From a virus, in the IMG/VR virus record IMGVR_UViG_3300023296_001674: 64,000 bases of DNA; one strand, written 5' to 3'. Below are positions 1 to 64,000 of the stretch, one piece after another; positions within the stretch are counted from its first letter, which is position 1; each line of letters starts with the position of its first letter. A model generated the notes under the pieces. It was not told where the DNA came from. It saw only the letters and a program-made list of their open reading frames with translations, and ran no database searches. The position numbers were made by a program, and so were the translations under genes.

Positions 1-239
1 ATATTGGATAAGATAATAAATTCATTCAATGTTCTTGTTTGTGTGATATTGCAACACTTATTGCATCCAATGCTACGTATATGATCGGCTGCACGTTGTT
101 CAAATATACCATGATCGTCGCATATTATTTTTATTTTAGAATGTGAATGACTATATTCAACTAATGAATAATCATATACATCACCGTGAACGGCGATAGC
201 TTCTTGTATGAATTTAGTGGTGGTTTTTCTTCTTGACAT
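1..239 (-). CDS. homing-endonuclease-like protein, N-terminal part of a third paralog (gene runs off left edge)
   Basis: Minus-strand ATG at 239..237 translates MSRRKTTTKFIQEAIAVHGDVYDYSL..KIKIICDDHGIFEQ, near-identical to N-termini of CDS 6537..7271 and 11698..12435; 5' leader (241-330) also conserved with 12436-12530. Confidence 0.55.
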   Translation of the reverse strand, partial: MSRRKTTTKFIQEAIAVHGDVYDYSLVEYSHSHSKIKIICDDHGIFEQRAADHIRSIGCNKCCNITQTRTLNEFIILSN

Positions 240-408
240 GTGTTATCCTTCCGGGTTATAAATACGTGTGGCGGTTGGATTACCTTCCGGTGTCCAATGT
301 GATGAATGTTCGTAGCAAACATCACGCCGTCATTTTTATTTATCATTATTTCCTTGACATATAATATCAAACTGGTATTATAATAAAAACCACATAGGAG
401 ATTTAACA

Positions 409-618
409 ATGAAAAAGTTCTGGATTATTTTTAGCACTACGTCTGACCCAAGACGATGTTCGAAACCAACACGAGAGGCGAAAAAGCATTATGATAAAGA
501 AAAAGCCTTGACTGAGTTGAACAGACTTGCTAAACAAGAACGAGGCAGAGAATTTATTTTGTTGGAATCTATTTGTTCTGCTGTTGTAACAGATGTTGCA
601 ATCACGCCGCATACCTGA
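409..618 (+). CDS. hypothetical small early protein
   Basis: ORF track; TTGACA-N17-ATTATAAT promoter ~358-390; RBS taggag; stop overlaps next start (TGATG). Confidence 0.6.
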   Translation: MKKFWIIFSTTSDPRRCSKPTREAKKHYDKEKALTELNRLAKQERGREFILLESICSAVVTDVAITPHT

Positions 619-824
619 TGCAAATATTTTGGATCATATTTAACTTATCAGGCAATCCAGAACGGGAATCAAAACCCGCCTATAAGTTAAAGCAATACAC
701 CGATGAACAAAAAGCATTGGCAGAATTGGAACGCTTATCAAAGTTTTATACTGGACAAAAATATGTCCTAATGGAAACCGTTGGTTATGCCGACAAAGAT
801 GGAGTTAAAAATGCCAAAATCTAA
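618..824 (+). CDS. hypothetical small early protein, tandem paralog of 409..618
   Basis: Internal ATG of track ORF 573..824; shares FWIIF...KAL(T/A)EL(N/E)RL with upstream gene; translationally coupled. Confidence 0.55.
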   Translation: MQIFWIIFNLSGNPERESKPAYKLKQYTDEQKALAELERLSKFYTGQKYVLMETVGYADKDGVKNAKI

Positions 825-1344
825 AGGAATGATTCTACCTAACCCAAATCGTAAGGCTGGCGACTTGGTTGTATATGGCTTGATCCCCACCGATCTACCG
901 TCGTTGCGTGAACCTAATGGCGTTGGCTCTAAGGGTGGAAAATGCGCAGCGCATGGGCATCACGGGGGCGTTCAAATGCTTAAGTATGCCAATCATCCAG
1001 ACGTCCAAGCATACATCGAAGACGGTAATGCACATGGCGCGGATTACTTTAATACGTGTATCACACTTGATGCACATAGCAAACAGATTGATTCAATCAT
1101 CGAAACCGCACAGTTGTTGGGTTATGTTGCTGATAAAGTAACTGACCCAGAATATCCGTGGTTCGTTGATCGTGAGACTGCTAAGTGGATGGACACTGAT
1201 AACGTTCAGATCATTTGGGACGTCCAGAAAGGTAACACGGTTCTTGCTCTTCGTAAAGCAACGACGTTTGGTTGGTTGCTAGGCGACAAAGGTAATGATC
1301 CAATTTTTCGTGGGCTGGTTGGCGCACTTACATTAGCTGAATAG
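811..1344 (+). CDS. hypothetical protein
   Basis: Track ORF 781..1344 trimmed to ATG with GGAG RBS. Confidence 0.55.
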   Translation: MPKSKGMILPNPNRKAGDLVVYGLIPTDLPSLREPNGVGSKGGKCAAHGHHGGVQMLKYANHPDVQAYIEDGNAHGADYFNTCITLDAHSKQIDSIIETAQLLGYVADKVTDPEYPWFVDRETAKWMDTDNVQIIWDVQKGNTVLALRKATTFGWLLGDKGNDPIFRGLVGALTLAE

Positions 1345-1356
1345 AAAGGGCACATT

Positions 1357-1569
1357 ATGACACTTAATGAATGGTCAACCATCTGCACAATCAAACAAGA
1401 GCCTTCATACCGATTCGTCGGCAATGAAGGCGTTGTTGCTCTACGCATGGAACGTAAGTGTTGGCTGCGTGTCAAAGGCGACAAGACATATACCGTAACC
1501 CCATTGGGTGAAGGAATTTACACTGAAAACAAAGACACGTGGAACGACGAAAGTCGTTTCAAACTTTGA
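1357..1569 (+). CDS. hypothetical protein
   Basis: ORF track; RBS aaaggg. Confidence 0.55.
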   Translation: MTLNEWSTICTIKQEPSYRFVGNEGVVALRMERKCWLRVKGDKTYTVTPLGEGIYTENKDTWNDESRFKL

Positions 1570-1594
1570 ATACGCATACCAGAAGGAACGAGTA

Positions 1595-1795
1595 ATGAAT
1601 AAACAATATGAAGACGTCGACTTTGATACACTTAATAACGAATTTGCGAACGAACGAATAAGTGATTTTCCAGATGGATTAATCAAAGATACGACAATAG
1701 TCGTCGATCAGTATGGATTTAAAATAAAAAACCCAACATTAGAAATCGAAGAGGATGGATTCATAACTGTATTCCCACCAATCATAAAAGAATAA
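1595..1795 (+). CDS. hypothetical protein
   Basis: Track ORF 1508..1795 trimmed to ATG after aaggaacgag RBS; followed by bidirectional terminator. Confidence 0.5.
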   Translation: MNKQYEDVDFDTLNNEFANERISDFPDGLIKDTTIVVDQYGFKIKNPTLEIEEDGFITVFPPIIKE

Positions 1796-1797
1796 AA

Positions 1798-1843
1798 GAA
1801 AACCCATAGGTCTAATTCAATAGCACCTATGGGTTTTTCTATA
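1798..1843. terminator. bidirectional rho-independent terminator between convergent genes
   Basis: aaaacCCATAGGTctaattcaatagcACCTATGGGttttt; A-run one side, T-run other. Confidence 0.6.
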
Positions 1844-1852
1844 TGGGTTCTA

Positions 1853-2503
1853 TTAGAATGTCATGCAATTTTCTATGACTCGAAGTTGAACATTTCCTAA
1901 ACTGCGATGTCTGGTTTGTTTTAGGTTGAGTTTGAATTTAATATCATCACTTTCTTCTAAGACTTTAGCAAACAGTTCGGGTTGCATTGTTAATCCAATA
2001 TACAATAACCGCATAGTGCTTAATATCTTTCTTATTGGTTTGTCGAGTACAACTATTTCCTTGCCGGTAATAAGTGCGATAAACTTATCAAGGTTCATAC
2101 AACCACGCACTGAGTTGCATTCGGAACAAGCCATAGCAAAGTTATGCTTGAAATTAGAACCACCTTTTGTCCTTGCAACAACATGTTCAACCGTGGCGCG
2201 GTTAGTGTCGTGGTGTGGAATCGCATCACCGTCGTCCAGTTTTGGATACCACATTGGGTCACCACAATAGCAGCATCTATGATTTTGTGCTTCTAATAAT
2301 TTGATATTGCGGCGGCGGAGAAATCGAGTATTTCTACCGCGTTTATTTTTACGCGTATTTTCTTTAGTTTTTTCTACGTTGCCACCATTAGCCGCATCAT
2401 TCTCGAGACGTAGCGCACGCACTTCTTCGAGAGACATGCCTTTTTCTCGCTCACGTTTGTGTTTTCGTTTTTCGGTTCGTCTGAGTTTTCCTAATGGTGT
2501 CAT
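1853..2503 (-). CDS. HNH endonuclease with basic N-terminal region
   Basis: CxxC...HHDTNRATVEHVVARTKGGSNFKHNFAMACSECNSVRG = HNH motif. Confidence 0.75.
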   Translation of the reverse strand: MTPLGKLRRTEKRKHKREREKGMSLEEVRALRLENDAANGGNVEKTKENTRKNKRGRNTRFLRRRNIKLLEAQNHRCCYCGDPMWYPKLDDGDAIPHHDTNRATVEHVVARTKGGSNFKHNFAMACSECNSVRGCMNLDKFIALITGKEIVVLDKPIRKILSTMRLLYIGLTMQPELFAKVLEESDDIKFKLNLKQTRHRSLGNVQLRVIENCMTF

Positions 2504-2556
2504 TACAAATCCTTTCAGTGGGGATAGTATAGAACCATCCCCACTGATGTCAAGGG

Positions 2557-3096
2557 TTATCGCATTTGTTTATGAATCAGTGAACCACCGTTTGGCTTAC
2601 GCTTACACTTAGGGTGATATCGATTTTCTGCGTTTGCAAGTTTACGCTGTCTTGGTATCACTGTGCCACAATCTTTGCATGTATATGTATGCTTTGCGAC
2701 TTTCTTGCGTATTTCGTTAAGAATGGTAGATGAACCACATCGTTTAACGTTCGTTATTCCAAGATCAAACATTATTACACGCCATTCTCTACCATGTGCA
2801 GCAATCTTTCTGCCATTGATATAAGAACCAAATCGTTCTTTGACGAGTATGTGTGCTGTTTCATGTAGCAGTGTGTTAATAAAATCATCCATTTCTTCTG
2901 GTTTCACTGCACCATGCAAATAATATTCGCTGGTTACTTCGACCAGTTTCTTGGAATACTTACAGCAACCAAAGCGATTCTTTGCACGCCAATTGATTGC
3001 GAATTTCCATTGTTCTAATGCATCAAAATCATCACCAGCCGCGTTTCTAACACGATCTAATAAATCGAATTTTTCAAGATATGTAAGAAGTTTCAT
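2557..3096 (-). CDS. SprT-like zinc metallopeptidase-domain protein with C-terminal zinc ribbon
   Basis: LLHETAHILV (HExxH) ...HGREW; C-terminal CKDCG...HPKCK. Confidence 0.6.
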   Translation of the reverse strand: MKLLTYLEKFDLLDRVRNAAGDDFDALEQWKFAINWRAKNRFGCCKYSKKLVEVTSEYYLHGAVKPEEMDDFINTLLHETAHILVKERFGSYINGRKIAAHGREWRVIMFDLGITNVKRCGSSTILNEIRKKVAKHTYTCKDCGTVIPRQRKLANAENRYHPKCKRKPNGGSLIHKQMR

Positions 3097-3222
3097 GGTA
3101 GTTCCTTCCGTTTCAATAAGTGCATTAGATACTATAGTGTATATGATGTCAACACTTTATTTTCACTTGACACCATTGTGCAATCGTGTATAGTGATAAT
3201 CCAAACAACGAAAGGAACCGTT

Positions 3223-3414
3223 ATGTTATCAGAAGAAGAAAAACGTTTTATTGCATTTTGTGCCGAACTTGGCAAACTTTCCGTGAAACATGGCGTTACC
3301 ATTTATTCATGTGGTGGTGTTACTATTCACGACGTGCCATTATTAGAAGTGCTTTACATCGACGATGTATCAAGTGGTGATTTGGATTCAGTTATTGTAG
3401 AAAAGGAAATATAA
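3223..3414 (+). CDS. hypothetical protein
   Basis: Track ORF 3178..3414 trimmed; TTGACA-N17-TATAGT promoter ~3156-3184; RBS aaaggaa. Confidence 0.55.
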   Translation: MLSEEEKRFIAFCAELGKLSVKHGVTIYSCGGVTIHDVPLLEVLYIDDVSSGDLDSVIVEKEI

Positions 3415-3800
3415 TGCCAACACTAAACATATGGGAATTACCGGACAACACTGAAGTTGTTTATATCGACGTTGAAGGAAATCGTGTAACTGGTCGATTG
3501 GTAGAGAATTATGGTTCATATTTTGAATTCGTGCCAAAAGACGAAGATGCAAGTATGATGATTATGCATGACGTGGTTGATACCGTTGTTAAAGTCAGCG
3601 CAATAAAAACGGTTTCATTTGATTTTATCATGGATTCGTTTGTGTCTATACAGGCACCCGAAGGCACTGATCCTGATACATTGATTGAAAAAGCGATGAT
3701 TGCGTTTCATGATTTATTGGCTGCGAATCAAGCCGATGTCATATTTGATTCAACCATTCCAACATCTGAAAACACCGACCCATATGGAAACAAGTTATGA
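3414..3800 (+). CDS. hypothetical protein
   Basis: ORF track; start overlaps upstream stop (TAATG). Confidence 0.6.
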   Translation: MPTLNIWELPDNTEVVYIDVEGNRVTGRLVENYGSYFEFVPKDEDASMMIMHDVVDTVVKVSAIKTVSFDFIMDSFVSIQAPEGTDPDTLIEKAMIAFHDLLAANQADVIFDSTIPTSENTDPYGNKL

Positions 3801-4150
3801 AAATATTTGAACCCATCGAACAATTATTTGATGAAATGGAAGAGACCGGCATTAATATTGCACGCGCCGCAATAAGTGTCGAACTGAAAGCATTGAATGA
3901 AATGTTTCCGCGTCATACGTTCATGTATGAAGGACGACAATGTTTGGATTATGTCAAGGTTTCGCCGCCGTTGCTTGGTGAAGAAAAACTTGTACCTTGG
4001 ACATTTTCTGGTCCTAATTATTGGGATGGCAGGGCGAGTCAATTCCCCGCAATACAAAACATGGTGGAACACTTACAGCGGATTAATGATATCCATACCG
4101 AGTTGACTGTAATTACCCGCCGCAATACTGGTGTAGAAGAAGTTTTCTAA
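3797..4150 (+). CDS. hypothetical protein
   Basis: ORF track; ATGA overlap. Confidence 0.6.
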   Translation: MKIFEPIEQLFDEMEETGINIARAAISVELKALNEMFPRHTFMYEGRQCLDYVKVSPPLLGEEKLVPWTFSGPNYWDGRASQFPAIQNMVEHLQRINDIHTELTVITRRNTGVEEVF

Positions 4151-4159
4151 ACAAAGGGG

Positions 4160-4208
4160 TTGACATAGCCCCTTGACTTCCCTACTATACTGGTAGGGAG
4201 GGATGAGG
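4160..4208 (+). repeat. E-element copy 1 (sigma70-like promoter + TAGGGAGGGATGAGG box), plus orientation
   Basis: TTGACA-N17-TACTAT then ctggTAGGGAGGGATGAGG; one of 12 copies of this module. Confidence 0.6.
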
Positions 4209-4325
4209 TTTATTTGGCTGCGAAAAATAACTGCACCAAAATGAAATAAAGTATTGACACCTTCTATCCAACCTGTATAATACCCACAGATTGAACGAAA
4301 CGACTTACCCCGAAGGAACGAACAA

Positions 4326-4664
4326 ATGGCTGATTCAAATTTTGTAGCGAAGCGAGTAGATGCCGGTGTCCCAATATGGACAATATTTGCTTACGGTAGG
4401 GACATTGGTTCTGCTACGGTTTTCGATTGGGAAGACGAAGGCCCAATGGCAACTGTTCGTTATGGGTATGATGATTTACCAGTTACGTTTTCGGGTTCTT
4501 CTATACGCGATGTATTGGCTAAGGTTGGCGCATTTTTGCGCACCATTGATTCTGATATGGAAGGCGAAGCCGCCGCCGAGTATTATAGCGAAGTTACAGG
4601 ACCAATGGAAGCGGCGGAGCGTTTAGCAGAACGCGGGTATCGGGATGATGACCCTATTTGGTAA
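4326..4664 (+). CDS. hypothetical protein
   Basis: ORF track; TTGACA-N16-TATAAT ~4254-4282; RBS gaaggaa. Confidence 0.6.
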   Translation: MADSNFVAKRVDAGVPIWTIFAYGRDIGSATVFDWEDEGPMATVRYGYDDLPVTFSGSSIRDVLAKVGAFLRTIDSDMEGEAAAEYYSEVTGPMEAAERLAERGYRDDDPIW

Positions 4665-4727
4665 TAGGGGTTGACATTAGGAATTGGGTGGTCTATAACG
4701 CCCTGAACTTAACAAAGGAACAAACAA

Positions 4728-4952
4728 ATGTATAGCGTATATGATAGTTCGAGAGACCCGCGCATGGTAATACCCGAAGTTATGGCACGGACTGTATTCG
4801 ATAGTATTATCGGCGAGTGGAAAATTGCCAAGTTAAAGGGTGGCGAAACTGAACGACGGTTTAAAGTTAAAGAATCGGCGCAATTCGTATTCGATAAACT
4901 TGGCGGTTTTACTATTTGTTTTATTGAAGGCGACTTAATAATTAAGGGTTGA
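4728..4952 (+). CDS. hypothetical protein
   Basis: ORF track; promoter TTGACA..TATAAC ~4669-4697. Confidence 0.55.
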   Translation: MYSVYDSSRDPRMVIPEVMARTVFDSIIGEWKIAKLKGGETERRFKVKESAQFVFDKLGGFTICFIEGDLIIKG

Positions 4953-5002
4953 CTCGCCCAATCCAATAGGCTATACAATAGGTCAACCAACGGAGAGAGA
5001 TT

Positions 5003-6511
5003 ATGCAAATACCAGAAATCACACTTTCAACGCAGCAAGTTAATATTCTTGATTGGGTTAAATCAGGAAAAGGTAATGTCATTATCGAAGCTGTAGCTGG
5101 CAGTGGTAAGACCTTCACATTGGTTGAAGCCGTTAAGTTGATGGTAGGCACTGTATTCCTTGGTGCTTATAACTCTGCTATGGGTTATGAGTTGAAGGAA
5201 AAAACCAAGGGCATGAAAAATGTTCGGGCTGGCACGTTCCATAGTGCAGGCTTTGGCGCACTTCAATATCGTTACGGAAAAATGCAAGTTGATGCTAACA
5301 AAGTGCGAGATATCGTTAATGGTATGGCGGAGGGCGACGACTTGTTTGCTGTATACGGCAACTTCATTAACAAGATGGTAGCACTTGCCAAGGATTCCGG
5401 CATTGGGTTCTTTAATAAAATTAACGACCCTATCATGTGGAATGAACTTGTTGATAAGCACGACCTTATGGATCAACTCGACGAACACTTAACAGTTGAT
5501 GTTGGTATTCAGTTATCAATGGACGTCTTAAAGGCATCTAACTCTAATCTTAAAGTTATTGATTTTAGTGATATGATTTATCTTGTATTGTTAAACAACC
5601 TCCGCCTTTTCCAACAAGATTGGGTTTTGGTTGACGAAGCCCAAGATACCAATAGCACGCGACGCGCACTGGCAAAGAAAATGTTAAAACCCGGTGGGCG
5701 TTTGATCGCGGTTGGTGATCCTCGCCAAGCAATCTTTGGCTTCACTGGTGCTGATTCCGATGCGCTGGACTTGATCTCCAAGGACTTCGGTACAACGACG
5801 CTTCCTTTGACTAGCACGTTCCGTTGCCCTAAATCGGTTGTTAAACACGCCCAACAATGGGTATCACACATTGAAGCGTATGATACTAATATCGAAGGCG
5901 AAGTTATCAACGCTAAATTCGACGACGTGTTCGGTGAAAAATCCGAATATAAGTTTACCGGTTCCGATGCAATCATTTGCCGCCTTAACGCGCCTATCGT
6001 TGAACTTGCATTCAAGTTGATTCGTAAGGGTGTTCCTTGCCGCATTGAAGGTAGAGATATCGGCACACAACTTGCAGCACTTGCAAACAAGTGGAAAGTA
6101 GTCCGCCTTGACGCCTTACGCAATCGCCTTGAGAAGTATAAGGAACGTGAAGTATCTAAGGCTATGGCAAAAGGGCAAGAACAGAAAGCCGGTAGCATTA
6201 CTGACCGCGTGGGCTGCCTTAATGTTCTTATCGAACGCGCCGAAGAAAAGAAACTTGACGTTGCTGGTTTGATTGTAATGATCAAGGGCATGTTTTCAGA
6301 CGCCCAAGATAAAACCACAAATAAGAACATTTTGGTTTTATCATCCGTTCATAAATCAAAAGGTAAAGAATGGCCTAGAGTGTTCTTGTTAGGACGCCAA
6401 GAAAATATGCCAAGTCCTTTTGCTAGACAGACATGGCAACTTTTACAAGAGGATAACCTTATCTACGTTGCTGTAACGAGGGCGATGGAAACGTTAATCG
6501 AAGTGGATTAA
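5003..6511 (+). CDS. SF1 UvrD/PcrA-like DNA helicase
   Basis: AVAGSGKTFTL (Walker A), VDEAQDTN, GDPRQAIFGFTGA, TFRCP, VLSSVHKSKGKEWPRVFL. Confidence 0.8.
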   Translation: MQIPEITLSTQQVNILDWVKSGKGNVIIEAVAGSGKTFTLVEAVKLMVGTVFLGAYNSAMGYELKEKTKGMKNVRAGTFHSAGFGALQYRYGKMQVDANKVRDIVNGMAEGDDLFAVYGNFINKMVALAKDSGIGFFNKINDPIMWNELVDKHDLMDQLDEHLTVDVGIQLSMDVLKASNSNLKVIDFSDMIYLVLLNNLRLFQQDWVLVDEAQDTNSTRRALAKKMLKPGGRLIAVGDPRQAIFGFTGADSDALDLISKDFGTTTLPLTSTFRCPKSVVKHAQQWVSHIEAYDTNIEGEVINAKFDDVFGEKSEYKFTGSDAIICRLNAPIVELAFKLIRKGVPCRIEGRDIGTQLAALANKWKVVRLDALRNRLEKYKEREVSKAMAKGQEQKAGSITDRVGCLNVLIERAEEKKLDVAGLIVMIKGMFSDAQDKTTNKNILVLSSVHKSKGKEWPRVFLLGRQENMPSPFARQTWQLLQEDNLIYVAVTRAMETLIEVD

Positions 6512-6536
6512 CTATGGTTTTTTGATAAATACTTAT

Positions 6537-7271
6537 ATGGTAAAACGCAAAACAACAGAACAGTTTATACAAGAATCGACTGCAATTCATGGTGATGTAT
6601 ATGATTATTCATTGACCAATTATATCAATAGACGTACCAAAGTAAAAATAATATGCACCGTTCATGGTATATATGAACAAACTGCGGGAAATCATTTATA
6701 TCAAAAACAAGGTTGCTCAAAATGTGCCGGTGATAAACAGGCATCGAGACAGCGAAAATCACTATCACAGTTTATTCAAGAGGCAACAATAGTTCACGAT
6801 TCTTTATATGATTATTCGTTGGTGGATTACAATCATACTGATATAAAAGTAAAAATAATATGCCCAACGCATGATATATTTAAGCAAACGCCGCATGATC
6901 ATTTACATGGAAAAGGTTGCCCTAAATGCGTTCATACTATATCAAAAGGTGAAACTAACTGGCTTAATCGCATTGGTTTACCAGACGATACACAACATAG
7001 ACAAGTGCGCTTGCCTATGAATAATAATAAAAATCGAAGGGTTGATGGTTATGATCCATTAACCAATACTGTTTATGAATTTCATGGTGATTACTGGCAT
7101 GGCAACCCCGCACGTTTTAATCTCGATGATATAAACCCAACCATTAAAAAACCATACAGACAACTCTATGAAGCCACCTTAACCAAGGAAGTGCTTATCA
7201 AAGATTCCGGTTATAATCTTGTAGTTATGTGGGAGCATGATTGGAAAGCTCATCCCTCCCTAACAGTATAA
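6537..7271 (+). CDS. homing-endonuclease-like protein (tandem zinc-ribbon-like repeats + C-terminal EDxHD/Vsr-like nuclease motif)
   Basis: Two repeats KVKIICxxHGIFxQTPxxHLxGKGCxKC; C-terminus VDGYDPLTNTVYEFHGDYWHGNP; paralog of 11698..12435 and 1..239; start uncertain (track gives TTG 6522). Confidence 0.6.
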   Translation: MVKRKTTEQFIQESTAIHGDVYDYSLTNYINRRTKVKIICTVHGIYEQTAGNHLYQKQGCSKCAGDKQASRQRKSLSQFIQEATIVHDSLYDYSLVDYNHTDIKVKIICPTHDIFKQTPHDHLHGKGCPKCVHTISKGETNWLNRIGLPDDTQHRQVRLPMNNNKNRRVDGYDPLTNTVYEFHGDYWHGNPARFNLDDINPTIKKPYRQLYEATLTKEVLIKDSGYNLVVMWEHDWKAHPSLTV

Positions 7272-7404
7272 TATTAAATTACTCGTAAAAAAGCAATGAT
7301 TATTTTTATAATATGACGTAAATTACTTGTTGACATTGGTTCAGTTAGTTTGTAATATCTTTTTATCAGAACATCATACATTCACAAATGAAAGATTGAA
7401 AATA

Positions 7405-7824
7405 ATGCCAACATATCGAAAAAGAATACTCATATCAGAATTCGCTGAACCAGAAATATTTTTTGAATATAAAGGTGTGAAAATATATCATACTTATACA
7501 GACAATGCTGAAACACTTTCATCATTGAATTTTGACCGTGATTGTAAAAGCAAGCGGTTGTTTACCACGAACAAAAAATGCGGCATGGTTCCCATGTTTG
7601 ATGTTTATTTTGAAAACGATCTTCGTGTATGGGACAAACAATCAAAAAATGAAACCCGTGGGGTGTTTAACATTCAAAACATTCCAAATCCTAAAGGGCA
7701 TCATATTACGACTCATGCTGGTATTTCAAGAGTTCTTATGGAAGCAATTGACACCGGTTGGATTAAAACTAATAAAACACCAGAGTGTATTCACGATTGT
7801 CATATACTCGCACATCCAAAATAA
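7405..7824 (+). CDS. hypothetical protein (Cys/His-rich C-terminus)
   Basis: Track ORF trimmed; TTGACA-N17-TAATAT ~7330-7358. Confidence 0.5.
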   Translation: MPTYRKRILISEFAEPEIFFEYKGVKIYHTYTDNAETLSSLNFDRDCKSKRLFTTNKKCGMVPMFDVYFENDLRVWDKQSKNETRGVFNIQNIPNPKGHHITTHAGISRVLMEAIDTGWIKTNKTPECIHDCHILAHPK

Positions 7825-7913
7825 TCACATCAAGGGGAGAAGTAAAACCTTTTCCCCTTGACTAACTTTAATAAGTGTGCTATGAATATATCATAATTGA
7901 AAAGGATACGAAA

Positions 7914-8138
7914 ATGCATAACGCAGATGTTCTACATAATGCCTTACTTACCGCAACGATGATGATGCGTAAAGGTCGTGCGTTTAAGATTGTTAGATAT
8001 TCACCCAAACAAGAAACGGTTTATTATAGACCATTTTTCGCCAACGACCTGACTGACATACGCACTGACGAGTTGGATCACTTGTGCGACGATGATTCGA
8101 TTCAGTTATTCACCACAACGCAACTCGAAACACAATAA
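7914..8138 (+). CDS. hypothetical protein
   Basis: Track ORF trimmed to ATG after aaaaggatacgaaa. Confidence 0.5.
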   Translation: MHNADVLHNALLTATMMMRKGRAFKIVRYSPKQETVYYRPFFANDLTDIRTDELDHLCDDDSIQLFTTTQLETQ

Positions 8139-8147
8139 GGAAAACCG

Positions 8148-8345
8148 ATGCAAACTTATACCACCCCACGCTTAACGAACATAAGTGATACATTTCGCGC
8201 CGACGTTGCTGCGGGTGAATTAACTACATGGTGTGAAGAAAACAGTGTAGGTGCTTGGTTCATCCACGCCGTTGATCATGTGGAGTTTGAATTCCCCACA
8301 GATGCCAAACAATTTATGATGAAGTTTTGGGAGCTAGACTCCTAA
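8148..8345 (+). CDS. hypothetical protein
   Basis: ORF track; RBS aaggaaa. Confidence 0.55.
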   Translation: MQTYTTPRLTNISDTFRADVAAGELTTWCEENSVGAWFIHAVDHVEFEFPTDAKQFMMKFWELDS

Positions 8346-8426
8346 AAATCCCCCCGCATGTTCCTACGCAAGTAATGAAGACACTCCATGCGGGGGTTCT
8401 TTTTGTTTTGGCGCACCCAAAAAAAG

Positions 8427-8473
8427 CTCATCCCTCCCTATCAGCATAATAGCAGGGTCAATAGATAAGTCAA
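8427..8473 (-). repeat. E-element copy 2, minus orientation
   Basis: plus strand reads aaaaaaaGCTCATCCCTCCCTATCAG..CATAAT..N17..AGTCAA; i.e. minus-strand TTGACT-N17-ATTATG-ctgaTAGGGAGGGATGAGC-T7; ~90% identical to copy at 18201. Confidence 0.6.
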
Positions 8474-8550
8474 CCATTATTATTAAAAATAAACCATTGA
8501 CAACGGCTTTTGTATTTTATATAATATATAGATTGAAAAGGAGAATTGAA

Positions 8551-8958
8551 ATGTCGCGCACTTATCGTAAGCTTCCTTATTGGTCAAATGATCCAAAATT
8601 AACACGTGAGCGAGGCTCCAAATGGACTGGCATGCGTGTTTTTGTTGCTCCTAATGGAAATGTATTCGGTTGGGATGATGAAGCCCTACGTAAAAAATCA
8701 TCTAAACGTCGCACCAATCGCATTCGCCGTTTGATGGGCAAGAAAGAAATTGTTCTTGCCGTTGCTGCTATGGCAGAAGACGCAATGGAAGACCTCAACG
8801 AAATGATGGATTGGGAAGCCGAAGAGTATTGCGATACATATTACGACGAGTATGAATTGTCTGAATGGGCTGATTGGAAACAGCGTGAAATTGATGATCA
8901 AGCAATTGAAGAATATTATTTAAATGAAGACCCATATTATTACGATTTTGATTATTAA
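8551..8958 (+). CDS. hypothetical protein with acidic/aromatic C-terminus
   Basis: Track ORF trimmed; TTGACA-N18-TATAAT ~8494-8525; RBS aaaggag. Confidence 0.55.
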   Translation: MSRTYRKLPYWSNDPKLTRERGSKWTGMRVFVAPNGNVFGWDDEALRKKSSKRRTNRIRRLMGKKEIVLAVAAMAEDAMEDLNEMMDWEAEEYCDTYYDEYELSEWADWKQREIDDQAIEEYYLNEDPYYYDFDY

Positions 8959-9035
8959 GGGTTGACATCACTATTTGATTTCGTTATGATTCATCCAAGC
9001 TAACAACACAACATAAATCTTGAAAGGATTTAACT

Positions 9036-9293
9036 ATGGCTAATAAATTCACAATCACACGCACTTATGATCGCGATGAAATTATTGACACAGTTAATAA
9101 ATCCATTGAACAAAACGGAACATATCATCAAATCAAATCGTTGCTTGATACTTTATATACTGGATGGTTTTTTGATATAGAAACGGCTTGCGAAGTTGAA
9201 TTGATTTTACGCGAAAAGGGCGATTTTATTCGCGAGTTTTATCAAGAACGGCTAGACGAAATGAATGCTGCCAAGAAATTTGACTTGGTATAA
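9036..9293 (+). CDS. hypothetical protein
   Basis: ORF track; leader aacaacacaacataaatcttgaaaggatttaac repeated at 9308-9342. Confidence 0.55.
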   Translation: MANKFTITRTYDRDEIIDTVNKSIEQNGTYHQIKSLLDTLYTGWFFDIETACEVELILREKGDFIREFYQERLDEMNAAKKFDLV

Positions 9294-9342
9294 CTATTCA
9301 CTTAAGATAACAACACAACATAAATCTTGAAAGGATTTAACA

Positions 9343-9672
9343 ATGTCTAAAACAATTTCCCGCGTAGACTTCATTGAACTTATGGCAGATGCTGCAATGC
9401 GACTTCCAGTAACACGCAAGCGCAAGCCAGAGGATGACCCATCTGAATTCATCGACTTGTTTGATTATGATGCAATGTCAAACGAATGGTCGAAAGGTGT
9501 TCAGTGGCTTCGTGGCGTTGGTGATAGTGGCACTTATAAAGTTCCGACACCCGATGGAACATTCAAGCGCGTTCCAATGCGAACTATTGCTGAAATGCCA
9601 GCGTTCATTCAAGAGATTGTTACCGAGGCACAAACTCATTTGAATATCGATTCGATTGTCGAGATCGCTTAA
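9343..9672 (+). CDS. hypothetical protein
   Basis: ORF track; duplicated leader. Confidence 0.55.
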   Translation: MSKTISRVDFIELMADAAMRLPVTRKRKPEDDPSEFIDLFDYDAMSNEWSKGVQWLRGVGDSGTYKVPTPDGTFKRVPMRTIAEMPAFIQEIVTEAQTHLNIDSIVEIA

Positions 9673-9723
9673 CTAATCTTTAATCATTCGGTGCGATACT
9701 TCTTTATGAAAGGAGTATCGCAC

Positions 9724-9879
9724 ATGATTGATTTTTTATTATACTATTCACTTGGTGGGGTTGTTTGGTGTGTATGGACTGAAGTTCTACACCGGAAAGG
9801 ATTCTTAGCCAGACTAGGGTTGATTGTATTCATCCCTTTTGTTGCAATCACTTTAATGTTGGAATCAATACGAAATTAG
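9724..9879 (+). CDS. small membrane protein
   Basis: Track ORF trimmed to ATG after aaaggag; hydrophobic. Confidence 0.45.
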   Translation: MIDFLLYYSLGGVVWCVWTEVLHRKGFLARLGLIVFIPFVAITLMLESIRN

Positions 9880-9951
9880 TTATTGACTCTTTTATTAAAA
9901 AATGGTACACTTAGTTATACACTTATTATTAACATTTGAAAAGGAATTGTA

Positions 9952-10452
9952 ATGAGACGTTCATTAAAATTAGTATTAGCCTCGATGTTGATCGTGGCGC
10001 TATCCGGTTGTGTTACACAAGGGAGTGGCGGCGGCGTTGGCACTAAAGGTTTGCTTGGCGGTCTTCTAGGGGCTGGCGTTGGCGGATATGCCGGTTCAAA
10101 TATCGGCGGTGGTAAAGGCAAACTTGCTGCTACTGCAATCGGCGTTCTTGCTGGTGCATGGCTTGGAAATAACGTTGGAAACACGCTTGACGACGTTGAT
10201 CGGTTGAAATCGCAAAAGGTAACACAACGCGCACTTGAACGAAATCCGCAAGGTTCTCCAGCGGTTTGGTCGAACCCCACCAATCGAACCTCGGGAACCA
10301 CGACACCGACTCGAACGTATAAGTCACGAAATAATGAAGATTGTCGAACATATAAACAATCAATAGTTATCAATGATAAAATTGAAACAAAACATGGAAC
10401 TGCATGTAGAATAAATGGGCTTTGGGTAGAACAACAACCGCCCGGCTCATAA
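9952..10452 (+). CDS. outer-membrane lipoprotein with glycine-zipper domain (SlyB/17-kDa-antigen-like)
   Basis: Signal peptide + lipobox LSGC; GGLLGAGVGGYAGSNIGGG..AIGVLAGAWLGNNVG. Confidence 0.6.
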   Translation: MRRSLKLVLASMLIVALSGCVTQGSGGGVGTKGLLGGLLGAGVGGYAGSNIGGGKGKLAATAIGVLAGAWLGNNVGNTLDDVDRLKSQKVTQRALERNPQGSPAVWSNPTNRTSGTTTPTRTYKSRNNEDCRTYKQSIVINDKIETKHGTACRINGLWVEQQPPGS

Positions 10453-10577
10453 TATTAAAGATAAAACCAATCTTTTTTTCTATCATCTTTTAAATATTTA
10501 ATAGTTGACAAACTGAAATAATTTGGTATAGTTAAATCATCAACAAACACAAACAACGAAAGAAGAGGCTTAAGACG

Positions 10578-10775
10578 ATGGGTAAAACATTTTCGCGTGA
10601 TCCAGATAGTGACAATTATGCAGGTGGACATATGAAGGCAAATCGCCAAGAAACAAAATTCCGCCGACAAAAATCGGTTCGGAAAGATGCATTGCTAGAC
10701 GAAAGCATGCAACCTGATGAACCAACTTATGGCAAACACACGGATGATTTTAGCCCACGGAAAGACGGCTGGTAA
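10578..10775 (+). CDS. hypothetical basic protein
   Basis: ORF track; TTGACA-N17-TATAGT ~10505-10533; terminator 10781-10812. Confidence 0.55.
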   Translation: MGKTFSRDPDSDNYAGGHMKANRQETKFRRQKSVRKDALLDESMQPDEPTYGKHTDDFSPRKDGW

Positions 10776-10941
10776 TCAATTAAAAAGGGAAGCAGAAATG
10801 CTTCCCTTTTTTTATGCTTGACACTGGTTTAGTTAATTGCTATGTTAAATCGTCGTTGCCCAAGAAAGCGGGTTGATAAAGACTTGACTGACACTACGAA
10901 GTGTTCTATTGATTAATCATAACAACAAAAAGGAACCGAGT

Positions 10942-11301
10942 ATGACTACAGCAGAAGTAATCCCTTTCGCCGTTCTTAAAGCCAAGATCGATGACCGTGA
11001 CATTACACCAGAAGCAATTGAAGAAGCATCGTTTTCACCCGAGGTTGAAGCTGATGTTTTGACAAATTTGCTGGTATCCGGTTTATACAAAGGCATGACG
11101 AATTCTGGCATTGACACCCTTTCGGATGTAAATCAAGAATTACTTGGTGTTATATATGAAATGGTTGGCGCGGTTGTTGATCGCAAATATAAATTGTTTA
11201 ATGAATTCAATGCAATACGTGATATTCAAGCCGAAAAGGGCGATGTTCAACTTGAAACAAATGTTTTTCTAAAACCAAAACAGGAGACAACTGATGCCTA
11301 A
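10942..11301 (+). CDS. hypothetical protein
   Basis: Track ORF trimmed; promoter TTGACA..TATGTT ~10815-10843; RBS aaaaagga. Confidence 0.5.
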   Translation: MTTAEVIPFAVLKAKIDDRDITPEAIEEASFSPEVEADVLTNLLVSGLYKGMTNSGIDTLSDVNQELLGVIYEMVGAVVDRKYKLFNEFNAIRDIQAEKGDVQLETNVFLKPKQETTDA

Positions 11302-11704
11302 AGCCGTAACGCAATATGAAACATTCGACGGAAAAGTATTCTCCGACGAAAATGCCGCTGAACAATGGGAACGCAATACAAATAAAGCAAACGCAATCAT
11401 ATCGATGTTTCCGAACAACGGTCATCTTTCATCTGGCGATTTCTATCAGTTATCAAGAGATTTGATTAGCACCGCGAGAATTAAACTTGCCGATGCTTTA
11501 ACTCGTGGCGGCTTCGATGACGAAATGATTAAAGCATTTCGTGATAATACCAGCGATGTAATCGGACGCTATCTCGACGACGGCGGTTCAACATATTATA
11601 AAGCATGGTGGTTATTTTCTTGTATTGACAATCAAGGGCGGATGTTCAATCAACCGTTCTTTGCCAATAATCCAAGAGAAATAAGAGATGAAGTTTCCTA
11701 TTGA
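11294..11704 (+). CDS. hypothetical protein
   Basis: ORF track; overlaps upstream by 8 nt. Confidence 0.55.
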   Translation: MPKAVTQYETFDGKVFSDENAAEQWERNTNKANAIISMFPNNGHLSSGDFYQLSRDLISTARIKLADALTRGGFDDEMIKAFRDNTSDVIGRYLDDGGSTYYKAWWLFSCIDNQGRMFNQPFFANNPREIRDEVSY

Positions 11705-12435
11705 TTCTTCCAATCATTTTCCCATATCGTGACAAGATTATAGCCGTGAGATTTAATAAGAGTCTCACGGTTCATAGTCTTTTGATATAACTCGCCGAAT
11801 GATTTTTTATTATTGGTGTTGATATGTTCGGGATTGTGTGTATTAGGATTCCCATGCCAATAATCACCATAGAACTCATATATGGTATTTGTGTCAGGGT
11901 CATAACCGTCTGGATATATCCATTGATTATTTAATATTAAAGTTCGTCGCCTATAATCATTTGTATCAGGTAATCCAATATGATCAAGCCACGATTTTTC
12001 CATATATGATTTATTCTGTATAGTTAATGGTCGCAACATAATGGCGCACTTATTACATCCATGATTTAAATGTGCTGATGGTTCTTGTTGAAATATTCCA
12101 TGTTCAGGGCAAATGATATTCACCTTTGTATGCGTGTTATGATAATCAACTAATGAATAATTATATTTATCGCCATGTTTTATCAACGATTTTTGTATAA
12201 ATTTTAATGTAGTTCCCCGTATTTTATCTGAATTATTTTTTATTGCACATTTAATACAGCCTTTTCCACTACTAGTGTGCGAACAAGGCGTCTGTTCAAA
12301 TATTCCATGAGTTGTGCATATTATTTTAACTTTGGTATGGGCGGCAATATATATAGACAATGAATAGTCATATCTATCACCATGAATGGCGATAGCATCT
12401 TGAATGAATTTTGAGGTAGTTTTTCTTCTTGACAT
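11698..12435 (-). CDS. homing-endonuclease-like protein (paralog of 6537..7271)
   Basis: MSRRKTTSKFIQDAIAIHGDRYDYSL..KVKIICTTHGIFEQTP..GKGCIKCA, second repeat, C-terminus YEFYGDYWHGNP. Confidence 0.65.
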   Translation of the reverse strand: MSRRKTTSKFIQDAIAIHGDRYDYSLSIYIAAHTKVKIICTTHGIFEQTPCSHTSSGKGCIKCAIKNNSDKIRGTTLKFIQKSLIKHGDKYNYSLVDYHNTHTKVNIICPEHGIFQQEPSAHLNHGCNKCAIMLRPLTIQNKSYMEKSWLDHIGLPDTNDYRRRTLILNNQWIYPDGYDPDTNTIYEFYGDYWHGNPNTHNPEHINTNNKKSFGELYQKTMNRETLIKSHGYNLVTIWENDWKNQ

Positions 12436-12616
12436 GTGATATCCTTCCGGTTATAAATACATTGGCGGTAGGACTTACCTTCCGGTGTCCATGTGATACA
12501 TACTTGAAATATGTATCACACCGCTCCTATCTATTTATCTTTTTTATTATTAAAACCCTTGACAATGATGGATGTTTGCTTTATATCTAAATCAACTTTA
12601 ATGAAAAGGAATTATT

Positions 12617-13462
12617 ATGAAACTCATAGCGATTAATGCAGATATCACCACGTTGGAAGTTGATTGTATCGTAAATGCATCTAATCCAGCACTAATGCAT
12701 GGCGGTGGGGTATGCGGTGCAATATTTGAAGCCAGTGGCGCAAATGAACTTGCGGGATTTATTGCGCAGAACTATGGGCTAGGATGCTTAACAGGGCAAG
12801 TAGTTGTGACTCCGGGGTTCAACCTACCGGCGAAGTTCATCTTGCACACTGTCGGGCCTGATATGCGCCTATATGCACAAGAAGCGGGTGATACATTGTT
12901 GCAGTTATGTTATATCAACTGTATTGAGGCGGCATTCGATGAAGGGTTGACTTCTATTGCCTTCCCTGCTATCAGTACTGGAATCTTTGGATTTGATAAA
13001 AAACGTGCTGCTACGATTGCAGTTACTACATTGATGGACTACAGTGGTAGCGAAGATATCGAAATTACCTTTGCTTGCTTTGGCGATGAAGATACCGCAA
13101 TAGTTCAAGCCGCGATTGATGATGAAGATGCATCACGGCATTATCTATCATGGTCAATGTATAATGAACAATACGATATTGATTCGGCGGCTGGAAAGTG
13201 TGACATTGAAGGCGATTGGGAAGTGTTATACGCTGACTTATCTACGGATGTTCCTACTGGCATTTACATGGTATCAACAACCTATGATGGCAACCTCGGT
13301 GTAGCGAAAGGCGTTGTTATCAATGATGGTGTATTCGATATCGACCAAACCCTACGCGCTTGTGCGGTTGCCCGTAACAATGCAGGATATTGGGGAACTT
13401 TTCTTGAAGGATTGGATTGGAATAGCGAAACCGAAGAATTTACAGCACACTTCGGTTCTTAA
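12617..13462 (+). CDS. macro-domain (ADP-ribose-binding/processing) protein with unknown C-terminal domain
   Basis: VDCIVNASNPALMHGGGVCGAIFEASG macro signature; promoter TTGACA-N17-TTATAT ~12557-12586. Confidence 0.7.
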   Translation: MKLIAINADITTLEVDCIVNASNPALMHGGGVCGAIFEASGANELAGFIAQNYGLGCLTGQVVVTPGFNLPAKFILHTVGPDMRLYAQEAGDTLLQLCYINCIEAAFDEGLTSIAFPAISTGIFGFDKKRAATIAVTTLMDYSGSEDIEITFACFGDEDTAIVQAAIDDEDASRHYLSWSMYNEQYDIDSAAGKCDIEGDWEVLYADLSTDVPTGIYMVSTTYDGNLGVAKGVVINDGVFDIDQTLRACAVARNNAGYWGTFLEGLDWNSETEEFTAHFGS

Positions 13463-13520
13463 CACTTGACATCATCGATTAAGTGTTCTATGGTTCACTT
13501 AACAACGAAAGGATAATACA

Positions 13521-13763
13521 ATGTCGGAAATTCGCCACAAAGTAACATTCATGCATGAGGTAGATGGAAAAGACGAACCCTTGACCGTGATGTATGTTTA
13601 TCGTATTCCACAACTCAACGAAATTGTAGTTATGTTGGATTCGAAAATTCGATATCGGGTTCTTGAGGTTCTTAATATTATTGATGATCGAAACATCGAT
13701 TTTAAAAAAGATTATATAACGATGTGTGAAATCGAATATTTCATCAAAGTGTCTTGGAAATAA
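13521..13763 (+). CDS. hypothetical protein
   Basis: ORF track; own promoter; RBS aaaggat. Confidence 0.55.
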   Translation: MSEIRHKVTFMHEVDGKDEPLTVMYVYRIPQLNEIVVMLDSKIRYRVLEVLNIIDDRNIDFKKDYITMCEIEYFIKVSWK

Positions 13764-13808
13764 TATACAAAGCCTTGACTCTATTATCTAATAGTGTTAA
13801 ATAACATC

Positions 13809-14096
13809 ATGGAACTAAACGACCTCCCATCGGTTGCAGCAATGCACCAACACAAGAACCCCGATCAGAAACGGAATGAACGTCGTATGCAGGAATTTAT
13901 AACTGACGATATGATACACCCCGACGAGCCAGCACCACAACATAGGTCGCCTTCGTTGTTGAATGACACCGCCTCGACAGTTGTGTTCGAGGCTGGCATT
14001 GATACACCGCAAATGAGCCGCGATTGTATCATTGCTATATATGAAAAAATATTGGGTGGCAATCCAGAAACTGAACTTAAAAATCTTTTTGCTTGA
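13809..14096 (+). CDS. hypothetical protein
   Basis: Track ORF trimmed; promoter TTGACT ~13776. Confidence 0.45.
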   Translation: MELNDLPSVAAMHQHKNPDQKRNERRMQEFITDDMIHPDEPAPQHRSPSLLNDTASTVVFEAGIDTPQMSRDCIIAIYEKILGGNPETELKNLFA

Positions 14097-14121
14097 CATT
14101 GGTTCAGTTAGTTGCTATAAA
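14093..14121 (+). promoter_or_regulatory. sigma70-type early promoter, cassette family G1
   Basis: TTGACAttggttcagttagttgcTATAAA; leader gtaggtaacttaacccgaaaggaaaca; ~60 bp near-identical at 14713 and 21794. Confidence 0.6.
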
Positions 14122-14147
14122 GTAGGTAACTTAACCCGAAAGGAAAC

Positions 14148-14456
14148 ATGATGAGTGATCAAGTAGAAAGCCTGTTAAATGACGTCGTGAAAGATTTTCG
14201 CGAAAAAACTCTCGCCAAAGCAATTGGTGATCATGTCGGAAAAGTCACAGTTCAACATGCAATCACCCTTTTCAAACTGACGACAATTATTTCTGCATTC
14301 ATGGCAATGTTTAAGTTTGCCGCGTTGGGTGGATTCGTAACGATGAGTTGGGGTTGGGTTGCATTTGTATTCTTGTTGCCACTTCCAATTGCGTTTTTTG
14401 ATGCAATCGCTCTTTCATATGTTGCACATCGTATATATGATAAGGACGAGTCATGA
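14148..14456 (+). CDS. membrane protein (2 predicted TM segments)
   Basis: ORF track; hydrophobic. Confidence 0.55.
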   Translation: MMSDQVESLLNDVVKDFREKTLAKAIGDHVGKVTVQHAITLFKLTTIISAFMAMFKFAALGGFVTMSWGWVAFVFLLPLPIAFFDAIALSYVAHRIYDKDES

Positions 14457-14716
14457 AAATTGATACCTCACGACTTGCAAATATTATGCGCATCGCGTAT
14501 AACAATCATCACATGAACATGGGTAGCCGTTATTTCTGCAATCGCACCGATGAGATATTATATAACACAATGCGTCGGGCAAACTTAACTGGTTTAGATT
14601 TTTTGGATTGCAGCACGATGTCAAAGAACATATCAACAGTTATGCATGGGTTGTTGCCGTGGAGCAATGATTTATATGAAGAACTTCGTGCATTGTTATT
14701 TGTAGAAACCGCTTGA
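14453..14716 (+). CDS. hypothetical protein
   Basis: ORF track; ATGA overlap. Confidence 0.55.
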   Translation: MKIDTSRLANIMRIAYNNHHMNMGSRYFCNRTDEILYNTMRRANLTGLDFLDCSTMSKNISTVMHGLLPWSNDLYEELRALLFVETA

Positions 14717-14741
14717 CTCTGGTTCAGTTAGTTGCTATAAA
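14713..14741 (+). promoter_or_regulatory. sigma70-type early promoter, cassette family G1 (duplicate of 14093)
   Basis: cgcTTGACTctggttcagttagttgcTATAAAgtaggtaacttaacccgaaaggaaacacaATG. Confidence 0.6.
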
Positions 14742-14770
14742 GTAGGTAACTTAACCCGAAAGGAAACACA

Positions 14771-15610
14771 ATGTTCACTTATACCGCAAAAGAAATCAAA
14801 AGCCATATATACAATCATTATAAAATTGATGATGATACTGGCAGGGTCGACGAAGTGTTCGGATGGACTAACTACGGCGTTGATGATTTTCGTGAAGCAT
14901 TGTCGCACGGTATCGAAGTGGCGTTACATAATCACATCGAAAAATCAAAGAAATTATCTACGCGTTTGCGTATTTTGGCTGGTAAGTGGTTGAAATCTAA
15001 AACCATTATCGACGCCATATTTAAATTGGAAGGCAATGTTGTCGACCTGCATGATACCATCACATTGCTCATCGCGTTAAAGCATCGTATCAGAAACGCA
15101 ACCGATCTATCCGACGCAGATCGCCCATCTTATACATATCGTGCCAAAGTGTCCGATTCGTTGCGCGACGAATGTAGCAAATATATTAAAATTACAACAT
15201 TGCGCGACGATGAATTGTTTGTATTGGATTCTCCTCTTTTGGTATGGAGGAACAACGACGACAACAAGTTTTATTCGGTTGCCCACGACTTCGAAATCCG
15301 CGAACATCGCGTAGGTGTAGCGGGTTATGAACATGATCTTGCCAAAGGGGCTGTATCGGTTTCATACTTGATGCATAACTTTAAAACTGATTACACACAA
15401 TATGGTGTATCATATGATGCAGAAACCGGAAACTATTTGCATTGTTCAGTGAATTGTAATGGACCCGAACGCATCGAAAGTTATGAAATTTTCTATGCCA
15501 ATATCGAAGACGCGATTATGGAATCTAAAAAAGGAATTGCGGCATTGAAGAAGAAAAATCGTGCTGTAACAAAAGCCGCAACTGAACACCTTGATAGATT
15601 AGCCGCATGA
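14771..15610 (+). CDS. hypothetical protein (279 aa)
   Basis: ORF track. Confidence 0.6.
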   Translation: MFTYTAKEIKSHIYNHYKIDDDTGRVDEVFGWTNYGVDDFREALSHGIEVALHNHIEKSKKLSTRLRILAGKWLKSKTIIDAIFKLEGNVVDLHDTITLLIALKHRIRNATDLSDADRPSYTYRAKVSDSLRDECSKYIKITTLRDDELFVLDSPLLVWRNNDDNKFYSVAHDFEIREHRVGVAGYEHDLAKGAVSVSYLMHNFKTDYTQYGVSYDAETGNYLHCSVNCNGPERIESYEIFYANIEDAIMESKKGIAALKKKNRAVTKAATEHLDRLAA

Positions 15611-15738
15611 TCGGATATTTTATCGCTATCGTTTTTGCCTTGACACTTGTGTTGTTTGGTTCTATAACTGTAACCAACGACGCCGAGACGTGTGTCAAGG
15701 CGGAACGCGAGATTTACATGACCTGCACTGAAAGGTAA
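15607..15738 (+). CDS. small hydrophobic peptide (43 aa)
   Basis: Not in track (<60 aa); ATGA overlap with upstream stop; MIGYFIAIVFALTLVLFGSITV... Confidence 0.35.
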   Translation: MIGYFIAIVFALTLVLFGSITVTNDAETCVKAEREIYMTCTER

Positions 15739-15742
15739 TACA

Positions 15743-15922
15743 ATGGATTTTACTGGAATATTTTACTTACTTGTCGTGATGTATAATTTGTTTATGCTTT
15801 GGAATATATCTGCTTACAGTTTTTCCGCGTTCGTGATATACAAAGTGCCGACATTTTTAATCGCGGGTGGTATGCTTTGGCTTGCGTTGACCCATTTCGG
15901 TTTTCTTATACAGGTGGGATAA
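15743..15922 (+). CDS. small membrane protein (59 aa, two hydrophobic segments)
   Basis: Not in track; RBS gaaaggtaataca-ATG; MDFTGIFYLLVVMYNLFMLW...; stop overlaps next start (TAATG). Confidence 0.4.
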   Translation: MDFTGIFYLLVVMYNLFMLWNISAYSFSAFVIYKVPTFLIAGGMLWLALTHFGFLIQVG

Positions 15923-16278
15923 TGTATTTTCTTGGCGGCATAGTTGCGCTATTGCCTTGGTTGGGGGGTGTCTACCATGTAATCGTAGCACCCAAACCTG
16001 AAAAAAAGAAACGAGAGAAAAACGAACATCTTTCGATGTGTTATCCAAACCCATCTACAACTATAATTCGTGCTTCAAGATATACATCGTTCATGATAGT
16101 TCGTGAACACGATGAAACATACACTGTTTATGAATGCAGGCACCTTACCAAACTTCGAGCAAACATGAATAGTAAATTGAGGTGCGGCAACAAATTAACC
16201 GCCGAAGGTGCTAGAGCACTTGTAACTGCATTAAGCATTGAAAGCGAATGGGTCGATACACCAATAGTATTCGATTAG
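15922..16278 (+). CDS. membrane-anchored protein
   Basis: Track ORF 15799..16278 trimmed to ATG after aggtggg; N-terminal TM MYFLGGIVALLPWLGG. Confidence 0.5.
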   Translation: MYFLGGIVALLPWLGGVYHVIVAPKPEKKKREKNEHLSMCYPNPSTTIIRASRYTSFMIVREHDETYTVYECRHLTKLRANMNSKLRCGNKLTAEGARALVTALSIESEWVDTPIVFD

Positions 16279-16335
16279 TGCTTGACAGTGGTTCAGTTAG
16301 TTGCTATAACAAGGCAACAGATAAAGGACAATCAA

Positions 16336-16944
16336 ATGAAAACGCTTCGTAAAAAACTTCTTGAACTTGAACAGATAAATGTTGATCTGCACAAACTCAA
16401 AGCACCCATCGATAAGAAACTTAAAAAGAATTGGGAAGCGATCAAAGTCGTCAGAAAATCTATTGATGAAGAAGACATTGCGACAATGCTCAAGTTAGGC
16501 GTTGATTGGAAATTTCTTTTGAAACCGGCTAATGATTTTGGCAGTACCGAGATGTATAATTATTTCGACACCCAAGTGCATGAATTGGGAATGCATTCCG
16601 GCGGACGCTGGAGAGACACGCGACAGCCAGTGGTGTCAATCATGCTAACACATGGCGACGAGAAAAGCCTTATGAATAACATCGCAGGAGTTAAACTTCT
16701 TTCACCGTTTTATGAACAGGTTGACGGTGCGGTTCCGTTTGCAATATTTGATCATGGTTTGTCAGAATATGCAGTATATTCAATGACTTATAACCCAACA
16801 ACCAATGAAGTTATTCTAAAGACATTGCGTCATGGCAGAACCGAAGAGAATTTCCTTGGGGCGTTGCCGGATGCTATGAAGCACATACAAGATCATCATT
16901 GGTATGATGGGAAAGAAGAAGATCATGACGACGATGATTATTAA
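16336..16944 (+). CDS. hypothetical protein with acidic C-terminal tail
   Basis: Track ORF trimmed; promoter TTGACA-N17-TATAAC ~16286-16314. Confidence 0.55.
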   Translation: MKTLRKKLLELEQINVDLHKLKAPIDKKLKKNWEAIKVVRKSIDEEDIATMLKLGVDWKFLLKPANDFGSTEMYNYFDTQVHELGMHSGGRWRDTRQPVVSIMLTHGDEKSLMNNIAGVKLLSPFYEQVDGAVPFAIFDHGLSEYAVYSMTYNPTTNEVILKTLRHGRTEENFLGALPDAMKHIQDHHWYDGKEEDHDDDDY

Positions 16945-17000
16945 TTAGTGCTTGACAGCGATTTGGATAACTGCTATACAATGATCATCTTAAACAAAAG

Positions 17001-17216
17001 GTGGACAACATGACCGACAAACCAAAATTCTTATTCGAATATACAGTTGTGTATTCAAAAGGTGCAACGTCAGCACGGTCTGATCTTAAAGACCGAGTCG
17101 AAGAACTTCTTAATGATGGATGGGAGTTGGCTGGCGGTGTTGCTATGAATGAAACCGATAAATTGTTCAGTATATGTCAGGCATTAACCAAAAAGGTGGA
17201 ACTTCACTATGATTAA
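17001..17216 (+). CDS. hypothetical protein
   Basis: ORF track; promoter TTGACA ~16951. Confidence 0.55.
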   Translation: MDNMTDKPKFLFEYTVVYSKGATSARSDLKDRVEELLNDGWELAGGVAMNETDKLFSICQALTKKVELHYD

Positions 17217-17451
17217 TACATTTGCAAAAGGCGACAGCGTTCGCGTGCATCATCAGTATACGCATTTCACCACCATTGGTGTTGATATGACTGTCACCGA
17301 CGTTGTCATTGAAGACGTTGACGGCGAACTGGTAACGTTTTATGAAACCAATAAGCCATGTTCAGTTAATGGCCCATATTACAACGACTTTGAGTTGGTC
17401 AAACTGGACGATACATCGAAACCATTTATCTTTAAGATGGCAATCGCATAG
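17209..17451 (+). CDS. hypothetical protein
   Basis: ORF track; followed by terminator ~17470-17512. Confidence 0.55.
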   Translation: MINTFAKGDSVRVHHQYTHFTTIGVDMTVTDVVIEDVDGELVTFYETNKPCSVNGPYYNDFELVKLDDTSKPFIFKMAIA

Positions 17452-17569
17452 CTTCCATAGCAAAATAGCCATAGCACCTATAGGAAATAACCTATAGAAG
17501 CTATGGTTTTTTCACTCGACAATGGTATAGTTAATTGGTATAACTGTATCAACTTGAAAAGGAACCGTT

Positions 17570-17854
17570 ATGAAATTCACATACAGAACACGCCACATTC
17601 CTTCTGGATCAATATCAGATACCGATGTTGAATGCTATACCGAAGTTGATTTTTTACGGTACTTGAACAAATGGAATGTTGAAGGTAGGGGTTGGTATAT
17701 ATACACCGCTGTTAGCATAACGAATCATTTCCCAATGGCAGGCGCTGCACACGCCCTGAGTAATACAGTTATCGTCCGTAAACCATTGCGCGATATGGAT
17801 GGAGTCAACGCGGACGGTGGATACTGGCAGTCAATTACCGAAACAACCCATTAA
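17570..17854 (+). CDS. hypothetical protein
   Basis: ORF track; promoter cTCGACA..TATAAC ~17517-17546. Confidence 0.55.
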   Translation: MKFTYRTRHIPSGSISDTDVECYTEVDFLRYLNKWNVEGRGWYIYTAVSITNHFPMAGAAHALSNTVIVRKPLRDMDGVNADGGYWQSITETTH

Positions 17855-17875
17855 CATTAACAAAAGGGAACGATC

Positions 17876-18091
17876 ATGACCGACAATAAACGAAAGACTG
17901 AACTCGATGCCGCTGACATAGCCAAGATCATCGGAACTATTTGTGGTCTTATTGCAATCGCTTTTGCAATGTGGCATCTTGGCAGTTGGATTCATTGGGA
18001 ATACTTAACCAAGCCGCATGTTCTCGATGCGATGTGTGAAGTTATCGACCCGGCGACGTTCAATGACCCGACAATTTGTCATCGGGAATAA
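17876..18091 (+). CDS. small membrane protein
   Basis: ORF track; TM IIGTICGLIAIAFAMWHLGSWI. Confidence 0.55.
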   Translation: MTDNKRKTELDAADIAKIIGTICGLIAIAFAMWHLGSWIHWEYLTKPHVLDAMCEVIDPATFNDPTICHRE

Positions 18092-18177
18092 GTGTGTCAT
18101 AAATGACACAGGTGTGATATAATTATCACACATTGAAAACTGCCTCGATTGGTGGTGTATTCATACCGATAAAAAAA

Positions 18178-18212
18178 GATAAGTCAACCTAAAATAATGG
18201 TTGACTTATCTA
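18178..18212. repeat. perfect 13-bp inverted repeat (hairpin) flanking E-element copy 3
   Basis: aaaaaaAGATAAGTCAACCtaaaataatGGTTGACTTATCT; right arm supplies the -35 TTGACT of the E promoter; would be a minus-strand terminator (stem + U7). Confidence 0.5.
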
Positions 18213-18248
18213 TTGACTCTGTTATTATACTGGTAGGGAGGGATGACC
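18201..18248 (+). repeat. E-element copy 3, plus orientation
   Basis: TTGACT-N17-ATTATA-ctgGTAGGGAGGGATGACC-T5. Confidence 0.6.
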
Positions 18249-18338
18249 TTTTTATAAATAAAATGATTAAAATAAGGTGTTGACTATGATTCACTTATCC
18301 TTTATAACTGAACCAACGCTTTAACAAGGAGATTTTTT

Positions 18339-18569
18339 ATGAGTGTATTCAAAGACGTTCCAAAGATTGTTTGGACTAATTTTTATTTGGTCGTTGATAC
18401 GGCGGAGTTGGAATATGTCGATAATGGACGCGCTTATCGTGTTAAAGATGATTTTTTGAAAGAAGAATATCTTACCGCCAAGTCAGAAGGATGTTGTGGA
18501 TTTTTCGACACTGTTATCTTTGACGATATTGGTGACGAATGGATGGTTGGTTGCAATCACGGGCATTGA
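18339..18569 (+). CDS. hypothetical protein
   Basis: ORF track; promoter TTGACT..TATAAC ~18274-18303. Confidence 0.55.
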   Translation: MSVFKDVPKIVWTNFYLVVDTAELEYVDNGRAYRVKDDFLKEEYLTAKSEGCCGFFDTVIFDDIGDEWMVGCNHGH

Positions 18570-18582
18570 AAGGAATTAAATC

Positions 18583-18789
18583 ATGATACATTGTAGATTC
18601 AGGGATATTCGAGGTATGGGCATTGAAGTCGTTAGAGTCGATCAAGTGCCACCCGTTGATGATATAATTACAATCAATTATGTTATGTATGAAATATTTT
18701 CACGCGAATGGTCGGTGATCGATGCTGAAAAAGATACGCGAATGCTTGCTTGTGATGTATGGTTAACGGAATATAAAAAATCAAGATAA
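18583..18789 (+). CDS. hypothetical protein
   Basis: ORF track. Confidence 0.55.
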   Translation: MIHCRFRDIRGMGIEVVRVDQVPPVDDIITINYVMYEIFSREWSVIDAEKDTRMLACDVWLTEYKKSR

Positions 18790-18849
18790 TGTGTTGACTC
18801 TGGTTTGATTGTTCTTTATAACTTAATAATCAAACCAAGGAGAGATACA

Positions 18850-19050
18850 ATGTTAGTTCAATTATCCGGTAAAACAAACCACGGCAAAAACCGTATTCGT
18901 GAACATGGTTCGAGTTGGATGGTTCAAGACCTTCCGACTGGTGTAATATCAGCAAACCCAATGCCTACCCGCAAAACCCTAGTGTCTGTTTTAACAGGCG
19001 CGGAACGTTGGGTGAGTATGACAAACGATAAAGATTTTATTATCGCTTGA
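18850..19050 (+). CDS. hypothetical protein
   Basis: Track ORF trimmed; palindromic promoter cassette G3 ~18795-18840; RBS aaggag. Confidence 0.5.
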   Translation: MLVQLSGKTNHGKNRIREHGSSWMVQDLPTGVISANPMPTRKTLVSVLTGAERWVSMTNDKDFIIA

Positions 19051-19109
19051 CTCTGATTCGATTGTTCTTTATAACTGAATAATCAAAACAACCCCGAAGG
19101 ATTAAGCAA

Positions 19110-19448
19110 ATGACAGGCATGAATTTTTCAGTATATCGTAACGGACGCGGCGACACTACTAACGGCGGCGTTTCCAGTTATCACGAGTCGCTGAACGTAT
19201 GCGCCGAAGGCATTGCGGAAATCTTTGACGCGACGTATGACACTCCAGCGGTTGCGCTTGTTATTCGTAATGTTTGCAACACCGCTTTTCCGATCATCGT
19301 TCCCATTGACAGCACTGAGGCAGGTGGGACAGAGCGTTACATGTTCGGCGGTAACTTTGCATGGACTTCCGATTCCCGTGTTTCGGAATGGTTGGAAGAA
19401 CGCGGATTTACAAACGCCCCAATCAAAATATTTGACCGACAGGAGTAG
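19110..19448 (+). CDS. hypothetical protein
   Basis: ORF track; G3 promoter ~19048-19078. Confidence 0.55.
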   Translation: MTGMNFSVYRNGRGDTTNGGVSSYHESLNVCAEGIAEIFDATYDTPAVALVIRNVCNTAFPIIVPIDSTEAGGTERYMFGGNFAWTSDSRVSEWLEERGFTNAPIKIFDRQE

Positions 19449-19451
19449 GCA

Positions 19452-19556
19452 ATGAGAAACGAAGGCACACTCGAAGAACGATATGAAATTTATAAAACCA
19501 ACGCGGAACTTTTGGGTTGGTACATTAAAACTTTTGATGAATGGATGAACAGCTAA
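19452..19556 (+). CDS. small protein (34 aa)
   Basis: Not in track; RBS caggag; MRNEGTLEERYEIYKTNAELLGWYIKTFDEWMNS; followed by terminator 19560-19588. Confidence 0.35.
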   Translation: MRNEGTLEERYEIYKTNAELLGWYIKTFDEWMNS

Positions 19557-19608
19557 AAAGGAGACGGGGTTCGCCCCGTTTTCTTTTAGGTATATATTCC
19601 AGAAAAAA

Positions 19609-19655
19609 CTCATCCCTCCCTACCGTAATAATACCACAATCAACCAAAGAGTCAA
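19609..19655 (-). repeat. E-element copy 4, minus orientation
   Basis: plus: aaaaaaCTCATCCCTCCCTACCGtAATAAT..N17..AGTCAA. Confidence 0.6.
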
Positions 19656-19671
19656 GCGTTAAAGACAAAAA

Positions 19672-19788
19672 AAGACCCGCCAATTATTAGCGAGTCTTTT
19701 TTCTTTCTCAGGGTACGCCCTCCGATAGCCGAAGGGCAAAATGAATTCGCTACTTAACCGATCCCTCAATTATTTTCGCTGCATCAGA
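19672..19788 (-). ncRNA. candidate ~115-nt minus-strand small RNA (promoter-to-terminator unit, no ORF)
   Basis: Minus-strand TTGACT-N17-TATATT (plus 19795-19823) reads leftward into hairpin gactcgc-taataattg-gcgggtc+T7 (plus 19673-19702); internal GCCCUUCGGC..GGGC structure; no plausible ORF. Confidence 0.3.
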
Positions 19789-19899
19789 AGTTATAATATA
19801 CCACCTACATTAAAAAGAGTCAACATCTATTATTCGCTTGACTATGGTTCAGTTATGTTCTATGTTTAATCATCAATAACAAATAGAAAGGTTTCAACC

Positions 19900-20445
19900 A
19901 TGAAAATCAAACACGCAAAATTCGGACTGGCAGCAAAGAACATCAAGGTATCTGATACGGATGATGGATATATGTGGAGTGCATCTTTTTATCTTGATGG
20001 TGCAAAAATTGGAACTGCACACGATCAAGGGCATGGCGGCGAAATGAATACACGCGGCATAGATAAAACGGCAATGGCGAAAATCGAAACATATGCGGCA
20101 AGTTTGCCACATGATACCACTTACGGACTCGATATGGCACAAAGTGCCGAAATTGTTCTTGAAGAAAACGCAATGAGTACCGATTCATTCAACAGCGTTC
20201 TAAAGAAAACAAAAGCCGCATTGCGAAAGAAAGTTATGGCAAAAGGTAATAAAGAAGGAATTTTTCGCACTTGGAAAATTCCCACTGGTATGACTGCTGA
20301 AACGAAAATGACTAAACTCCGCGAACAAAAAATCGGTGAAACGTTTGAATTTTTGAACGAACTACCACCAGAAGATGCAATGGATTTTCTTTATGTGGTT
20401 GAACCAGAACCCGATTTTAGCAAGCCGTTTGAACTGGTAACATAA
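19900..20445 (+). CDS. hypothetical protein
   Basis: ORF track; promoter TTGACT ~19838; terminator 20453-20482. Confidence 0.6.
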   Translation: MKIKHAKFGLAAKNIKVSDTDDGYMWSASFYLDGAKIGTAHDQGHGGEMNTRGIDKTAMAKIETYAASLPHDTTYGLDMAQSAEIVLEENAMSTDSFNSVLKKTKAALRKKVMAKGNKEGIFRTWKIPTGMTAETKMTKLREQKIGETFEFLNELPPEDAMDFLYVVEPEPDFSKPFELVT

Positions 20446-20506
20446 GTAAAACAAAGGGTGGGGATATTCCCCATCCTTTTTTACATCCATTAACATCCAT
20501 AAAATG

Positions 20507-20554
20507 CTCATCCCTCCCTATCATCACAATACGACCTAACTGTATCAAAGTCAA
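20507..20554 (-). repeat. E-element copy 5, minus orientation
   Basis: plus: aaaatGCTCATCCCTCCCTATCAtCACAAT...AGTCAA. Confidence 0.55.
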
Positions 20555-20618
20555 CACTTATTTTTCACTTGACATATAATATTTTAATGGTATTATACTT
20601 ACAGAAAGGACAAAAATT

Positions 20619-20924
20619 ATGAAACGATTATTAGTAATAGCCGCAGCATTATTAATTATTTCTTCTAATGTTGCAAAAGCAGAACCAGAAATCACTTATG
20701 AGAAATGCACTTCATCGTTGGTGAATGGATTTACATCTGGTATAACTGCATTCAAATGCAATGACAAATACTCCCTTCCGAGTGCATTCATGTATAAGTG
20801 TTCGTATATTGAAAAATATCCTAACAATAAAACACTTGTGGAAGAATGTGAAATATTTTTGAAATCATTGAAGGCTAAACGCCTCAGTCGATTAATGCGC
20901 CAAGGTAAAAAAATATCAATATAA
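20619..20924 (+). CDS. secreted Cys-containing small protein
   Basis: Signal peptide MKRLLVIAAALLIISSNVAKA; promoter TTGACA-N17-TATTAT ~20566-20595. Confidence 0.55.
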   Translation: MKRLLVIAAALLIISSNVAKAEPEITYEKCTSSLVNGFTSGITAFKCNDKYSLPSAFMYKCSYIEKYPNNKTLVEECEIFLKSLKAKRLSRLMRQGKKISI

Positions 20925-20934
20925 GGAGTCGACC

Positions 20935-21186
20935 ATGCGATCCAATGAAGTAATATTTTACAGAACCATAAATATATTTTTTGGTATATATCAATGGTTT
21001 ACCGAACATGATTTTCTACGTTGTTTCGCGATAGGATTGTCATCTTTATATCTTCTTATCGCGTTTATATCGTGGGACTTAATGTGGGTTTCGTTTGTTA
21101 CAACGGATGCCAGATTAGAATTCGTGTTTTATACGTTTATTTCCATCGTTATTTCTTGGGCAGTTTGGGGAATTAAATACAAATAA
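20935..21186 (+). CDS. membrane protein
   Basis: ORF track; RBS aaggag; hydrophobic. Confidence 0.55.
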   Translation: MRSNEVIFYRTINIFFGIYQWFTEHDFLRCFAIGLSSLYLLIAFISWDLMWVSFVTTDARLEFVFYTFISIVISWAVWGIKYK

Positions 21187-21250
21187 TCATTGACACCGCC
21201 TATCTTTCTTGCTAAGTTCTAATCATCAATCAAACAAAAGGAACTGAACC

Positions 21251-21511
21251 ATGAAATTCATATATAAAGATTTAACAGTTTGCGATTTCGATGCGATGTG
21301 TGATATGTTCGCGTCAAACTGCGAAGTGGTCGATTACGTTTATTATGACGGCGAATACGTTGTCGGTGATATCACCGGTATAACAAGTGACCGCCGTTTC
21401 GTGTTAAGTGTGGATGGCGTTGGAACTGAATTGTATTCTAATGCTGGCACGATGTTCGCCGTTGAAGATTATGGTTCTGAAATGCAGGTTCGTATTATTT
21501 CTATAAAATAA
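21251..21511 (+). CDS. hypothetical protein
   Basis: ORF track; promoter TTGACA ~21190. Confidence 0.55.
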   Translation: MKFIYKDLTVCDFDAMCDMFASNCEVVDYVYYDGEYVVGDITGITSDRRFVLSVDGVGTELYSNAGTMFAVEDYGSEMQVRIISIK

Positions 21512-21570
21512 CTGTTGACTCTGGTGTAGTTAGTTCGTATATTAACTACACCAGAACAAAGGAACTGAAT

Positions 21571-21786
21571 ATGCAAAACGCAATCGAACAAGCGACGCAC
21601 CTCGGAATTCAATCATTTAACTCGGGCGAGTCGCTTGTGCCATTCCGCAATAATTCATTGATGGATTTGCTGGAAACACAACGAAATCGCTCATGGGATT
21701 GCACCCCGATTTTAACTGCATATCAAAACGGATTCATAACCGCGCAACAATCTGCGCCCGTACCGGAGGAATTGTTAGTTGCGTAA
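21571..21786 (+). CDS. hypothetical protein
   Basis: ORF track; palindromic promoter cassette G2 ~21516-21555. Confidence 0.55.
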   Translation: MQNAIEQATHLGIQSFNSGESLVPFRNNSLMDLLETQRNRSWDCTPILTAYQNGFITAQQSAPVPEELLVA

Positions 21787-21793
21787 AAACCCC

Positions 21794-21822
21794 TTGACTC
21801 TGGTTCAGTTAGTTGCTATAAC
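21794..21822 (+). promoter_or_regulatory. sigma70-type early promoter, cassette family G1
   Basis: cccTTGACTctggttcagttagttgcTATAACtgtatcaacttaacccgaaaggaacacacaATG. Confidence 0.6.
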
Positions 21823-21852
21823 TGTATCAACTTAACCCGAAAGGAACACACA

Positions 21853-22278
21853 ATGTCTGATGAACTTCCAGTAACACAAACGAAAATCTTGCGCGAAGGT
21901 TTTGTCGCATGTTATGAACACAGAATATGGGGAACTGGATATTTGGACTCCAGCGGCGGAGGTAATTCATTTGTTCAAAAATTGCCCGATAACAAAATTC
22001 GTGACGATATTGAAAAGGCTAATAACGACGCCAAAAGCATCAAATCGATGACAAATTATTATGGCAAAGAACAGGTATCATTCGATACAGTTAAGGTCGT
22101 TTATTATATGGAACGTGCCACACACACAGACGTCACGAATGAAACCGTGTTGAAAAATTTCATCGCTGAACGCGCCTTGAAAAAACTATCCGAGGCCGAA
22201 GTCGAAGCACTTCAAGAATATTATCGATCAGCGGCGATCAGCGAAGATGATGGTCGCCACGGAATGCAAACCCGATAA
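21853..22278 (+). CDS. hypothetical protein
   Basis: ORF track. Confidence 0.6.
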   Translation: MSDELPVTQTKILREGFVACYEHRIWGTGYLDSSGGGNSFVQKLPDNKIRDDIEKANNDAKSIKSMTNYYGKEQVSFDTVKVVYYMERATHTDVTNETVLKNFIAERALKKLSEAEVEALQEYYRSAAISEDDGRHGMQTR

Positions 22279-22348
22279 TAACTGTTGACAATGGTGTAGT
22301 TATATCGTATAACTACATCAACGTTTAACCACTTAAAGGATTTCAATC

Positions 22349-22885
22349 ATGGGAACTTGGGCTGTACCATTTACCGAAAAACAAGCAAACGAACTTCGTG
22401 TTATCATGTCAAAGCATGTTGACGTAAAAGACGCCGCCGAGGTATTTTATAATTATGTTGGCGATGATGGGTTGTTTGATTTGTTCATTGATACCGAACG
22501 CAAAAATGGTTCCGAACAAGATTCTCGTGCGTATGTTATGGATCATTTACAAACTTGGTTTGGTGCAACTGGTGATAGCGAACAGGTTCGCAAAGATTGG
22601 AATTTTAGCCAAAAATTCGAACCGGGCGCACTTGATATCATTCGCCTAATGCTTACCGATTGGCATTTGGATACTACATTTCCAAAATGCACAGAACTAA
22701 GCGCGACAAGTATGTTAAACGGTCTTGCGCAAATGTTGGAGACCGATGGTTGGGATTCATTGAGAGAAACCGGCGTCGAAATTGAACAAATAAGTGTTGC
22801 GCTGAATGGCATCATGTATTTAACCCTTGGCGATGGTAGCGGAAATAGAAAGGCGTTTCGTGTTTCTGTTGTTGACGACGAATAA
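22349..22885 (+). CDS. hypothetical protein
   Basis: ORF track; palindromic promoter ~22280-22320. Confidence 0.6.
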   Translation: MGTWAVPFTEKQANELRVIMSKHVDVKDAAEVFYNYVGDDGLFDLFIDTERKNGSEQDSRAYVMDHLQTWFGATGDSEQVRKDWNFSQKFEPGALDIIRLMLTDWHLDTTFPKCTELSATSMLNGLAQMLETDGWDSLRETGVEIEQISVALNGIMYLTLGDGSGNRKAFRVSVVDDE

Positions 22886-22951
22886 CCCTTGACACTGGTT
22901 CAGTTAATCGCTATAACTTAATCAACGAAACACCAACAGAAAGACAATCAA

Positions 22952-23248
22952 ATGTCAATCGGACAAACAATCATTAGCCAGATCAACGAAATCGATTTTT
23001 GGGCACGCGCCCGTTGGGGTGTAACCGGTGGAACTGGACGAAGACCCATCAAAATCGAGAACGGCGTTAAGTTCAAAACGTGCGGAATAGTTAAGTGGAA
23101 AGGTTGGGTTTCAATTACCCTGAACGGTATGGACACTTATGATATCTCATTCTTTCGTATTCGTGCCGGTGAAATTAGGGTTGACAAGGTGGTTAATAAT
23201 GTTTACAATGACCAACTTGTAACAATCATTGACGAACAGGTTGGTTAA
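22952..23248 (+). CDS. hypothetical protein
   Basis: ORF track; G1-like promoter ~22891-22920. Confidence 0.55.
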   Translation: MSIGQTIISQINEIDFWARARWGVTGGTGRRPIKIENGVKFKTCGIVKWKGWVSITLNGMDTYDISFFRIRAGEIRVDKVVNNVYNDQLVTIIDEQVG

Positions 23249-23249
23249 A

Positions 23250-23420
23250 ATGGATATACTTTTAAGTTTTTTCTTCGGATACATATATTTAATATGTTTT
23301 ATGGTTAGAATATCATGGATTGATACATTTCCAATTAGGAATTGGAAAGATTTGATCTTGCTTCAAACTTCCACTTATCGCCATTACGACGGCACGGAAT
23401 CTAAATCTAGGAAATACTAA
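23250..23420 (+). CDS. small membrane protein
   Basis: Track ORF 23229..23420 trimmed; hydrophobic. Confidence 0.4.
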   Translation: MDILLSFFFGYIYLICFMVRISWIDTFPIRNWKDLILLQTSTYRHYDGTESKSRKY

Positions 23421-23683
23421 TGACTGAATATCGCATTGTAACAACACATGATGAAACCAAAGTGACGATTGACGAGCAAACTGCGAGTCAGCTTGCATTG
23501 GCTTCAAATGGTGAATGGACACACGAAACCTTTACGAAGGCTGGTAAATGCAGAGTCCTTGTATTTACTGAAAACCATTCATTGGCTGAACGCGACTATT
23601 GGGGCAACGCCAAAATGGTTGTATATATCAATCCTAACGATAAAATGGTTGTTATCGAAAAAGACTTGACACTGTATCGCTAA
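23420..23683 (+). CDS. hypothetical protein
   Basis: ORF track; TAATG coupling. Confidence 0.55.
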   Translation: MTEYRIVTTHDETKVTIDEQTASQLALASNGEWTHETFTKAGKCRVLVFTENHSLAERDYWGNAKMVVYINPNDKMVVIEKDLTLYR

Positions 23684-23728
23684 GACGCTAAGTTCTAATC
23701 ATCGAAACACAAACAGAAAGCAAAACCA

Positions 23729-24010
23729 ATGACCGACGAAACCGAAACCCCCGAATTGATTTCAGTTACAGAATTTTACAAACGGACGGTTAGTTTCCGT
23801 GAAAAATTCGGAACCAAACTCGAGCCGGAAATGTATGCAAATCTCAGCAAGATGTATACGATATCCTACTTTCGAATGGATAACAAAGACCCAATGTGGG
23901 ACGTCGCCGTTGAGATCTATCAATCAACTATCGATGAATTTCATCGCCGTATGGAAATGATGGGATACCCCGACATCACTGAATATGAAATGGTCGAAGA
24001 CAATGGCTGA
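23729..24010 (+). CDS. hypothetical protein
   Basis: ORF track; promoter TTGACA ~23668. Confidence 0.55.
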   Translation: MTDETETPELISVTEFYKRTVSFREKFGTKLEPEMYANLSKMYTISYFRMDNKDPMWDVAVEIYQSTIDEFHRRMEMMGYPDITEYEMVEDNG

Positions 24011-24209
24011 TTCAGAACGCGACTGTTTGCTGGTGTTCGCTGGTGAAACTCATTATCCCCTTGGTGGTTACGAGGACTGTAAAGGTATGTTCACCAGCGA
24101 AGCGCAAGCAATGGAACACATCGCAAAAATACATTGTGAATGGTGGCAAGTGTGTCGCATGGATGAACTAATTGGTATGGTTCTTATTAATAGCGGCAAA
24201 CGAAAATAA
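24003..24209 (+). CDS. hypothetical protein
   Basis: Track ORF 23985..24209 trimmed to ATG overlapping upstream stop (ATGGCTGA). Confidence 0.45.
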   Translation: MADSERDCLLVFAGETHYPLGGYEDCKGMFTSEAQAMEHIAKIHCEWWQVCRMDELIGMVLINSGKRK

Positions 24210-24273
24210 GTGCTTGACAGTGGTTCAGTTAATTGCTATGTTAAATCATCGAAACGAACAAAGGATGACCCAG

Positions 24274-24519
24274 ATGAGAAAAACAATTTTTGCTAACGTT
24301 GATCGCAAGCCTCACCAAGCACCCGGCGGCGAGTTTGAAGTTTTCGACACCGCCACTTCGATGACTATGACGACGGGTATGGGTTGGAAGGCAGCATGGG
24401 AAGAATTCGATAAACTCCACGTTGACGGCGATAACTTAGACGTTCGCCCAAGCACCCCAATTCCTGTTGTTGGTTTCGTTGGTAATATCAATCCGTTATT
24501 GTTGACCGAATTTCGTTAA
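24274..24519 (+). CDS. hypothetical protein
   Basis: Track ORF trimmed; G1-like promoter ~24210-24238; terminator ~24553-24597. Confidence 0.5.
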   Translation: MRKTIFANVDRKPHQAPGGEFEVFDTATSMTMTTGMGWKAAWEEFDKLHVDGDNLDVRPSTPIPVVGFVGNINPLLLTEFR

Positions 24520-24629
24520 AAGTTTCATGGTAAACTAAGGGTTTTCCCCTACCCGGTGAATTGAGCGCAAGTTCTTCATCGGGATTTTTTTGTCTTGACA
24601 TTATTAAAACGTCGTGGTATAGTTAAATC

Positions 24630-24743
24630 TAAATAGGGTGAAAGTTCAGTTAGACCTAGTTCAAGTAGCCCGAACATTATAAAGATGAATAATTCTTAAA
24701 CAAACATAAAGGGAAACACCGGAATGATTCCGGTGTTTTTTTG
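24630..24743 (+). ncRNA. candidate ~114-nt plus-strand small RNA
   Basis: TTGACA-N17-TATAGT (24595-24623) then no ORF beyond 4 codons, ending at hairpin aacaccggaatgattccggtgtt+T7 (24716-24743). Confidence 0.3.
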
Positions 24744-24750
24744 TCTGGAA

Positions 24751-24820
24751 CCCATAGCATCAACAGGTTTTTTCCTATAGCATCAACAGGTTTTTTCCTA
24801 TAGCATCTATGGAATTTTCC
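24751..24820. repeat. three tandem ~23-bp direct repeats (iteron-like)
   Basis: cccatagcatcaacaggttttttc / ctatagcatcaacaggttttttc / ctatagcatctatggaattttcc; CCATAG and its complement CTATGG recur through 24850. Confidence 0.6.
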
Positions 24821-24880
24821 CCTTGACTCCTATGGCTTTACTTGCTATGGTTCTATCAATTCAAACGAAAGGACAATATT

Positions 24881-25327
24881 ATGATTACCGGAAGTCGCGC
24901 ACGAATATTGGCAGAAACCACTTGGGGAACTGGTGGGACTCACTCTGCAAGAACCAATCGCAAAGGTGCATTCTATTATTCGTGTTCAGGACATGGTGGA
25001 TACATCGTCGACGGTAATGCCCTAACCGTTGCGGAGCGTGATCACATAGACCGATTTAAAAAACCTGAATATGTATGGGCAATTATCAACGATGAAACCA
25101 GTGCGGTTCGTAAAACATCGAACCCGTTTTCAACTAAACGTTTCTTTGCCCATATGCGCGTAGGTGAAAGACTGGACAAAAACTATCCGATTTATTATTT
25201 TGAAGAAGATTGCGACTGGTCAATCCTTGAAAAGTTCACTGACATTCGCGCAGGTGGTAAGGATACCGACGCAGATACAATTCTCAATATATTCTATCGC
25301 TGGTGCCATGATCGCGAGGCGGCATAA
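24881..25327 (+). CDS. hypothetical protein
   Basis: Track ORF trimmed; promoter TTGACT-N17-TATGGT ~24824-24852; followed by 13-bp perfect palindrome 25335-25362. Confidence 0.55.
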   Translation: MITGSRARILAETTWGTGGTHSARTNRKGAFYYSCSGHGGYIVDGNALTVAERDHIDRFKKPEYVWAIINDETSAVRKTSNPFSTKRFFAHMRVGERLDKNYPIYYFEEDCDWSILEKFTDIRAGGKDTDADTILNIFYRWCHDREAA

Positions 25328-25382
25328 AGTGATCAAAGAGGTTACATTTATGTAACCTCTTTGACTAACTTAAAATAGTTCT

Positions 25383-25428
25383 TGCATTATCGATTGACTC
25401 GTGTATGATCATATCAGGGAGGGATCAG
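25383..25428 (+). repeat. E-element copy (variant), plus orientation
   Basis: TTGCAT..TATGAT..catatCAGGGAGGGATCAGcg-T6. Confidence 0.45.
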
Positions 25429-25577
25429 CGTTTTTTATGGCGCAAGATTATTACAAAATTAAGTGAAACAAAGTAATAAAATAATGCATTATTCGGTTGA
25501 CCATGTTACAGTTATTTGCTATATTTAAATTGTTCCAAGGCACTAACGCCTAACACAGATTGAAAGGGAACCACAAA

Positions 25578-26054
25578 ATGTTAAACCGCAACCAAGTAAA
25601 TGAGATTTTAGCCCCGCTTAACGGAAACACGTTTATCGGCTTAACCGCCACAACGATTCCAAAATTAACTGGCGGCAAGAAAAACGATATGCAGGGTGAA
25701 ATCACCAAACGCACCGTTTCTGTTGTTCAGGTTTTCCAGAACAAATCCACGAACGGATATGAAAACAAGCGCTTGAAAGCGAATCCAGACTTCAAATTGG
25801 GTGATCGCCCTTGGGGAACACGCGTTAAAGGAACACCGTTCATTGAACATAAAGGCGCGGATTACATGGAAGTAATTTTCGTAAGCACCGATTCAGTTGA
25901 TTATTTTCGCAATGGCGAACCAATCGAAAAAGATCAAATCGTTGGTTTGCCTGCCAGCCGCCCCGCTGGTGATACGGATAATGTAATTATTCGAACATAT
26001 AAACTGGAAAGCATCGATTCACTTCGGGCGTTTGGGGCGGAATACACCGCCTAA
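25578..26054 (+). CDS. hypothetical protein
   Basis: Track ORF 25560 (TTG) trimmed to ATG after gaaagggaac; promoter TTGACC-N17-TATATT ~25499-25527. Confidence 0.55.
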   Translation: MLNRNQVNEILAPLNGNTFIGLTATTIPKLTGGKKNDMQGEITKRTVSVVQVFQNKSTNGYENKRLKANPDFKLGDRPWGTRVKGTPFIEHKGADYMEVIFVSTDSVDYFRNGEPIEKDQIVGLPASRPAGDTDNVIIRTYKLESIDSLRAFGAEYTA

Positions 26055-26069
26055 CCGATTCATACAAGG

Positions 26070-26104
26070 AAAAGAAAGTCAAGAGAAATCTTGACTTTCT
26101 TTTC
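26070..26104 (+). terminator. rho-independent terminator (repeated hairpin type containing TTGAC)
   Basis: gAAAGTCAAGAgaaaTCTTGACTTTCttttcg; same core hairpin at 27834-27872. Confidence 0.6.
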
Positions 26105-26152
26105 GATTCATTTGTTCACGTTTTGTTCTTATAAGATGATACCCAAAAAAAA

Positions 26153-26201
26153 CTCATCCCTCCCTGATACAAAATTACCACGTTTACCCCATACGAGTCA
26201 A
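26153..26201 (-). repeat. E-element copy 6, minus orientation
   Basis: plus: aaaaaaaaCTCATCCCTCCCTGATAC...GAGTCAA. Confidence 0.55.
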
Positions 26202-26292
26202 CACTTAATTTATTTTTATTTAGGGGGTTGACTCATCTGATGCCTACCTTTATAACTACAAATAGAAACCAACCACATAAGGAATTGCCCAC

Positions 26293-26595
26293 ATGAAAAA
26301 CACTTACATAAACGCAGTATTCTTTAATGTATCTAACGAAAACGGTTTGGATACGTTTGCCGATAAGGTCCAGAAAGCATTGGATTGCGAATTGTTTTAT
26401 TATGAAAATGGTAGGGAAATAGGCGTGGTTACGTGTGGCGGTTCCCCATCTGGCAAGGATTACCAGTTTGGCATGGGTGGTGGCAACTTTGATTTGGATC
26501 ATAACGTGGTGCTATATTCCGAACCCGCTACCGTGTTCGTTATGTTCGATGACGCTAGTGGTAGCAGGTGCGTTCAGCCAGTAAGCCACCGATAA
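26293..26595 (+). CDS. hypothetical protein
   Basis: ORF track; G4 promoter cassette catttagggggTTGACTcatctgatgcctaccttTATAAC ~26215-26252 (duplicated at 26716). Confidence 0.55.
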   Translation: MKNTYINAVFFNVSNENGLDTFADKVQKALDCELFYYENGREIGVVTCGGSPSGKDYQFGMGGGNFDLDHNVVLYSEPATVFVMFDDASGSRCVQPVSHR

Positions 26596-26648
26596 GAAAA
26601 GAAATCGGCGCGGGGGCAAATTAGCCCTTGCGCCTTTTTTTGTTTCGT

Positions 26649-26677
26649 GGTATAAAATCCGTAGGGGGGGATGAGCC
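26649..26677 (+). repeat. degenerate E-like box (GGGGGGG variant)
   Basis: gtggTATAAAatccGTAGGGGGGGATGAGCC. Confidence 0.3.
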
Positions 26678-26790
26678 GATTTTATCATCAAAATTTATTT
26701 TAATAATAGTGCATTTAGGGGGTTGACTCATCTGATGCCTACCTTTATAACTACAAATAGAAACCAACCACAACCCCGAAGGAACTTATC

Positions 26791-27168
26791 ATGCAAAAAG
26801 TAATCGCCCACATCGAAGCAATCAACGCAGCAACCGGCAGCACTTGGGTTTTGAACGCGGATCATTGGGCTGGCTACGAAATAACCACACCCGAAGCGTT
26901 TGATCGTTATGTGCTTACCACAAGCATTTGGGATGCATACAAATATGGCTTGGGCTTTAAGCCACACGGCATGATGATGGAAGCAATGAGCATGGAACAG
27001 TTGGAACGCGAACTGGAAAGCGTTCGCGCTTCAATCGATGCGAACGCCGAACACGAAGCCGAACGGGAACGGGTGAACAATTTCACTTGGCAAGAACATC
27101 TTGCTTGCGCCAACATGCCAGCAATGGCAAACGACTCCCCCTTCGCAGTGTTGCAGGGGGTGCGATAA
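26791..27168 (+). CDS. hypothetical protein
   Basis: ORF track; duplicated G4 promoter 26716-26753; terminator 27180-27206. Confidence 0.55.
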   Translation: MQKVIAHIEAINAATGSTWVLNADHWAGYEITTPEAFDRYVLTTSIWDAYKYGLGFKPHGMMMEAMSMEQLERELESVRASIDANAEHEAERERVNNFTWQEHLACANMPAMANDSPFAVLQGVR

Positions 27169-27228
27169 CCAACCGAAAGGGGCGGGGGATTTTCCCCCGT
27201 TTTTTCGCGCCAGCAATTCCAAAAAAAA

Positions 27229-27277
27229 GACATCCCTCCCTATGGTGATATTAGCACTATTGCCCAAACAGAGTCAA
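27229..27277 (-). repeat. E-element copy 8 (GACATCC variant), minus orientation
   Basis: plus: aaaaaaaaGACATCCCTCCCTATGGTGATATTA..N18..AGTCAA. Confidence 0.55.
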
Positions 27278-27333
27278 CACTTATTTTCGCCCCCAAATTT
27301 CAGGCATCACCCAATCTTACCACGTTTTCGAAT

Positions 27334-27375
27334 TACAAGTCAACCCCCTATTTTAATTCATTTAAGGGGTTGACT
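27334..27375. repeat. 11-bp perfect inverted repeat around promoter -35
   Basis: GAGTCAACCCCctattttaattcatttaaGGGGTTGACTC. Confidence 0.5.
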
Positions 27376-27431
27376 CTGTTTGGGTTGGGTAGTAATATCC
27401 CTTTATCAACTTAACAAAAGGAAACAAACAC

Positions 27432-27821
27432 ATGGATTCATTAAACGTTTTTGCGGATTCGAAAGTTGGCGATGGTGCAACGATCAATATGTATAGCGAT
27501 TCAAAGGCTTGCACGATTGTGGCGATTAGTGATAAGCGTATCACGGTTCAATATGACGATGTTAAATTGTTGAACGGTGCGAAATCTGGCGAACCCGATG
27601 CACTGGTTTTTGATGTAGGCGGATTTTCCGCACACTGTTCAGGTCGCCAGCGTTGGGAAACAACACCAAACCCCGAAGGCGGCAAGGTGACTTATTCCCT
27701 GCGCAAGTGGAACGACTACAAAAATGAACCAGTTATGCGGTGGGCACCAGTTGGCAGCAAACGCCACGAAGGTTCAGGCTTAACCGAAGGAAGGCATCAC
27801 CACTACGATTTCAATTTCTAG
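27432..27821 (+). CDS. hypothetical protein
   Basis: ORF track; promoter TTGACT..TAATAT ~27371-27400. Confidence 0.55.
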   Translation: MDSLNVFADSKVGDGATINMYSDSKACTIVAISDKRITVQYDDVKLLNGAKSGEPDALVFDVGGFSAHCSGRQRWETTPNPEGGKVTYSLRKWNDYKNEPVMRWAPVGSKRHEGSGLTEGRHHHYDFNF

Positions 27822-27833
27822 GCACAAGGAAAA

Positions 27834-27872
27834 AGGAGAGTCAAGAGAAATCTTGACTTTTCTTTTTTTATT
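27834..27872 (+). terminator. rho-independent terminator (second copy of TTGAC-containing hairpin)
   Basis: ggAGAGTCAAGAgaaaTCTTGACTtttcttttttt. Confidence 0.6.
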
Positions 27873-27891
27873 TTTTCCGCCGCCAAAAAAA

Positions 27892-27939
27892 GGTCATCCC
27901 TCCCTACCACCATAATACACTATTCGAACAACGAGTCAA
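27892..27939 (-). repeat. E-element copy 9, minus orientation
   Basis: plus: aaaaaaaGGTCATCCCTCCCTACCACCATAATAC..N17..GAGTCAA. Confidence 0.6.
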
Positions 27940-27944
27940 GACTA

Positions 27945-28072
27945 TAAACGGGGAACCACGAATGATTCCCCGTTTTCTTTTCTATAATGGCTTGGCTTGC
28001 CGTGTCGCCAGACGATTAGATCATGATGTCAAATCCTTCCGTTAATTTTTATCCGGTGTTTGAACTTACTCT
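27945..28072 (-). ncRNA. candidate ~125-nt minus-strand small RNA
   Basis: Minus TTGACA-N16-TATTAT (plus 28080-28107) reading left into hairpin aaacggggaaccacgaatgattccccgttt (27947-27976); no ORF. Confidence 0.3.
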
Positions 28073-28180
28073 CTACACCATAATACATTAAACAAAATAG
28101 ATGTCAACACTTATTTTAGGGGTTGACACTAACAATCGAAACCGCTATAACTGTATCAACTTAACCAAAAGGAACACCCA

Positions 28181-28390
28181 ATGTCAAACCAAGCATTTGT
28201 AGTTTATAACGGCAAAATCACAGTCAAGACTGAGATTTACGACGGCGGTTTATATTTCGCCGACACCGTGAAAGAAGTGACACAACGCTTGCGCGATTGC
28301 GAGACGTTGGTTGTTAAATCTGGCAGTGAACGCGACCTTAAGAAAATCGTCACCGTCGCCGACCTTTTCACAAACAATCCCCAAGGATAA
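28181..28390 (+). CDS. hypothetical protein
   Basis: ORF track; promoter TTGACA..TATAAC with G5 leader. Confidence 0.55.
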   Translation: MSNQAFVVYNGKITVKTEIYDGGLYFADTVKEVTQRLRDCETLVVKSGSERDLKKIVTVADLFTNNPQG

Positions 28391-28394
28391 GACA

Positions 28395-28889
28395 ATGTCA
28401 AATCCCAAACACATAAACGATTTTTGCAAAGAACTTCGCGCACTTATGGAAAAGCACGGAATTGATTCATTAGGTGTCGAAATTGAGGGCGACACACACG
28501 GCATAAGTGAACAATTCGTTATCGATGATAATCAAAATAAAACACACGTGATCGACGGATTTTCAAGTTATTTGGATAAATCAGATTTGCGTGATTATAT
28601 CGAAGTAACCAGCGAATTATTGAAACGCGACGACGTTCAATTTGTTATCAACGATTTGCAAGATGATGGAGAAGAAAGTTCCGCTAAACTTTTTGAAGAC
28701 TATATCATCAAAGCGGAAAACAACGGCTTAAACATCGACCAAGCATTCCAAGGCACTATCGCACTAAGGGAAGCAATGAATATTATGGGAAGTTATTTCG
28801 ACGCCCTGAATACTAATAATCTTGTTTTTGTTAATCAAATCAATGCGATTGATTCAGCAATGCTACATTATAAAGATAGTTTAAAATAA
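28395..28889 (+). CDS. hypothetical protein
   Basis: Track ORF 28311..28889 trimmed to ATG after aaggataagaca. Confidence 0.5.
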   Translation: MSNPKHINDFCKELRALMEKHGIDSLGVEIEGDTHGISEQFVIDDNQNKTHVIDGFSSYLDKSDLRDYIEVTSELLKRDDVQFVINDLQDDGEESSAKLFEDYIIKAENNGLNIDQAFQGTIALREAMNIMGSYFDALNTNNLVFVNQINAIDSAMLHYKDSLK

Positions 28890-28950
28890 CCGTTGACACT
28901 GGTACATGAAACCGATATAACTGTATCAACTTAACCAAAAGGATCATATC

Positions 28951-29310
28951 ATGGAAACAATATCGCGGTTTTATGCGCACGCTGGCAAAATTGCCATAAC
29001 GATTGGCGCGGGTGATACTACATATATCACCACAGACCAAGCCGAAATGATCGGCGCTAAATTATCTGAACTTGCCAGTCAAGTGAAAAACGGCAATCAT
29101 TCGACTACGGTTGAAGTTCCCGCAACTGAAGAACAAATGAAACGGATGCGTGAGGATGCGCCCGAAATTTATAAAATCATTCGTTGTTATCGCAATGGCA
29201 ATAGCCCCCGCACAATTGCACGTAGTGTAACGATTTTCGAAGCGCAAGAACATTGTAGCGATCCATCAACCTCAAACACCAAATATTTTGATGGATATGA
29301 GTTGAAATAG
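28951..29310 (+). CDS. hypothetical protein
   Basis: ORF track; promoter TTGACA..TATAAC + G5 leader. Confidence 0.55.
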   Translation: METISRFYAHAGKIAITIGAGDTTYITTDQAEMIGAKLSELASQVKNGNHSTTVEVPATEEQMKRMREDAPEIYKIIRCYRNGNSPRTIARSVTIFEAQEHCSDPSTSNTKYFDGYELK

Positions 29311-29370
29311 GTCTTGACTCTGGTGTAGTTAGTTCGTATATTAACTACACCAGAACAAAGGAACAAACAA

Positions 29371-29511
29371 ATGTCAAACGCTGAAATGTATCTCGATTGG
29401 GTTAACAATTTTTTAACTGTTGCACGGTTCGCCGAATATTACAATATCTCCGAGACCGAAGCTCTTGCCGTGATCGAAAAAGGTCGCATCGACCACCACG
29501 CAAATCTGTAA
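29371..29511 (+). CDS. small protein (46 aa)
   Basis: Not in track; palindromic G2 promoter 29313-29357 (identical to 21516); RBS caaaggaacaaacaa-ATG. Confidence 0.4.
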   Translation: MSNAEMYLDWVNNFLTVARFAEYYNISETEALAVIEKGRIDHHANL

Positions 29512-29529
29512 ACAACGAAAGACAAACCC

Positions 29530-29829
29530 ATGCAAGTCACAACCGAACAACTCGAAACTTTCCTAACTAAAGCGCAAGCACATGTAAACGCTGATTACAG
29601 CACTAACTTTGAAGGCGATGCGCCAACACTTTCGATTGACCCAATGACCGAACGATCTAAGTACGCCAAAATCGTGAAAGATACCGGTCAACGTTCATTG
29701 TGGGGTTTCGTTGAACTATCAACCGGCAATCTGTTGACAGGCAGTTGGAAAGCACCACGCAAATCAAAATCAACATGCGGTCATATTGACGAGCCATTCT
29801 TACCACGGACTCGCTGGATGAGTGTATAA
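29530..29829 (+). CDS. hypothetical protein
   Basis: ORF track. Confidence 0.55.
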   Translation: MQVTTEQLETFLTKAQAHVNADYSTNFEGDAPTLSIDPMTERSKYAKIVKDTGQRSLWGFVELSTGNLLTGSWKAPRKSKSTCGHIDEPFLPRTRWMSV

Positions 29830-29895
29830 TAAACCCTTGACTCTGATTCAGTTATTCTTTATAACTGAATAATCAGAACAACGAAAGAAAATCCA

Positions 29896-30072
29896 ATGGT
29901 AGGCAAACTTAATTTTCGTGTATTCCAAGATGGCAAACAACACATTGTTTCCGCACGTAGCATCGTGGTTCGTTTTGAACAAGGTGCATTCATATCAGCT
30001 AACATAAGACAAGATAGTGCCGAATATCTTGAAGCATGTGAAGCAATGGTTAAACATGATATGGGCGAATGA
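29896..30072 (+). CDS. small protein (58 aa)
   Basis: Not in track; G3 palindromic promoter 29838-29880; RBS gaaagaaa. Confidence 0.35.
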   Translation: MVGKLNFRVFQDGKQHIVSARSIVVRFEQGAFISANIRQDSAEYLEACEAMVKHDMGE

Positions 30073-30073
30073 T

Positions 30074-30253
30074 ATGACTGAAATTGCACAAGGCACTGAA
30101 GTCAAATTAAAATTCATTAACGGCGAAAATCGTTATGGCGCACTTATGGATAATCGAAAAAAACATTTGATTTATCGCCCCGTTGATGGTATCAATACCA
30201 TTGTTTTTCATAAAGACTTGAAAAGTGTTGCACCCGTATATATTCCATCTTAA
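30074..30253 (+). CDS. hypothetical protein
   Basis: Track ORF 30017..30253 trimmed; followed by terminator 30266-30299. Confidence 0.4.
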   Translation: MTEIAQGTEVKLKFINGENRYGALMDNRKKHLIYRPVDGINTIVFHKDLKSVAPVYIPS

Positions 30254-30282
30254 TAAAAACAACAGCCGGAGTCACTTAGGTG

Positions 30283-30329
30283 TTGACTCCGGCATTTTTC
30301 CTGCTAATATACTATCAGGGAGGGATGAG
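30283..30329 (+). repeat. E-element copy 11, plus orientation (its -35 lies in the upstream terminator stem)
   Basis: CCGGAGTCActtaggtgTTGACTCCGGcatttttcctgctAATATActaTCAGGGAGGGATGAG. Confidence 0.6.
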
Positions 30330-30444
30330 TAAAATTCGCCCCGAAAAAAACTTTCATTTTATTTCATTTAAGGGGTTGACTCTGATCGGGTTGGGTAGTA
30401 ATATCACTACATCAAAACAAACCAACAACCCAAGGAACAAAACC

Positions 30445-31029
30445 ATGGCAACCGATAAAAATGGCTTAACACTTTCAAACGCTTCTGATTCTGGTTATAA
30501 ATTTGTAACTACTTTGTTTGAAGGACCGCTGGCTGGAAAGTTCGTCGCCTTCGCGGATGTTAAAACCGCCGAATTGCAACGCCTGAACAAATCTCACGCG
30601 CACGGAATAAACGGTTTCTTTGGATTCAAAAACGTTGTTCCGTTGGGCGTTTTCGATGATGTGCGCGACGCCGCATACGTTGGACAAACATTCCACGCAG
30701 GGAACGCAGATGACCGCGACGACAACCTTGCCGAATTATACGCTGGCAATGAGTCAGTTATCCCTAAATCATTGACCGATTGGGATAATCCCGCCGATGT
30801 TACTTCAATGAAAAAAGCCGCAACCCGCGCAAAAACCCGACGCATGGGTAAAACATTCGATGCAAAAAAAGCCGAGACCGCAATCGATAAGTTTGCCAAC
30901 AATTTCAAATCATACAAAATCGGTAACATGGATGTCCGCGTAATCTTGGAACGCATGAAAGAACTGTTTGATAACGGAACAAGCTTAACCCTTTCCGCCG
31001 AAACCGTTTGCTCCGATTACCAGCGATAA
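30445..31029 (+). CDS. hypothetical protein (194 aa)
   Basis: Track ORF 30280..31029 trimmed (N-terminal extension would translate the promoter region); promoter TTGACT..TAATAT ~30368-30397. Confidence 0.55.
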   Translation: MATDKNGLTLSNASDSGYKFVTTLFEGPLAGKFVAFADVKTAELQRLNKSHAHGINGFFGFKNVVPLGVFDDVRDAAYVGQTFHAGNADDRDDNLAELYAGNESVIPKSLTDWDNPADVTSMKKAATRAKTRRMGKTFDAKKAETAIDKFANNFKSYKIGNMDVRVILERMKELFDNGTSLTLSAETVCSDYQR

Positions 31030-31060
31030 CCCTTGACTCTGGTGTAATTGATAAGTATAA

Positions 31061-31363
31061 TTGATTACACCAGAACAAAAGGAATTTAACATGGATAAAC
31101 GCGATGTGATTGTAATTTGCGTTGGCAGTGCCGCCGATGATATACGCGCACTTAATCACGCAACAAACTCCGCAGTTCTAGTCGTTGAAGATAAACCCGC
31201 AATTCACGAAATGGCATTGATGGATGATATATTTTTAACCGATGAAGCAAAAGATATGTTTGTGCTTGAATTAATCGAAGACGCGTTGCCAAAGAATTTT
31301 CTAAGTGAACCAAAACCCCGAAAGGCTTGGAAAAACGAATTCGAAAATCTAGGTCGTAAATAA
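31061..31363 (+). CDS. hypothetical acidic protein
   Basis: ORF track; palindromic promoter 31033-31078. Confidence 0.55.
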   Translation: MITPEQKEFNMDKRDVIVICVGSAADDIRALNHATNSAVLVVEDKPAIHEMALMDDIFLTDEAKDMFVLELIEDALPKNFLSEPKPRKAWKNEFENLGRK

Positions 31364-31387
31364 ATCAAAACCAGAGTCACTTAGGTG

Positions 31388-31434
31388 TTGACTCTGGATT
31401 TCTTTCTGCTATTATACTGTCAGGGAGGGATGAC
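31388..31434 (+). repeat. E-element copy 12, plus orientation
   Basis: CCAGAGTCActtaggtgTTGACTCTGGatttctttctgctATTATActgTCAGGGAGGGATGAC. Confidence 0.6.
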
Positions 31435-31461
31435 TTTATTTTATTCCCGCACTTATAATAA

Positions 31462-31556
31462 AAGCCAGACTCGCGTCTGACCTTTATCCTTTCTTTCTAT
31501 CCGGTTTATGTCCGCCACGTCGGGTCGGAACTATGTATCGCCGAACGCGTCGGCTA
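31462..31556 (-). ncRNA. candidate ~95-nt minus-strand small RNA
   Basis: Minus TTGACA-N16-TATTAT (plus 31564-31591) converging on bidirectional hairpin gccagactcgcgtctgacc (31464-31482); E-copy-12 transcript converges from the other side. Confidence 0.3.
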
Positions 31557-31672
31557 GATTTATATAATACCACAACAACCAAACATGTCAACAAAAAAGA
31601 TTCAATAATAACACTTGACTCCGTTTGGGTTGGGTGTATACTATCCATAGATTGAAACAAAGGATTAATCAA

Positions 31673-32593
31673 ATGGCAAAAGCAACCCGCACCAAAATCG
31701 ATCATGAGCAACAAATCACTAACGCTATTGTCGCCCACGTTGAAGGGTATATCGCCGCCGAGGCTACAGGCGAAGAGATCGCACGTTGGGAAAGCCCCTT
31801 CGGAAAATTCTTCCGTGAAGGCCATTTTTGCGCCGCAACCGATAACCAGTATAAAGGCTGGACTAACAATTTTTTCCTTACACTTATGGCGCACGCAAGC
31901 GGATTCAATTCCGATGCATGGGGAACATTCAAGCAATGGAAAAGCATGGGAACGGATGAAACACCCGTATCTGTTAAGCATGGTCAAAAAGGTTCCGCTT
32001 GGATTGCTTTTCCATATATCAACAAAGATAAAGTAACCGGCGACGACACCGTAACCGGATTCGGATATCGCGCCGTATTCAATGCCGATCAAATCGAAGG
32101 ATATACGCCCGAGGTTGTTGAACTACCAGAGTCGCAGGTTGTGCAACATGCCAAAGCTGAAACATTCTTGAAAAATCTGGACGTAACATTCCAGCATATC
32201 GGAAACCGCGCTTTCTATAGCCCTGCTAGTGATGCAATCAGCATGCCCCCAGAAGGCGCGTTTAAGGCGACTGAATACAGTACCGCAACCGAAGGCTACT
32301 ATGGCACCAAGTTTCATGAATACGCCCACGCAACCCTGCACGCTAGCCGGTGCAATCGCGAACAAGGCGCGGATAAAGCTTCATACGCTTTCGAAGAGTT
32401 GGTCGCCGAATTGACCTCGACTATCCTATGTTCGCGCTTTGGTATATCCGCACAACCACGCGAAGACCACGCTAAGTATATACATTCATGGTTGAAAGCA
32501 CTGAAAAGCGACAAGACCATGATTATGAAGGCAATGAAGAAAGCAAGCCAAGCAATCGCTTGGATGGATAAAAAGCAACCAACATCAAAATAA
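31673..32593 (+). CDS. ArdC-like protein (DUF1738-type ssDNA-binding N-domain + zincin HExxH metallopeptidase-like C-domain)
   Basis: ASGFNSDAWGTFKQWKSMG..KGSAWIAF ; FHEYAHATLH (HExxH); track ORF 31625 trimmed; promoter TTGACT..TATACT ~31615-31644. Confidence 0.5.
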   Translation: MAKATRTKIDHEQQITNAIVAHVEGYIAAEATGEEIARWESPFGKFFREGHFCAATDNQYKGWTNNFFLTLMAHASGFNSDAWGTFKQWKSMGTDETPVSVKHGQKGSAWIAFPYINKDKVTGDDTVTGFGYRAVFNADQIEGYTPEVVELPESQVVQHAKAETFLKNLDVTFQHIGNRAFYSPASDAISMPPEGAFKATEYSTATEGYYGTKFHEYAHATLHASRCNREQGADKASYAFEELVAELTSTILCSRFGISAQPREDHAKYIHSWLKALKSDKTMIMKAMKKASQAIAWMDKKQPTSK

Positions 32594-32654
32594 AAGGTTG
32601 ACAGTAAGGATATGATATCGTATTATATCCTTACTGAAACGAAAGGAACACACA

Positions 32655-32756
32655 ATGACACACGGTAACGGCAAGATCAGGCGATTCGCAGGCAATCTAG
32701 GGGCGCTAATGCTGGCAGCGCTGGCAGGCTACGCGACGCTGGTGGTCCTAGCATAA
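32655..32756 (+). CDS. small hydrophobic peptide (33 aa)
   Basis: Not in track; strong palindromic promoter 32589-32640; RBS gaaaggaacacaca-ATG; MTHGNGKIRRFAGNLGALMLAALAGYATLVVLA. Confidence 0.4.
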   Translation: MTHGNGKIRRFAGNLGALMLAALAGYATLVVLA

Positions 32757-32807
32757 CGCCAGAACCGAGTCAAGCACTTATTTCACGGTGTTGCACTTAT
32801 GACACAG

Positions 32808-32855
32808 TCAAGTCTTTTATTATAAAATAAAAATAAAAAAAGACTTGACATTCGA
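32808..32855. repeat. 13-bp perfect inverted repeat with AT-only loop
   Basis: GTCAAGTCTTTTTattataaaataaaaataAAAAAGACTTGAC. Confidence 0.55.
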
Positions 32856-32939
32856 AAAAAAGAGTGCTCGTGCAGTGTTTTGAAGTTTTTTATTTAATGG
32901 ATACCTTACCCTTAGCTCGAAATACGCCAAAATTTTTCA

Positions 32940-33075
32940 GGCTAAATCGGAACTCTGGCTATCGTGACACTTATCGTGACAAAATGTCGCGATACCATTA
33001 TAATGGGTCATTTATTCATCCTATCGTGACATTTGACCCATTATAATGGGTCAATACACCCCCCACCCCCTTTTC
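32940..33075. repeat. cluster of short repeats and palindromes at early-region/AT-island boundary
   Basis: TATCGTGACA x3 (one inverted as TGTCGCGATA); palindromic CCCATTATAATGGG x2 (second within 22-bp palindrome TTGACCCATTATAATGGGTCAA); then C6AC5. Confidence 0.55.
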
Positions 33076-33163
33076 TATGAAACACTTATTCATTCAATAT
33101 AAAAAAAATTCTGCGCCAAAATTTTAATAAATAATATTAGGTTTTTAACATAGGAACATTTAA

Positions 33164-33319
33164 CATGAAAACATTATCCGATAAACAACATGCTACCATT
33201 AAAGAGAACATGCGTGCTATTCCAAAAGCATCATATACAGACATTGATCGCACCGCAGTTCTTAAAGAAGAATATGCTGAATTTATAAAAAATATCAACG
33301 AAAGCGACAAACCAGAATA
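33164..33319 (+). CDS. small protein (~51 aa)
   Basis: Not in track; MKTLSDKQHATIKENMRAIPKASYTDIDRTAVLKEEYAEFIKNINESDKPE; coordinates approximate. Confidence 0.3.
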
Positions 33320-33323
33320 AACA

Positions 33324-33755
33324 ATGAGAGCATCCGACTTCATCGCTGAAACACTTATATCTGTTTCGCACGGAACCAATACCGATTTTGATCAATTAGA
33401 TGTGGCAAAAACATCCGATGGTGGAATTCACTTTGGTTCCAATCAACAAGCAGCGTTACGATCAACTGGAAAAAATTCGCGCATCATCGATACACAAATT
33501 GATGTTAGAAAACCAAAACGTTGCAAAGACGATGGATCAGGATGGAAAAACAAAATAAAATCCGCCAAACGTTCTGGATATGACAGTATTGTATATTTGA
33601 ACCGTTATGAAAATATGACCACTGAACGAGTAGAACAGTTATCACAATCCGGCAAACTAGATACTTTGGATTCATTATCCGATGCCGCATTCAAAAAATT
33701 AGTTCCTGAAGCACAAGACAGTTATATTGTGTTCGACAACGATCAAATAAAATAG
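33324..33755 (+). CDS. hypothetical protein (N-terminus MRASD.. shared with next gene)
   Basis: ORF track. Confidence 0.5.
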   Translation: MRASDFIAETLISVSHGTNTDFDQLDVAKTSDGGIHFGSNQQAALRSTGKNSRIIDTQIDVRKPKRCKDDGSGWKNKIKSAKRSGYDSIVYLNRYENMTTERVEQLSQSGKLDTLDSLSDAAFKKLVPEAQDSYIVFDNDQIK

Positions 33756-33765
33756 GACACTTATC

Positions 33766-34152
33766 ATGAGAGCATCCGAAATCACAGAAACAACAACGTC
33801 TTTAAAATGGGCAACCCGCAACCCATCACCAAAAGATTATGAAATAGTTATGATCGACATTAAAGCACTTATGGATAATACCAATCGCATACAAAAAATT
33901 TCATTATCTGCTGTAACCAAAGCAGACGATGAAAACATTATAGGTGATCGCGTTTCAAGAGCAAAACAATTTTGGCTAGATGGTGGCGAAATGCGACTAT
34001 CAATGGTTGGATACAGTGATTATTCCAAGATGGTAGACTTCACCGACGGTAGACACCGCCTAATAGCCGCGTATCAACTTGGTGAACGCCATGCACCCGT
34101 ATTGGCAGACAAGGACGGCATAGAAGAATTTAAAGCGCTGGTAGGGGCTTAA
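33766..34152 (+). CDS. ParB-like nuclease (ParB/Srx fold) domain protein
   Basis: DGRHRLIAAYQLG resembles ParB N-domain DGxHR motif. Confidence 0.45.
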   Translation: MRASEITETTTSLKWATRNPSPKDYEIVMIDIKALMDNTNRIQKISLSAVTKADDENIIGDRVSRAKQFWLDGGEMRLSMVGYSDYSKMVDFTDGRHRLIAAYQLGERHAPVLADKDGIEEFKALVGA

Positions 34153-34227
34153 AACCCATCACCCCCAAACTATATTGACACCGTAAAACCACAATGATAT
34201 ACTTATTCTTTAATAAAAGGAAATAAT

Positions 34228-34338
34228 ATGATAAAAGGCAATGACGACAATTTCAGTAGCGATACAGGCAATACCATCGAATGGGGTTTGATCGTTATTT
34301 TACTATTAGGATTTCTTATAATTCCCCTGTTCGGGTAA
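34228..34338 (+). CDS. small membrane peptide (36 aa)
   Basis: Not in track; RBS aaaagg; MIKGNDDNFSSDTGNTIEWGLIVILLLGFLIIPLFG. Confidence 0.3.
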   Translation: MIKGNDDNFSSDTGNTIEWGLIVILLLGFLIIPLFG

Positions 34339-34434
34339 TTAATCATTTGTTAGATTATACCAGTAACGACATATTTGGAATACTTATTGTTATTGTGTGT
34401 ATAGTCCTTATTATATTTGGCCCCATATATATTT

Positions 34435-34665
34435 TTATGTAGTACCCACAATATTTACATTATGCTGCGTGCTAGGAAAATTCAATAGATCATATTGTGT
34501 TATATTATGATTAGCAAATGACATATCATGTGGAAATTTTATTGTTGTATACATTATTGATCCATTAATATTTGCTGTTATATCATGATACCGTTCACGC
34601 GATGGTGATTTATCAATGTTTATTACTGTAAACATCAAAATATTGTTAGTATCGCAGCAGTGCAT
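34435..34665 (-). CDS. hypothetical protein (paralog of 34700..34924)
   Basis: ORF track; AT-rich island minus-strand operon; shared ..ITQ..LL....NV.I motif. Confidence 0.45.
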   Translation of the reverse strand: MHCCDTNNILMFTVINIDKSPSRERYHDITANINGSIMYTTIKFPHDMSFANHNITQYDLLNFPSTQHNVNIVGTT

Positions 34666-34699
34666 ATTAACAATACGGCTAATATATCATCATTAAACC

Positions 34700-34924
34700 T
34701 CACGATATAGTTACATTATTAACTGTGCCATAATACATCAATAATGATTGTTGTGTTATGCTATTATCATTGATAAATTCATTTAACGGATAAGCCAACG
34801 CTACTCGCATAGCCCTCATTTTACCGTCAACAAATGCTTTTTCCACAAAGTCATATTTAATTTCATATTTATGATGTAGTTTAGGTTTAGTTTTTGTTTT
34901 CGTAATATCTATTATGTTTATCAT
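34700..34924 (-). CDS. hypothetical protein
   Basis: ORF track. Confidence 0.45.
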   Translation of the reverse strand: MINIIDITKTKTKPKLHHKYEIKYDFVEKAFVDGKMRAMRVALAYPLNEFINDNSITQQSLLMYYGTVNNVTIS

Positions 34925-35109
34925 TTTAATTCACTTATTTCCACACGTTTTTTTGTACTGATTATTGACAGTAAATCACGTTGTGATAATGTCATATTAT
35001 GAACAATGGATACTACGCTATATTTCATAGTCACATCCATAATTATACCATCCTTCCAATATACAATATAATGCATACGATTGAAAACAATATCTGTTCC
35101 ATTTCTCAT
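34921..35109 (-). CDS. hypothetical protein
   Basis: ORF track; overlaps neighbour by 4 nt. Confidence 0.45.
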   Translation of the reverse strand: MRNGTDIVFNRMHYIVYWKDGIIMDVTMKYSVVSIVHNMTLSQRDLLSIISTKKRVEISELK

Positions 35110-35299
35110 TTATTGGTTGCCCCCAAACAGTATTGCATTATGGTTACATTATTTTTAGTATCGTATAACGGTAGGAGATCACATTCATAATATCATAATG
35201 CAAAAAGCAAAGAATACGTTGACTACCACCAATGATTCAGTATCCATTATACGACAGCCAATATTATAAAAATCATAAAAATCCAATCATCATCATCCA

Positions 35300-35509
35300 T
35301 TATTCAAATCCTTTTATTACGGTACAAGTCATTTTGTTACCTGGGTATCGTTCAGTATCCCACGATTCTTCTGGTTGGGAGAATGTATATTCACCGTGAT
35401 TAACGCAGTCATCATAAATGGATGACGTTGTCATTGTATAAGTGAGCGAAAATGTAAGTACTGCTACGCAAGCAAGCAAACATCATAGTAACTTTGTATC
35501 ATTATTCAT
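35300..35509 (-). pseudogene. frameshifted third copy of the TM + Cys-x3-G-x-Y/E-F small-protein family
   Basis: Minus strand: MNNDTKLL-stop, then other frame ..LLACVAVLTFSLTYTMTTSSIYDDCVNHGEYTFSQPEESW..C.V matching paralogs 35502..35708 and 35705..35899. Confidence 0.35.
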
Positions 35510-35708
35510 TTTCAATTACCTTACATCTAATTGTTTTACCGAAATATTGGTGTGATGAGTATGCTGTATCAAATGTTGAGAATTTGTATGTCCCGTTGGT
35601 ATTGCAATGGTTATATATGGTACCAATTGTGCTATAATAAGTGATACTCACCGTGGTAAGTCCTAATATTAATATTATCACACTTATAGCAATTGTATTA
35701 AAGATCAT
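35502..35708 (-). CDS. small membrane-anchored protein (family with conserved C-x3-G-x-Y-x-F ... C)
   Basis: ORF track; N-terminal TM then IYNHCNTNGTYKF..C. Confidence 0.5.
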   Translation of the reverse strand: MIFNTIAISVIILILGLTTVSITYYSTIGTIYNHCNTNGTYKFSTFDTAYSSHQYFGKTIRCKVIENE

Positions 35709-35899
35709 TTATCGATACTCCTTATTTGGCAATCCATTATTCTATCATCGAAAGGACGTGTGTCAATAGCATTACGTGAAATGAATTCATGATTGCCATA
35801 TGTTGCACAATTTTCAAACACAGCGGTCAATGCGACTGAATAGGAAACATATGATGTAATCAAAATTGTAACGATTGCTGGTAGCACCATATCTCTCAT
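35705..35899 (-). CDS. small membrane-anchored protein (paralog)
   Basis: ORF track; VFENCATYGNHEF..C. Confidence 0.5.
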   Translation of the reverse strand: MRDMVLPAIVTILITSYVSYSVALTAVFENCATYGNHEFISRNAIDTRPFDDRIMDCQIRSIDK

Positions 35900-36537
35900 T
35901 GTTTTTTCTCCTTTTCGAATTGTTTGACTTCATCAAGAAATTTTCTAATATCTTTATTTCCACCACCGAATATACCAAGCTCTATCATTTCTTGTCGTTT
36001 TCTAAGGTAATCAAAATCACAATTACCATCATATAATCCAGAACCGGTTTGCATAGACCAAAACCGATACATCATGGCTCTTGATGTGTAATGTGGTCCA
36101 TGGTGGTATGATTGTTTTTCAACATCCCAACTACAATCATCTATTAGTTTAAATGCTAACTGCACGTATGCGATAGCAGGGTCTGATAGCCAATCTCTTA
36201 CATTGGTATCGAAGTAACCGGGATCACGGTTCCATTCACGGTCAGCCATTTCGGTAGCCCTACGTATTTCTTTTAGGTAGTCGGGTGGTATGGCATATTT
36301 AAGTTGTGTTATCATATCGAGGTATGGTTTAGGGAGCGCTGTTTTACCATTTTGCAATTTGTCATTATTCGACCAAGCTAAGTGATATATGACTACATCA
36401 TCGGTTTTTTGGGCACCATCGATCAAAGTAGGAAAGACGAGATTAATATCTTTGGTATTAAACAGCATCTTTGATATCGATATCATTTTCAAAATATTTA
36501 ACTGAGGACATAACGACAACTTGATTATATGATTCAC
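35896..36537 (-). CDS. hypothetical protein (213 aa; start uncertain, GTG in track)
   Basis: ORF track; overlaps 36458..36643 so true start may be ATG at 36486 or 36468. Confidence 0.45.
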   Translation of the reverse strand: MNHIIKLSLCPQLNILKMISISKMLFNTKDINLVFPTLIDGAQKTDDVVIYHLAWSNNDKLQNGKTALPKPYLDMITQLKYAIPPDYLKEIRRATEMADREWNRDPGYFDTNVRDWLSDPAIAYVQLAFKLIDDCSWDVEKQSYHHGPHYTSRAMMYRFWSMQTGSGLYDGNCDFDYLRKRQEMIELGIFGGGNKDIRKFLDEVKQFEKEKKQ

Positions 36538-36643
36538 GTTTCATTATTAATTCGTCGCGATTATGGCTGATATAAGTGCCACTTAGGTATGATCTGCTAT
36601 TTGTTTCTCTAAAGTACACTTTTATTTTATCACCGTTTTTCAT
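36458..36643 (-). CDS. small beta-rich protein (possible Sm/SH3-like), paralog of 36643..36870
   Basis: GDKIKVYF..SYLSGTYISHNRDELIMKRE vs GTRIKVFI..TTIGEFYSYSEDSLIIHRD. Confidence 0.45.
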   Translation of the reverse strand: MKNGDKIKVYFRETNSRSYLSGTYISHNRDELIMKRESYNQVVVMSSVKYFENDIDIKDAV

Positions 36644-36870
36644 TATATTTCCTCTATGAGTAATATTTTATCTAGTGGGATGAATGCTCGAAGGGGTTGA
36701 TCATTTACACCAACGATATTGTTTATATCACGATGTATGATAAGACTATCTTCAGAATATGAATAAAATTCACCTATTGTAGTTGATTTATCGGTACTGT
36801 AACGGACATCGATAAACACTTTTATTCTAGTGCCTACCATTAATTGTCTTAATGTATGAGTGTCGATCAT
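36643..36870 (-). CDS. small beta-rich protein (first gene of minus-strand operon)
   Basis: ORF track. Confidence 0.45.
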   Translation of the reverse strand: MIDTHTLRQLMVGTRIKVFIDVRYSTDKSTTIGEFYSYSEDSLIIHRDINNIVGVNDQPLRAFIPLDKILLIEEI

Positions 36871-37327
36871 TTATATCTCCTATGTTTTTTATAGTATATA
36901 GGATAATTGATCATTGTCAAGGGAATAGTGGATTACGGTTTTGGGCGGACTGATTTTACATTGTGGGGAAATTATGGTTCACTTATCGGGTTTATAAGTG
37001 AAAAGGTTTCCACAGTAGAAGCATGCGGTTACGTTTCTTTTATGAAGGGGGATTGTATAGTATACGATGGGGTGATTATGCGGGGGATTTGGTCCTGCGC
37101 ACTTAACATTTGGTGTATTTGTGTAGATTATTTTGGGATTATGTGTCATAAGTGTATTTATTATGGGGTATTATGGGGTATAAGCGCTCAAAAAATTTGC
37201 TTAAAGCCTACGGCTTTTTATGATTTCGTTGTTTAATTGTTGAAGGGCGGCGGCGTAAAACACCGATTGTTACTGTTGATCTATTGTGTCATTACTAAAT
37301 AACATCGTATTTAACAGGAGAAGTAGT

Positions 37328-37543
37328 ATGAATAACAAATTAGGATTGATGGTATTTTATATACATGTTGGAACGTTACCAATGCATAGATCGATGTCAT
37401 ATATAGAGTCGATAAAAAAACAAATAATGGATGGTAAGAAAGAAACGCAGTTAACAAGGAATTATGATACCATGTTTATTCCGTCGTCTGATCCAGATAA
37501 TCGAGATACTGTAATAGAGATGTTTCCATACGAGAATGTATAA
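37328..37543 (+). CDS. hypothetical protein
   Basis: Track ORF 37286..37543 trimmed to ATG after aggagaag. Confidence 0.5.
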   Translation: MNNKLGLMVFYIHVGTLPMHRSMSYIESIKKQIMDGKKETQLTRNYDTMFIPSSDPDNRDTVIEMFPYENV

Positions 37544-37595
37544 ATATATATATAATAATAAATAACATTAGACTTTACTTATCGGAGATATAACA

Positions 37596-38357
37596 ATGTC
37601 ACAGAATGCAACAAACATGCGAAAATTAATGGAAAGCGTTAATCCAGTGCAACATATGGAAATGAGCGATATTCCTGTTGATAACATGGGCGCAATTGAT
37701 AACAATGGCGACATGGACGCACAAGTAGGCGGCGACATGGCTCCTGATATGGGAATGGACGCTGCTCCTGAAGCACCAGCACCAGATATGGGCATGGAAA
37801 TGCCTGATATGGGAATGGATATGGCAGCACCTGAAGGCGCAAGCAGTGACATCATTGATGCACTTGACGGCGAATTCAAGCGTTTGACAACTGAATTCTT
37901 GCAAACCGGTGGTGAACTGGATGAAGCGGGACTTGGTGATGTTCGTGAAAAACTAGGTAAGCATATGACAAGTATTCTTGATGTATTGCATTCTGGTTGG
38001 ATGGATAACATGATGGATCAAGGCGCTAACGAAGAAGCACCATCTTTTGGTGGTGATTCTGACGGCGACGCACCTGATTTCAGTGGTGGCGATAGTGATG
38101 ATTCCGATGATTCTTCTTCAGATGACGACTCTGGTGATTCCGATGATAAAGCACCTAACTTTGGTGGTGATGATTCTGATGATTCCGGCGACGATGAAGA
38201 AAAAGATTCTGATGACTCTGATGATGATAAATCTGATGACGACGATGGTGACAAAGAAGATAAAGAAGTTGACGAAAGCGAAAATCCTCTTAAGAATGCA
38301 CACATCAATGAATCAACAAAAATGCGCAATTTACAAAATATCATACTAAACGGTTAA
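37596..38357 (+). CDS. hyper-acidic low-complexity protein (DMGM and D/S-rich GGDSDD repeats)
   Basis: ORF track; PDMGMDAAPEAPAPDMGMEMPDMGMD..; GGDSDGDAPDFSGGDSDDSDDSSSDDDSGDSDD.. Confidence 0.6.
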   Translation: MSQNATNMRKLMESVNPVQHMEMSDIPVDNMGAIDNNGDMDAQVGGDMAPDMGMDAAPEAPAPDMGMEMPDMGMDMAAPEGASSDIIDALDGEFKRLTTEFLQTGGELDEAGLGDVREKLGKHMTSILDVLHSGWMDNMMDQGANEEAPSFGGDSDGDAPDFSGGDSDDSDDSSSDDDSGDSDDKAPNFGGDDSDDSGDDEEKDSDDSDDDKSDDDDGDKEDKEVDESENPLKNAHINESTKMRNLQNIILNG

Positions 38358-38431
38358 TACACTATGATTAAAGAATTATAGAAACCCTACCATTAATTTG
38401 GTGGGGTTTTTTTTAATTACTAAATAAATCC

Positions 38432-38740
38432 ATGCTTTCAAAGAATGATATCAAACATCACATAGCGTTAAATGAAATGGGAATGTATTCTACATTAGAA
38501 CATGTAGCTCCTGGAGCACTTAGTTTTATTGATTCTGTGATAATGATGATGAACTCACAGGGTTGGTATGACTTAGCGTGGTGTCTATCAGAAGATGTTA
38601 AGCGTGGGGTTTATCCACCGCGCAAAGATTCGATACATCGCACCCTAACTTATAAGTATCTCAAAATCAATAAACCTTTATCTAATATGGATAAAATGAT
38701 ATTGACTTTAAAGAATCTATATAATACAATATCACGATAA
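38432..38740 (+). CDS. hypothetical protein
   Basis: ORF track. Confidence 0.5.
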   Translation: MLSKNDIKHHIALNEMGMYSTLEHVAPGALSFIDSVIMMMNSQGWYDLAWCLSEDVKRGVYPPRKDSIHRTLTYKYLKINKPLSNMDKMILTLKNLYNTISR

Positions 38741-38753
38741 TAAAGGAGTTAAT

Positions 38754-39134
38754 ATGTTTGAAGAAGATAAACCAACTGCATGTATAATTGGTAGATTTAG
38801 TCCATGGAATGATGGTCATACTAAACTTATCCAAACCACAATAAAATATTGTGATCCTACATATAAGAATAAAAAATCAGAAGCAGAACAATTGCTTGTT
38901 TTGGTTCGTGATACTGGACAGGATATAAGTGGCATAGAAAACAAAATATCCAGTTTAATTGATAATGATTTTAAAGTAGTTAAGATACCCAATATAACAG
39001 ATATGTTTTTTGGTAAACAATTAACTGTTGATATGCATAGAATAGACATTGGTGATGAAGAACCGGTGAATTTACAGAAAACGTCTGCTGAAGAGGGTGC
39101 CTTTCAAAAGGATTTTTTTAAAAACAGAGGTTAA
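38754..39134 (+). CDS. hypothetical protein
   Basis: ORF track; RBS aaggag. Confidence 0.55.
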   Translation: MFEEDKPTACIIGRFSPWNDGHTKLIQTTIKYCDPTYKNKKSEAEQLLVLVRDTGQDISGIENKISSLIDNDFKVVKIPNITDMFFGKQLTVDMHRIDIGDEEPVNLQKTSAEEGAFQKDFFKNRG

Positions 39135-39152
39135 CAACAAAAGAGATATATT

Positions 39153-39536
39153 ATGAAAAAATTATTATTAGCGGCAACACTTATGGTATTGCCATTTACT
39201 GCGATGGCAGAAGAACAAACAGTTGGAATGTCTGCTACATTTATGTGTAGAGTGGCATCAACAGTAGACGCGCATTTAACTAGATTGGGTTATACCAAAG
39301 GTGTTGAACTTGATGGATTAAATATGGGAACCATTATTATATGGTACGGAACAGAAAACGGCATCAAATCTTGGATGCTTACTGCGAATACACCCAATGG
39401 TTTAACTTGCAAATTAGATAATGGTTATGTTGATCTCAAAAACCCAACCGAAACTACTCCTGAATCGTCAAAACCAAAACTGGATGAAGAATCATTAAAG
39501 AAAATGATGGACAACGCGAAAAAAGACTCACTTTAA
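39153..39536 (+). CDS. secreted protein
   Basis: Signal peptide MKKLLLAATLMVLPFTAMA. Confidence 0.55.
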   Translation: MKKLLLAATLMVLPFTAMAEEQTVGMSATFMCRVASTVDAHLTRLGYTKGVELDGLNMGTIIIWYGTENGIKSWMLTANTPNGLTCKLDNGYVDLKNPTETTPESSKPKLDEESLKKMMDNAKKDSL

Positions 39537-40207
39537 CATTTGATTATATAAATATAATTTGGAAAATTGACCGACTTCAATCTCCTTCTTACAGTTTCTT
39601 CGCCGAGTTTTAATATTTTTGCCGACTCGATGACTGATGAATATATAACGTCGTCTATTTTAACAGATTTTTTGCGATGATTATTTTCTGGATGTTTTCC
39701 ATATAACGGATGTTTATCACCGATTTTTCCATACATGCCATTTTTTTCACCAGAATTTTTTTCACTTATTTTTTGTTTAGTTTCATCTGTTCTTGGCACA
39801 CCGAATAATGGATTATTTTTTCCAGTTCTGCCCCACATTGGATTATTTTTTCCTTTCATTTTCTCTGCAAATTTAGGTCTTTTAACACCTGTTCTGTTGG
39901 GTGGTCTTCTATCAACGCAAATATTAGTAAGTATGCCATTTTTGTCATAACCATTTCGACCAAGTTTTTTAATCCACGTTTTTTCTAAATCATATGCATC
40001 CTTTTCTGGCATATTTTTTTCTATGAATTTAACACCAGGTTCTAATCCTTCTTTTCGTATCGCATTTATTTTATTCCATTTTTGTATATTTTCTGTTGTG
40101 TGTATAGTTTCCGTCAGATGTCTCTTCCATCGGTCTTTTGATCCTTTTCCTATATAAAATTCTATATTATCATGTCTTGGGTCTAGCAATGCGTATACGT
40201 AATACAT
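39533..40207 (-). CDS. GIY-YIG homing endonuclease with NUMOD3-type repeats
   Basis: MYYVYALLDPR..FYIGKGSKDRWKRH; repeated GKNNPMWG/KNNPLFG/KHPLYG motifs. Confidence 0.75.
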   Translation of the reverse strand: MYYVYALLDPRHDNIEFYIGKGSKDRWKRHLTETIHTTENIQKWNKINAIRKEGLEPGVKFIEKNMPEKDAYDLEKTWIKKLGRNGYDKNGILTNICVDRRPPNRTGVKRPKFAEKMKGKNNPMWGRTGKNNPLFGVPRTDETKQKISEKNSGEKNGMYGKIGDKHPLYGKHPENNHRKKSVKIDDVIYSSVIESAKILKLGEETVRRRLKSVNFPNYIYIIKC

Positions 40208-40288
40208 GTATATCCTTATTCGTTATATGTTTTATCCCATCATATATTTATAATAAATATTAATAATGTATAAAATAAGGAATATATC

Positions 40289-40642
40289 ATGACTGAAAAA
40301 ATTATAAACGAGCATCCATTTAAAAAATATTGGCGTCCAGCAGCGGCTACGGTATATTTAATAATATGCATATTCGATTTTATAATAATGCCATCAATAA
40401 TAGAAATTTCTAACACTAAAATAACAAATCAGCAAGCAATAACGCTGGCGTTAAAATTTAATGATTCAGCATCACAAATGCAATCATTGAGTGTGTTTAT
40501 GGAAAAGCGAACATGGAACCCATTAACCCTTCTGGGTAGTGGGTTTTTTCACCTTAGTTTTGGTGCGTTGTTAACAGGTTCGGCTATCACACGTGGCTTA
40601 GAGAAGAAGCAGCACGCTAGCAATGGCAAAGTTATGAAATAA
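40289..40642 (+). CDS. membrane protein
   Basis: ORF track; TM segments. Confidence 0.5.
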   Translation: MTEKIINEHPFKKYWRPAAATVYLIICIFDFIIMPSIIEISNTKITNQQAITLALKFNDSASQMQSLSVFMEKRTWNPLTLLGSGFFHLSFGALLTGSAITRGLEKKQHASNGKVMK

Positions 40643-41120
40643 TAAGTTCTACGCTTACAAAACCTTCTGATTTTGTAGGTCGTTCGTATGTTTCTATCAT
40701 TTGGTTAACTATCTTGTCGCTAACACTTTTACCAGTTTCGTTCTGGCGCTTTTCAAGGCGGCGGAACAATTCGTCATAATCCAATTCGAATGCAACTGCC
40801 TTATGAACATACTTAGGGGTTTGCAACATCTTCTTACGACGAATTTTAATCGAAAGGTTAGTTTGATCCCAAATGATGTGTTTTTTTTTGTTGACAGCCT
40901 CGCGCAGAGCGATGTTGAACTTAGTCTTAGTTTTGAACGGCAACTTGTAGAATGCTTCAGAGTAGGTGATACCTTGCTCCGCAGCATACTTTTCAATGAA
41001 GACGTCGGTGCTAATAACGGTCCAATCGTTTGAATCGTTTTCCATGAACTGCTTAATCCAAGTTGATTTACCGGAACCTGGTGGTCCGATTAACATCATA
41101 ATTGTTGGTTTGTGTAACAT
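40632..41120 (-). CDS. P-loop polynucleotide-kinase-like protein (T4 Pnk kinase-domain-like; no phosphatase domain)
   Basis: IMMLIGPPGSGKSTWIKQF; VISTDVF; IIWDQTNLS; LEKRQNETG pattern parallels T4 Pnk N-domain. Confidence 0.55.
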   Translation of the reverse strand: MLHKPTIMMLIGPPGSGKSTWIKQFMENDSNDWTVISTDVFIEKYAAEQGITYSEAFYKLPFKTKTKFNIALREAVNKKKHIIWDQTNLSIKIRRKKMLQTPKYVHKAVAFELDYDELFRRLEKRQNETGKSVSDKIVNQMIETYERPTKSEGFVSVELIIS

Positions 41121-41131
41121 AATATTATTCC

Positions 41132-41536
41132 TTAGTGTTTATTTCTTTTCTTTCCAAGATTAATAACGTCAATACCTTCGTTATGTAAATCATATTGTTC
41201 GTGTGCTGTTGCGGTTCCATGTATGCCGCGCTCTTCTTTGTCGCCATAATGGATAGCACGCACTTCGTCAGCAAATCTTTCTCCTACATCTTCGCAGTTT
41301 TTTTCAACCCACTCTAATGCTTGTTGTTCATTATCTGATGACTTAGCATAATCTGATTTAGGGCGCGAACCTTTTTTCGAAATATTAGGAGCCATCAATG
41401 CTTTGCTGGTGTGTGTATCACCGCATACAGGGCATTCAATCGCCTTGGTTCCAAGCAGTTCATCGCATTTTGCGGAACTTACGAACCAAGACTCGAACAC
41501 GTGTTCATTTTTGCACTTAATATTATATTTTATCAT
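41132..41536 (-). CDS. zinc-ribbon protein (DUF1178-like)
   Basis: MIKYNIKCKNEHVFESWFVSS..CDELLGTKAIECPVCGDTHTSKALMAP. Confidence 0.45.
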   Translation of the reverse strand: MIKYNIKCKNEHVFESWFVSSAKCDELLGTKAIECPVCGDTHTSKALMAPNISKKGSRPKSDYAKSSDNEQQALEWVEKNCEDVGERFADEVRAIHYGDKEERGIHGTATAHEQYDLHNEGIDVINLGKKRNKH

Positions 41537-41556
41537 GTTGTTATTATATATGGTTT

Positions 41557-41844
41557 GTGCAATATGTCAAGATGTTTATTATTGACTTATGGACGGTGTT
41601 TTTATATAATGATATTATGAGATATTTACATGTAGAAGCACATAGTGGTCGTCCATATTGGATTGTGATTGAAGAAAAAAACAAAGATAATCATTGGGGT
41701 CAAATGTTGAATATAGGAATGAGTGTTTGGTTGTGTGAAAATATATCAACATCGGGCGATGATTGGTGTTTTTTAGACACTAACAATGCAGTTAGTTTTT
41801 TAAATCTTGATGATGCGATGGCATTCATTTTGCGATGGGCATAA
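41557..41844 (+). CDS. hypothetical protein with C-terminal ..DDAMAFILRWA motif
   Basis: ORF track; TTGACT-N17-TATAAT ~41505-41533. Confidence 0.5.
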   Translation: MQYVKMFIIDLWTVFLYNDIMRYLHVEAHSGRPYWIVIEEKNKDNHWGQMLNIGMSVWLCENISTSGDDWCFLDTNNAVSFLNLDDAMAFILRWA

Positions 41845-42098
41845 ATATAGATATGATAACTGTTAAATTATGCGATCACGGAATAAATGTTACCATGCAT
41901 CAAGATGCCGAATTTATTGAAACTGAAAAGGGTATATGGTTAGAGGATAATAACATCGATTATCGCATTTGTTCTATTGTTAATATCTTGGCTATGAATA
42001 TAGACGGTAAGACAATTGATGCGATATCTATTGAAAATATGTCATTTTTTAGCGAAGAAGACTTTATGGCATTTAAATTGCGATGGAGCAATCAATAA
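41835..42098 (+). CDS. hypothetical protein with C-terminal ..EEDFMAFKLRWSNQ motif (paralog)
   Basis: ORF track. Confidence 0.5.
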   Translation: MGINIDMITVKLCDHGINVTMHQDAEFIETEKGIWLEDNNIDYRICSIVNILAMNIDGKTIDAISIENMSFFSEEDFMAFKLRWSNQ

Positions 42099-42580
42099 GA
42101 AGCAAGTTTGGGTGCAAGGAAATCCATATGTGACATAGGGGTATTAATGACAACTGAAAAAGGTAACATCGAAAAATCACCAGCCCAATCTGTACCATTA
42201 TATAACACTTGGTTTAAGAATCTATCATATTTCAATCTAATACTTGAGACTGTTATTACGCATTGTATGCCATCGTCGTTGATATAATATCGCAATCGAT
42301 TGTTATGCAAATCGACAAATCCACCATAATGCATAGTGCCATCTATTAAAATGGTCGCATTACGATAATCATAGCAGTCAGTTCCACCACGTCTTGCTTT
42401 ATACACTTTTTCTTGTTTCCAATTCAATGAATAAGTATTATCTTGATATGTATGTATGCCATCTATTTTTAAGGCGTTACCGTGGAGAACTTTTTGTTTA
42501 AATGAGTTTTCTGTTTGAACGGTTAATGCTTCACCATGAAGTAAATAGCATCCAGTTTCTGATTGTTTTATTGTATTCAT
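42092..42580 (-). CDS. hypothetical protein
   Basis: ORF track. Confidence 0.45.
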   Translation of the reverse strand: MNTIKQSETGCYLLHGEALTVQTENSFKQKVLHGNALKIDGIHTYQDNTYSLNWKQEKVYKARRGGTDCYDYRNATILIDGTMHYGGFVDLHNNRLRYYINDDGIQCVITVSSIRLKYDRFLNQVLYNGTDWAGDFSMLPFSVVINTPMSHMDFLAPKLASY

Positions 42581-42655
42581 AAGTATTCCTATACTAAATA
42601 TTAAAACAGGATATAATAAATCACAGTAAAAGTCAATAAAACAGGAAAGTATATT

Positions 42656-43045
42656 ATGAGTTTTAATAAAATCATCGACGATATTAAGATTAAGTATTTA
42701 ACGATGGACCCAAGCGTTGATCCAAAGAATAAAGAATCGCGCCGGAACTGGATATTATTCATGGCGAACAAGACACAACGGTTTCCTGTACGTCAGGTAT
42801 ATGATAGATTGATACCGTCTGTAACAAAGATGACAGTCAATACAGATATGAAATACCTTGAAGATCAAGGACTTATCAGGCGCGAGAAAGAAAGTGATGG
42901 AACATCGCATATCGTTCCATTGTTTGATGATTCAGGTGAAGCACCTGAACCAAAGCACGTCATATATAAAAGATGGGCGAAAAATGTAATATTACCACTT
43001 ATTGCCTTGACATTACTTGTCGTATTTGTTATTATCAGTGGTTGA
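42656..43045 (+). CDS. winged-helix-like protein with C-terminal transmembrane anchor
   Basis: VRQVYDRL..VTKMTVNTDMKYLEDQGLIRRE; C-terminal ILPLIALTLLVVFVIISG. Confidence 0.4.
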   Translation: MSFNKIIDDIKIKYLTMDPSVDPKNKESRRNWILFMANKTQRFPVRQVYDRLIPSVTKMTVNTDMKYLEDQGLIRREKESDGTSHIVPLFDDSGEAPEPKHVIYKRWAKNVILPLIALTLLVVFVIISG

Positions 43046-43065
43046 TATTAACGAGGAAAAAGAAT

Positions 43066-43803
43066 ATGTTATACAGTATAGGCGACGTTCATGGAAGATA
43101 TGATTTACTTAGATATCTTCATGAAAAAATAATGGAACATTCTAAACAATTTGATGAAGTGCATACAATAGTTATGTTGGGCGATTATATTGATCGTGGT
43201 CCAGATAGTAAACAAGTCATTGATTTTTTGATAACTGAACCATTTACAGATTTTAAGCATGTATATTTAAAAGGCAATCATGAAGATATGATGATAAAGT
43301 CATTATATAGTGATGAAGAAACCGTTATATATGATGTATACAAACAAGATATGTATAATGCTAGGAATATATTCTTAGGCAATGGTGGAACAACGACGTT
43401 AGAATCATTCGGGGTTGAATATATCAGACTAATGAATGATAAAGAATCCTTGGATCATGTATTTTTGCCATATTTGCCATTTTTCATGGGTTTAGAATAT
43501 TATTATGATGTTAATGGATATTATTTTGTTCATGCTGGCATTGTTCCTGGTGTTCCATTGGATCAGCAAGACCCTAACGCTGTGCTTTGGATACGTGATA
43601 GGTTTTTAAATAATACTGATGATCATGGCAGATTGATAATACACGGACACACGCCCACGACAACGCGTGGTATGGGTGCTCATCCAGAAGTTAAACCCAA
43701 CCGTATTAATATAGATACGTGTGCATATCGTACTGGAATTTTAACAGCGGTATGTCTCGACGAAGCGCATCTCCGAGTGCCAGAGTTTATTAGCACAGAA
43801 TAA
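43066..43803 (+). CDS. Ser/Thr protein phosphatase (lambda-PPase/calcineurin-like)
   Basis: GDVHGRYD, GDYIDRGPDS, GNHEDM, HGHTPT. Confidence 0.75.
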   Translation: MLYSIGDVHGRYDLLRYLHEKIMEHSKQFDEVHTIVMLGDYIDRGPDSKQVIDFLITEPFTDFKHVYLKGNHEDMMIKSLYSDEETVIYDVYKQDMYNARNIFLGNGGTTTLESFGVEYIRLMNDKESLDHVFLPYLPFFMGLEYYYDVNGYYFVHAGIVPGVPLDQQDPNAVLWIRDRFLNNTDDHGRLIIHGHTPTTTRGMGAHPEVKPNRINIDTCAYRTGILTAVCLDEAHLRVPEFISTE

Positions 43804-43886
43804 ATTGTTTTTTATTTGACATATGTGATATATATATGTTACTATCATGTTATAAAATAACAATAATCTTTAATATGGAGTAACAA

Positions 43887-44288
43887 ATGAATAAAAATCT
43901 GCTTACAACTTTGATAAATATTAATATAGTAAAGCCCGGAACCGAAATAGCAATGTTGCGTATCGGAAACTCGATGGTTGGATCAGGAGCAACCTCTTTG
44001 AAAATGAGGGTGTTTAGCACAGAAGATAAGGACGGTAATCAACAACAAATAGAAGTGAATGCAAATCATCTCGTAGAAATATATAAGTGTGAAATAATCG
44101 ATGAAGAAATATCTATATATGCACATAGCGTTGTAGATGGCGAAAAATTCATATTAAATGACGAAGATATTGTATTGATTGACAGCATGTTACCAGAAAA
44201 ATTAGCTGCGGTTTACGGATACACACCAGACGGAATCAAAAAGATACAAGGCAAAAAGCGGGGGCGTAAACCAAAAATAAGAGAGTAA
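43887..44288 (+). CDS. hypothetical protein with basic AT-hook-like C-terminus (KKRGRKPKIRE)
   Basis: ORF track; promoter TTGACA ~43815. Confidence 0.5.
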   Translation: MNKNLLTTLININIVKPGTEIAMLRIGNSMVGSGATSLKMRVFSTEDKDGNQQQIEVNANHLVEIYKCEIIDEEISIYAHSVVDGEKFILNDEDIVLIDSMLPEKLAAVYGYTPDGIKKIQGKKRGRKPKIRE

Positions 44289-44296
44289 CATAACAT

Positions 44297-44590
44297 ATGG
44301 GCAAATTAATAAGTTTTCATGATAATCCAGTAACAAGTTTAAAAAAAGAATTGATCGAAACAGAAGAAAAATTAAAAATTGCCCAACATGAGTTATCGTT
44401 TTTTAAAAGTATATATTCTACAACGCATTCAATTGGTGATTTAATAAAATTGCAGTTGGCGGATTTATCACAAAATGTAATGACGCATCAAGGACATCTT
44501 AAAATGGTTCAAGAAAATATAAATGCAATCAGAGTTAAGTTGGAAAACCTTGAAGAAATGAAGAATAGAGTAAAAATGATTGATGAATAA
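44297..44590 (+). CDS. coiled-coil protein
   Basis: ORF track; terminator ~44596-44628. Confidence 0.5.
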   Translation: MGKLISFHDNPVTSLKKELIETEEKLKIAQHELSFFKSIYSTTHSIGDLIKLQLADLSQNVMTHQGHLKMVQENINAIRVKLENLEEMKNRVKMIDE

Positions 44591-44669
44591 CAAAAAATCC
44601 ACCCTGCGAGGGTGGATTTTTTGTCTCTAATAATAAATAATAGTAGGTTTTTATTTAGAGGAATAAAAA

Positions 44670-44858
44670 ATGGCAAAATTAGCAACACAAACATTTACCA
44701 TAACATTATCTAGAGCCGTTCCATCCGATGCGTCGGGTGGTATCACTGCTTTAAATGAAGAAGCAATAGATCAATTAAAAGAAGCAATAGTTGCTTTAGC
44801 AAATGATGATAGCATAGTGGTTGATTTTGTAGAAGCATTATATGTAGGAGATGAATAA
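44670..44858 (+). CDS. hypothetical protein
   Basis: ORF track. Confidence 0.45.
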   Translation: MAKLATQTFTITLSRAVPSDASGGITALNEEAIDQLKEAIVALANDDSIVVDFVEALYVGDE

Positions 44859-45330
44859 AATGAATGATATACAATTGAGTGGAAATTTTAAATTATCAGA
44901 GTTGGTTAAGTCAGATACGGCGGAAAGGTTAGATATTGATAACTGGCCCACAGACAATGATACTATTGAAGCGTTAAGGGTGACAGCAAACAGAATATTG
45001 CAGCCCGTCAGAATGAATTACGGTATTTCTTTTTCGCCTACTAGCGGGTTTCGTTGCTTAACCTTGAATAGAGCATTAAAATCGAAAGATACATCTGATC
45101 ATGTTTTAGGTAGAGCAGTAGATTTTGAAGTACCAGGAATACCAAATAAAGATTTGGCTGTGTGGATACGAGATAACCTATCTTTTGATCAGGTTATATT
45201 AGAATTTTGGGATGGGATAAATCCAAACTCTGGGTGGGTGCATTGTTCTTTTAGATCAGAAACTGAAAATAGAAATCAGTGTTTAACTATTAATAAAAAT
45301 GGCGTATTTAATGGATTTAGAGCAAATTAA
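44851..45330 (+). CDS. peptidase M15-like zinc peptidase (candidate cell-wall hydrolase/endolysin)
   Basis: SDHVLGRAVDFEV (S-x-H-x2-G-x-A-x-D) typical of M15 family. Confidence 0.5.
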   Translation: MNKMNDIQLSGNFKLSELVKSDTAERLDIDNWPTDNDTIEALRVTANRILQPVRMNYGISFSPTSGFRCLTLNRALKSKDTSDHVLGRAVDFEVPGIPNKDLAVWIRDNLSFDQVILEFWDGINPNSGWVHCSFRSETENRNQCLTINKNGVFNGFRAN

Positions 45331-46024
45331 ACAAGAAATTTATTATTTATATGAAATTGAAAATATTATCAATGGAAAGAAATATATCGGATATACTAAT
45401 AATCCAAGACTTCGCCAAAAAGCACATTTTGTTTGGAAAAATAGTGGGTCTATATTGGTTGAACATGCTATTAAAAAATATGGATTAGATTCATTGCGGT
45501 TTAAAATACTTGTTAAATCAGACAATGAAGTATATATTAAAGATTTAGAAATTGCAGCCATTAGCTCTCTTAATACCAAAGCACCACAAGGGTATAATTT
45601 AACTGATGGCGGCGAAGGAACTCGTGGTTTGACATTATCTGATAATCAAAAAGCAGATAGAAGTAAAAACATGAAAGGTAAAATGATTGGTGAGAAAAAT
45701 CCCTTTTATGGAAAGAAACATGATCCAGAAACTCTAAAAAGAATGGTAGAAACTAGAAGAAAAAATGGATCATATGTTGCGTGGAATAAAGGCGGCGGAC
45801 ATAAATTAAGTGCTAAAAGTCGCAAAAGTCTCCGTGAAAACAGACCTGTTGGCGGGACAAAAAATCCAAACGCCAAGTTGACGGAAGAAAAAGTACGAGA
45901 AATATATAATCTAAAAGGACAAATGACTGGTGAAAAGGTCGTCATGTTCTTAGGTTTGAATGTATCTGGTGAGACCGTTAGACGTATATGGAATAGAACT
46001 ACATGGTCGAGTTTAGTATATTAA
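45299..46024 (+). CDS. GIY-YIG homing endonuclease with NUMOD-like motifs
   Basis: IYYLYEIENIINGKKYIGYTNNPRLRQKAHF; GEKNPFYGKKH. Confidence 0.7.
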   Translation: MAYLMDLEQIKQEIYYLYEIENIINGKKYIGYTNNPRLRQKAHFVWKNSGSILVEHAIKKYGLDSLRFKILVKSDNEVYIKDLEIAAISSLNTKAPQGYNLTDGGEGTRGLTLSDNQKADRSKNMKGKMIGEKNPFYGKKHDPETLKRMVETRRKNGSYVAWNKGGGHKLSAKSRKSLRENRPVGGTKNPNAKLTEEKVREIYNLKGQMTGEKVVMFLGLNVSGETVRRIWNRTTWSSLVY

Positions 46025-46069
46025 TATACTATAATAAATAATACTATATTAACGTGAAGGATCAATACT

Positions 46070-46486
46070 ATGAGTAAACAAAGCATCGTAATGTTAGACG
46101 ACACCGGCATTATTCAAAGTGTCTCTGGTGAGGCAATCCGTGCTGATGCATGGTTTGGACTTAAAGATGGATTACATACCGTTACATTTCATATGGAAGA
46201 CTTTACTGGTAGAATATACATTGAAGCCTCATTAGAAACTGAACCAGCGGAAATCGATTGGTTTCCGGTTCACTTGAATGGTGGAAATGCGTATATGCAA
46301 TATCCATTAGACCCGTTGGTTCCTACTGGCACAGCCGGTGATACATTTGTTGATGCGTTTACGTTTCAAGGTAATTTTCTTTATCTTAGAGCAAGAATTG
46401 ATCGCAGTTATTATGTCCCTGTTCCAACTACAGATGACGAAAAATCACTACTTGGGTCAGTAAAGAAGATATTATTAAATCATTAA
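46070..46486 (+). CDS. hypothetical protein
   Basis: ORF track. Confidence 0.5.
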   Translation: MSKQSIVMLDDTGIIQSVSGEAIRADAWFGLKDGLHTVTFHMEDFTGRIYIEASLETEPAEIDWFPVHLNGGNAYMQYPLDPLVPTGTAGDTFVDAFTFQGNFLYLRARIDRSYYVPVPTTDDEKSLLGSVKKILLNH

Positions 46487-46551
46487 TACTTGACAGTGGC
46501 GGATTGTTTTGTTATAATTCATAATATAAAACAAGTAAAAAGAGTTCATAT

Positions 46552-47391
46552 ATGAAATCACCATTACGATATCCGGGTGGCAAAACGCGTGCAACCAAAA
46601 CATTATACTCGTTAATACAATACCATATACAACAAAATAATATAACTGATATATGTTCGCCATTTTTGGGTGGAGGATCATTTGAATTATTTTTATGTAC
46701 AACTGGCATTAATGTTACCGGATATGACATTTTTGATCCGTTGGTAGATTTTTGGCAGTGCATGTTAACTGATCCAGATAAATTAGTTGCGGTTATAGAA
46801 ACTTATAAAAAATCATATGACAGTGGAATACCAACAGCAAAAGAACAATTTTATATATTACAAAAAACACAACACGAATATTCCGACGTATGGCACAGGG
46901 CGGCAATATTTTTCACATTGAATAGATCGTCTTTTTCTGGATCGACGATGTCTGGTGGATGGTCGCCCGATTATCCACGTTTTAATGATTCTTCTATCGA
47001 AAGAGTTAAATCATTTAACGAACCATTGCTGCAAGTTAATAAATTATCGTTTGATCAATCTATAACAAAACATAAAAACAGTTTTCTATATCTCGATCCG
47101 CCATACATGATTGAACACAATCTTTATGGAAAAAAAGGAAACACCCATAAAGATTTTGATCATTTAGGATTATATGACATATTAACAACTAGAGATAATT
47201 GGATTATGTCATACAACGATGATGCTGATATTCGAAATTTATATCAGAATTATAAAATAGAAACGGTAAATTGGGCATATGGCATGACTTCTAATCGCAA
47301 ATCAAATGAAATCGTTATATTCAGTGATGATATAATATCCGACCCTTACTCTATAGATGCTATATCAAAAGGCGCGAATATAATTTGGTAG
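46552..47391 (+). CDS. dam: DNA N6-adenine methyltransferase (Dam-like, alpha group)
   Basis: RYPGGKTR; FLGGGSFEL (motif I); LDPPY (motif IV); TTGACA-N17-TATAAT ~46491-46519. Confidence 0.75.
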   Translation: MKSPLRYPGGKTRATKTLYSLIQYHIQQNNITDICSPFLGGGSFELFLCTTGINVTGYDIFDPLVDFWQCMLTDPDKLVAVIETYKKSYDSGIPTAKEQFYILQKTQHEYSDVWHRAAIFFTLNRSSFSGSTMSGGWSPDYPRFNDSSIERVKSFNEPLLQVNKLSFDQSITKHKNSFLYLDPPYMIEHNLYGKKGNTHKDFDHLGLYDILTTRDNWIMSYNDDADIRNLYQNYKIETVNWAYGMTSNRKSNEIVIFSDDIISDPYSIDAISKGANIIW

Positions 47392-47401
47392 AAATAATGC
47401 A

Positions 47402-48535
47402 ATGTCAAGTTTGAAATATAGGAAAATACGAAAACATATGCTTGAAAATGTTATTAATTGGGGCAATTTTAAATATGTCCCAACGAAAAAAATAAAGAAA
47501 AAAACGAATATCGTTGACCGCGATGCATATAAAAATGCGTTCGGGATAGATTTAGTTTTATCCAATAATAAATCTAACAAATCCGGCGACGTTCTAGAAT
47601 GCGCAACTGCTATTGTCTTATCCAAAAAATTACATGGATCGACTATATATAAAAACAACAGAAAATCTGATAGGGTACATAATGCATTTAATGAATTATC
47701 AGAAATTGAACAATTAAAATGGTTGACGTTAGTAGAAAAAAGCGTAGATGAAATTATAGCAGCAGAAAAATTAGACGAATACACTGATATAATAATATAC
47801 TTTTGCGATCAATCACTCGAAGATGATCAACGTGATATTGTAGTAAAGTCTAATAATGATGACATTTGTGGTATATCTTGCAAGAGAAACAACACCTCTA
47901 ATAAATCTATATCGTGGTATGCCCTGACGACATTTGATAATTTTATAGTTAAGTATACCAATGGATCGATAATCGCCGATGTCATAGATCAAAATATTAT
48001 TGCGGGTTTTTACCACAGGGGTATAAAATTTATTAATCACACCACCAATATCATCGATAATATCAGAAGATGGCCTTCAACAAAAAAAGGTTATTTGCAA
48101 ACACCGCGTGAAAAAGTTATATTAAGAAATAGAATAAACATGTTACAATTAATGACTGATTATATACATAAAATGTTTGTTAGATATATAGAAATGTCAT
48201 CAAATGAAGAATATGATATACGATTATTATATAACATATTGAATGGCATAGGAAAATATGATTATTATAAAGTATCGACGACTAACGATAAACCTAACGA
48301 CGTCGAATCCATCAATACTCATAACACATTGAATAATTATACAGCAATTAAAACCCCCCTTATAATACCAAAATCATTAAATATTACGATGGGTTATGAT
48401 AAACAAAATCGTGTTATAATTATATATGATTTTGGTGGTACCAATATAATGCACATGAGATTACACACCAAGTCTGGTCGTATGTTAAATTCACATATGG
48501 GCATAGAATGCGTGAACGAAACTGCTAAAAAATGA
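47402..48535 (+). CDS. hypothetical protein (377 aa; very AT-rich; immediately downstream of dam)
   Basis: ORF track; no recognisable motif. Confidence 0.5.
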   Translation: MSSLKYRKIRKHMLENVINWGNFKYVPTKKIKKKTNIVDRDAYKNAFGIDLVLSNNKSNKSGDVLECATAIVLSKKLHGSTIYKNNRKSDRVHNAFNELSEIEQLKWLTLVEKSVDEIIAAEKLDEYTDIIIYFCDQSLEDDQRDIVVKSNNDDICGISCKRNNTSNKSISWYALTTFDNFIVKYTNGSIIADVIDQNIIAGFYHRGIKFINHTTNIIDNIRRWPSTKKGYLQTPREKVILRNRINMLQLMTDYIHKMFVRYIEMSSNEEYDIRLLYNILNGIGKYDYYKVSTTNDKPNDVESINTHNTLNNYTAIKTPLIIPKSLNITMGYDKQNRVIIIYDFGGTNIMHMRLHTKSGRMLNSHMGIECVNETAKK

Positions 48536-48624
48536 CATACACAACCCCCTAATTCTATTATATAACAAACCTAAGCCATTCTAATAAATATAAAGAGAAC
48601 ATATTTAATAGGACTATTGTATCT

Positions 48625-50991
48625 ATGGCTATACATGCACAAAAAACAACATTCAGATCGTCTGCACAATTTCCTGATTTTCTTGTAACGGGTCCGTTAA
48701 CCAATGGTCATATATTAGTTTATAGTGATGAAGTCAATGCATTTATTAATACCACAGGAACTATTGGCGGTGGCGGTGATGGCACATTAGATGGCGCAGT
48801 CAATATTGGAACTGGTTCAGAAATATTTAAAGCCATTAATGTTACAGACGAATTAGAATTAAGAACGCTACTTGGCGGTCAAGGTATATCATTACTTGAA
48901 GGCGCTAATGAAATAGAAATATCCAATGATATTATAACTGATTCTGCTATTAGTGTTGCAGATTCTTTTGTTGTAACGATAGATAATGATAACACCACAA
49001 CAGACACTGCGGTATTTGGTGTTAGCACTAATAGTTCTCCTGCAACGATAGTTGTTGCACCAGTTGCCACATATGTTGCCCCAAATTTAGATATATCGGT
49101 TGTGTTACCGAGTTCATTTGTCACTGCATCTGGTGATTTCGTAGCGGACGGTTTTGTTACCGGTATGTGCTTGAAATCAACCGGAACCACTGAACAAGAT
49201 GGTATTTGGATAATAGATACGGTAACAACCAATACAATAACAATAACTGTTCCATTTACAAATCAAACCGACGCGGGTGATCAACCAGACACAACATTGG
49301 AAGGAATGTTTGTTGTATTTACTGCTACAACTTTAACGATGACAGGGCGTGATTTCTACGAAGATGGATTTAGAGTAGGATATACAGTTGACGTAACTGG
49401 AACTACTGATAATGATGGAACATATACAATTGCAGTAATATCTGGCGCAGATATGCTTATCAATGAAACATTTCCGGTAGCGGGATGTGATGTAGGAACT
49501 ATAACTGTAGCGGTTCCTGTTCAGGATCATTCAACTGGATGGTCTGTTAATGAACTTGGTGTCACAATTTCTAACGGTGGAACATTTAACGGTGATATAA
49601 CTGTCACATCTGCCAATAATATAAACATAGACCAAGGAACATTGTTAATCGATAGTGTAGATATTATTGATACTATAAACGCTGCGATATTTACAGTTCC
49701 AACTAATGGTCTTATAACACAAACAACATCGGGCAATTTCACATCCAGAGTGGTTGCAGTTAGTGGTGGATTATCCATCGTTGACGGAGATGGAATAGCA
49801 GGCGATCCTACTATAAGCGTTGATGCATTTGACATTACGTTAGATGGAGATATAACAGGAACGGCAACTGTCACGGATTTAGGTAATACAACCATAACTA
49901 CTACATTAGGAGACAATGGCGTAGTTAATGGGACATTTAACCATGTAACCGTTGATAGCACAGGACGAGTAACAAATGGAACAAATGATGCAATCGTAGG
50001 GGCGAATGGAATAACTGTTACCAATGGTGATGGTGTTGCAGGAACTCCAACTATTACGGCGGCGGATTTTGACATAACAATAGCAGGTGATGTTATTGGA
50101 ACGGCAACAGTTACTGGATTAGCTGATGTCGTTATAACTGTAGCACTAGATGCTATAGCTGCACCAGGAACTTATAACTCAGTTACGATTGATGCAACTG
50201 GTCGAGTTACTTCTGGTTCAGTGATACCGGGCGGCAGTTATCAAGCTGCTGATCCAGAGTTAGATGATTTATCTGGCGGTTTAACCGATCCCGGTTTTAC
50301 AGTATGGGATGGCACGCAATACATCGATAGAACTATAAATGGTTCTACTAATGAGATTGTGGTAACGAATGGAGACGGTGTTGCAAGCGACGCAGTAATT
50401 GGATTGGCTGATGACCCAATCATTCCGGGAACTGGTTCTATGACAATACCAAGAGGCCCAGCGGTTGATAGACCAGGGTCGGGTGTTGAAGGTATGATTA
50501 GATATCACGCTGATGCACAAGATTTCTTTGAAGGATACACCGATACAGGGTGGCTACCATTTATGATGGATGAGGGTGTTTCATTCTTACCATTGGCTGG
50601 TGGCACAATGACTGGTGATATCACTATGGATAGCAACGATATCATCGATATTGGATTAGTTGATGGTCGTGACGTTGCAGTAGATGGTGCAATATTAGAT
50701 GATTTGAATACTGGAACCGGTATCAAAGCACAAGTAGCGGCTGGCGACTTTGAAAGTAGAACAATCGTTGGTACCGCACCAATCGTAGTCACTGATGGTG
50801 ATGGCGTAGCAGGCAATCCTACGGCATCAATGGATATTACAACTGTTACTGCCCTTGAAGTTGGGCAAGTGGTTGATGAAATAAATGATGAATTAATTAT
50901 TTACGATGATTCACAATCAGCAATGAGACGTATATCGCCAAGACAATTAAATAATAGATTTGCCCGTAGATATTTTATGGCGCAATTCTAA
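48625..50991 (+). CDS. tail fiber protein (repeat-rich, Thr/Gly/Val/Asp)
   Basis: 788 aa; recurring GDGVAG.PT..A.DFDIT..GD..GTATVT repeats. Confidence 0.55.
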   Translation: MAIHAQKTTFRSSAQFPDFLVTGPLTNGHILVYSDEVNAFINTTGTIGGGGDGTLDGAVNIGTGSEIFKAINVTDELELRTLLGGQGISLLEGANEIEISNDIITDSAISVADSFVVTIDNDNTTTDTAVFGVSTNSSPATIVVAPVATYVAPNLDISVVLPSSFVTASGDFVADGFVTGMCLKSTGTTEQDGIWIIDTVTTNTITITVPFTNQTDAGDQPDTTLEGMFVVFTATTLTMTGRDFYEDGFRVGYTVDVTGTTDNDGTYTIAVISGADMLINETFPVAGCDVGTITVAVPVQDHSTGWSVNELGVTISNGGTFNGDITVTSANNINIDQGTLLIDSVDIIDTINAAIFTVPTNGLITQTTSGNFTSRVVAVSGGLSIVDGDGIAGDPTISVDAFDITLDGDITGTATVTDLGNTTITTTLGDNGVVNGTFNHVTVDSTGRVTNGTNDAIVGANGITVTNGDGVAGTPTITAADFDITIAGDVIGTATVTGLADVVITVALDAIAAPGTYNSVTIDATGRVTSGSVIPGGSYQAADPELDDLSGGLTDPGFTVWDGTQYIDRTINGSTNEIVVTNGDGVASDAVIGLADDPIIPGTGSMTIPRGPAVDRPGSGVEGMIRYHADAQDFFEGYTDTGWLPFMMDEGVSFLPLAGGTMTGDITMDSNDIIDIGLVDGRDVAVDGAILDDLNTGTGIKAQVAAGDFESRTIVGTAPIVVTDGDGVAGNPTASMDITTVTALEVGQVVDEINDELIIYDDSQSAMRRISPRQLNNRFARRYFMAQF

Positions 50992-51020
50992 TAAATATAA
51001 GATAAAAAGGGAAATTAAAA

Positions 51021-51359
51021 ATGGCAGCAAGAAGATTCGGCGCATTAGACTTAGCAGCAACTACTGATACAGTATTGATGAGTGGCGCTTCTGGTTTTGA
51101 TTCAACCGTTAATGTTAGATTTACAAATAGAAACAGTTCAGCCGTTACGGTTAGAATGGCGCTTGTTGATGATGTATCAGGTAGCGCATTGGGAAGTTTA
51201 TCTGATGAAGATTATTTAGAATACGATACAACAATAGAAGCAAATGATGTATTAGAAAATACTGGATTAGTGATACCCGAAGATCATACAATAGTGGTTA
51301 GGTCGGACACAACATTGGTTACGGTTTTATCTTACGGTTTTGAGGAGCAAATAGTTTAA
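51021..51359 (+). CDS. small virion/tail-fiber-associated protein
   Basis: ORF track; same upstream motif ttctaataaatataa as 48625. Confidence 0.45.
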   Translation: MAARRFGALDLAATTDTVLMSGASGFDSTVNVRFTNRNSSAVTVRMALVDDVSGSALGSLSDEDYLEYDTTIEANDVLENTGLVIPEDHTIVVRSDTTLVTVLSYGFEEQIV

Positions 51360-53152
51360 TGGCGAGATATTCAACAAATAATCCGGTAGCGGTATTACCC
51401 GATTCTGGCGTGACTGCTGGTTCATATACAAATGTTGACCTTACAGTCAATAGTAAAGGTATAGTAACAGTAGCGGCTAACGGTGCTTCAGTTGCATCGG
51501 TGCTTAATGATTTAACCGATGTTACACTAACTGGACCAATAACCGATCAAGTGTTACAATATGATGGTGCAGATTGGCTTAATACAACATTAACTGTTGC
51601 ATCATTGAGTGATATTAATTTATCTGGAGTAACATCTGGGGACTTTTTAACTTTTGATGGCGCAGATTGGATTAACAGCACAATAGATGTGGTGGTAACA
51701 GGCGATATAGGCACCACAGTTCAAGCGTGGGATGCCGAACTTGACGCAATGGCAGGATTAAGTGGGACAGGATATGTCATCCACACAGGCGCAGGTACAG
51801 CCGTAGAACGCACAATCACAGGCAGTGATGGAATAATTGTAACAGACGGCGACGGAGTTGCTGGAAATACTGAAATAACTGTTACCATAGACACATTGCC
51901 ATTCACAGGACCAATAGACCCAGTTAACGATTTATTGATATTTTATAATTTAGATACTACACAAAATGAGCAAGTATCAGTTGAAGACGCAGTATTATCA
52001 GCGACACCTATTACCGATGCAATCAGCGTTGGTGGCGGATTTGAGGTGTTTAAGCAAATTAATAGCAAAGTATTAGAATTTAGAGACATATCTAGCGGCA
52101 GTGCTAGCATAGTTGTTGACATACTTTCAGATAATATTAGAATTAGTGGAACTGCCGCGTTGGATAATTTGTCTGGATTGACACCAACCGATAATAATTT
52201 TATTGTTGGTAATGGTGGATCGTGGGCGGTTGAAGATGCAACTGCATCAAGAACTTCGTTAGGATTAGGAACGATGGCGGTAGAAACCGCAGCCGATTAT
52301 TTGGCATTGGCTGGTGGAGCGATGACTGGCGATATTGATATGGCAACTAATACAATATCCGATTTGAGTGATCCGGTATTAGCACAAGATGCAGCAACAA
52401 TGAATTTCGTCGAGTTGAATTTAGCCGTTGCTGGTGATGGTATGGTTAAAATCGGCAACGAAATTGATGTTGTTGGTGGCGATGGTATTACAGCAAACGC
52501 AGATGATATTGAACTTGATTTAGTATTTCTTGATGCTCACACAGATGCATTATATTATACACAAACACAATTGGCAGACACAACCGATTCAACAGAGGGT
52601 GCATCATTAATAGGTACAGAAACCAAAGTTGGATTAAGTAATGCGACAACAGTTGAAGCCGCATTGGATTATATTGATACCACATTACCTTTTGTGTTAA
52701 CTAAATTTAGTCAAGGATTGAGTTGGAATATTAATATAACTGCTCCTTCGCCAGTGTATGTCATTGTTGATACTATCCAAGTAACACAATTTGCTGAAAA
52801 CGAAGACGGATCGGCGTATAGTGATTTCTTATTACCGATAGATTTTGATACTACCAAAGAAATGACAGTATATTTATCGATGGCAAAATCTTCCGTTGTT
52901 GCTGGCAATGTTAGTGTTGCATTAGCATGGCAACATCAACGCGTACCTGGTTTCACCTCCAATTCGTTAATTGTATTTGCCCCAGGTACAACCACCGTTC
53001 CAGATGCTAGTACATTAATATGGACTATCCCTGCTTCTACTTTTTTACCTCTTGATGTAGTAACATTGCGCGTTCAACGATTGGGTACTGATAATGGAAA
53101 TGATACATACACGGACACTGTAAATTTATTTGCGGGACATATAACACAATAA
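51359..53152 (+). CDS. tail fiber protein
   Basis: 597 aa; TVNSKGIVT.., DGDGVAGNTEITV repeats; ATGG overlap. Confidence 0.55.
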   Translation: MARYSTNNPVAVLPDSGVTAGSYTNVDLTVNSKGIVTVAANGASVASVLNDLTDVTLTGPITDQVLQYDGADWLNTTLTVASLSDINLSGVTSGDFLTFDGADWINSTIDVVVTGDIGTTVQAWDAELDAMAGLSGTGYVIHTGAGTAVERTITGSDGIIVTDGDGVAGNTEITVTIDTLPFTGPIDPVNDLLIFYNLDTTQNEQVSVEDAVLSATPITDAISVGGGFEVFKQINSKVLEFRDISSGSASIVVDILSDNIRISGTAALDNLSGLTPTDNNFIVGNGGSWAVEDATASRTSLGLGTMAVETAADYLALAGGAMTGDIDMATNTISDLSDPVLAQDAATMNFVELNLAVAGDGMVKIGNEIDVVGGDGITANADDIELDLVFLDAHTDALYYTQTQLADTTDSTEGASLIGTETKVGLSNATTVEAALDYIDTTLPFVLTKFSQGLSWNINITAPSPVYVIVDTIQVTQFAENEDGSAYSDFLLPIDFDTTKEMTVYLSMAKSSVVAGNVSVALAWQHQRVPGFTSNSLIVFAPGTTTVPDASTLIWTIPASTFLPLDVVTLRVQRLGTDNGNDTYTDTVNLFAGHITQ

Positions 53153-53168
53153 TAAGGCAGAATTACAC

Positions 53169-54890
53169 ATGGCTAATGAATTTATAGTACAAAACGGATT
53201 GATAGTTGGACGGGCGAGTGGGGCGAATATAACAGTCGTGCCAGACGTGGATGGCAGTGGGTCAGTTATATTCGATGATCGTTCTGGTGGTGTAATAGGC
53301 GATGTTAATTATAATCATACAACAGACATTTTAAGTTTGGATGTTAATGGAATATCACAAATAGCCATTTCTGCAACTGGTGTTACAGTTAGTGGTGATT
53401 TAAGTGTTACAGGAACAACCACAACAACCGACGTATTAAATTTGGTCGTAACTGATAATATCATCACCATAAATGATGGCGAAGTTGGTGCTGGTGTTGC
53501 TAACGGTGTTGGTTATGCAGGGATAGATGTTGATCGCGGAACATTAGATAATTCAGGTTGGTATTATAGCGAACCGAATAATTGGTGGGGGCCAGCGGGG
53601 CCAGAAGGAACATATGGCGCTGGTATAGGAGCAACACAAACCCTTGGTAATATAGCAGCAATCGATGCAACCGATTCAACTGATCAAATTCTAACAATCG
53701 TTTCAAATGCGGCGGTTATTCTCCCTCTTGGTAGTACCGCACAGCGACCTACTGGTGCGGAGGGTATGTTACGACAAAATTCAGATACAAACACACCAGA
53801 AATATATGATGGAACTAATTGGTCGCAAATGATAGCAACTACATCGGGAACAGCAATAGCTATAACCGGTGATATAGACATGATTAATACGCATAGCTTA
53901 TTAAATCCTATTGATCCAACAACTGATTCTGAAGTTGGTGATCGCGGTTATACCGATGGAAGATATTTGCAAATAGATAATAATTTAAGTGATTTAACTA
54001 ATGTAACACGAGCAAGACTTAATTTAGGTCTTACCGCTAGTGTATTAGATGCTGTTGGACGTGATGGTGATACTATGTATGGGTCGTTAACGGTGGGTGA
54101 TACCAGCGACGTAGAAGTAGTAGCCACAACTATAGCAGTTGCAGGAACTGGTTATGTATCAGAAGAATTAGTTACAATCGTAGGCGGAACATTTTCGAAT
54201 GCATTAGTAGTAAAAGTGTTAACGGTTGGCGGTAGTGGTGAAATATTAACATATTCACGATTTTTGAAAGGTATATATACCGTAGGGCCGGGTTCTCCAG
54301 CAGCAACAACCTCGAGTGGTTCTGGTGTAAATGCTACATTTAACCTTACTGTAACAGCATCCGATGTAAGTATATTACCAGACGAAGATTATGCAACTGC
54401 GGTTGAGCCACGTGATATAGGTAAAACTAACGGCGAAGATGGATATGCTGGCGCTAATTTAAGATTTAGAACAGTTAATGCAGAAACATTTAGAGGTGTT
54501 GCAACATCAGCGTTGTATGCCGATTTGGCTGAAAGATATGAAGCTGATGATTTATATGACGAAGGAACGGTAGTTGTATTTGGCGGTGACAAAGAAATAA
54601 CAGTAACAGGATTGAGATTTGATACCAGAGTGGCAGGTGTTATATCTATCAAGCCTGCATATAGAATGAATGAAGGTGCAGGCACAGACGAAACACACCC
54701 ATTCGTTGCACTTAAAGGAAAAGTGCCATGTAAAATTATTGGTGTGGTTAAAAAAGGTGATTTATTGACAACATCACATAAACAAGGGTATGCTATAAGT
54801 AACTCCAATGCTTTACCCTATACTGCATTCGCAAGGGCGCTGGAAGATTCAGATGGTTCAAACGATATAATCTACGTAAGTATAATATAA
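53169..54890 (+). CDS. tail fiber / receptor-binding protein
   Basis: 573 aa; Gly/Thr-rich. Confidence 0.5.
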   Translation: MANEFIVQNGLIVGRASGANITVVPDVDGSGSVIFDDRSGGVIGDVNYNHTTDILSLDVNGISQIAISATGVTVSGDLSVTGTTTTTDVLNLVVTDNIITINDGEVGAGVANGVGYAGIDVDRGTLDNSGWYYSEPNNWWGPAGPEGTYGAGIGATQTLGNIAAIDATDSTDQILTIVSNAAVILPLGSTAQRPTGAEGMLRQNSDTNTPEIYDGTNWSQMIATTSGTAIAITGDIDMINTHSLLNPIDPTTDSEVGDRGYTDGRYLQIDNNLSDLTNVTRARLNLGLTASVLDAVGRDGDTMYGSLTVGDTSDVEVVATTIAVAGTGYVSEELVTIVGGTFSNALVVKVLTVGGSGEILTYSRFLKGIYTVGPGSPAATTSSGSGVNATFNLTVTASDVSILPDEDYATAVEPRDIGKTNGEDGYAGANLRFRTVNAETFRGVATSALYADLAERYEADDLYDEGTVVVFGGDKEITVTGLRFDTRVAGVISIKPAYRMNEGAGTDETHPFVALKGKVPCKIIGVVKKGDLLTTSHKQGYAISNSNALPYTAFARALEDSDGSNDIIYVSII

Positions 54891-54902
54891 GGAAATAATG
54901 TA

Positions 54903-55565
54903 ATGAGTTTTAATAATAGACCAGATAGACCTATAGAATCATCCATTTACCTACGATTGGTAACTGAAGGCGAAATGAGAAAAAACACAATAAAATCATT
55001 TTACTCTACTGTTAAAGAAAACGCACCGGAAAATGTATTAAGTCATTACGATGTTCAAGACCCTGATGGAAATCCTGCTACAACGTTGTTATTACATCGC
55101 GTTAATGAAGACAATAAGCATGAATACGAAATACCATTGGTTAGAAACCTTACACCAGATGAAATATACGAAGTAGCATTAAATCTTAACACTAAATTAA
55201 ATGAAGGTGATTTTTTATTAGAATCGAGTTCATTTGACGATGATTGCTGCCTTACGGAAGATGATGATCCATCTGAATATATGGAAGCAGACGTTTTTGA
55301 ACGATTTGCAGAGAAATTATCTGAGCGCATGCATAATGTATGGTATAAAGAACGCGAAGATGCTGGCTGGAGATTTGGTACACAGCGCCTCGAAGAAGAA
55401 AAAACACACCCATTAATGAAACCATGGAATCAATTAACCGAAGAAGATAAACAAATAGACTATTCATTGCCTGAATTTTTTATTGATTTGTTAGAAGAAT
55501 TTGGGTATGCAGTTGTAAGTCATGATGAATTAGATGGATTTTCAGAAGAAATATCTAAAAAATAA
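54903..55565 (+). CDS. RyR (ryanodine-receptor) domain-containing protein
   Basis: AEKLSERMHNVWYKEREDAGWRFGTQRLEEEKTHPLMKPWNQLTEEDKQIDYSLPEFFIDLLEEFGY matches RyR domain (HN.W..ER...GW.YG...D...K.HP....Y..L.E..K..D). Confidence 0.65.
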   Translation: MSFNNRPDRPIESSIYLRLVTEGEMRKNTIKSFYSTVKENAPENVLSHYDVQDPDGNPATTLLLHRVNEDNKHEYEIPLVRNLTPDEIYEVALNLNTKLNEGDFLLESSSFDDDCCLTEDDDPSEYMEADVFERFAEKLSERMHNVWYKEREDAGWRFGTQRLEEEKTHPLMKPWNQLTEEDKQIDYSLPEFFIDLLEEFGYAVVSHDELDGFSEEISKK

Positions 55566-55627
55566 CTTTGCATTAAATGTAATATCATGTTATAATGTTT
55601 GCTTAATAATATTATAAGGATTCCATT

Positions 55628-55882
55628 ATGGTAACTGAAAACTATCCCACTGTCCCATTAGCAAAGTTTGATGGTCGACCAATTGGGAAGGCTGGATATA
55701 AAGAACCGGTATTCAAAAGAAATATATTTCAAAATAGATTTATTGATGTGATTGTCACAGTCTATTCAGGCGAGATACAGCACCCAACATCGGGTCATGT
55801 ATTGGTTCCAGTTATGTTTGGCGAAATGAATGTCATACGATATTTAGATAAAACACAACTGGATTATACTATTGCTAATTGA
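55628..55882 (+). CDS. hypothetical protein
   Basis: ORF track; TTGCAT-N17-TATAAT ~55574-55602. Confidence 0.5.
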   Translation: MVTENYPTVPLAKFDGRPIGKAGYKEPVFKRNIFQNRFIDVIVTVYSGEIQHPTSGHVLVPVMFGEMNVIRYLDKTQLDYTIAN

Positions 55883-56657
55883 TCCACTTACCAAATATTC
55901 CAACGACGAACAAGATAAAATAATTGAGGTGGCAAAACGGCATCACGCTCATACGTATCATCGTGGAACTAACTTTGATTTATATAAAGAATATGATGCA
56001 CCATATTGGGGTGACGGCGAATGTGAACACGGGAGTTGTAAACATTGTAAATATAATACCATTGATGAAATACGTTCTAAAATGGTGTATGAAAATCATT
56101 ATGACGACAACGAAGAACGATGTTATGAATATTCAGATGGAGCATTTTATGAATGGTTTAACTCTATTATAACCAATGATGAAAAAATATGGATTGAAAA
56201 TATAGATAAACCATTTGAAAAAGCAATTGTTTTTTATGACAATGAGGAATATTGGGAGAAGATTTACGACGATTATGTCGATTTAACATTGCTGAAATGG
56301 TTAAATGATAAAAATATAACGTATCATATCATAAAAGGATTGCTTGACTTTTCTGTAAATCTGTATTATAAAAAAGAATCCATTTGGGATGATCATATAA
56401 GAGAATATAGACTTAGATTTGGTGACGCGACAACTATCGACTATATGTACGCAATATCACATTTAGGTTGGTATAGAATATCAATATATGATATGGCAAT
56501 AAATGATGATGATATCAATGATGCTATAGAATGGATAGATGAAAATCACACCGGTATTGTTCTTAAATATTCCAACGTTGATGGTTATAGTAGCAATGAT
56601 TATTTGTTTGAAAATGATGAAGATATAATGGGTTTAAAATTAAGATGGATGGAGTAA
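55872..56657 (+). CDS. hypothetical acidic protein with C-terminal ..DEDIMGLKLRWME motif (non-ATG start in track)
   Basis: ORF track (TTG); shares C-terminal motif with 41557 and 41835 products. Confidence 0.45.
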   Translation: MLIDPLTKYSNDEQDKIIEVAKRHHAHTYHRGTNFDLYKEYDAPYWGDGECEHGSCKHCKYNTIDEIRSKMVYENHYDDNEERCYEYSDGAFYEWFNSIITNDEKIWIENIDKPFEKAIVFYDNEEYWEKIYDDYVDLTLLKWLNDKNITYHIIKGLLDFSVNLYYKKESIWDDHIREYRLRFGDATTIDYMYAISHLGWYRISIYDMAINDDDINDAIEWIDENHTGIVLKYSNVDGYSSNDYLFENDEDIMGLKLRWME

Positions 56658-56661
56658 TAAA

Positions 56662-57513
56662 ATGTATAACACAAGAATAGCGCCATCACCAACGGGTGAT
56701 ATGCACCTTGGTACTGCTAGAACCGCTTATCATAATTTTTTGATGGCAAGGGCGTCCGGTGGAAAATTTATATTGCGCATCGACGATACTGATGCTGCAC
56801 GCAGTAAACAGTCGCACGTCGACGTCATCCTTGAAACTATGGATTGGTTGGGTTTAGACTACGACGAAATCGTTTATCAAAGTGATAGAAATGATCGTTA
56901 TATGGAAGTAATCAAACAGATGGATGCAGATGATCTTGTTTGCGAGTTAGACAATGGTGCATTTGGCACATTCATCGAAAGGGTTCCTGATGAATGGACA
57001 GATGAAATTGCTGGTGATATTATAGTGTCAGAGACCGATAGTGATATTAGTTCTAGTCTTATATTAATGAAAAGTGATGGAACTCCTACTTATCATTTTG
57101 CATCAGTAATAGATGATATGGATTTCAATATTAATTATATTATCAGAGGACACGATCATATATCTAATACACCAAAGCAACTCAATATTATGAACAACCT
57201 TGGTATGGTCATACCTAAGTTCGCACACGTGGGTCTTATTCACAAAGACGGTAAGAAATTATCTAAACGTGACGGCGCAGCAAGTATGTTGCACTATCGC
57301 GATCAAGGATATGACCCTGATGCAATGCTCAATTTTTTATTGAATCTTGGGTGGGCACCAACAAATCAAGGCAAGCAACATAAAATAATAGATCGTGATT
57401 TTGCTCTAGAGATTTTTATCAATGGTGGAAAATTGCGCAATCAATCAGCAAATATGGATTTAGCATTACTAGATTCATACAATAAAAAGTATAAGTATAT
57501 CAAGAGGAAATAA
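56662..57513 (+). CDS. class I aminoacyl-tRNA-synthetase paralogue: GluRS catalytic-domain only (GluQ-RS/YadB-like)
   Basis: IAPSPTGDMHLGTARTA (HIGH), RIDDTD, SDGTPTYHFASVIDDMDFNINYIIRGHDHISNTPKQ, DGKKLSKRDG (KMSKS); 283 aa, no anticodon-binding domain. Confidence 0.8.
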   Translation: MYNTRIAPSPTGDMHLGTARTAYHNFLMARASGGKFILRIDDTDAARSKQSHVDVILETMDWLGLDYDEIVYQSDRNDRYMEVIKQMDADDLVCELDNGAFGTFIERVPDEWTDEIAGDIIVSETDSDISSSLILMKSDGTPTYHFASVIDDMDFNINYIIRGHDHISNTPKQLNIMNNLGMVIPKFAHVGLIHKDGKKLSKRDGAASMLHYRDQGYDPDAMLNFLLNLGWAPTNQGKQHKIIDRDFALEIFINGGKLRNQSANMDLALLDSYNKKYKYIKRK

Positions 57514-57514
57514 A

Positions 57515-58351
57515 ATGAAGTACGATTTAGGTTCAGATTTACACGTAGATATTAATGCGGGTCGCATTGGTATGGTTAGATTTAAAGAAATGAAAAACGC
57601 AGGTAGTGATACTATAGTATTGGCAGGTGATATATCAAATGATCCAGAACTCACTGTTAAAGTATTAGCGATGGCGGCATCGGCATATGAAAATGTAATA
57701 TTTGTGGATGGAAATCACGAACATTATAGTAACGGAAAATATGGGTTAGACGTTTCTGGTGCTATGGGATTCTTCAAAGAAGCAATAGATTTAATACCAA
57801 ATGTCACATATTTATCTGGCGACAATAACGTTATTATTGACGACACGATGTTCGTTGGGGCTAATGCTTGGTATGATTTTAGAATGGCACCACCACAATA
57901 CACGCCTGAAAAATGCAAAGAAGCATGGGAAACAAGCCTAAATGATTTTAGATTATCTAATTTTGACGTAGAGCCAGAAGTATTGGCGGGTATTCAGTCT
58001 GCATTGATTGCGGATCAAGTATCCAAAGCGCAAGATAATGACGATGTTAAAAAAATAGTAGTTGTTACCCACACCGTGCCGAACACTAAAGGATTATTAG
58101 TTAAAAATAATCCATCGTGGGATATATTAAATGGCTGTTTTGGAAATTCAACGATGTCAAACGTATGGCAAGTTGATACAAATCGCAAAATTATTCACGC
58201 AGTTTGTGGACATACACATTATCCAAATGATTTTGTCGACAACGATGGTATAAGATTTGTAATAAATCCAAGAGGTTATCATGGTGCTGAAAACGAACTT
58301 GGTGATAGATGGTTTTTAGTTCAAATGGATACATCAGACGAACGTATATAA
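57515..58351 (+). CDS. metallophosphoesterase (calcineurin-like)
   Basis: GSDLHVD, LAGDISND, DGNHEHY, VVTHTVP, CGHTHYP; ATG overlaps upstream TAA. Confidence 0.7.
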   Translation: MKYDLGSDLHVDINAGRIGMVRFKEMKNAGSDTIVLAGDISNDPELTVKVLAMAASAYENVIFVDGNHEHYSNGKYGLDVSGAMGFFKEAIDLIPNVTYLSGDNNVIIDDTMFVGANAWYDFRMAPPQYTPEKCKEAWETSLNDFRLSNFDVEPEVLAGIQSALIADQVSKAQDNDDVKKIVVVTHTVPNTKGLLVKNNPSWDILNGCFGNSTMSNVWQVDTNRKIIHAVCGHTHYPNDFVDNDGIRFVINPRGYHGAENELGDRWFLVQMDTSDERI

Positions 58352-58358
58352 AATAAAA

Positions 58359-58394
58359 TAAACCGGTTGGATACAGTTCTAACCGGTTTTATTT
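58359..58394 (+). terminator. rho-independent terminator
   Basis: AACCGGTTggatacagttctAACCGGTTttatttt. Confidence 0.55.
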
Positions 58395-58426
58395 TGATAA
58401 ATACCTTTACATAAAGAGGTTTCATA

Positions 58427-60076
58427 ATGACAAAATATTACATGGGTGTATCCGCTTATCATCACGATAGTGCTGCCGCGCTAATAGATGAACACGGAAA
58501 CATTATTTGCGTTAGCCAAGAAGAACGTAGAACACTTATAAAGAATGACAAATCGTGGCCTGAAGAAAGTATTAATTTTTGTTTACGTCATGCAAAATCG
58601 CAACAGTTAGATACATCCGATATCACTTATGGATTTTATGAAAAACCATGGATTAAATTTACACGTAGATTTTGTCAAAATCCTAAAGACACCGTTCGAT
58701 ATTTCAAAGAAGCATATAATACTACGAAAAAAATAAAAGGTTATAAAACCATAATGCATCACGATGCTCATGCATTGGCTGGATGTGCAACATCGCCATT
58801 TGATAATTGTGTATATTTAATAGTTGATGCAGTGGGTGAATGGGAGACGACAACTTGGGGAACATTTAATAAAATCGATGGTATAAAAAAAGAAGGGTCT
58901 ATTAGATATCCGCACAGTATAGGATTAATGTATTCATCATTTACGAGATGGTTGGGATTAAAACCAAACGAAGATGAATATATTGTAATGGGTGCGGCGG
59001 CTTTCGGTAAACCACGATTTGCTAATAAAATAAGAAAAGATTTTTTATCAGAAGTAACAGCATCGCCACATGGAATAGAATTTAAAAAAGGAGTTCATAA
59101 CGGTATAGAGCAATACTACGGCGACGAAGTTCCCGTAAAAGATTGGTATGATTGGTGTGCGAGCATCCAGTATGTATGCGAACAAATGATGATAGATTTG
59201 GTTAGAATGTTAGAGCAACAATACGGCAAAGGTCATAATTTGGTATTAGGCGGCGGTGTAGCACTTAATTGTGTGGCAAATTCTAAAATAATGAAATCAA
59301 CGCATGTGAAAGAATTATGGATATTACCAAGCCCCGGTGATAGTGGAAACGCGCTAGGGGCTGCTGCGCACGCCGCTGGCATCAATGATTTAGTTTGGGA
59401 TAGTCCTTACCTTGGAATGGACATGGATAACGACAGTAACCCAACACAGGAACTAATACGCAACGTTGTAGCAAGATTGGATAATGGTGAAATTATAGGT
59501 TGGATACAAGGCAAAGAAGAATTTGGTCCGCGCTCTTTGGGTCATCGTTCATTGCTTGCCGATCCAAGATCATCGAAAATTAAAAATAAAATAAATTTAA
59601 TAAAAAATCGACAAACATTTAGACCTTTCGCACCGTCTGTGTTAGAAGAAGAAACATATATGTATTTTGACTTACCAAATGGCACAACAAGTAGATACAT
59701 GCAATTTACAGCAAGAGTAAAAAATCCAAATATGTTACCTGCAATATGTCATATTGATGGAACCACCAGAGTTCAAACCGTACCTAAATCAACCGATCCA
59801 TTTAGACGATTGCTTGAGCATTGGAAAGAAACCACTGGTTGTGCAGCATTGTTGAACACCAGTCTTAATATCAAAGGTCAACCATTAATGAGTAATCGAA
59901 AAGATGCTATTCAAATGTTATTAGATACACCAATGGATGCATTGGTTATAGGCAATAGATTGTACTATAAAATAACAAAAGATGGATTAAGCGATGAACC
60001 CGGCGAAACGGTTCAAATAGCAGAATGTATAGATTACAGCCAAGGCGTTGATGACATGATTAAAGGTCGTTTCTAA
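58427..60076 (+). CDS. NodU/CmcH/TobZ-family carbamoyltransferase (Kae1-like + YrdC-like architecture expected)
   Basis: MTKYYMGVSAYHHDSAAALIDEHGNIICVSQEERRTLIKNDKSWPEE N-terminus typical of Carbam_trans_N; 549 aa; RBS aagagg. Confidence 0.7.
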   Translation: MTKYYMGVSAYHHDSAAALIDEHGNIICVSQEERRTLIKNDKSWPEESINFCLRHAKSQQLDTSDITYGFYEKPWIKFTRRFCQNPKDTVRYFKEAYNTTKKIKGYKTIMHHDAHALAGCATSPFDNCVYLIVDAVGEWETTTWGTFNKIDGIKKEGSIRYPHSIGLMYSSFTRWLGLKPNEDEYIVMGAAAFGKPRFANKIRKDFLSEVTASPHGIEFKKGVHNGIEQYYGDEVPVKDWYDWCASIQYVCEQMMIDLVRMLEQQYGKGHNLVLGGGVALNCVANSKIMKSTHVKELWILPSPGDSGNALGAAAHAAGINDLVWDSPYLGMDMDNDSNPTQELIRNVVARLDNGEIIGWIQGKEEFGPRSLGHRSLLADPRSSKIKNKINLIKNRQTFRPFAPSVLEEETYMYFDLPNGTTSRYMQFTARVKNPNMLPAICHIDGTTRVQTVPKSTDPFRRLLEHWKETTGCAALLNTSLNIKGQPLMSNRKDAIQMLLDTPMDALVIGNRLYYKITKDGLSDEPGETVQIAECIDYSQGVDDMIKGRF

Positions 60077-61098
60077 TGCACCCATATATGTTTGTTTTAA
60101 AACTTGCGACACTTAAAAAAATGGCTGATAAAAAAACGGTGTTGCGCGGTGCAGCGGTAGATGGATGCATCAATTTATTTGAAGGTTTTCAATTAGCGTT
60201 TGATAAAAAACGAGTATTTCATGTTAAAAGTGTGCCATTGATTGAAATAGATGAAACAATGTCACAAGATGAAATAACCGAAAATGGAACATACACTTGG
60301 GATATGTTTAAGGCGTTGGTTGGTTTATTAGAAAAAAATGATATTGATGAAGAAACGAAAAAAACGCTATTATATGAAGCGTGTGAACAATCGGGAATAT
60401 TAGAATGGAATGGATTCTATCGTCCCATACTCATGAAAAATATTAAATGTGGGGTAATGCCAAAAACAATAAACGCGATATTGGATGAATTCGGCGGAAC
60501 GGCATTGAAATATAAAATACCAATATGGAAAATACAACGAATACATCAAAATGGATTACATGTAGGTGAAAAATATGTAGAACCATTATTAGATGGCAAA
60601 CGAGCAATCACGATTGTAAATAAAGAATTAAAAATTGCTCAAATGTTTTCTGAAACTGGTGTATTAATAAAAACCCACAAAATAGATTTGGAACCATTGG
60701 CAGAATTGTCATATCAATTTCCAGCAAGTATGGTATTCGATGGTAATATAATCGATAGAAGTTATGGTGAACTTATGGATAAATCTGGAACCGATTCATA
60801 TTATGCGATATATGACATTATTCCGTTATCTGATTTTGAAAAAAGTTATTGCCCAATGGCGCTAACAGATCGAAAAAATACATTAAATGACCTTAACCTC
60901 ATTCTACGCGAAGAAACGAATGGGCAGATATATGTCCTACCGTCTTTACTGATGGATTTTTCTGCTGAAAATAAAGAAAAGAAACTAAAAGAAATTTCCG
61001 ATGAAATAAAAAATGCCGGATTTAAAGCATCAGTTGTCAAAGATAGCAAATCATTCTACACTTGTGCACGCGATTTATCATGGTTCAAAACACAATAA
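60076..61098 (+). CDS. hypothetical protein (340 aa); weak ligase/nucleotidyltransferase-like motif spacing
   Basis: LLDGKRA, VFDGNII, GFKASVVKD in ligase-like order but motif I lacks Lys; speculative. Confidence 0.45.
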   Translation: MHPYMFVLKLATLKKMADKKTVLRGAAVDGCINLFEGFQLAFDKKRVFHVKSVPLIEIDETMSQDEITENGTYTWDMFKALVGLLEKNDIDEETKKTLLYEACEQSGILEWNGFYRPILMKNIKCGVMPKTINAILDEFGGTALKYKIPIWKIQRIHQNGLHVGEKYVEPLLDGKRAITIVNKELKIAQMFSETGVLIKTHKIDLEPLAELSYQFPASMVFDGNIIDRSYGELMDKSGTDSYYAIYDIIPLSDFEKSYCPMALTDRKNTLNDLNLILREETNGQIYVLPSLLMDFSAENKEKKLKEISDEIKNAGFKASVVKDSKSFYTCARDLSWFKTQ

Positions 61099-61191
61099 TA
61101 AAAAATCTATACTTGGTTATTATTTAAGTTGACTTATAGTTGGCGATTCATTATTATGTATCTACATTAATTAACTAGGAGATACAAAATA

Positions 61192-61461
61192 ATGGCTTTA
61201 GATTCATTAACACCAGATAACACAACCGCAATTAAACAAACTATTGAAGCAGGCGTTCAAGTATTGCGCGAAGTGGATACACTAAAAGAAGATATGAAAG
61301 TCTATGTAACAAATCTTTCCGAAGAATTGGACATCAAACCGGCAACCGTATCAAAGGCAATTCGTCTAGCGCATAAAAACGAGAAAGATGATGCCATCAA
61401 ACAAGCACAAGAAGAAATGACTGATGTAGAATTGATTCTACACGCTGCTGGAAAAATATAA
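61192..61461 (+). CDS. hypothetical protein
   Basis: ORF track; TTGACT-N17-TATTAT ~61130-61158; RBS aggag. Confidence 0.55.
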   Translation: MALDSLTPDNTTAIKQTIEAGVQVLREVDTLKEDMKVYVTNLSEELDIKPATVSKAIRLAHKNEKDDAIKQAQEEMTDVELILHAAGKI

Positions 61462-61510
61462 TAATCAGTGTTGGTTAGACACTTTAACTGTAACCAAAAC
61501 TTTAAAGTCA

Positions 61511-61541
61511 CTCGGGACATAAACCGAGAAGGATAAGAATG
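61511..61541 (+). promoter_or_regulatory. candidate translational operator of DNA polymerase (hairpin abutting SD)
   Basis: CTCGGgacataaaCCGAGaaggataagaATG: 5-bp stem, 8-nt loop, adjacent to SD, the architecture of the T4 gene 43 autoregulatory operator. Confidence 0.4.
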
Positions 61542-64000
61542 ACATACGTAGACGCAATAAAAGTTAAAGATACCATTTATATCGCAGAACGCGATGCTAA
61601 TGGAAAAAGGATAACACAACAATATCCAGCAACATATACACTATATAAGAAACAGCCACATGGCGAACATACTTCTATCTATGGTGATTCGTTAACGAAA
61701 TACACATTCGGAACATATCAAGACCATAGAAATGCGGTGAATGGTGCGCAACCTAGCACATTATTCGAACATGATATTAATCCAGTTTTCAGTTTTCTTG
61801 AAGAACACTATTCTAATGCTCCATTGCCTATGTTGCATGTTGCATTTTTTGATATTGAGGTCGACTTTGATCCTAATATTGGTTTCTCAAGTCCTGAAGA
61901 CCCATATTGTGCTGTGAATGCTATATCGGTGCATCAATCTTGGACGGGGCAAAACCATACGGTTGTTTTGAAACCAAAAACCATAAGAAAAACACTTATG
62001 ATTAATGGCAAAGAAGTGACTAAACTAGTTCCGTTAACAGAAGAAGAAGCAGTAGAAATATGCAATAAATTCGAAAATACCATATTATGTAGAGATGAAA
62101 TCGAATTATATAATAAATTTTTCGAATTGATATATGATGCGGATATTTTAAGTGGATGGAACAGCACCGGATTTGATATACCATATTTGGTTAGACGATT
62201 AGAAAAAATCAAACATACCGAAAAAAATAAGAAGTTTTGTTTATGGGATCAAAAACCCAGAAAAAGAAATTTTGAAAAATTCGGTAAAGAGCAATTCACA
62301 TATGATTTGTTTGGTCGTGTTCATTTGGACTATCTTGATTTGTATCAAAAACATACGTATCACGAAATGCACAGTTATAGTCTAGATGCTGTTGGCGAGT
62401 ATGAAGTTAAAGAACGCAAAGTAGCATATGCTGGAAGTTTGGATATGCTATATAAGGCGGATTTTGAAAAATTTATCGAATATAACCGTCAAGACGTTAT
62501 GGTGTTAGTTAAAATCGATAAGAAAAACAAATTCATCGAGTTATCCAATAACCTTGCGCACGAAATGACTGTAACATTGCAGACTACACTTGGTTCTGTT
62601 GCGTTGATAGAATCAGCCATATGTAAGGAAATACATTCTCAGGGGCTGATAGCACCAAGTAAGAAAAAACCTTCTGGTGAGTCAACGTCGGTGGCTGGTG
62701 CCTATGTTGCTACCCCTATTAAGGGTTTGCATAATTGGGTTGGTAGCGTAGATATCAATTCGTTATATCCTTCGGTTATTCGAGCACTCAATATAAGCCC
62801 TGAAACAATAGTTGGTCAGATCAGATTAACAGAGACAATGACACACATTTCAGATTATTTGAATGAAAAATCAACCAATACGTTAGCAGAAGCGTGGGGG
62901 GATTTCTTTGGTGTTCATGAATACAATAAATTGATGAGAAAATCTCCTGATGAGAAAATCATTGTAGATTTAGAAGATGGGTCGGCATTAGAACAATCTG
63001 TCGAAGATTGGTTTAATTCTATACACGATGAAGATTCAAGTATGTGCGTAAGTAGTAATGGGACATTATTCAGAATAGACAAAAAAGGCATTATTCCAGG
63101 TTTGCTTGAACGTTGGTATAATGAACGCGTTATTATTCGCAAAGAAGCATCGGATATGTATAAGCAAGTAGAAAATATGGAAGATGGTCCCGAAAAGGAT
63201 GAACTTAATAAACAAATAGCATTCCGTGATCAACGACAATTGATTAAAAAGATTTTGCTTAACAGTTTGTATGGTGCGTTACTTAATCCATATTGTAGAT
63301 TTTTTGATCAACGTATGGGACAGTCAGTTACATTAACTGGGCGTTGTATTACCAAACACATGATGTCAAAAATGAATGAAATATTTACCGGTGAATATGA
63401 TCATGAAGGTGAATCGATAATTTATGGCGATACTGATTCTGCATATTTCTCCGCGTATCCAATTTTCAAAGATATAAAAGATTTTGACTGGTCTGCGGAT
63501 AATATAATTGAATTATATGATACCGTATCAAGTCAAATGAATGAATCGTTTCCGGGTTATATGGTAGATGCGTTTCATACATCATTAGAAAACGGAAAGA
63601 TAATTGAAGCAGGGCGCGAAGTTATTGCACAGAAAGGTGTATTCATTAAAAAGAAACGTTATGCTTTATTATGTAATGATATTGAAGGTAGACGTTTTGA
63701 TCAAGGTGATGAACCAGGAAAAATGAAAGCGATGGGCGTTGAACTTAAACGTTCTGATACACCCGCAAGCATTCAAGTGTTTCTAAAAGACACATTAATG
63801 ATGGCACTATCTGGTTCCAGCGAAGAAGAAATTAGATTATACATTAAAGATTTCCGTGAAGATTTTAGATCATGGGATGGATGGAATAAAGGCGCACCAA
63901 AACGCGTCAACAATCTTACAGAAAAAGTCGATAAAGAAAAAACGTTGGGAATGAGAACCAGCATGGCAGGACATCAACGTGCATCAATGGCATGGAATGA
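61539..64000 (+). CDS. family B DNA polymerase, T4 gp43-like (5' part; continues beyond window)
   Basis: FFDIEVD (ExoI), SGWNSTGFDIPYL, YNRQDV, SLYPSVIR, KKILLNSLYGALLN, IYGDTDSAYF; no stop before window end. Confidence 0.85.
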   Translation, partial: MTYVDAIKVKDTIYIAERDANGKRITQQYPATYTLYKKQPHGEHTSIYGDSLTKYTFGTYQDHRNAVNGAQPSTLFEHDINPVFSFLEEHYSNAPLPMLHVAFFDIEVDFDPNIGFSSPEDPYCAVNAISVHQSWTGQNHTVVLKPKTIRKTLMINGKEVTKLVPLTEEEAVEICNKFENTILCRDEIELYNKFFELIYDADILSGWNSTGFDIPYLVRRLEKIKHTEKNKKFCLWDQKPRKRNFEKFGKEQFTYDLFGRVHLDYLDLYQKHTYHEMHSYSLDAVGEYEVKERKVAYAGSLDMLYKADFEKFIEYNRQDVMVLVKIDKKNKFIELSNNLAHEMTVTLQTTLGSVALIESAICKEIHSQGLIAPSKKKPSGESTSVAGAYVATPIKGLHNWVGSVDINSLYPSVIRALNISPETIVGQIRLTETMTHISDYLNEKSTNTLAEAWGDFFGVHEYNKLMRKSPDEKIIVDLEDGSALEQSVEDWFNSIHDEDSSMCVSSNGTLFRIDKKGIIPGLLERWYNERVIIRKEASDMYKQVENMEDGPEKDELNKQIAFRDQRQLIKKILLNSLYGALLNPYCRFFDQRMGQSVTLTGRCITKHMMSKMNEIFTGEYDHEGESIIYGDTDSAYFSAYPIFKDIKDFDWSADNIIELYDTVSSQMNESFPGYMVDAFHTSLENGKIIEAGREVIAQKGVFIKKKRYALLCNDIEGRRFDQGDEPGKMKAMGVELKRSDTPASIQVFLKDTLMMALSGSSEEEIRLYIKDFREDFRSWDGWNKGAPKRVNNLTEKVDKEKTLGMRTSMAGHQRASMAWN

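Follow-up and report, generated by a model that had tools for sequence, protein, structure and literature searches.

Three probable free-standing homing endonuclease genes with zinc-finger repeats and a Vsr-like nuclease domain in a huge phage, and a leader of predicted structure upstream of two of them

Homing endonucleases of the Hef-type (EDxHD/Vsr) family were described in 2011 and again in 2025, and the family has thousands of members (PMC3239194, PMC12350094). The more recent work describes an architecture in which a ~100-aa Vsr-like domain follows several domains of ~60 aa with a distant relationship to CapR, DUF4379 and DUF723 of Pfam, and regards it as a large outgroup, thousands of members strong, that had gone unrecognised (PMC12350094). 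Repeated CapR/DUF723 zinc-finger modules also occur in the T5orf172 homing endonucleases of ICP1 and other phages (PMC10448857). Homing endonuclease genes of the T4 family use late promoters together with RNA structures at their start sites (PMC3014915). T4 late promoters are 8-bp boxes at about -13 to -6, with a variable first position (PMC2988020).

The DNA analysed here (the window) is a stretch of 64,000 nucleotides from a phage genome of ~570 kb (ENA ERZ27315719, k141_202852). Three genes of this type, copies A, B and C, occupy three intergenic sites of the genome; several diverged copies per huge phage are typical of such genomes. Copy A crosses the window edge, and its in-window part comprises repeat 1 and the beginning of repeat 2. 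The complete gene was taken from the source contig L136 (9097-9831, minus strand; window coordinate = L136 coordinate - 9592) and encodes 244 aa.

1..239, minus strand: copy A, homing endonuclease gene, first 79 codons by translation
6537..7271, plus strand: copy B, 244 aa
11698..12435, minus strand: copy C, 245 aa, antisense to its neighbours

All three open reading frames were found where a first-pass annotation had placed them, and tblastn with B and C finds no further copy in the whole window. Copy B starts 25 nt past the stop of a UvrD-like helicase gene (5003-6511). Copy C and the convergent 136-aa gene (11294-11704) overlap by 7 nt at the stop of the latter. Relatives of the phage were reachable through protein searches only: megablast of 13 kb against 50,697 phage records gave no match, and no relatives of the Macro-domain gene next to copy C were found in IMG/VR. 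No tRNA genes were found in the window or in L136.

Protein architecture and family membership

Copies A, B and C share two repeats followed by a C-terminal nuclease-type domain, as the first-pass annotation had described; the repeats are ~65 aa long. Each repeat contains four conserved zinc ligands (CxxH ... CxxC), and C40, H43, C60 and C63 in the first repeat and C109, H112, C128 and C131 in the second are invariant in an alignment of 47 sequences. Copy B matches Pfam DUF723 with 22.8 bits (cut-off 20.9), its DUF4379 and CapR matches lie under their Pfam cut-offs, and PF05265 is precomputed for essentially all homologs. Judged from these sequence features, the repeats are zinc-binding, DNA-binding modules of the DUF723/DUF4379/CapR kind, in agreement with their earlier description as zinc-ribbon-like.

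The C-terminal domain carries the signature VDGYDPxTNTxYEFxGDYWHGNP...WExDW. An AlphaFold model of copy B was of high confidence (pLDDT 94.3), and its fold matches assign a Vsr-type PD-(D/E)xK fold to this domain, with Vsr as the top structural match at 14-19% identity. The EDxHD composite motif consists of Glu (Vsr E25), Asp (D51), x (H64), His (H69) and Asp (D97). Residues D170, G184 and H188 are invariant in domain and full alignments alike. E233 is fully conserved in the domain alignment and almost fully so across the full one; for E181, conservation is nearly complete in either alignment. H/Y183 occupies the x position, and the Glu of SKxE is common, yet not invariant. These catalytic assignments come from motif alignment (HGDYWH with Vsr HGCFWH) and the description in PMC3239194 rather than from residue-level superposition. 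E181 sits at the position of Vsr Phe62, for which an extra acidic residue was described in that study. The catalytic and zinc ligands are all intact in A, B and C. Given the Vsr fold and the conserved acidic and histidine residues, neither a non-nuclease fold nor a loss of catalytic acids was found, and the EDxHD/Vsr-type reading of the first-pass annotation is supported. Sequence searches of the PDB with a single protein (phmmer) and with two profiles gave no matches, and weak Pfam matches to Vsr-like families were obtained for MTES_1575 in 8 of 20 members and for RAP in 5 of 20. The lack of a sequence match to the PDB or to Vsr is consistent with the status of a distant outgroup (PMC12350094).

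The three proteins thus join CapR/DUF723-like zinc-finger repeats to a C-terminal Vsr-like (EDxHD/Hef-type) nuclease domain and belong to an ordinary family. Homologs at E<=1e-10 number 3392 proteins, 656 phage records contain them, and the annotations in phage records read homing endonuclease or Hef-like; with this abundance and two published descriptions (PMC3239194, PMC12350094), the genes are not unusual, contrary to the first proposal. Compared with the outgroup of PMC12350094, the architecture is the same, but these proteins have two repeats, not three to five, and their genes are intergenic, not intron-encoded. Compared with I-Bth0305I and the EDxHD family (PMC3239194), several features differ. 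No sequence match to 3r3p was obtained even with profiles, the DNA-binding part consists of zinc-finger repeats rather than NUMOD/helix-turn-helix elements, the genes are free-standing rather than located in an intron, and the last acidic residue (E233) lies 45 residues past the His, compared with 9 in I-Bth0305I. The T5orf172 endonucleases (PMC10448857) have the same repeated modules and evidence of domain shuffling among paralogs in common with these genes, but their nuclease domain is T5orf172/GIY-YIG-like rather than Vsr-like. [quoted passage not shown]

Divergence and insertion sites

Protein identity is 54% for A/C, 53% for B/C and 55% for A/B. The first-pass annotation had called the copies nucleotide-level paralogs, which holds locally (A/C, 79% over 257 nt, covering the leader and ~140 nt at the start of the CDS; A/B, 75% over 135 nt; B/C, 75% over 123 nt) and does not hold beyond these tracts. 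Recent transposition, as it had suggested, is unsupported because the divergence among the copies is too great. A and C are nearly identical over their first 26 residues, and their two repeats are 62% and 46% identical. Copy A is a mosaic, with a C-like 5' end and a nuclease domain that is nearer to B (64%) and to the homolog P0091 (71%).

A search for gene-free alleles in related phages revealed occupied and empty versions of two sites. At the B site, directly past the helicase stop, the window, L225, L226 and L229 carry the gene, whereas the site is empty in L142 and L143; the B-type genes at this helicase-proximal site in four diverged phages are 57-61% identical. Copy C lies between the 136-aa gene's stop and the -35 box of the promoter of the Macro gene. 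Its site is filled in the window and in L015, which has a 68% identical protein and the same leader, and is empty in L145, where the stop codon of the upstream gene falls within that -35 box. L142 has an unrelated 113-aa gene at this position and no endonuclease gene. In L143, Macro is likewise not preceded by an endonuclease gene, but the 136-aa gene is missing there too. The empty B and C sites in relatives support the mobility that had been proposed, and they support the view that A, B and C behave as mobile insertions, that is, as putative free-standing homing endonuclease genes. By analogy with the family, each enzyme would cut close to its own insertion point in a co-infecting relative whose allele lacks the gene, and recombinational repair would then copy the endonuclease gene into the cut allele.

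Upstream signals of sense and antisense copies

A GATAAATA box, which resembles a T4 late promoter, precedes the gene in all eight loci of the clade. A promoter of the T4 late type is an 8-bp TATAAATA box, roughly one helical turn ahead of the transcription start, that a gp55-type factor recognises. In copy B the box is preceded by a T-run and ends exactly 5 nt before the ATG, and no Shine-Dalgarno site was found in the upstream region.

6524..6531, plus strand: GATAAATA box of copy B

The five sense copies share this box-N5-start arrangement, without a Shine-Dalgarno site and without a structured module; it recurs in L225, L227 and L229 and, as a variant, in L226. The three antisense copies (A, C and L015) carry the box together with a structured module, and orientation tracks the type of upstream signal without exception across the eight loci. 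The motif KATAAATA is not enriched in the window (15 against 16.9 expected), and ATAAATA-N5-ATG is marginally enriched (3 against 0.89 expected; reached in 4 of 100 shuffles). The box 5 nt before the start and the absence of a Shine-Dalgarno site suggest that the sense copies are expressed as leaderless late mRNAs from a putative late promoter. The sense copy of L225 starts with GTG, a start codon ill suited to leaderless translation. Another endonuclease gene of the window (39533-40207), unrelated to these, likewise has TATAAATA upstream.

The leaders of A and C are ~105 nt long and ~85% identical, compared with ~54% identity of the proteins. The shared leader reported at first is therefore real, and its length is about 105 nt rather than ~80 bp. 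Its elements follow in the order GATAAATA box, GC-rich two-hairpin core, inverted box and Shine-Dalgarno site.

240..344, minus strand: leader of copy A
337-344, minus strand: GATAAATA box, predicted +1 at 331
327-329 with 272-274, minus strand: CGG/CCG closing stem
299-325 and 277-295, minus strand: hairpins P2 and P3
283-290 and 247-254, minus strand: CCGGAAGG box 1 (in P3) and box 2 (Shine-Dalgarno)
257-264, minus strand: inverted box TATTTATA; the plus strand reads TATAAATA
12436..12539, minus strand: leader of copy C
12532-12539, minus strand: GATAAATA box, predicted +1 at 12526
12521-12524 with 12465-12468, minus strand: GCGG/CCGC stem
12493-12519 and 12471-12490, minus strand: hairpins P2 and P3
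12478-12485 and 12443-12450, minus strand: CCGGAAGG box 1 (in P3) and box 2 (Shine-Dalgarno)
12452-12459, minus strand: inverted box TATTTATA; the plus strand reads TATAAATA

Both the duplicated box and the imperfect GTGAT...ATCAC hairpin of the first-pass annotation were recovered. The CCGGAAGG box occurs twice per leader and four times in the window, against 0.58 expected, and none of 100 shuffles reaches four. The fold of the copy C leader has a z-score of -4.45. The same leader precedes the orthologous gene of one related phage, L015, where the start of the CDS is more diverged than the leader. Alternating with invariant blocks is a hairpin top whose sequence is different in each of the three copies but whose pairing is kept. 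P2 contains three compensatory base pairs among A, C and L015, which is not significant (130 of 500 shuffles reach the same); with three sequences only, the covariation carries no statistical weight. Copy B has no such leader and no structured core. In strain variants of the same phage (L011-L014, L137 and L138), the leaders are identical.

Searches with the leader returned the known examples or chance matches. Rfam 15 gave no match at E<=5. A leader covariance model found nothing beyond the three known leaders among 79 IMG/VR loci that encode relatives, and in the related-phage loci, with filters off, it again found just these three. An exact 16-mer of the leader gave 10 matches in IMG/VR and the duplicated-box pattern at least 120, mostly in GC-rich coding DNA; a 23-base pattern gave three matches in JGI metagenomes. 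All of these were chance matches. The A/C leader is the only new feature here, a putative lineage-specific expression module on an ordinary gene family.

The Shine-Dalgarno site of the leader is predicted to be mostly unpaired in the ensembles (P 0.44-0.71), and a hairpin of the T4 kind that sequesters the ribosome site is not predicted. Like I-TevI, I-TevII/III, Aeh1 mobE and T4 segB (PMC3014915), these genes have a late-promoter-type box directly upstream and, in A and C, a predicted leader RNA structure. In contrast to the T4-family genes, in which the hairpin sequesters the ribosome site on read-through transcripts, the site is predicted to be open, the structure lies at the predicted 5' end and the sense copies lack a leader.

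Both neighbours of the antisense copies have promoters of their own, and a terminator-like hairpin lies in the 3' end of copy C.

354..381, plus strand: sigma-70-like promoter TTGACA-N17-TATTAT, predicted to drive the divergent neighbour gene 409-618
12559..12587, plus strand: sigma-70-like promoter TTGACA-N17-TATATC, predicted to drive the Macro-domain gene 12617-13462
11742..11772, plus strand: terminator-like hairpin within the 3' end of copy C, downstream of the 136-aa gene

The outer edge of cassette A lies at the -35 box of the first promoter, and cassette C ends just ahead of that of the second. Copy A has an analogous GC hairpin and T-run at about 9110-9150 of L136. No sigma-70-type promoter was found for copies A or C. 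A conserved upstream TGTCAAG was considered as their promoter and rejected, as it is the reverse complement of the neighbour's -35 box; its distance to the GATAAATA box is variable.

Expression and alternative readings

The best explanation, to which we assign a rough probability of 0.72, is that the three copies are diverged homing endonuclease genes, free-standing and expressed from a late box, with A and C carrying a self-contained expression module. All copies of the clade would be expressed from the T4-late-promoter-like GATAAATA box. In B-type copies, the start codon lies exactly where box-driven transcription should begin, and the resulting leaderless mRNA would be translated only when made from that promoter. 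In A and C, with ~90 nt from box to ATG, the transcript would begin 1-2 nt before the GC-closed two-hairpin structure, which would be followed by an exposed Shine-Dalgarno site. In the simplest view, the module may consist of a promoter, a 5'-terminal stabilising or regulatory structure and a ribosome site.

The GATAAATA box and the inverted box of the leader would form a 7-bp A/U stem that is equally readable as two convergent promoters. We consider it unlikely that they are convergent late promoters and not an RNA stem, with GATAAATA directed to the endonuclease gene and a perfect TATAAATA to the neighbour. The transcripts would overlap by ~62 nt, exactly the structured core, and the arrangement might restore late transcription downstream of an antisense insertion or damp the endonuclease by way of antisense pairing or colliding promoters. 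In A, C and L015, the 3' arm indeed has a perfect TATAAATA as its complement, the predicted starts on both strands lie at the two ends of the GCGG/CCGC stem, the module is restricted to three antisense insertions, and the plus-strand terminator-like hairpins within the 3' ends of A and C would block upstream transcription from reaching the neighbours. However, the neighbours have their own sigma-70-like promoters, and the GGAA tetraloop is on the sense strand, where P2 has G-U pairs that become A-C on the opposite strand. It is less probable still that the endonuclease itself binds the leader as an operator or RNA site, the autoregulation proposed in the first-pass annotation. On the model of I-TevI autorepression and the CapR repressor, the two zinc-finger repeats would recognise the pair of CCGGAAGG boxes, which lie 34-36 nt from each other. 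The match of two identical direct boxes to two DNA-binding repeats, the near identity of A and C over their first 26 residues, the repressor function of CapR, a relative of the repeats (PMC10448857), and an alternative base-pairing between GUCCUACC and the Shine-Dalgarno site, seen in the minimum-energy fold when C is folded from the predicted +1, all suit such a site. Yet the boxes are identical although the A/C repeats are just 62% and 46% identical, the L015 protein has three repeats, the ensembles leave the Shine-Dalgarno site mostly unpaired, and P2 pairing that is kept despite sequence change suits a folded strand over a duplex operator.

A and C could also owe the shared leader to gene conversion only, in a tract that runs on ~140 nt into the CDS, with a functionless fold. 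The continuous 79% tract from leader into CDS, the mosaic structure of copy A and the insignificant covariation of P2 agree with this, but the same leader before the L015 gene in a different phage with a more diverged CDS start, the paired variable hairpin top between invariant blocks and the z-score of copy C make it an improbable account. Domestication, in which the genes are nucleases or regulators that are no longer selfish (for example, in competitor-phage exclusion or gene control), appears very unlikely. The long residence of the B-type gene at one site in four diverged phages, and the earlier co-option of relatives of the DNA-binding repeats (PMC10448857), are set against presence/absence polymorphism at the B and C sites, intact catalytic and zinc ligands in all three copies, and intergenic positions next to conserved genes, which free-standing homing endonuclease genes typically occupy.

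Building on the preferred reading of late-box expression with a self-contained module, a tentative and rather doubtful extension is that the homing endonuclease genes of this huge-phage clade are time-gated by promoter geometry and not by a ribosome-site-sequestering hairpin, with the antisense copies carrying a portable ~90-nt module. Read-through transcripts of sense copies would be silent, and the leaderless late transcript alone would be translatable. Three roles are conceivable for the portable module: it might give the endonuclease mRNA a structured 5' end together with a ribosome site, drive the interrupted neighbour gene anew through its outward-facing perfect TATAAATA, and place a terminator-like hairpin within the 3' end of the gene.

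As proteins, A, B and C add three more members to a very large, already described family, and their empty and occupied alleles provide concrete candidate substrates for cleavage work on an uncharacterised branch of Vsr-like homing endonucleases. The possible value lies in regulation. Orientation-linked upstream signals across eight loci may offer a simple model of how free-standing homing endonuclease genes remain quiet until the late phase of infection and how neighbours escape harm from an antisense insertion. If true, such time-gating would give a selfish gene a new means of keeping down the cost to its host.

Endonuclease family and protein architecture

A tblastn search of the 64 kb window with copies B and C retrieved just three members of the family, confirming the three-copy observation of the first-pass annotation:

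1-239(-): copy A, truncated at the window edge
6537-7271(+): copy B
11698-12435(-): copy C

The complete copy A gene encodes 244 aa and is located at 9097-9831(-) of L136, the source-contig stretch that holds it. The source contig is metagenomic, and its length (~570 kb) and T4-like rIIA/rIIB genes indicate a huge phage. The three proteins are diverged paralogs with 53–55% identity, which speaks against the earlier proposal of recent transposition. Nucleotide similarity is local only: A and C are 79% identical across 257 nt, which span the leader and ~140 nt at the start of the CDS, and the A/B and B/C pairs are ~75% identical across 120–135 nt. Copy A is a mosaic with a C-like 5´ end. Identity of its nuclease domain is 53% to C but 64% to B and 71% to P0091, the homolog encoded by a related phage. 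A stretch of ~1.8 kb just past the window edge, 3´ of copy A (L136 7288-9096), lacks a called gene, contains 23–51 stop codons in every frame and has a GC content of 41.7%. No tRNA, Rfam match or similarity to any phage record was detected in this stretch, which may represent either a large non-coding RNA or decayed sequence within an otherwise densely coding genome.

Each copy contains two ~65-aa repeats composed of a helix, a β-hairpin and a zinc knuckle, whose CxxH...CxxC ligands are invariant across 47 homologs. Copy B passes the Pfam DUF723 threshold; weaker matches to DUF4379 (treble clef) were obtained for both complete copies, B and C, and a weak match to CapR for B only. The C-terminal ~110 aa contain VDGYDPxTNTxYEFxGDYWHGNP...WExDW. 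Asp170, Gly184 and His188 are invariant in both the full and the domain alignments, and Glu233 is invariant in the domain alignment, with near-invariance in the full alignment. Glu181, also nearly invariant, aligns by motif with the Vsr Phe62 position, at which an extra conserved acid was noted when the EDxHD family was defined and phage Hef-type endonucleases were placed within it (PMC3239194). Sequence searches, profiles included, matched no solved structure. The proposed nuclease-type C-terminal domain is upheld: neither a fold other than that of a nuclease nor a loss of acidic residues, either of which would have refuted it, was found.

This architecture is exactly that described in 2025 for a large unrecognised outgroup whose members number in the thousands, in which several CapR/DUF4379/DUF723-like domains are combined with an EDxHD/Vsr-like domain (PMC12350094). 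A search at E<=1e-10 returned 3392 proteins, and a separate search returned 656 phage records, many annotated as homing or Hef-like endonucleases. The gene is thus not unusual, as it had been called; its reading as a nuclease and homing gene is supported in that it belongs to a large family already known.

Insertion sites and mobility

Syntenic contigs of related phages were reached through homologs of the Macro-domain protein encoded next to copy C (12617-13462). The C site is the interval that separates the stop codon of a 136-aa gene from the Macro promoter -35 box. Besides the window, L015 carries an endonuclease gene at this site, with a 68% identical protein and the same orientation and leader. 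The site is empty in L145, whose upstream gene has its stop codon within the -35 box, and in L142 it holds an unrelated 113-aa gene in place of the endonuclease gene. L143 lacks the endonuclease gene before Macro and is not a clean empty site, because the 136-aa gene is also missing. The B site, 25–38 nt past the stop of a UvrD-like helicase gene, holds an endonuclease gene in the window, L225, L226 and L229; in L142 and L143 it is empty. This pattern is as expected for free-standing homing endonuclease genes.

Near copy A, an HNH endonuclease gene (1853-2503(-)), which has a sigma-70-like promoter of its own, and a SprT-like gene (2557-3096(-)) lie antisense to the plus-strand genes around them, pointing to a further probable mobile insertion.

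A leader with a predicted fold before antisense copies

The ~105 nt upstream of the ATG are shared by A and C at ~85% identity, and this element is also present upstream of the L015 gene. Its order is as follows:

Start: GATAAATA, then 5 nt, then (G)CGG
Hairpin 1, after (G)CGG: GTGAT...ATCAC
Hairpin 2, after hairpin 1: GGACA-CC-GGAA-GG-(U)AA-(G)UCC, then CCGC
End, after this CCGC: TATTTATAA, CCGGAAGGA (Shine-Dalgarno site), ATG

The upper part of hairpin 1 differs in A, C and L015 yet remains paired, with three compensatory pairs; covariation among these three sequences is non-significant, since 130/500 shuffles reach the same level. Compared with shuffles, the C leader folds better (z -4.45) and the A leader weakly so (z -1.39). 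A T4-style sequestering model was rejected because folding predicts a largely unpaired Shine-Dalgarno site. The leader had no match in Rfam, pattern searches of IMG/VR and of JGI metagenomes found no copy, and a covariance model run on 79 IMG/VR loci that encode family members found no further leader. The conserved TGTCAAG that immediately flanks the leader corresponds, in reverse complement, to the -35 box of the divergent neighbour's promoter and delimits the cassette. We regard the leader as real and as an expression module specific to this lineage, with a mechanism that is inferred only.

Candidate late-type promoter boxes and antisense insertion

Almost every small gene in 0.4–34 kb has its own TTGAC[AT]-N17-TATAAC/T promoter, 55–65 nt upstream of the ATG. 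The plus strand of 350-34000 is an array of ~40 single-gene early transcription units, often with near-identical promoter spacers (e.g. CTGGTTCAGTTAGTT). An identical 29-nt promoter sequence, TTGACTCATCTGATGCCTACCTTTATAAC, at 26228-26256 and 26723-26751 precedes genes starting at 26293 and 26791, ~500 nt apart, which points to a local tandem duplication. GC content is about 40% in 1–34 kb versus 33–36% from 34 kb onward.

Such a promoter is lacking before copies A and C. Their only conserved promoter candidate is GATAAATA, which differs from the T4 late promoter by one mismatch, at a position also variable within T4, and the box is present at 8/8 loci of the family in the phage clade. The five sense genes (B, L225, L226, L227 and L229) show a T-run, the box (a variant in L226), exactly 5 nt and the start codon, with neither a Shine-Dalgarno site nor the structured module; the module is present in all three antisense genes (A, C and L015). 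Given that the T4 box lies at about -13 to -6, transcription of sense genes would begin at their own start codon, yielding leaderless mRNA, and that of antisense genes 1–2 nt before the GCGG stem.

The geometry seen before copy B, ATAAATA-N5-ATG, also precedes non-endonuclease genes in L142 (665) and L143 (1613) and two small window ORFs (motif at 37147-37161(-) and 41841-41855(+)); these four ORFs have 56–164 codons and no Shine-Dalgarno site. Enrichment of box-N5-ATG in the window is marginal (3 vs 0.89 expected), and the box by itself shows no enrichment. This arrangement suggests wider use of leaderless late transcripts in the clade.

A perfect T4-late-type box also occurs elsewhere: TATAAATA at 40245-40252 lies 37 nt before the ATG of an unrelated homing endonuclease gene (39533-40207(-); PHROG 314, E 1e-21) that is antisense to part of its surroundings. 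TTTTGATAAATA at 58396-58403 lies 23 nt before the ATG of a carbamoyltransferase gene (58427-60076; Nol-like, PHROG 1601, E 2e-99); an ATP-dependent DNA ligase-like gene (60076-61098) comes next.

The complement of the leader 3´ arm is likewise a perfect TATAAATA, directed at the neighbour gene, so the A/U stem may instead represent two convergent promoters with transcripts overlapping across the core. Autoregulation by the endonuclease protein through the leader, as raised previously, is possible but not favoured, because identical boxes precede genes with differing DNA-binding repeats. Copies A and C each contain a terminator-like hairpin on the plus strand within the 3´ end:

Window 11742-11772(+): strong terminator-like hairpin inside the coding 3´ end of antisense copy C
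L136 about 9110-9150(+): strong terminator-like hairpin inside the coding 3´ end of antisense copy A (GCCCCATCAGCATCCAGCGGTGGGG, then TTTTGTTTTT)

Together, the outward box and these putative terminators fit an expression module that would make antisense insertion tolerable.

Follow-up and report, generated by a model that had tools for sequence, protein, structure and literature searches.

In phage T4, the intergenic spaces of hyperplastic regions contain promoter-early stem-loop (PeSL) modules, in which a stem-loop is joined to a sigma-70 early promoter; to our knowledge, these modules lack an invariant transcribed box and are co-oriented with genes. The C1 operators of P1 and the stoperators of L5 are examples of asymmetric, multi-copy phage operators, and known CsrA sponges carry many GGA motifs, which are presented in hairpin loops. 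In Bacillus, including the early RNA of phage SP82, ribosome-binding-like sequences in the 5' leader stabilise mRNA without translation (PMC7509114, PMC3997798, citing Hue et al. 1995, Agaisse & Lereclus 1996). For the SPBRE element of phage SPbeta, an in silico proposal was followed by evidence that it is the site of a repressor, MrpR (PMC10516654).

Here, a promoter element is characterised in a clade of uncultivated, very large (~570 kb) phages, which carry it in many copies and in both orientations. The analysis starts from a window of 64 kb, i.e., the whole stretch of 64,000 nucleotides that was analysed, and extends to related phages. A host-type promoter with an invariant decamer, AGGGAGGGAT, as its predicted first ten transcribed bases was confirmed, and no published description of the element was found in the literature.

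Promoter units in the window

The box TAGGGAGGGATGAS was matched 13 times in the 64-kb window when up to two mismatches were allowed; chance alone would give 0.21 matches, and none of 100 shuffles gave 13 or more. Its core, with at most one mismatch, returned the same 13 sites (1.7 expected), and GGGAGGG is found nowhere in the whole window outside the box sites. A profile built from 31 copies recovered just these 13, with no copy in the 32-64 kb part of the window; the copies are clustered in ~36 kb of the early-gene block and are not genome-wide (Table 1). An earlier note on this DNA had counted twelve copies, missing 7249-7262(-), and had assigned five or six to the plus and six to the minus strand; the six plus copies stand, and the minus copies number seven. 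Its sites are real, but its coordinates give plus copies by the start of the -35 and minus copies by the start of the box. The similarity of ~90% that it saw between 8427(-) and 18201(+) corresponds to 92% complementarity across 61 nt (8421-8481 and 18193-18253). Intergenic siting, which had been stated for every copy, applies to 12 of the 13, located 45-144 nt past the upstream stop and 100-279 nt ahead of the next start; the exception is 7249(-). The gene upstream of 19609(-) is a 34-aa ORF that ends at 19556 (read by hand).

Table 1. Box promoter units of the 64-kb window, with predicted transcription start site (TSS), box position and surroundings
Unit	Coordinates	Strand	Predicted TSS	Box	Features
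Box promoter unit	4160..4217	+	4195	4194-4207	-35 TTGACA at 4160; upstream of conserved operon 4326-6511, last gene UvrD helicase; orthologous plus copies L115 9107+, L117 8712+
Box promoter unit	7239..7296	-	7261	7249-7262	Weak -35 ATTGCT; box overlaps last codons of DUF723 endonuclease-like ORF 6537-7271; positional counterparts L115 11783-, L117 12034-, both directly past helicase
Box promoter unit	8417..8474	-	8439	8427-8440	-35 8473-8468; transcribes into bidirectional terminator 8353-8397
Box promoter unit	18201..18257	+	18235	18234-18247	No terminator ahead of gene promoter 18280 and gene 18339
Box promoter unit	19599..19656	-	19621	19609-19622	Towards terminator 19561-19579; predicted RNA ~65 nt
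Box promoter unit	20497..20555	-	20519	20507-20520	Towards terminator 20459-20473
Box promoter unit, partly degenerate	25382..25438	+	25416	Starts 25415	Box CAGGGAGGGATCAG, ATG lost
Box promoter unit	26143..26202	-	26165	26153-26166	Towards terminator 26069-26104; motif AGAACAAAACGTGAACAAA at ~+36, also in relatives; ortholog L109 3989-
Decaying copy	26629..26685	+		Starts 26662	Box AGGGGGGGAT, -35 TTGCGC, within terminator 26607-26634; profile E = 0.005
Box promoter unit	27219..27278	-	27241	27229-27242	Towards terminator 27184-27197; ortholog L109 5558-
Box promoter unit	27883..27940	-	27905	27893-27906	Towards terminator 27828-27869
Box promoter unit	30283..30339	+	30317	Starts 30316	-35 inside hairpin 30266-30292; toward gene 30445
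Box promoter unit	31388..31444	+	31422	Starts 31421	-35 inside hairpin 31371-31397; towards hairpin 31464-31481, common to a convergent minus-strand unit; upstream of ArdC-like gene 31673-32593; counterparts L109 9049+, 9861+

Alignment of 23 copies yields a canonical extended -10 promoter of the sigma-70 type, with A at -11 in 23/23 copies, T at -7 in 22/23, T at -12 and at -9 in 21/23 each, TG at -15/-14 in 17/23 and 16/23, and TTGAC starting at -34 to -36. By this alignment, the first A of the decamer is the predicted +1. The sigma-70/sigma-A architecture of the units, which had been proposed with the box placed after the -10, is supported as genuine, with the box at the predicted +1. The -35s of 30316+ and 31421+ lie, as had been noticed before, in the stem of the upstream terminator, within the 3' arm of the hairpin. 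The box was never seen without a promoter, and in the decaying copy 26662+ box and -35 have eroded in parallel. The gap between -10 and box is 5 to 7 nt of unconserved sequence, and the box follows the predicted TSS.

A scan detected a terminator-like hairpin 38-95 nt downstream of 9/16 minus copies, as well as downstream of the plus copies 31421+, L117 8712+ and L119 9058+; in L117 8712+, a perfect terminator spans +16 to +54, ahead of the gene's own promoter. Because of these downstream terminators, many units look like stand-alone small-RNA genes. The view of plus copies as tandem promoters of the next gene does not fit all of them, as 31421+ points into a bidirectional terminator and L117 8712+ would terminate first. 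Minus copies are indeed aimed at the upstream terminator and should yield short RNAs starting AGGGAGGGAUGA, of a predicted ~60-100 nt instead of the 20-70 nt suggested earlier. With the decamer shared at +1, many short RNAs should begin with an identical ribosome-binding-like tag.

Homology among the copies fades at about -45 and at +14 to +25. A mobile cassette that inserts in either orientation, as the earlier note had envisaged, is not supported, given the lack of terminal repeats or target duplications at the element ends and the orientation, which is preserved at orthologous sites in lineages A, B, and C (see below). Repeated modules (promoter, leader, and terminator) are combined into a mosaic in this region, and promoter cassettes have been exchanged among relatives. 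The window also contains a second, separate promoter class with a palindromic operator-like dyad.

Conservation of the decamer and its complementarity to 16S rRNA

The box unit is present in four related phage lineages (A-D), of which the UvrD helicase is 69-78% identical to that of the window, with 14, 10, 4, and 2 copies per lineage in the DNA examined. A comparison of related phages, which the earlier note had proposed, revealed that, of 32 copies drawn from lineages A-D and from two stray contigs, 31 have the identical decamer, at helicase identities down to 69%; by the measure that the note had set, this conservation speaks in favour of the element. In 7 orthologous or paralogous pairs the decamer is 100% identical, whereas identity drops to 73% in the -10, 69% in the -35, 54% in the spacer, and 37% in the stretch from +25 to +60. 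The decamer is the most constrained part of the element; unlike the decamer, spacer and flanks diverge between lineages. Among deeper relatives, the single variant copy is L143 4212-, with AGAGAGGGAT, in which the GGAGG core is broken. In L144, with a helicase that is 63% identical, the same operon is present without a box, and the box family is restricted to one subclade. This restriction, together with the box-less operon of L144, would be expected of a phage factor specific to the lineage no less than of a host partner that is universal.

Other parts of the originally proposed motif are not constant. The ATG of the box is missing in 6/32 copies, and no conserved peptide was found downstream of the box in copies across lineages, in agreement with the earlier opinion that the mini-ORFs are accidental. 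A run of at least five T, which had been included as a constant part, is present in 10/16 minus and 4/15 plus copies of all lineages, and is absent from the deeper lineages C and D.

Each of the ten invariant bases has a potential pairing partner in the universal 16S 3' tail AUC[A]CCUCCUU, with a single A bulged out. In RNAduplex predictions, box positions 1-7 pair with CCUCCUU and positions 8-10 with AUC, at -13.0 kcal/mol for a Bacillus-type tail and -13.6 for the E. coli tail, while the phage's own ribosome-binding sites, which read AAAGGA(A), score -6.5 to -9.6 kcal/mol. GGAGG occurs at 22 sites on both strands of the window, 12 of which are boxes, and none of the remaining 10 coincides with a predicted ribosome-binding site in the 64 kb. 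The perfect 16S complement is AAGGAGGUGAU, relative to which the box has one wobble pair and is one base short. The spacing of GGAGG to AUG is 1 nt; this short gap, the loss of the AUG from some copies, and the lack of a conserved peptide argue that the tag is not used for translation. Among the four functions that had been considered for the box, with no preference given, pairing with the 16S anti-Shine-Dalgarno appears to gain some support, and overall the earlier interpretation is partly supported.

A proposed 5'-terminal tag and competing explanations

We tentatively interpret the element as a cassette of a promoter and a 5'-terminal super-Shine-Dalgarno tag, with a probability of about 0.35. 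This interpretation draws on the promoter anatomy, the box at +1, its invariance, the orientation pattern, and the 16S complementarity, all of which are visible in the DNA; from these we infer transcription of the units, binding of the 30S subunit or another factor, stabilisation of the RNA, and a role for the short RNAs. A strong host primary-sigma promoter (TTGACT, 16-18 bp spacer, TGnTATTAT) would put the invariant decamer, pppAGGGAGGGAU, at the very start of the RNA as a 5' tag, where it would be single-stranded and could pair with the 16S 3' tail. Once the 5' end emerges, the 30S subunit, or a different abundant factor with affinity for GGA motifs, may dock on it and, without starting translation, shield or mark the RNA in a manner comparable to the STAB-SD and SP82 polypurine 5' stabilisers. 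In the plus orientation, a tagged leader transcript would run into the next gene's own promoter and gene, and minus copies, as well as some plus copies, would generate a tagged RNA of ~60-100 nt; it would stop at the adjacent terminator, which is bidirectional in most cases, and would be antisense to the upstream mRNA at its 3' end. The proteins match best to those of phages that infect Gram-negative bacteria and cyanobacteria, and the 5' exonuclease logic of Bacillus may therefore not apply. Moreover, a stabiliser leaves the conserved units without a gene unexplained, a tag that is read in RNA need not begin exactly at +1 unless it acts via the 5' end, and the broken core in L143 4212- and the imperfect 16S complement seem to weigh against the tag.

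It is possible, with a lower likelihood, that the box is a DNA operator, in which case a subclade-encoded regulator would bind the asymmetric decamer at +1 and switch the class off (or on) jointly, with an immediate-early timing distinct from that of the gene-proximal class. The fixed, +1-overlapping position of the invariant box, its constant association with a promoter, and its confinement to the subclade, with L144 lacking it in the same operon, all fit such a site. The second promoter class with its own dyad suggests class-specific regulators, and the MrpR-bound SPBRE of SPbeta, at ~ten promoter regions, provides a precedent (PMC10516654). Nevertheless, the distance from -10 to box shifts by 1-2 nt as the box follows the TSS, and the retention of promoters aimed at nothing, in the same orientation across lineages, is unexplained by an operator.

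Alternatively, the box could have no separate function and merely be what a very strong promoter transcribes first, its uniformity being maintained by promoter-escape selection and recombination between copies, with minus copies acting as convergent 'insulator' promoters that block read-through and modules shuffled like T4 PeSL. Strong phage early promoters such as T7 A1 and T5 N25 typically have purine-rich initial transcribed regions, and the modular mosaic, the exchanged promoter regions, and the copy numbers that vary by lineage agree with this explanation. It is nonetheless unlikely, as ten invariant bases at 69-78% helicase identity, next to substituted -35 and -10 elements, exceed the need of promoter escape, recombination between copies cannot homogenise separate phage lineages, and orthologous sites keep their orientation.

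A role in initial transcription, as a hybrid G-quadruplex terminator or primer, is improbable. At the U-run (+15 to +22, often ending GG) polymerase would pause or release without a hairpin, giving ~20-nt RNAs or R-loop replication primers, as in mitochondrial CSBII, for which termination and priming are documented (PMC4176368, PMC3488243). Both G3 tracts are intact in 31/32 copies, ~8-10 nt, the box, would have newly emerged from the RNA exit channel once polymerase is at the end of the U-run, and T-runs are commoner in minus copies, for which no gene lies ahead. However, lineages C and D and the majority of plus copies lack the T-run, a quadruplex would not require the invariant A1, A9, and U10, the first G tract is destroyed in the variant of L143, and clustering in the early-gene block would be odd for replication origins.

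Still less credible is a decoy or sponge function of the short tagged RNAs, directed at a CsrA/RsmA-type host protein or at C/U-rich host small RNAs. AGGGAGGGAUG contains two overlapping ANGGANG cores, and box positions 5-11 (AGGGAUG) match ARGGAUG of the CsrA SELEX consensus RUACARGGAUGU (e.g. PMC4347634), which would explain the invariant A1, A5, A9, and U10; the units are numerous, with strong promoters and short predicted transcripts. The match is weak evidence, since any Shine-Dalgarno-like sequence partly fits the CsrA motif, and each RNA would offer a single unstructured 5' site, unlike known sponges. Finally, plus and minus copies might bracket gene cassettes, so that read-through sense RNA has complementary 5' and 3' ends, whose long-range pairing could create an RNase III substrate or keep both ends protected, but this is very improbable. 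The order plus copy, helicase operon, minus copy is kept in lineages A, B, and C, single genes lie between 25415+/26153- and 26662+/27229-, and lineage B has the order - + - + - + - and then + + +, yet a terminator separates each gene from its minus copy, bracket partners share just 10-13 nt, the full promoter signals of minus copies are not required, and orientation runs tests (by hand) are not significant (z ~0.9 and 1.5).

Comparison with described systems

The tag resembles STAB-SD of B. thuringiensis cryIIIA and the SP82 stabiliser in being polypurine, able to pair with the 16S 3' end, positioned at the RNA 5' end or close to it, and non-initiating, and one of these occurs in phage early RNA. 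It differs from them in that it starts exactly at +1, fused to its own promoter, and is multi-copy, in both orientations, with many copies lacking a downstream gene; in addition, its host may not be a Firmicute. Compared to mitochondrial CSBII, the box has only two G3 tracts and an inconstant T-run, its flanking bases that are dispensable for a quadruplex are also invariant, and the setting is bacterial. SPBRE is likewise a short conserved element at ~ten promoter regions of a large phage genome, but its sequence, ACAAATACAAAAAATATGTATA, is unrelated and not fixed at +1, and matches to the box in SPbeta are not above chance. With the promoters of T7-group single-subunit RNA polymerases (TATA|GGGAGA), the units share TAGGGAG across the start site and a multi-copy, intergenic, orientation-specific occurrence, whereas they conserve the -35 TTGACT and a sigma-70 -10 that is separated from the box by the variable gap. 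The T4 PeSL modules share the combination of stem-loop or terminator with a sigma-70 early promoter, the location among small early genes of a variable block, and the swapping of cassettes between relatives; in contrast to PeSL, the present element is defined by its box and has half of its copies in antisense orientation.

Box copies and promoter anatomy

A search of the window for the 14-nt box TAGGGAGGGATGAS with at most 2 mismatches gave 13 matches where 0.21 were expected, and its core AGGGAGGGAT with at most 1 mismatch returned the same 13 sites (1.7 expected). Within the 64 kb, GGGAGGG occurs inside these 13 boxes and nowhere else, and a profile HMM derived from 31 copies recovered exactly the same 13, with none in the 32-64 kb part. 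The multi-copy box described in the earlier note is real and above chance, but its count of 12 is one short, as a minus copy had been overlooked (see table). Six copies are in plus and seven in minus orientation, and the genes called over approximately 4-34 kb are nearly all on the plus strand. Judged by its sequence, the box is a regulatory element that stands out clearly in statistical terms and is conserved across lineages.

Promoter anatomy was counted in 23 copies aligned on the box. The -10 consensus of this alignment is TATTAT, with T(-12) in 21, A(-11) in 23, T(-10) in 19, T(-9) in 21, A(-8) in 19, and T(-7) in 22 copies; the TG of an extended -10 element at -15/-14 is present in 17/23 and 16/23, respectively, and TTGAC begins at -34 to -36 in 20/23. 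The A2 and T6 of the -10 element and the TTGACA-like -35 element 16-18 bp upstream are those of promoters for the primary sigma factor (sigma-70/sigma-A), for which the predicted unit is a textbook extended -10 promoter. The alignment places the A of AGGGAGGGAT at the predicted +1, and the box thereby becomes the initial transcribed sequence. A promoter for a T7-like single-subunit RNA polymerase was rejected because the -10 and the box are separated by a stretch that varies in both length (5-7 nt) and sequence and because the -35 is conserved and of host type, whereas T7-like promoters consist of a contiguous block of approximately 23 bp at fixed spacing to the start, both of which the box units lack.

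Two parts of the consensus in the earlier note turned out not to be constant. The ATG reads ATA, ATC, or ATT in 6 of the 32 copies, three of which retain the AGC that follows, and the T-run attains at least 5 T in 10/16 minus and 4/15 plus copies (14/31 overall) and is mostly missing from deeper lineages. The gap between GGAGG and AUG in the box is 1 nt. The mini-ORFs are accidental, as had been suspected, with start codon, frame, and peptide all unconserved. A leader peptide (MSFFW) was rejected on the same grounds, i.e., loss of the start codon, absence of a conserved ORF, and frame shifts; for example, the length of the T-run alters the frame in L114, a short JGI contig, and the peptides of orthologs are unrelated.

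Conservation, orientation, and distribution in related phages

The helicase of the window has an exact counterpart on metagenomic contigs of approximately 570 kb. Relatives were traced by homology to the ArdC-like and UvrD proteins and ranked by helicase identity to the window. The box is present in lineages A to D, which answers the suggestion of the earlier note to search other phages: 14 copies were found in lineage A (window and L004; reference for helicase identity), 10 in lineage B (L115 and L109; 78% identity), 4 in lineage C (L117; 73%), and 2 in lineage D (L119; 69%). Locus L143 (66%) carries 1 variant box (AGAGAGGGAT), and no box was found in L144 (63%), which has the same helicase operon, or in the more distant ArdC loci L111 and L112. 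Two short JGI contigs, L113 and L114, contain one copy apiece and were the sole matches of the JGI metagenome scan. Scanning IMG/VR gave 0 matches for box plus T-run and 102 loci for the 14-mer, single-copy among the matches listed, which is chance level; the GTDB genome scans gave 0 matches in one and 23 single matches (chance level) in the other. The GTDB matches were discarded as a clue to the host, the two inspected (a Streptomyces MAG and a Limiplasma leader) being unrelated. Megablast against deposited phages gave no nucleotide match, and protein matches to these phages are distant throughout; together with a 17-kDa-antigen-type lipoprotein gene, the protein matches suggest that the host may be Gram-negative. 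Across the collections searched, the box family is confined to one subclade. In the literature searched, the decamer occurs solely in unrelated eukaryotic primer and gene sequences, and a description of the element was not found.

The decamer is identical in 31/32 copies over all lineages, the sole deviant being 26662+, of which the -35 is decayed too. In 7 orthologous or paralogous pairs, positions +1 to +10 are 100% identical, whereas identity amounts to 69% in the -35, 54% in the spacer, 73% in the -10, and 37% in the stretch from +25 to +60; the first ten transcribed bases are conserved more strongly than the promoter hexamers. Moreover, orientation is retained at orthologous sites. No relationship is detectable among the genes that separate the copies, which rejects flanking-gene paralogy as the source of the repeats and indicates that these are regulatory modules rather than by-products of gene duplication. 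Unit homology fades at about -45 and at +14 to +25 in the absence of repeats, so that the element does not qualify as transposon-like. An autonomous MITE- or IS-like element, and likewise the mobile promoter cassette put forward earlier, is not supported since terminal repeats and target-site duplications are lacking and orthologous sites keep both position and orientation. Differences between relatives comprise whole promoter or gene cassettes. In lineages A, B, and C, the box is followed at a distance of approximately 35 nt by the motif AGAACAAAACGTGAACAAA, which in lineage B comes after one minus and one plus copy; as it is common to several copies, the module of a subfamily reaches past the box.

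Coordinates of box copies and other features in the window and in metagenomic loci of relatives
Feature	Location	Strand	Remark
Box copy overlooked previously	7249-7262	-	overlaps final codons of DUF723 endonuclease-like ORF 6537-7271
Copies upstream of helicase-ending operon	window 4195; L115 9107; L117 8712	+	orthologous
Copies directly after helicase	window 7252, 8430; L115 11783; L117 12034; L143 4212	-	
Orthologous minus copies	window 26156 = L109 3989; window 27232 = L109 5558	-	
AGAACAAAACGTGAACAAA	window 26111-26130 (complement); L109 3989-, 9861+; L117 17906-		
Second promoter family	10818-10855, 14093-14130, 14713-14750, 16282-16319, 19838-19875, 21515-21555, 21794-21833, 22889-22926, 24214-24251, 29314-29354, 29837-29875, others	+	
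Extra promoter-to-terminator units	~19660-19823, ~27945-28107, ~31455-31591	-	TTGACT/TTGACA, 16-17 bp, TATATT/TATTAT, then terminator hairpin
AAAATAACTGCACCAAAATGAAA(T)AAAGT	window 4218-4253; L109 4660-4700; L114 305-335		
Duplicated promoter + leader	window 26218-26277, 26713-26772		60 nt, 100% identical; before genes at 26293 and 26791
Terminator family on GTCAAGATTTCTCTTGAC	window 26069-26104, 27828-27869; L004 about 560-590		
-35 word within terminator stems	30266-30292, 31371-31397		among others
Hairpin AGGTAGGGATAT(A)ATATACCCCTACC	L109 972, 1437, 1933, 3919	-	lineage B, after genes
DUF723 ORFs	78-254, 6537-7271, 11698-12435		both orientations
HNH endonuclease gene	1853-2503		
GIY-YIG endonuclease gene	39533-40207		
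Low-GC region	34000-36600		GC ~33%
Run of small ORFs	34435-36537	-	
Tandem coding repeats	38087-38192		within ORF 37596-38357

Predicted transcripts and genomic context

Minus copies begin 65-111 nt past the upstream stop codon and run, as had been proposed, into the mostly bidirectional terminator of the upstream gene, but the predicted RNAs measure approximately 60-100 nt rather than 20-70 nt. The proposal that plus copies act as tandem promoters agrees with 4195+, 18235+, 25416+, and 30317+, which are terminator-free up to the gene promoter, but not with the others, which hit hairpins: 31422+ runs into a bidirectional hairpin, the copy 9058+ of L119 has a hairpin downstream, and the L117 ortholog of 4195+ meets a perfect terminator at +16 to +54, ahead of the gene promoter. 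Since some plus copies are predicted to be terminated early, the common denominator of the units is a promoter launching an RNA that starts with AGGGAGGGAU, rather than one serving the gene that follows. Approximately half of the units aim at no gene. MFE folds of the predicted transcripts revealed no conserved fold after the box; Rfam gave no match over the whole window at gathering score and, at E <=1 over 4-33 kb, a lone weak and unrelated match (29280-29378), and a tRNA scan found nothing relevant.

Three extra minus-strand units, spanning approximately 100-130 nt from promoter to hairpin, contain no ORF, have no Rfam match, and are candidate small RNAs. Two of them lie directly upstream of the minus box units 19609- and 27893-, and the third is convergent with box unit 31421+ and has its terminator in common with it.

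The gene block encodes an ArdC N-terminal domain plus zincin peptidase, ART-PolyVal, Macro, SprT-like, and UvrD domains, predicted domains that are typical of injected or early anti-defence proteins, and in relatives it comes after the rIIA/rIIB genes. The window also contains a second promoter family of at least 20 copies, each on the plus strand and immediately before a gene, of the form TTGAC(A/T)CTGGTTCAGTTAGTTGCTATAAC with a conserved spacer and often TATAAC as -10 (14/55 promoter-like sites). Its dyad (e.g., CTGGTGTAGTTA...TAACTACACCAG) covers spacer, -10, and +1, and self-complementarity is seen in several copies (e.g., 21520-21555, 29319-29354, or CAGTTA..TAACTG); it resembles a palindromic operator at which a dimeric regulator would bind, and it is distinct from the box class.

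Terminator and leader modules are also repeated in the window. In three lineages, a TTGACA promoter is closely preceded by the conserved stretch AAAATAACTGCACCAAAATGAAA(T)AAAGT, which may represent an UP-element or a binding site. A duplicated promoter and leader precedes two unrelated genes, a terminator family is built on GTCAAGATTTCTCTTGAC, and the -35 word TTGAC/GTCAA recurs within terminator stems. The repeated lineage B hairpin AGGTAGGGATAT(A)ATATACCCCTACC is a palindromic terminator-like element and not a box copy, despite 9/10 box positions. The three related DUF723 (homing-endonuclease-like) ORFs, of which the DNA segments are 70-85% similar, are accompanied by two further endonuclease genes, and the second of the three occupies the place of a small gene that relatives have between helicase and minus box copy. 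Elsewhere, GC falls in a region where a run of small minus-strand ORFs breaks the otherwise plus-strand block (no Pfam match for four ORFs), and one ORF contains Asp/Ser-rich short tandem coding repeats (GAT/GAC/TCC).

Candidate readers of the decamer

The favoured reading, to which we tentatively assign a probability of about 0.35, is a cassette of a promoter and a 5'-terminal super-Shine-Dalgarno tag. It builds on promoter architecture, placement at +1, invariance, conserved orientation, and terminator context, all visible in the DNA itself, and it would have the units transcribed, the tag bound by a factor, and the fate of the RNA altered. In RNAduplex, box positions 1-7 pair with CCUCCUU and 8-10 with AUC of the 16S tail around one bulged A, so that all 10 positions are paired at -13.0 / -13.6 kcal/mol (for a generic 16S tail, which may not be that of the host), as compared with -6.5 to -9.6 kcal/mol for the phage's own ribosome-binding sites, of which the consensus is AAAGGA(A). 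Outside the boxes, GGAGG occurs in the window solely off predicted ribosome-binding sites. The extent of 16S complementarity equals the extent of invariance, which counts for a reading by the ribosome, and a universal 16S partner would explain the invariance of the decamer across lineages. Against the tag speak the possibly Gram-negative host, the L143 variant, which breaks the GGAGG core, and the restriction of the family to one subclade; moreover, a stabiliser alone leaves the gene-less units without a reason.

Second in rank by a narrow margin, and likewise tentative, is an operator for a DNA-binding regulator, which would fit the fixed position at +1, the limitation to one subclade, and the separate dyad of the second promoter class, as expected for class-specific operators. 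SPBRE/MrpR provides a precedent (PMC10516654), but SPBRE, ACAAATACAAAAAATATGTATA, is unrelated in sequence to the box; identity with this SPbeta operator was rejected, as the box is no more frequent than by chance in the part of SPbeta that was searched (approximately 84 of 134 kb). The scanned subset of window ORFs gave no match to a DNA-binding regulator family.

By analogy, the box with a following U-run also resembles the hybrid G-quadruplex of mitochondrial CSBII, which functions in termination and priming (PMC4176368, PMC3488243). GGGAGGG at +2 to +8 in 31/32 copies agrees with this, but not every copy has the U-run, and this reading gives no account of A1, A9, and U10. An improbable elaboration holds that hairpin-less micro-transcription units would form such a hybrid between GGGAGGG at the 5' end of the nascent RNA and the same sequence in the non-template DNA, or would have their nascent tag captured in trans by the 16S tail, either of which would release the polymerase at sites with a U-run downstream; the resulting abundant tagged RNAs of approximately 20 nt, or R-loops, would serve as replication primers or as decoys for ribosomes or RNA-binding proteins early in infection. 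As a lead only, a GGA-binding protein might read the box, which is made up of two overlapping ANGGANG cores and agrees with ARGGAUG of the CsrA SELEX consensus; however, known CsrA/Rsm sponges present multiple GGA motifs in hairpin loops, whereas the box RNAs have an unstructured 5' end in which two motifs overlap, with no such loops and no conserved fold.

Knowledge of very large uncultivated phages comes almost exclusively from gene catalogues, and how these phages regulate their genes has been little explored. The unusual property of the present family is a tag that out-conserves its promoter hexamers in units of which approximately half are gene-less. An operator would imply an immediate-early regulon in the anti-defence block (ArdC-like, ADP-ribosyltransferase, Macro, SprT, UvrD), and under either reading the sequence is short and testable. 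If instead the favoured tag attracts ribosomes or some other host factor to the RNA 5' end, it would extend the idea of a 5' stabiliser to a modular phage cassette, and also to small convergent RNAs overlapping message 3' ends. Shine-Dalgarno-like 5' stabilisers are an established class, with one from phage SP82 early RNA among them (PMC7509114, PMC3997798), and the box shares with such STAB-SD or polypurine stabilisers that it is complementary to 16S rRNA, lies near a predicted 5' end, and serves no start codon.

Follow-up and report, generated by a model that had tools for sequence, protein, structure and literature searches.

PeSL-type promoter cassettes with embedded stem-loops and their probable role in gene rearrangement in the early region of an uncultivated ~570-kb phage

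Introduction

Why should unrelated genes of a phage be preceded by blocks of promoter and leader sequence that are identical or nearly so? This question is raised by a 64,000-nucleotide stretch of DNA (IMG/VR record IMGVR_UViG_3300023296_001674), referred to here as the window, that comes from the ~570-kb genome of an uncultivated metagenomic phage. A preliminary description had listed several families of such repeats and likened them to the PeSL cassettes of T4-type phages. In phages RB49 and phi1 a PeSL is composed of a stop codon in an AT-rich stretch, a consensus sigma70 promoter, a stem-loop, a Shine-Dalgarno sequence and an ATG, with the stem-loop located mostly between the -35 and -10 elements or overlapping the -10 and containing G-T pairs (PMC2839356). 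The original papers did not settle the role of this stem-loop in read-through RNA (PMC2839356, PMC4122927). We present evidence that the repeats are probably modules of this type, the recombination of which would delete, insert and reorder ORFs in the early region of this ~570-kb phage.

Results

Source and setting of the cassette region

Independent assemblies of at least eight samples contain the same DNA. Because the window derives from a metagenomic contig, the repeat pattern might be suspected to reflect chimeric joins or collapsed repeats, but such an artefact is hardly conceivable given that independent ENA, JGI and Logan assemblies are 99.95-100% identical across the cassettes. Moreover, the repeats (at most 60 nt) are shorter than the k-mer that, judging by the contig names (k141), the assembler used, and therefore cannot cause mis-joins. 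A search of other samples for strain variants with indels returned none; since every recovered copy is 99.95-100% identical, a recent recombination event could not be caught.

When the DNA of the cassette region was compared with GenBank phages by megablast and blastn, no match was obtained. The nearest matches of the helicase encoded in the window are Brevundimonas siphophages, and the rIIB of one related phage is nearest to PA5oct-like jumbo phages, with T4-like phages also matched; no T4 core genes occur within the window. An Rfam scan of the whole window and a tRNA scan of it both returned nothing, and a homolog search with ORF 14771-15610 gave only the self-match. The sequence CCTATAGC was considered as a genome-wide motif and rejected, as it is not enriched and constitutes only a local iteron array. 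The cassettes are restricted to positions 4-33 kb of the window, where the ORFs are mostly orphans, and the best explanation for this segment is that it represents a hyperplastic early-gene region in which nearly every small ORF or ORF pair has a regulatory cassette of its own.

Cassette design and repeat statistics

The 38 plus-strand cassettes located between 4 and 33 kb share a common order, which consists of the stop codon of the upstream gene, TTGAC(A/T), a spacer of mostly 17 nt, TATAAC/T, a leader of 25-35 nt, the Shine-Dalgarno sequence AAAGGA and, after 5-9 nt, an ATG. The pattern TTGACW-N17-TATAAM is matched 18 times versus 0.12 expected, and 17 of the 18 matches fall within 4.6-30 kb on the plus strand. 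Based on these consensus matches, the promoters are predicted to be of the near-consensus host sigma70 type, and initiation is predicted 6-8 nt downstream of the -10. The stop codon is a TGA within TTGAC or lies no more than 15 nt from the -35 in 38 of 76 promoters from three genomes; it is situated inside the -35 or 3-8 nt 5' of it, and the usual context upstream of the -35 is aTAAccc or aTAActg. A cassette of this design would provide the stop of the upstream ORF, a sigma70 promoter, a leader, a Shine-Dalgarno sequence and a start codon.

One account of the repeats is plain promoter conservation, in which selection on strong promoters, leaders and ribosome-binding sites keeps the cassettes alike with no role in rearrangement. 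In its favor, cassettes of orthologous genes are more alike than those of non-orthologs (57% versus 40% identity), from which it also follows that vertical inheritance dominates and that cassette exchange is occasional. Additionally, the spacer flavour TGGTnCAnTTA is present in all five genomes, which points to a functional constraint on the spacer. However, the alignment columns outside of the -35, the -10 and AAAGGA contain little information, and yet certain copies that precede unrelated genes share 87-100% identity across 58-60 nt. In an ungapped 69-nt alignment of the 38 cassettes, six pairs are at least 75% identical, with a maximum of 88%, whereas in 1000 simulations that preserved the base frequencies of each column the closest pair was 63% identical on average and 72% at most. 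Since pairs of 87-100% identity were never reached in these simulations, the repeats exceed a shared promoter consensus. We consequently consider promoter conservation on its own to be an unlikely account, which is also at odds with comparisons to related phages described below.

The claim that the repeats precede unrelated genes was borne out, as genes located behind duplicated cassettes have no mutual similarity in an all-against-all BLASTP comparison (E <= 1e-4). Several near-identical pairs are neighbors, with spacings of 253, 307, 495, 620 and 770 bp, as could be left by tandem duplication of a gene with its upstream region followed by divergence of the coding parts beyond recognition. 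Because the cassettes are 87-100% identical and the ORFs behind them are not similar, such a duplication would require that non-coding DNA be conserved far better than protein. The ORFs are also unequal in length, and the only homolog (40%) of orphan ORF 9036 is found at a different position in one related phage, L031, so that we judge duplication leftovers to be very improbable.

Cassette families along the window

All of the repeat families in the preliminary description are present, with coordinates that hold to within a few bases. The -35 elements of the G1 family were confirmed at 14093, 14713 and 21794. The first copy (14091..14150, plus strand) contains the spacer ttggttcagttagttgc, TATAAA, the Shine-Dalgarno sequence GAAAGGAAA and an ATG at 14148. 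The upstream ORF (13809-14096) ends with a TGA inside the TTGACA at 14093, and the embedded stem GGTTCAGTTA/TAACTTAACC has an energy of -13.6 kcal/mol. The second copy (14711..14773, plus; ATG 14771) likewise contains the TGA stop of ORF 14453-14716 inside its TTGACT. These two copies differ by 2 mismatches over 58 nt (14091-14148 versus 14711-14768) and bracket a 620-bp unit composed of two orphan ORFs that overlap and have no homolog in any locus. The third copy (21792..21855, plus; ATG 21853) is a hybrid that joins the G1 promoter and spacer to a G5 leader (tgtatcaacttaacccgaaaggaac) and is 84% identical to the 14713 cassette. Diverged G1 copies were found at 10818, 16282, 22889 and 24214, close to where they had been placed, with further ones at 7330 and 19838. 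For example, the copy at 16279..16338 (plus; ATG 16336) has the G1 spacer unchanged and another leader, and the copy at 22886..22954 (plus) precedes ORF 22952-23248, which is 53% identical to 18532-18837 of the related phage L018. The copy at 24211..24276 (plus; ATG 24274) is 93% identical to the promoter at 10815..10855 (plus), which has a long leader with its ATG at 10942. An exact-pattern scan of IMG/VR and GTDB genomes for the G1 cassette found none.

The G2 copies reported at 21516 and 29313 are 95% identical over 60 nt (21506-21565 versus 29305-29364). The first (21506..21573, plus; ATG 21571) contains a perfect 12-bp stem, CTGGTGTAGTTA/TAACTACACCAG, of -20.4 kcal/mol with the -10 TATATT in the loop, and the second (29305..29373, plus; ATG 29371) has an unrelated ORF behind it. 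The G3 -35 elements, given as 18795, 19048 and 29838, are located at 18794, 19047 and 29837; the respective cassettes are 18786..18852 (plus; stem TGGTTTGATTGTT/AATAATCAAACCA; ATG 18850), 19039..19112 (plus; stop codon within the -35; ATG 19110) and 29829..29898 (plus), which is 87% identical to the 19039 copy and precedes ORF 29896-30072. Among the G4 copies listed at 26215, 26716, 27355 and 30360, the first two are 100% identical over 60 nt (26218-26277 and 26713-26772). The cassette at 26218..26295 (plus; ATG 26293) has no embedded stem, and its identity to the second copy (26713..26793, plus), which is followed by the unrelated ORF 26791-27168, stops between the -10 and the Shine-Dalgarno sequence. 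The G4-related cassettes at 27350..27434 (plus; catttaaggggTTGACTc, -10 TAATAT; ATG 27432) and 30356..30447 (plus; ATG 30445) are 90% identical to each other, and the ORF that starts at 30445 is 68% identical to 6981-7568 of another related locus, L034.

The G5 leader is indeed present after the -10 at 17539, 21818, 28146 and 28916, although the earlier positions of 28125 and 28905 for the latter two were about 20 nt too far to the left. Cassettes of this type are found at 17516..17572 (plus; -35 TCGACA, stem TGGTATAGTTA/TAACTGTATCA; ATG 17570), 28123..28183 (plus; leader tgtatcaacttaaccaaaaggaac; ATG 28181) and 28893..28953 (plus; 85% identical to the 28123 copy; ATG 28951). The cassette at 31025..31093 (plus; ATG 31091) has a 10-bp stem, CTGGTGTAAT/ATTACACCAG, around TATAAT with an energy of -16.3 kcal/mol, and the one at 32590..32657 (plus; ATG 32655) has the stem GTAAGGATATGATA/TATTATATCCTTAC of -15.7 kcal/mol, the arms of which are unrelated in sequence to those of the other cassettes. 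Lastly, the duplicated leader noted at 8993 and 9308 corresponds to two repeats that are 89% identical. The left copy (8989..9043, plus) lies behind a promoter at 8962-8990 and spans the ATG of orphan ORF 9036-9293, and the right copy (9296..9350, plus) spans the ATG of ORF 9343-9672.

A stem-loop embedded in the promoter

A clear stem, scored as an inverted repeat around the -10 of at least 6, is present in 39 of 113 distinct promoters (about a third), while the remaining two thirds or so have no clear stem. The -10 hexamer is located in the loop. Because the stems sit in differing registers, covariation counts on a single fixed secondary-structure alignment were dropped, and tests of chimeras, strand asymmetry and mismatch type took their place. 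For 115 promoters from 5 genomes, stems formed with their own partner arm average -7.36 kcal/mol versus -4.69 +/- 0.21 kcal/mol for chimeras, a gap of about 12 standard deviations. The arms covary, and by our reading of the predicted stems at least nine unrelated arm sequences occur, as exemplified by GTAAGGATAT, GTTTGATTAAGTG, ATGGGGCGG, AGCTTCTGG, GGTAGGGG and TCAGTGGGGAT. Internal appositions in the stems comprise 12 G-T versus 4 A-C. When the two strands are compared, folding is better for the plus strand in 31 of 44 cases (Wilcoxon p = 6e-4). Additionally, stems are stronger when the promoter is no more than 15 nt from the upstream stop (-9.0 versus -5.3 kcal/mol, p = 0.014).

These inverted repeats could also be read as an operator, TGGTnCAGTTA-N7-TAACTGnACCA, to which a dimeric regulator of phage or host binds so as to shut off or time the early promoters, an arrangement that could coexist with cassette recombination. 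In that case the repeat families would represent a regulon and not an RNA structure. The half-site TGGTTCAGTTA (at most 2 mismatches) does occur 88 times versus 21 expected, often in pairs of one plus and one minus copy that lie 18-27 nt from each other on either side of a -10, and related half-sites (TGGTGCACTTA) are found in the related phages. However, at least nine promoters have equally good stems from unrelated arms, and stem register and loop length vary (loops of 3 to 16 nt), so the half-sites lack a fixed spacing. Neither these features nor the bias of mismatches toward plus-strand G-T, the better folding of the plus strand or the stronger stems where upstream read-through occurs are expected of a DNA operator, and we regard this alternative as improbable.

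An RNA structure within PeSL-type cassettes remains our preferred reading of the stems. Two kinds of junction can be distinguished. At the first kind, the tight junction, promoter and upstream ORF adjoin each other. There the spacer would pair with the first transcribed bases and leave the -10 in the loop, and this stem-loop would form only in plus-strand RNA that reads through from upstream. The plus-strand bias argues that the stem-loop half of the cassette acts in such read-through RNA. The sequence 3' of the embedded stems is A-rich and not U-rich, which means that they are not canonical intrinsic terminators, and we infer that the stem-loop serves as an intercistronic attenuator, a processing site or a 3'-stabilising structure. 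A possible parallel is phage T7, in which RNase III processing hairpins are located between early genes on a read-through transcript that originates from three common upstream promoters, with no overlap between hairpins and promoters. Like those hairpins, the stem-loops described here stand between consecutive early cistrons, where separation of cistrons and a protective 3' hairpin would be plausible outcomes. Unlike in T7, there is one promoter per gene and the hairpins overlap the promoters.

A second promoter class: AGGG modules

The preliminary description had overlooked both the stem-loop around the -10 and a second class of promoters, which we term AGGG modules. Over 27 kb of the window there are 13 consensus promoters, on both strands, with predicted transcripts that begin with AGGGAGGGAT. 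This 10-nt initial transcribed sequence is invariant at +1 with the exception of a one-mismatch variant in the 26607 copy, and transcripts are expected to start at the A of AGGGAGGG. The design is retained in related phages down to a helicase identity of 69%. Plus-strand copies have a terminator hairpin upstream and an ordinary promoter downstream. The module at 4160..4206 (plus) has its -35 overlapped by a hairpin (4154-4174), followed by TACTAT, 6 nt and AGGGAGGGATGA, with an ordinary promoter at 4254. At 18176..18246 (plus) a 13-bp hairpin contains TTGACT in its 3' arm, followed by TATTAT, 6 nt and AGGGAGGGATGA, with an ordinary promoter at 18280. The module at 25394..25427 (plus) carries AGGGAGGGATCA between an upstream hairpin (25333-25364) and an ordinary promoter at 25497, and the one at 26607..26674 (plus) is composed of a terminator hairpin with the -35 TTGCGC in the 3' arm, TATAAA, 6 nt and the variant AGGGGGGGATGA.

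It had been proposed that TTGAC in terminator stems repeatedly doubles as the next -35. This is upheld by real-looking promoters at 30266-30299 and 31371-31405, but the stems at 26069-26104 and 27828-27869 have no -10 partner on either strand. The composite terminator-promoter at 30266..30328 (plus) consists of GCCGGAGTCA...TGACTCCGGC with TTGACT in the 3' arm, then TAATAT, 6 nt and AGGGAGGGATGA; the one at 31371..31433 (plus) is 83% identical to the copy at 30257-30328 and also continues with AGGGAGGGATGA. Further hairpins with a -35 in the 3' arm are located at 4150-4185, 18176-18215 and 26607-26634, the last with the weaker TTGCGC.

Minus-strand copies are directed back toward the terminator of the unit before them, with predicted RNAs of 45-95 nt; in at least one of these RNAs an 18-nt core is invariant. 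The module at 7250..7300 (minus) overlaps the 3' end of a DUF723 gene (6537-7271), and the one at 8383..8478 (minus) is directed into a hairpin/terminator region at 8383-8425. The copy at 19561..19660 (minus) faces a bidirectional terminator (19561-19579) with a predicted RNA of ~60 nt, and that at 20459..20559 (minus) faces a terminator at 20459-20473. The unit at 26069..26204 (minus), with the conserved 18-mer GAACAAAACGTGAACAAA and a terminator at 26069-26104, has orthologous units in L018 and L031. The remaining copies are located at 27184..27282 (minus; AGGGAGGGATGT, terminator 27184-27197) and 27828..27944 (minus), where the 19-bp terminator at 27828-27869 has GTCAAGA/TCTTGAC in its stem. 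About half of the AGGG copies are directed away from genes and straight into a terminator. The hairpins at 19561, 20459, 26069, 26607, 27184 and 27828 have T-runs, and the predicted layout of the second kind of junction, the island, is a true terminator, then a AGGGAGGGAT-class promoter in either orientation, then an ordinary promoter.

The possibility that AGGGAGGGATGA is a ribosome-binding site with the start of a mini-ORF was rejected, as some copies have ATA, ATT or ATC in place of the ATG, the end of the GGAGG core is 1-2 nt from the ATG, and the frames that follow are not conserved. A scan of IMG/VR for the AGGG motif gave 79 matches, of which 78 were single and one contig had two, with no cluster. 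Neither this motif nor G1 was found in any of the IMG/VR helicase relatives (at most 46% identity), and a string search of the literature gave only unrelated eukaryotic and plastid matches. With a polypurine, GGAGG-like tract placed at the very start of a phage early transcript, AGGGAGGGAT at +1 resembles the Shine-Dalgarno-like 5'-terminal mRNA stabilisers of the SP82 early RNA polypurine leader and of cryIIIA (STAB-SD, Bacillus) and is a candidate analog of these elements. These have been described in Gram-positive hosts, and they differ from the AGGG copies, about half of which run into a terminator. We tentatively raise the possibility that AGGGAGGGAT-initiated units are a previously undescribed phage regulatory element, functioning as small RNAs or as transcriptional insulators on either side of transcription units that can move independently, for which they may provide inverted-repeat borders as well.

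Rearrangements among related phages

Related metagenomic phages were found by means of the helicase (69-78% identical); their DNA is ~70% identical to that of the window, which limits the resolution with which the bounds of indels can be defined. They share a common backbone that is interrupted by gene indels, replacements and altered gene order. Undisturbed synteny with no indels at cassette edges would have favored simple promoter conservation, but the synteny of these phages is disturbed and there are two orphan-gene indels that are bounded by cassettes. In the first, orphan ORF 9036-9293 is bracketed by the repeats 8989-9043 and 9296-9350, whereas the related phage L022 has a single leader copy (12692-12746) directly before the ortholog of ORF 9343-9672 and lacks the orphan ORF. 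In the second, cassette repeats at 15987 and 16385 of L022 surround ORF 16047-16388, and L018 has a single copy. L018 additionally contains an empty tandem duplication of one cassette. Almost every intergenic space is a cassette, so any whole-gene indel necessarily ends in one, and the specific evidence for cassette-bounded indels is confined to these two repeat-flanked cases and the empty duplication.

Gene order between the Macro and ArdC genes is shuffled between the window and its relatives, with an interval of 18.2 kb in the window versus 10.5 kb in one relative and 7 genes in common. Cassette pairs within the window reach 94% identity, whereas orthologous pairs between the window and relatives reach at most 82%, so the within-window copies are recent. 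The direct repeats around two orphan genes, the shuffled order and these recent copies all tell against promoter conservation alone. Comparison with the related phages instead suggests that recombination between look-alike cassettes rearranges genes. Since near-identical patches of 50-70 nt lie on one strand before unrelated genes, homologous recombination would move whole expression-ready ORFs, with crossovers expected between the -10 and the ATG.

Discussion

The PeSL interpretation in the preliminary description is supported, as the cassette anatomy fits the definition established for RB49 and phi1 and the indels are cassette-bounded (PMC2839356). As in those phages, a cassette extends from an upstream stop in an AT-rich stretch through a near-perfect TTGACA-N17-TATAAT and a stem-loop with G-T pairs, situated between the -35 and -10 or over the -10, to a Shine-Dalgarno sequence and ATG (PMC2839356). 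A hyperplastic region rich in orphan ORFs is likewise densely populated with cassettes; ORF indels between relatives are flanked by two cassettes, and the crossover points are located between the -10 and the ATG (PMC2839356). There are also clear differences. RB49 and phi1 are 165-kb T4-like coliphages that are ~96% identical in protein, whereas the present phage is ~570 kb, has no DNA similarity to known phages and was compared with genomes ~70% identical in DNA. The stems of RB49 and phi1 are of a polyG/polyC type, while those described here are diverse or of a TGGTnnAGTTA type, typically surround the entire -10 and have A-rich sequence on their 3' side; the RB49 stem-loop that was tested is a terminator. 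For RB49, Arbiol et al. (2010, PMC2839356) demonstrated activity of promoter, terminator and mini-circles, whereas here these activities, including mobility of mini-circles through circular intermediates, are predicted by likeness to that system.

Composite terminator-promoter motifs beside indels, replacements and displaced ORFs have similarly been described as PeSL and PmSL in comparisons of PST with T4 and of nt-1 with KVP40 (Comeau et al. 2014, PMC4122927). The PmSL constitutes a second cassette class on another promoter type, and in this sense is analogous to the AGGG modules with a -35 in the 3' arm of a terminator (PMC4122927). However, the stem-loop in those phages is just upstream of the promoter, the PmSL uses a MotA box to which nothing is similar here, and no conserved initial transcribed sequence was reported (PMC4122927).

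The cassette design provides a rule by which early transcription units and recombination hot spots could be predicted in huge-phage contigs. It also offers ~40 natural and very compact promoter/leader parts that are predicted to be strong. To our knowledge, all PeSL-type cassettes described so far come from cultured T4-like phages. The occurrence of the same design in a ~570-kb uncultivated lineage suggests that the shuffling of cassettes with one promoter per ORF is a general means by which large virulent phages trial new genes.

Genome context and relatives of the window

Exact-protein look-ups place the window within a metagenomic sequence of 570,549 bp, and a second sample yielded an assembly of identical size that starts elsewhere. 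This difference suggests that the map of the ~570-kb sequence is circular or circularly permuted. Six further samples contained shorter contigs that are 99.95-100% identical. An origin of the repeats in faulty assembly is excluded because independent assemblies agree. Recognizable genes are phage-like; among their products are a UvrD-type helicase, SprT-like and HNH proteins, a protein with a Macro domain, an ArdC-like anti-restriction protein, homing endonucleases, a methyltransferase and several that resemble tail fibres. Between 4 and 33 kb there are ~55 small ORFs on a single strand, nearly all of which lack homologs or domains. Neither tRNA genes nor Rfam matches were found within the window, and GenBank phages showed no DNA similarity to it.

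Helicase homologs identified four related metagenomic phages (loci L018 with L034, L022, L031 and L033) at 78, 77, 73 and 69% identity, and in these relatives rIIB lies directly upstream of the corresponding region. Searches with DNA, the helicase and a relative's rIIB did not demonstrate membership in the T4 group.

Both the dense cassettes and the AGGG motif (described below) end at ~33000-34000, and there the G+C content, which is 40-44% throughout the early region with its many cassettes, falls to 33-36%. Additionally, three DUF723 paralogs with ~52% mutual identity (1-239, minus strand and continuing upstream; 6537-7271, plus; 11698-12435, minus) share conserved flanks (repeats D8/D9) and are missing from the corresponding sites of L018 and L022, a pattern expected of homing-endonuclease-like mobile genes. 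ORF 37596-38357 holds a short 36-bp periodic GAT/TCC-rich repeat array (38087-38192) that codes for an Asp/Ser-rich tract.

Cassette anatomy and near-identical pairs

All of the repeat families (G1-G5) named in the preliminary description were recovered in the window. Each cassette opens with the stop codon that ends the preceding ORF, either the TGA within TTGAC (for example at 14093, 14713 or 19047) or a TAA/TAG located a few nucleotides 5' of it. After TTGAC(A/T), a spacer of 17 nt and TATAAC/T come a ~25-35-nt leader and AAAGGA, and the ATG is 5-9 nt further on. There are 18 matches to TTGACW-N17-TATAAM where 0.12 would be expected.

Column information is low except in the two promoter hexamers and the Shine-Dalgarno sequence. 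Six cassette pairs nevertheless reach at least 75% identity over 69 nt, as compared to a best pair of at most 72% in 1000 simulations that kept column frequencies; the families are more than a common consensus. The closest pairs are 26218/26713 (60 nt, 100%), 14091/14711 (58 nt, 2 mismatches), 21506/29305 (95%), 27350/30356 (90%) and 8989/9296 (89%). Paired cassettes precede ORFs unrelated to each other, with identity ending shortly before the ATG in G1 and G2 and between the -10 and the Shine-Dalgarno sequence in G4. Were the repeats decayed tandem gene duplications, non-coding DNA would need to be far better conserved than protein.

A stem-loop around the -10

In many cassettes the bases following the -35 complement those following the -10, so that the -10 hexamer lies in a loop. 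Examples are the stems at 21515 (arms CTGGTGTAGTTA and TAACTACACCAG), 31033 (CTGGTGTAAT and ATTACACCAG), 32598 (GTAAGGATAT and ATATCCTTAC) and 18794 (TGGTTTGATT and AATCAAACCA). Among 115 promoters from the window and the four related genomes, the segment comprising spacer, -10 and 20 nt folded with a mean energy of -7.36 kcal/mol, versus -4.69 +/- 0.21 for chimeras in which the spacer of one promoter was joined to the downstream segment of another. By our reading of the folding and inverted-repeat outputs there are at least nine unrelated arm sequences, which indicates covariation rather than one conserved motif. Internal non-Watson-Crick appositions comprise 12 G-T and 4 A-C, and 31 of 44 strong cases fold better on the plus than on the minus strand (p = 6e-4). 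Stems are stronger where at most 15 nt separate the promoter from the preceding stop codon (-9.0 kcal/mol) than after a long spacer (-5.3 kcal/mol, p = 0.014). Taken together, these observations suggest selection for a structure in plus-sense RNA. The rival view that the inverted repeat around the -10 is an operator has some support in that a TGGTTCAGTTA-like half-site is enriched, often as inverted pairs, but it is contradicted by the mutually unrelated arm sequences, the variable register and the asymmetry of the strands.

Since its 5' arm precedes the start site of its own cassette, the RNA hairpin can form only in read-through transcripts from the preceding gene, and there is a clear statistical case that it acts there. 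Its putative role would be that of an attenuator, a processing site or 3'-protection. The embedded stems were rejected as canonical intrinsic terminators because they are followed by A-rich sequence.

A second promoter class

The preliminary description had overlooked a motif, AGGGAGGGATGA, that occurs with at most 1 mismatch in 13 copies against 0.2 expected, all within 4195-31433. Six are on the plus strand (4195, 18235, 25416, 26663, 30317 and 31422) and seven on the minus strand (7261, 8439, 19621, 20519, 26165, 27241 and 27905). Every copy begins precisely 6 nt past a TATTAT-type -10, with TTGACT 16-18 nt upstream of that -10, and this fixed distance makes the motif the predicted transcript start, AGGGAGGGAT(G)A, of what we call the AGGG class. 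All four relatives carry AGGGAGGGAT, in 13 copies altogether, and a scan of IMG/VR revealed no further contig on which the motif is clustered. A start codon formed by AGGGAGGGAT and the next G was rejected, as this G is absent from some copies.

A hairpin precedes the plus-strand copies, its 3' arm overlapping a -35, and an ordinary cassette follows ~50 nt downstream; this arrangement explains the earlier observation that terminator stems repeatedly contain TTGAC. Minus-strand copies lie past the terminator of a plus-strand gene and are directed back into it, with predicted RNAs of 45-95 nt. An orthologous minus-strand unit is present in three genomes (window 26069-26204, L018 20205-20370 and L031 17800-17965). 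It contains the 18-mer GAACAAAACGTGAACAAA without variation, and the terminator hairpin behind this differs in sequence from genome to genome; the unit looks like a conserved small RNA of ~95 nt. Our leading guess for the AGGG leader is a 5'-terminal, Shine-Dalgarno-like leader that would protect the RNA, with a small RNA, an operator at +1 or an insulator that works through convergent transcription as alternatives.

Other regulatory candidates

The long perfect terminator hairpins at 26069-26104 and 27828-27869 have a common stem core, AGTCAAGA/TCTTGACT, which consists of a -35 hexamer paired with its complement and lacks a usable -10; they may be decayed back-to-back promoters. At 24595-24745 (plus strand), a strong terminator (24714-24738 and a T-run) lies ~90 nt past a near-consensus promoter (TTGACA-17-TATAGT, preceded by a TG), with no intervening ORF, making the segment a candidate small RNA gene. 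At 24751-24836, three direct repeats of 23 bp, CC(C/T)ATAGCATCAACAGGTTTTTT, immediately precede a promoter at 24823 whose spacer contains a fourth copy of CCTATGGC, and similar CTATAGC repeats occur before a different gene in L018 (~18840-18900). These are probably a local operator array; their 8-mer showed no genome-wide enrichment. ORF 25578-26054 has an unusually long leader (25497-25580; counterparts L018 19667-19750 and L031 17202-17285) in which ttgttccaaggcaNtaNcgcctaacacagattgaaaggga is kept in three genomes, and which may be a regulatory 5' UTR. A few kb past ArdC, L034 encodes a small Sigma70_r4-domain protein beside response-regulator receiver-domain proteins (13163-14006); these may be phage regulators of transcription from the promoter classes described above.

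Cassette-bounded indels among relatives

Coding DNA of the relatives is ~67-77% identical to the window, and several cassettes are 80-91% identical. Conserved synteny lacking indels at cassette edges had been named as the outcome that would make the repeats simple promoter conservation. The helicase-to-Macro backbone is kept, with gene gains, losses and replacements in between. The Macro-ArdC interval spans 18.2 kb in the window versus 10.5 kb in the L018/L034 phage, with just seven genes in common: 19900, 22952, 24842, 25560, 29530, 30068 and 30454 in the window, ordered as 24842, 22952, 29530, 25560, 19900, 30068 and 30454 in the phage. Synteny is thus disturbed, and at least some of the indels break at cassette edges.

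For example, a 55-nt leader including the ATG is doubled in the window (8989-9043 and 9296-9350) around the orphan ORF 9036-9293, whose sole homolog is at a different position in L031, while in L022 the ortholog of window ORF 9343 directly follows a single promoter and leader. Likewise, L022 has an orphan ORF (16047-16388) between two copies (15987 and 16385) of the pre-Macro cassette, of which L018 has one copy, its left flank continuing the left context and its right flank running into Macro. Both indels have the specific signature of inter-cassette recombination. In L018, moreover, a 92-bp segment made up of a promoter, its leader and four codons is duplicated in tandem (9156-9353, 97%) with the space between the copies empty of genes, and gene 17790-18221 is followed by an orphaned copy of a cassette. 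Pure promoter conservation leaves both the near-identical pairs and these repeat-flanked indels unaccounted for. The indel evidence is limited in that cassettes are so dense that any whole-gene indel necessarily ends in one, and the relatives compared are distant.

Orthologous genes usually retain related cassettes, with 57% identity versus 40% for non-orthologs; the best pairs within the window reach up to 94%, versus at most 82% for all window-to-relative ortholog pairs. We read the cassettes as mostly vertically inherited, with occasional recent duplication or exchange.

Relation to PeSLs

The promoter-early stem-loops (PeSLs) of RB49 and phi1 consist of an upstream stop codon, an AT-rich stretch, a perfect sigma70 promoter with a stem-loop, and a Shine-Dalgarno sequence with ATG; they are dense in hyperplastic regions, two of them flank ORF indels, and mini-circles show crossovers between the -10 and the ATG (PMC2839356, Arbiol et al. 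2010). The concept was extended to T4/PST and KVP40/nt-1, with a second class on another promoter type (PMC4122927, Comeau et al. 2014). All of the sequence-level features of the RB49/phi1 elements recur in the window, and they support the PeSL-type reading proposed in the preliminary description. The window differs from published PeSLs in host lineage, genome size, stem sequences and the AGGG class, and its embedded stems, unlike theirs, lack a U-tract. The host genome of these PeSL-type cassettes is an unusual one. Least explained, and potentially most novel, is the AGGGAGGGAT promoter class.
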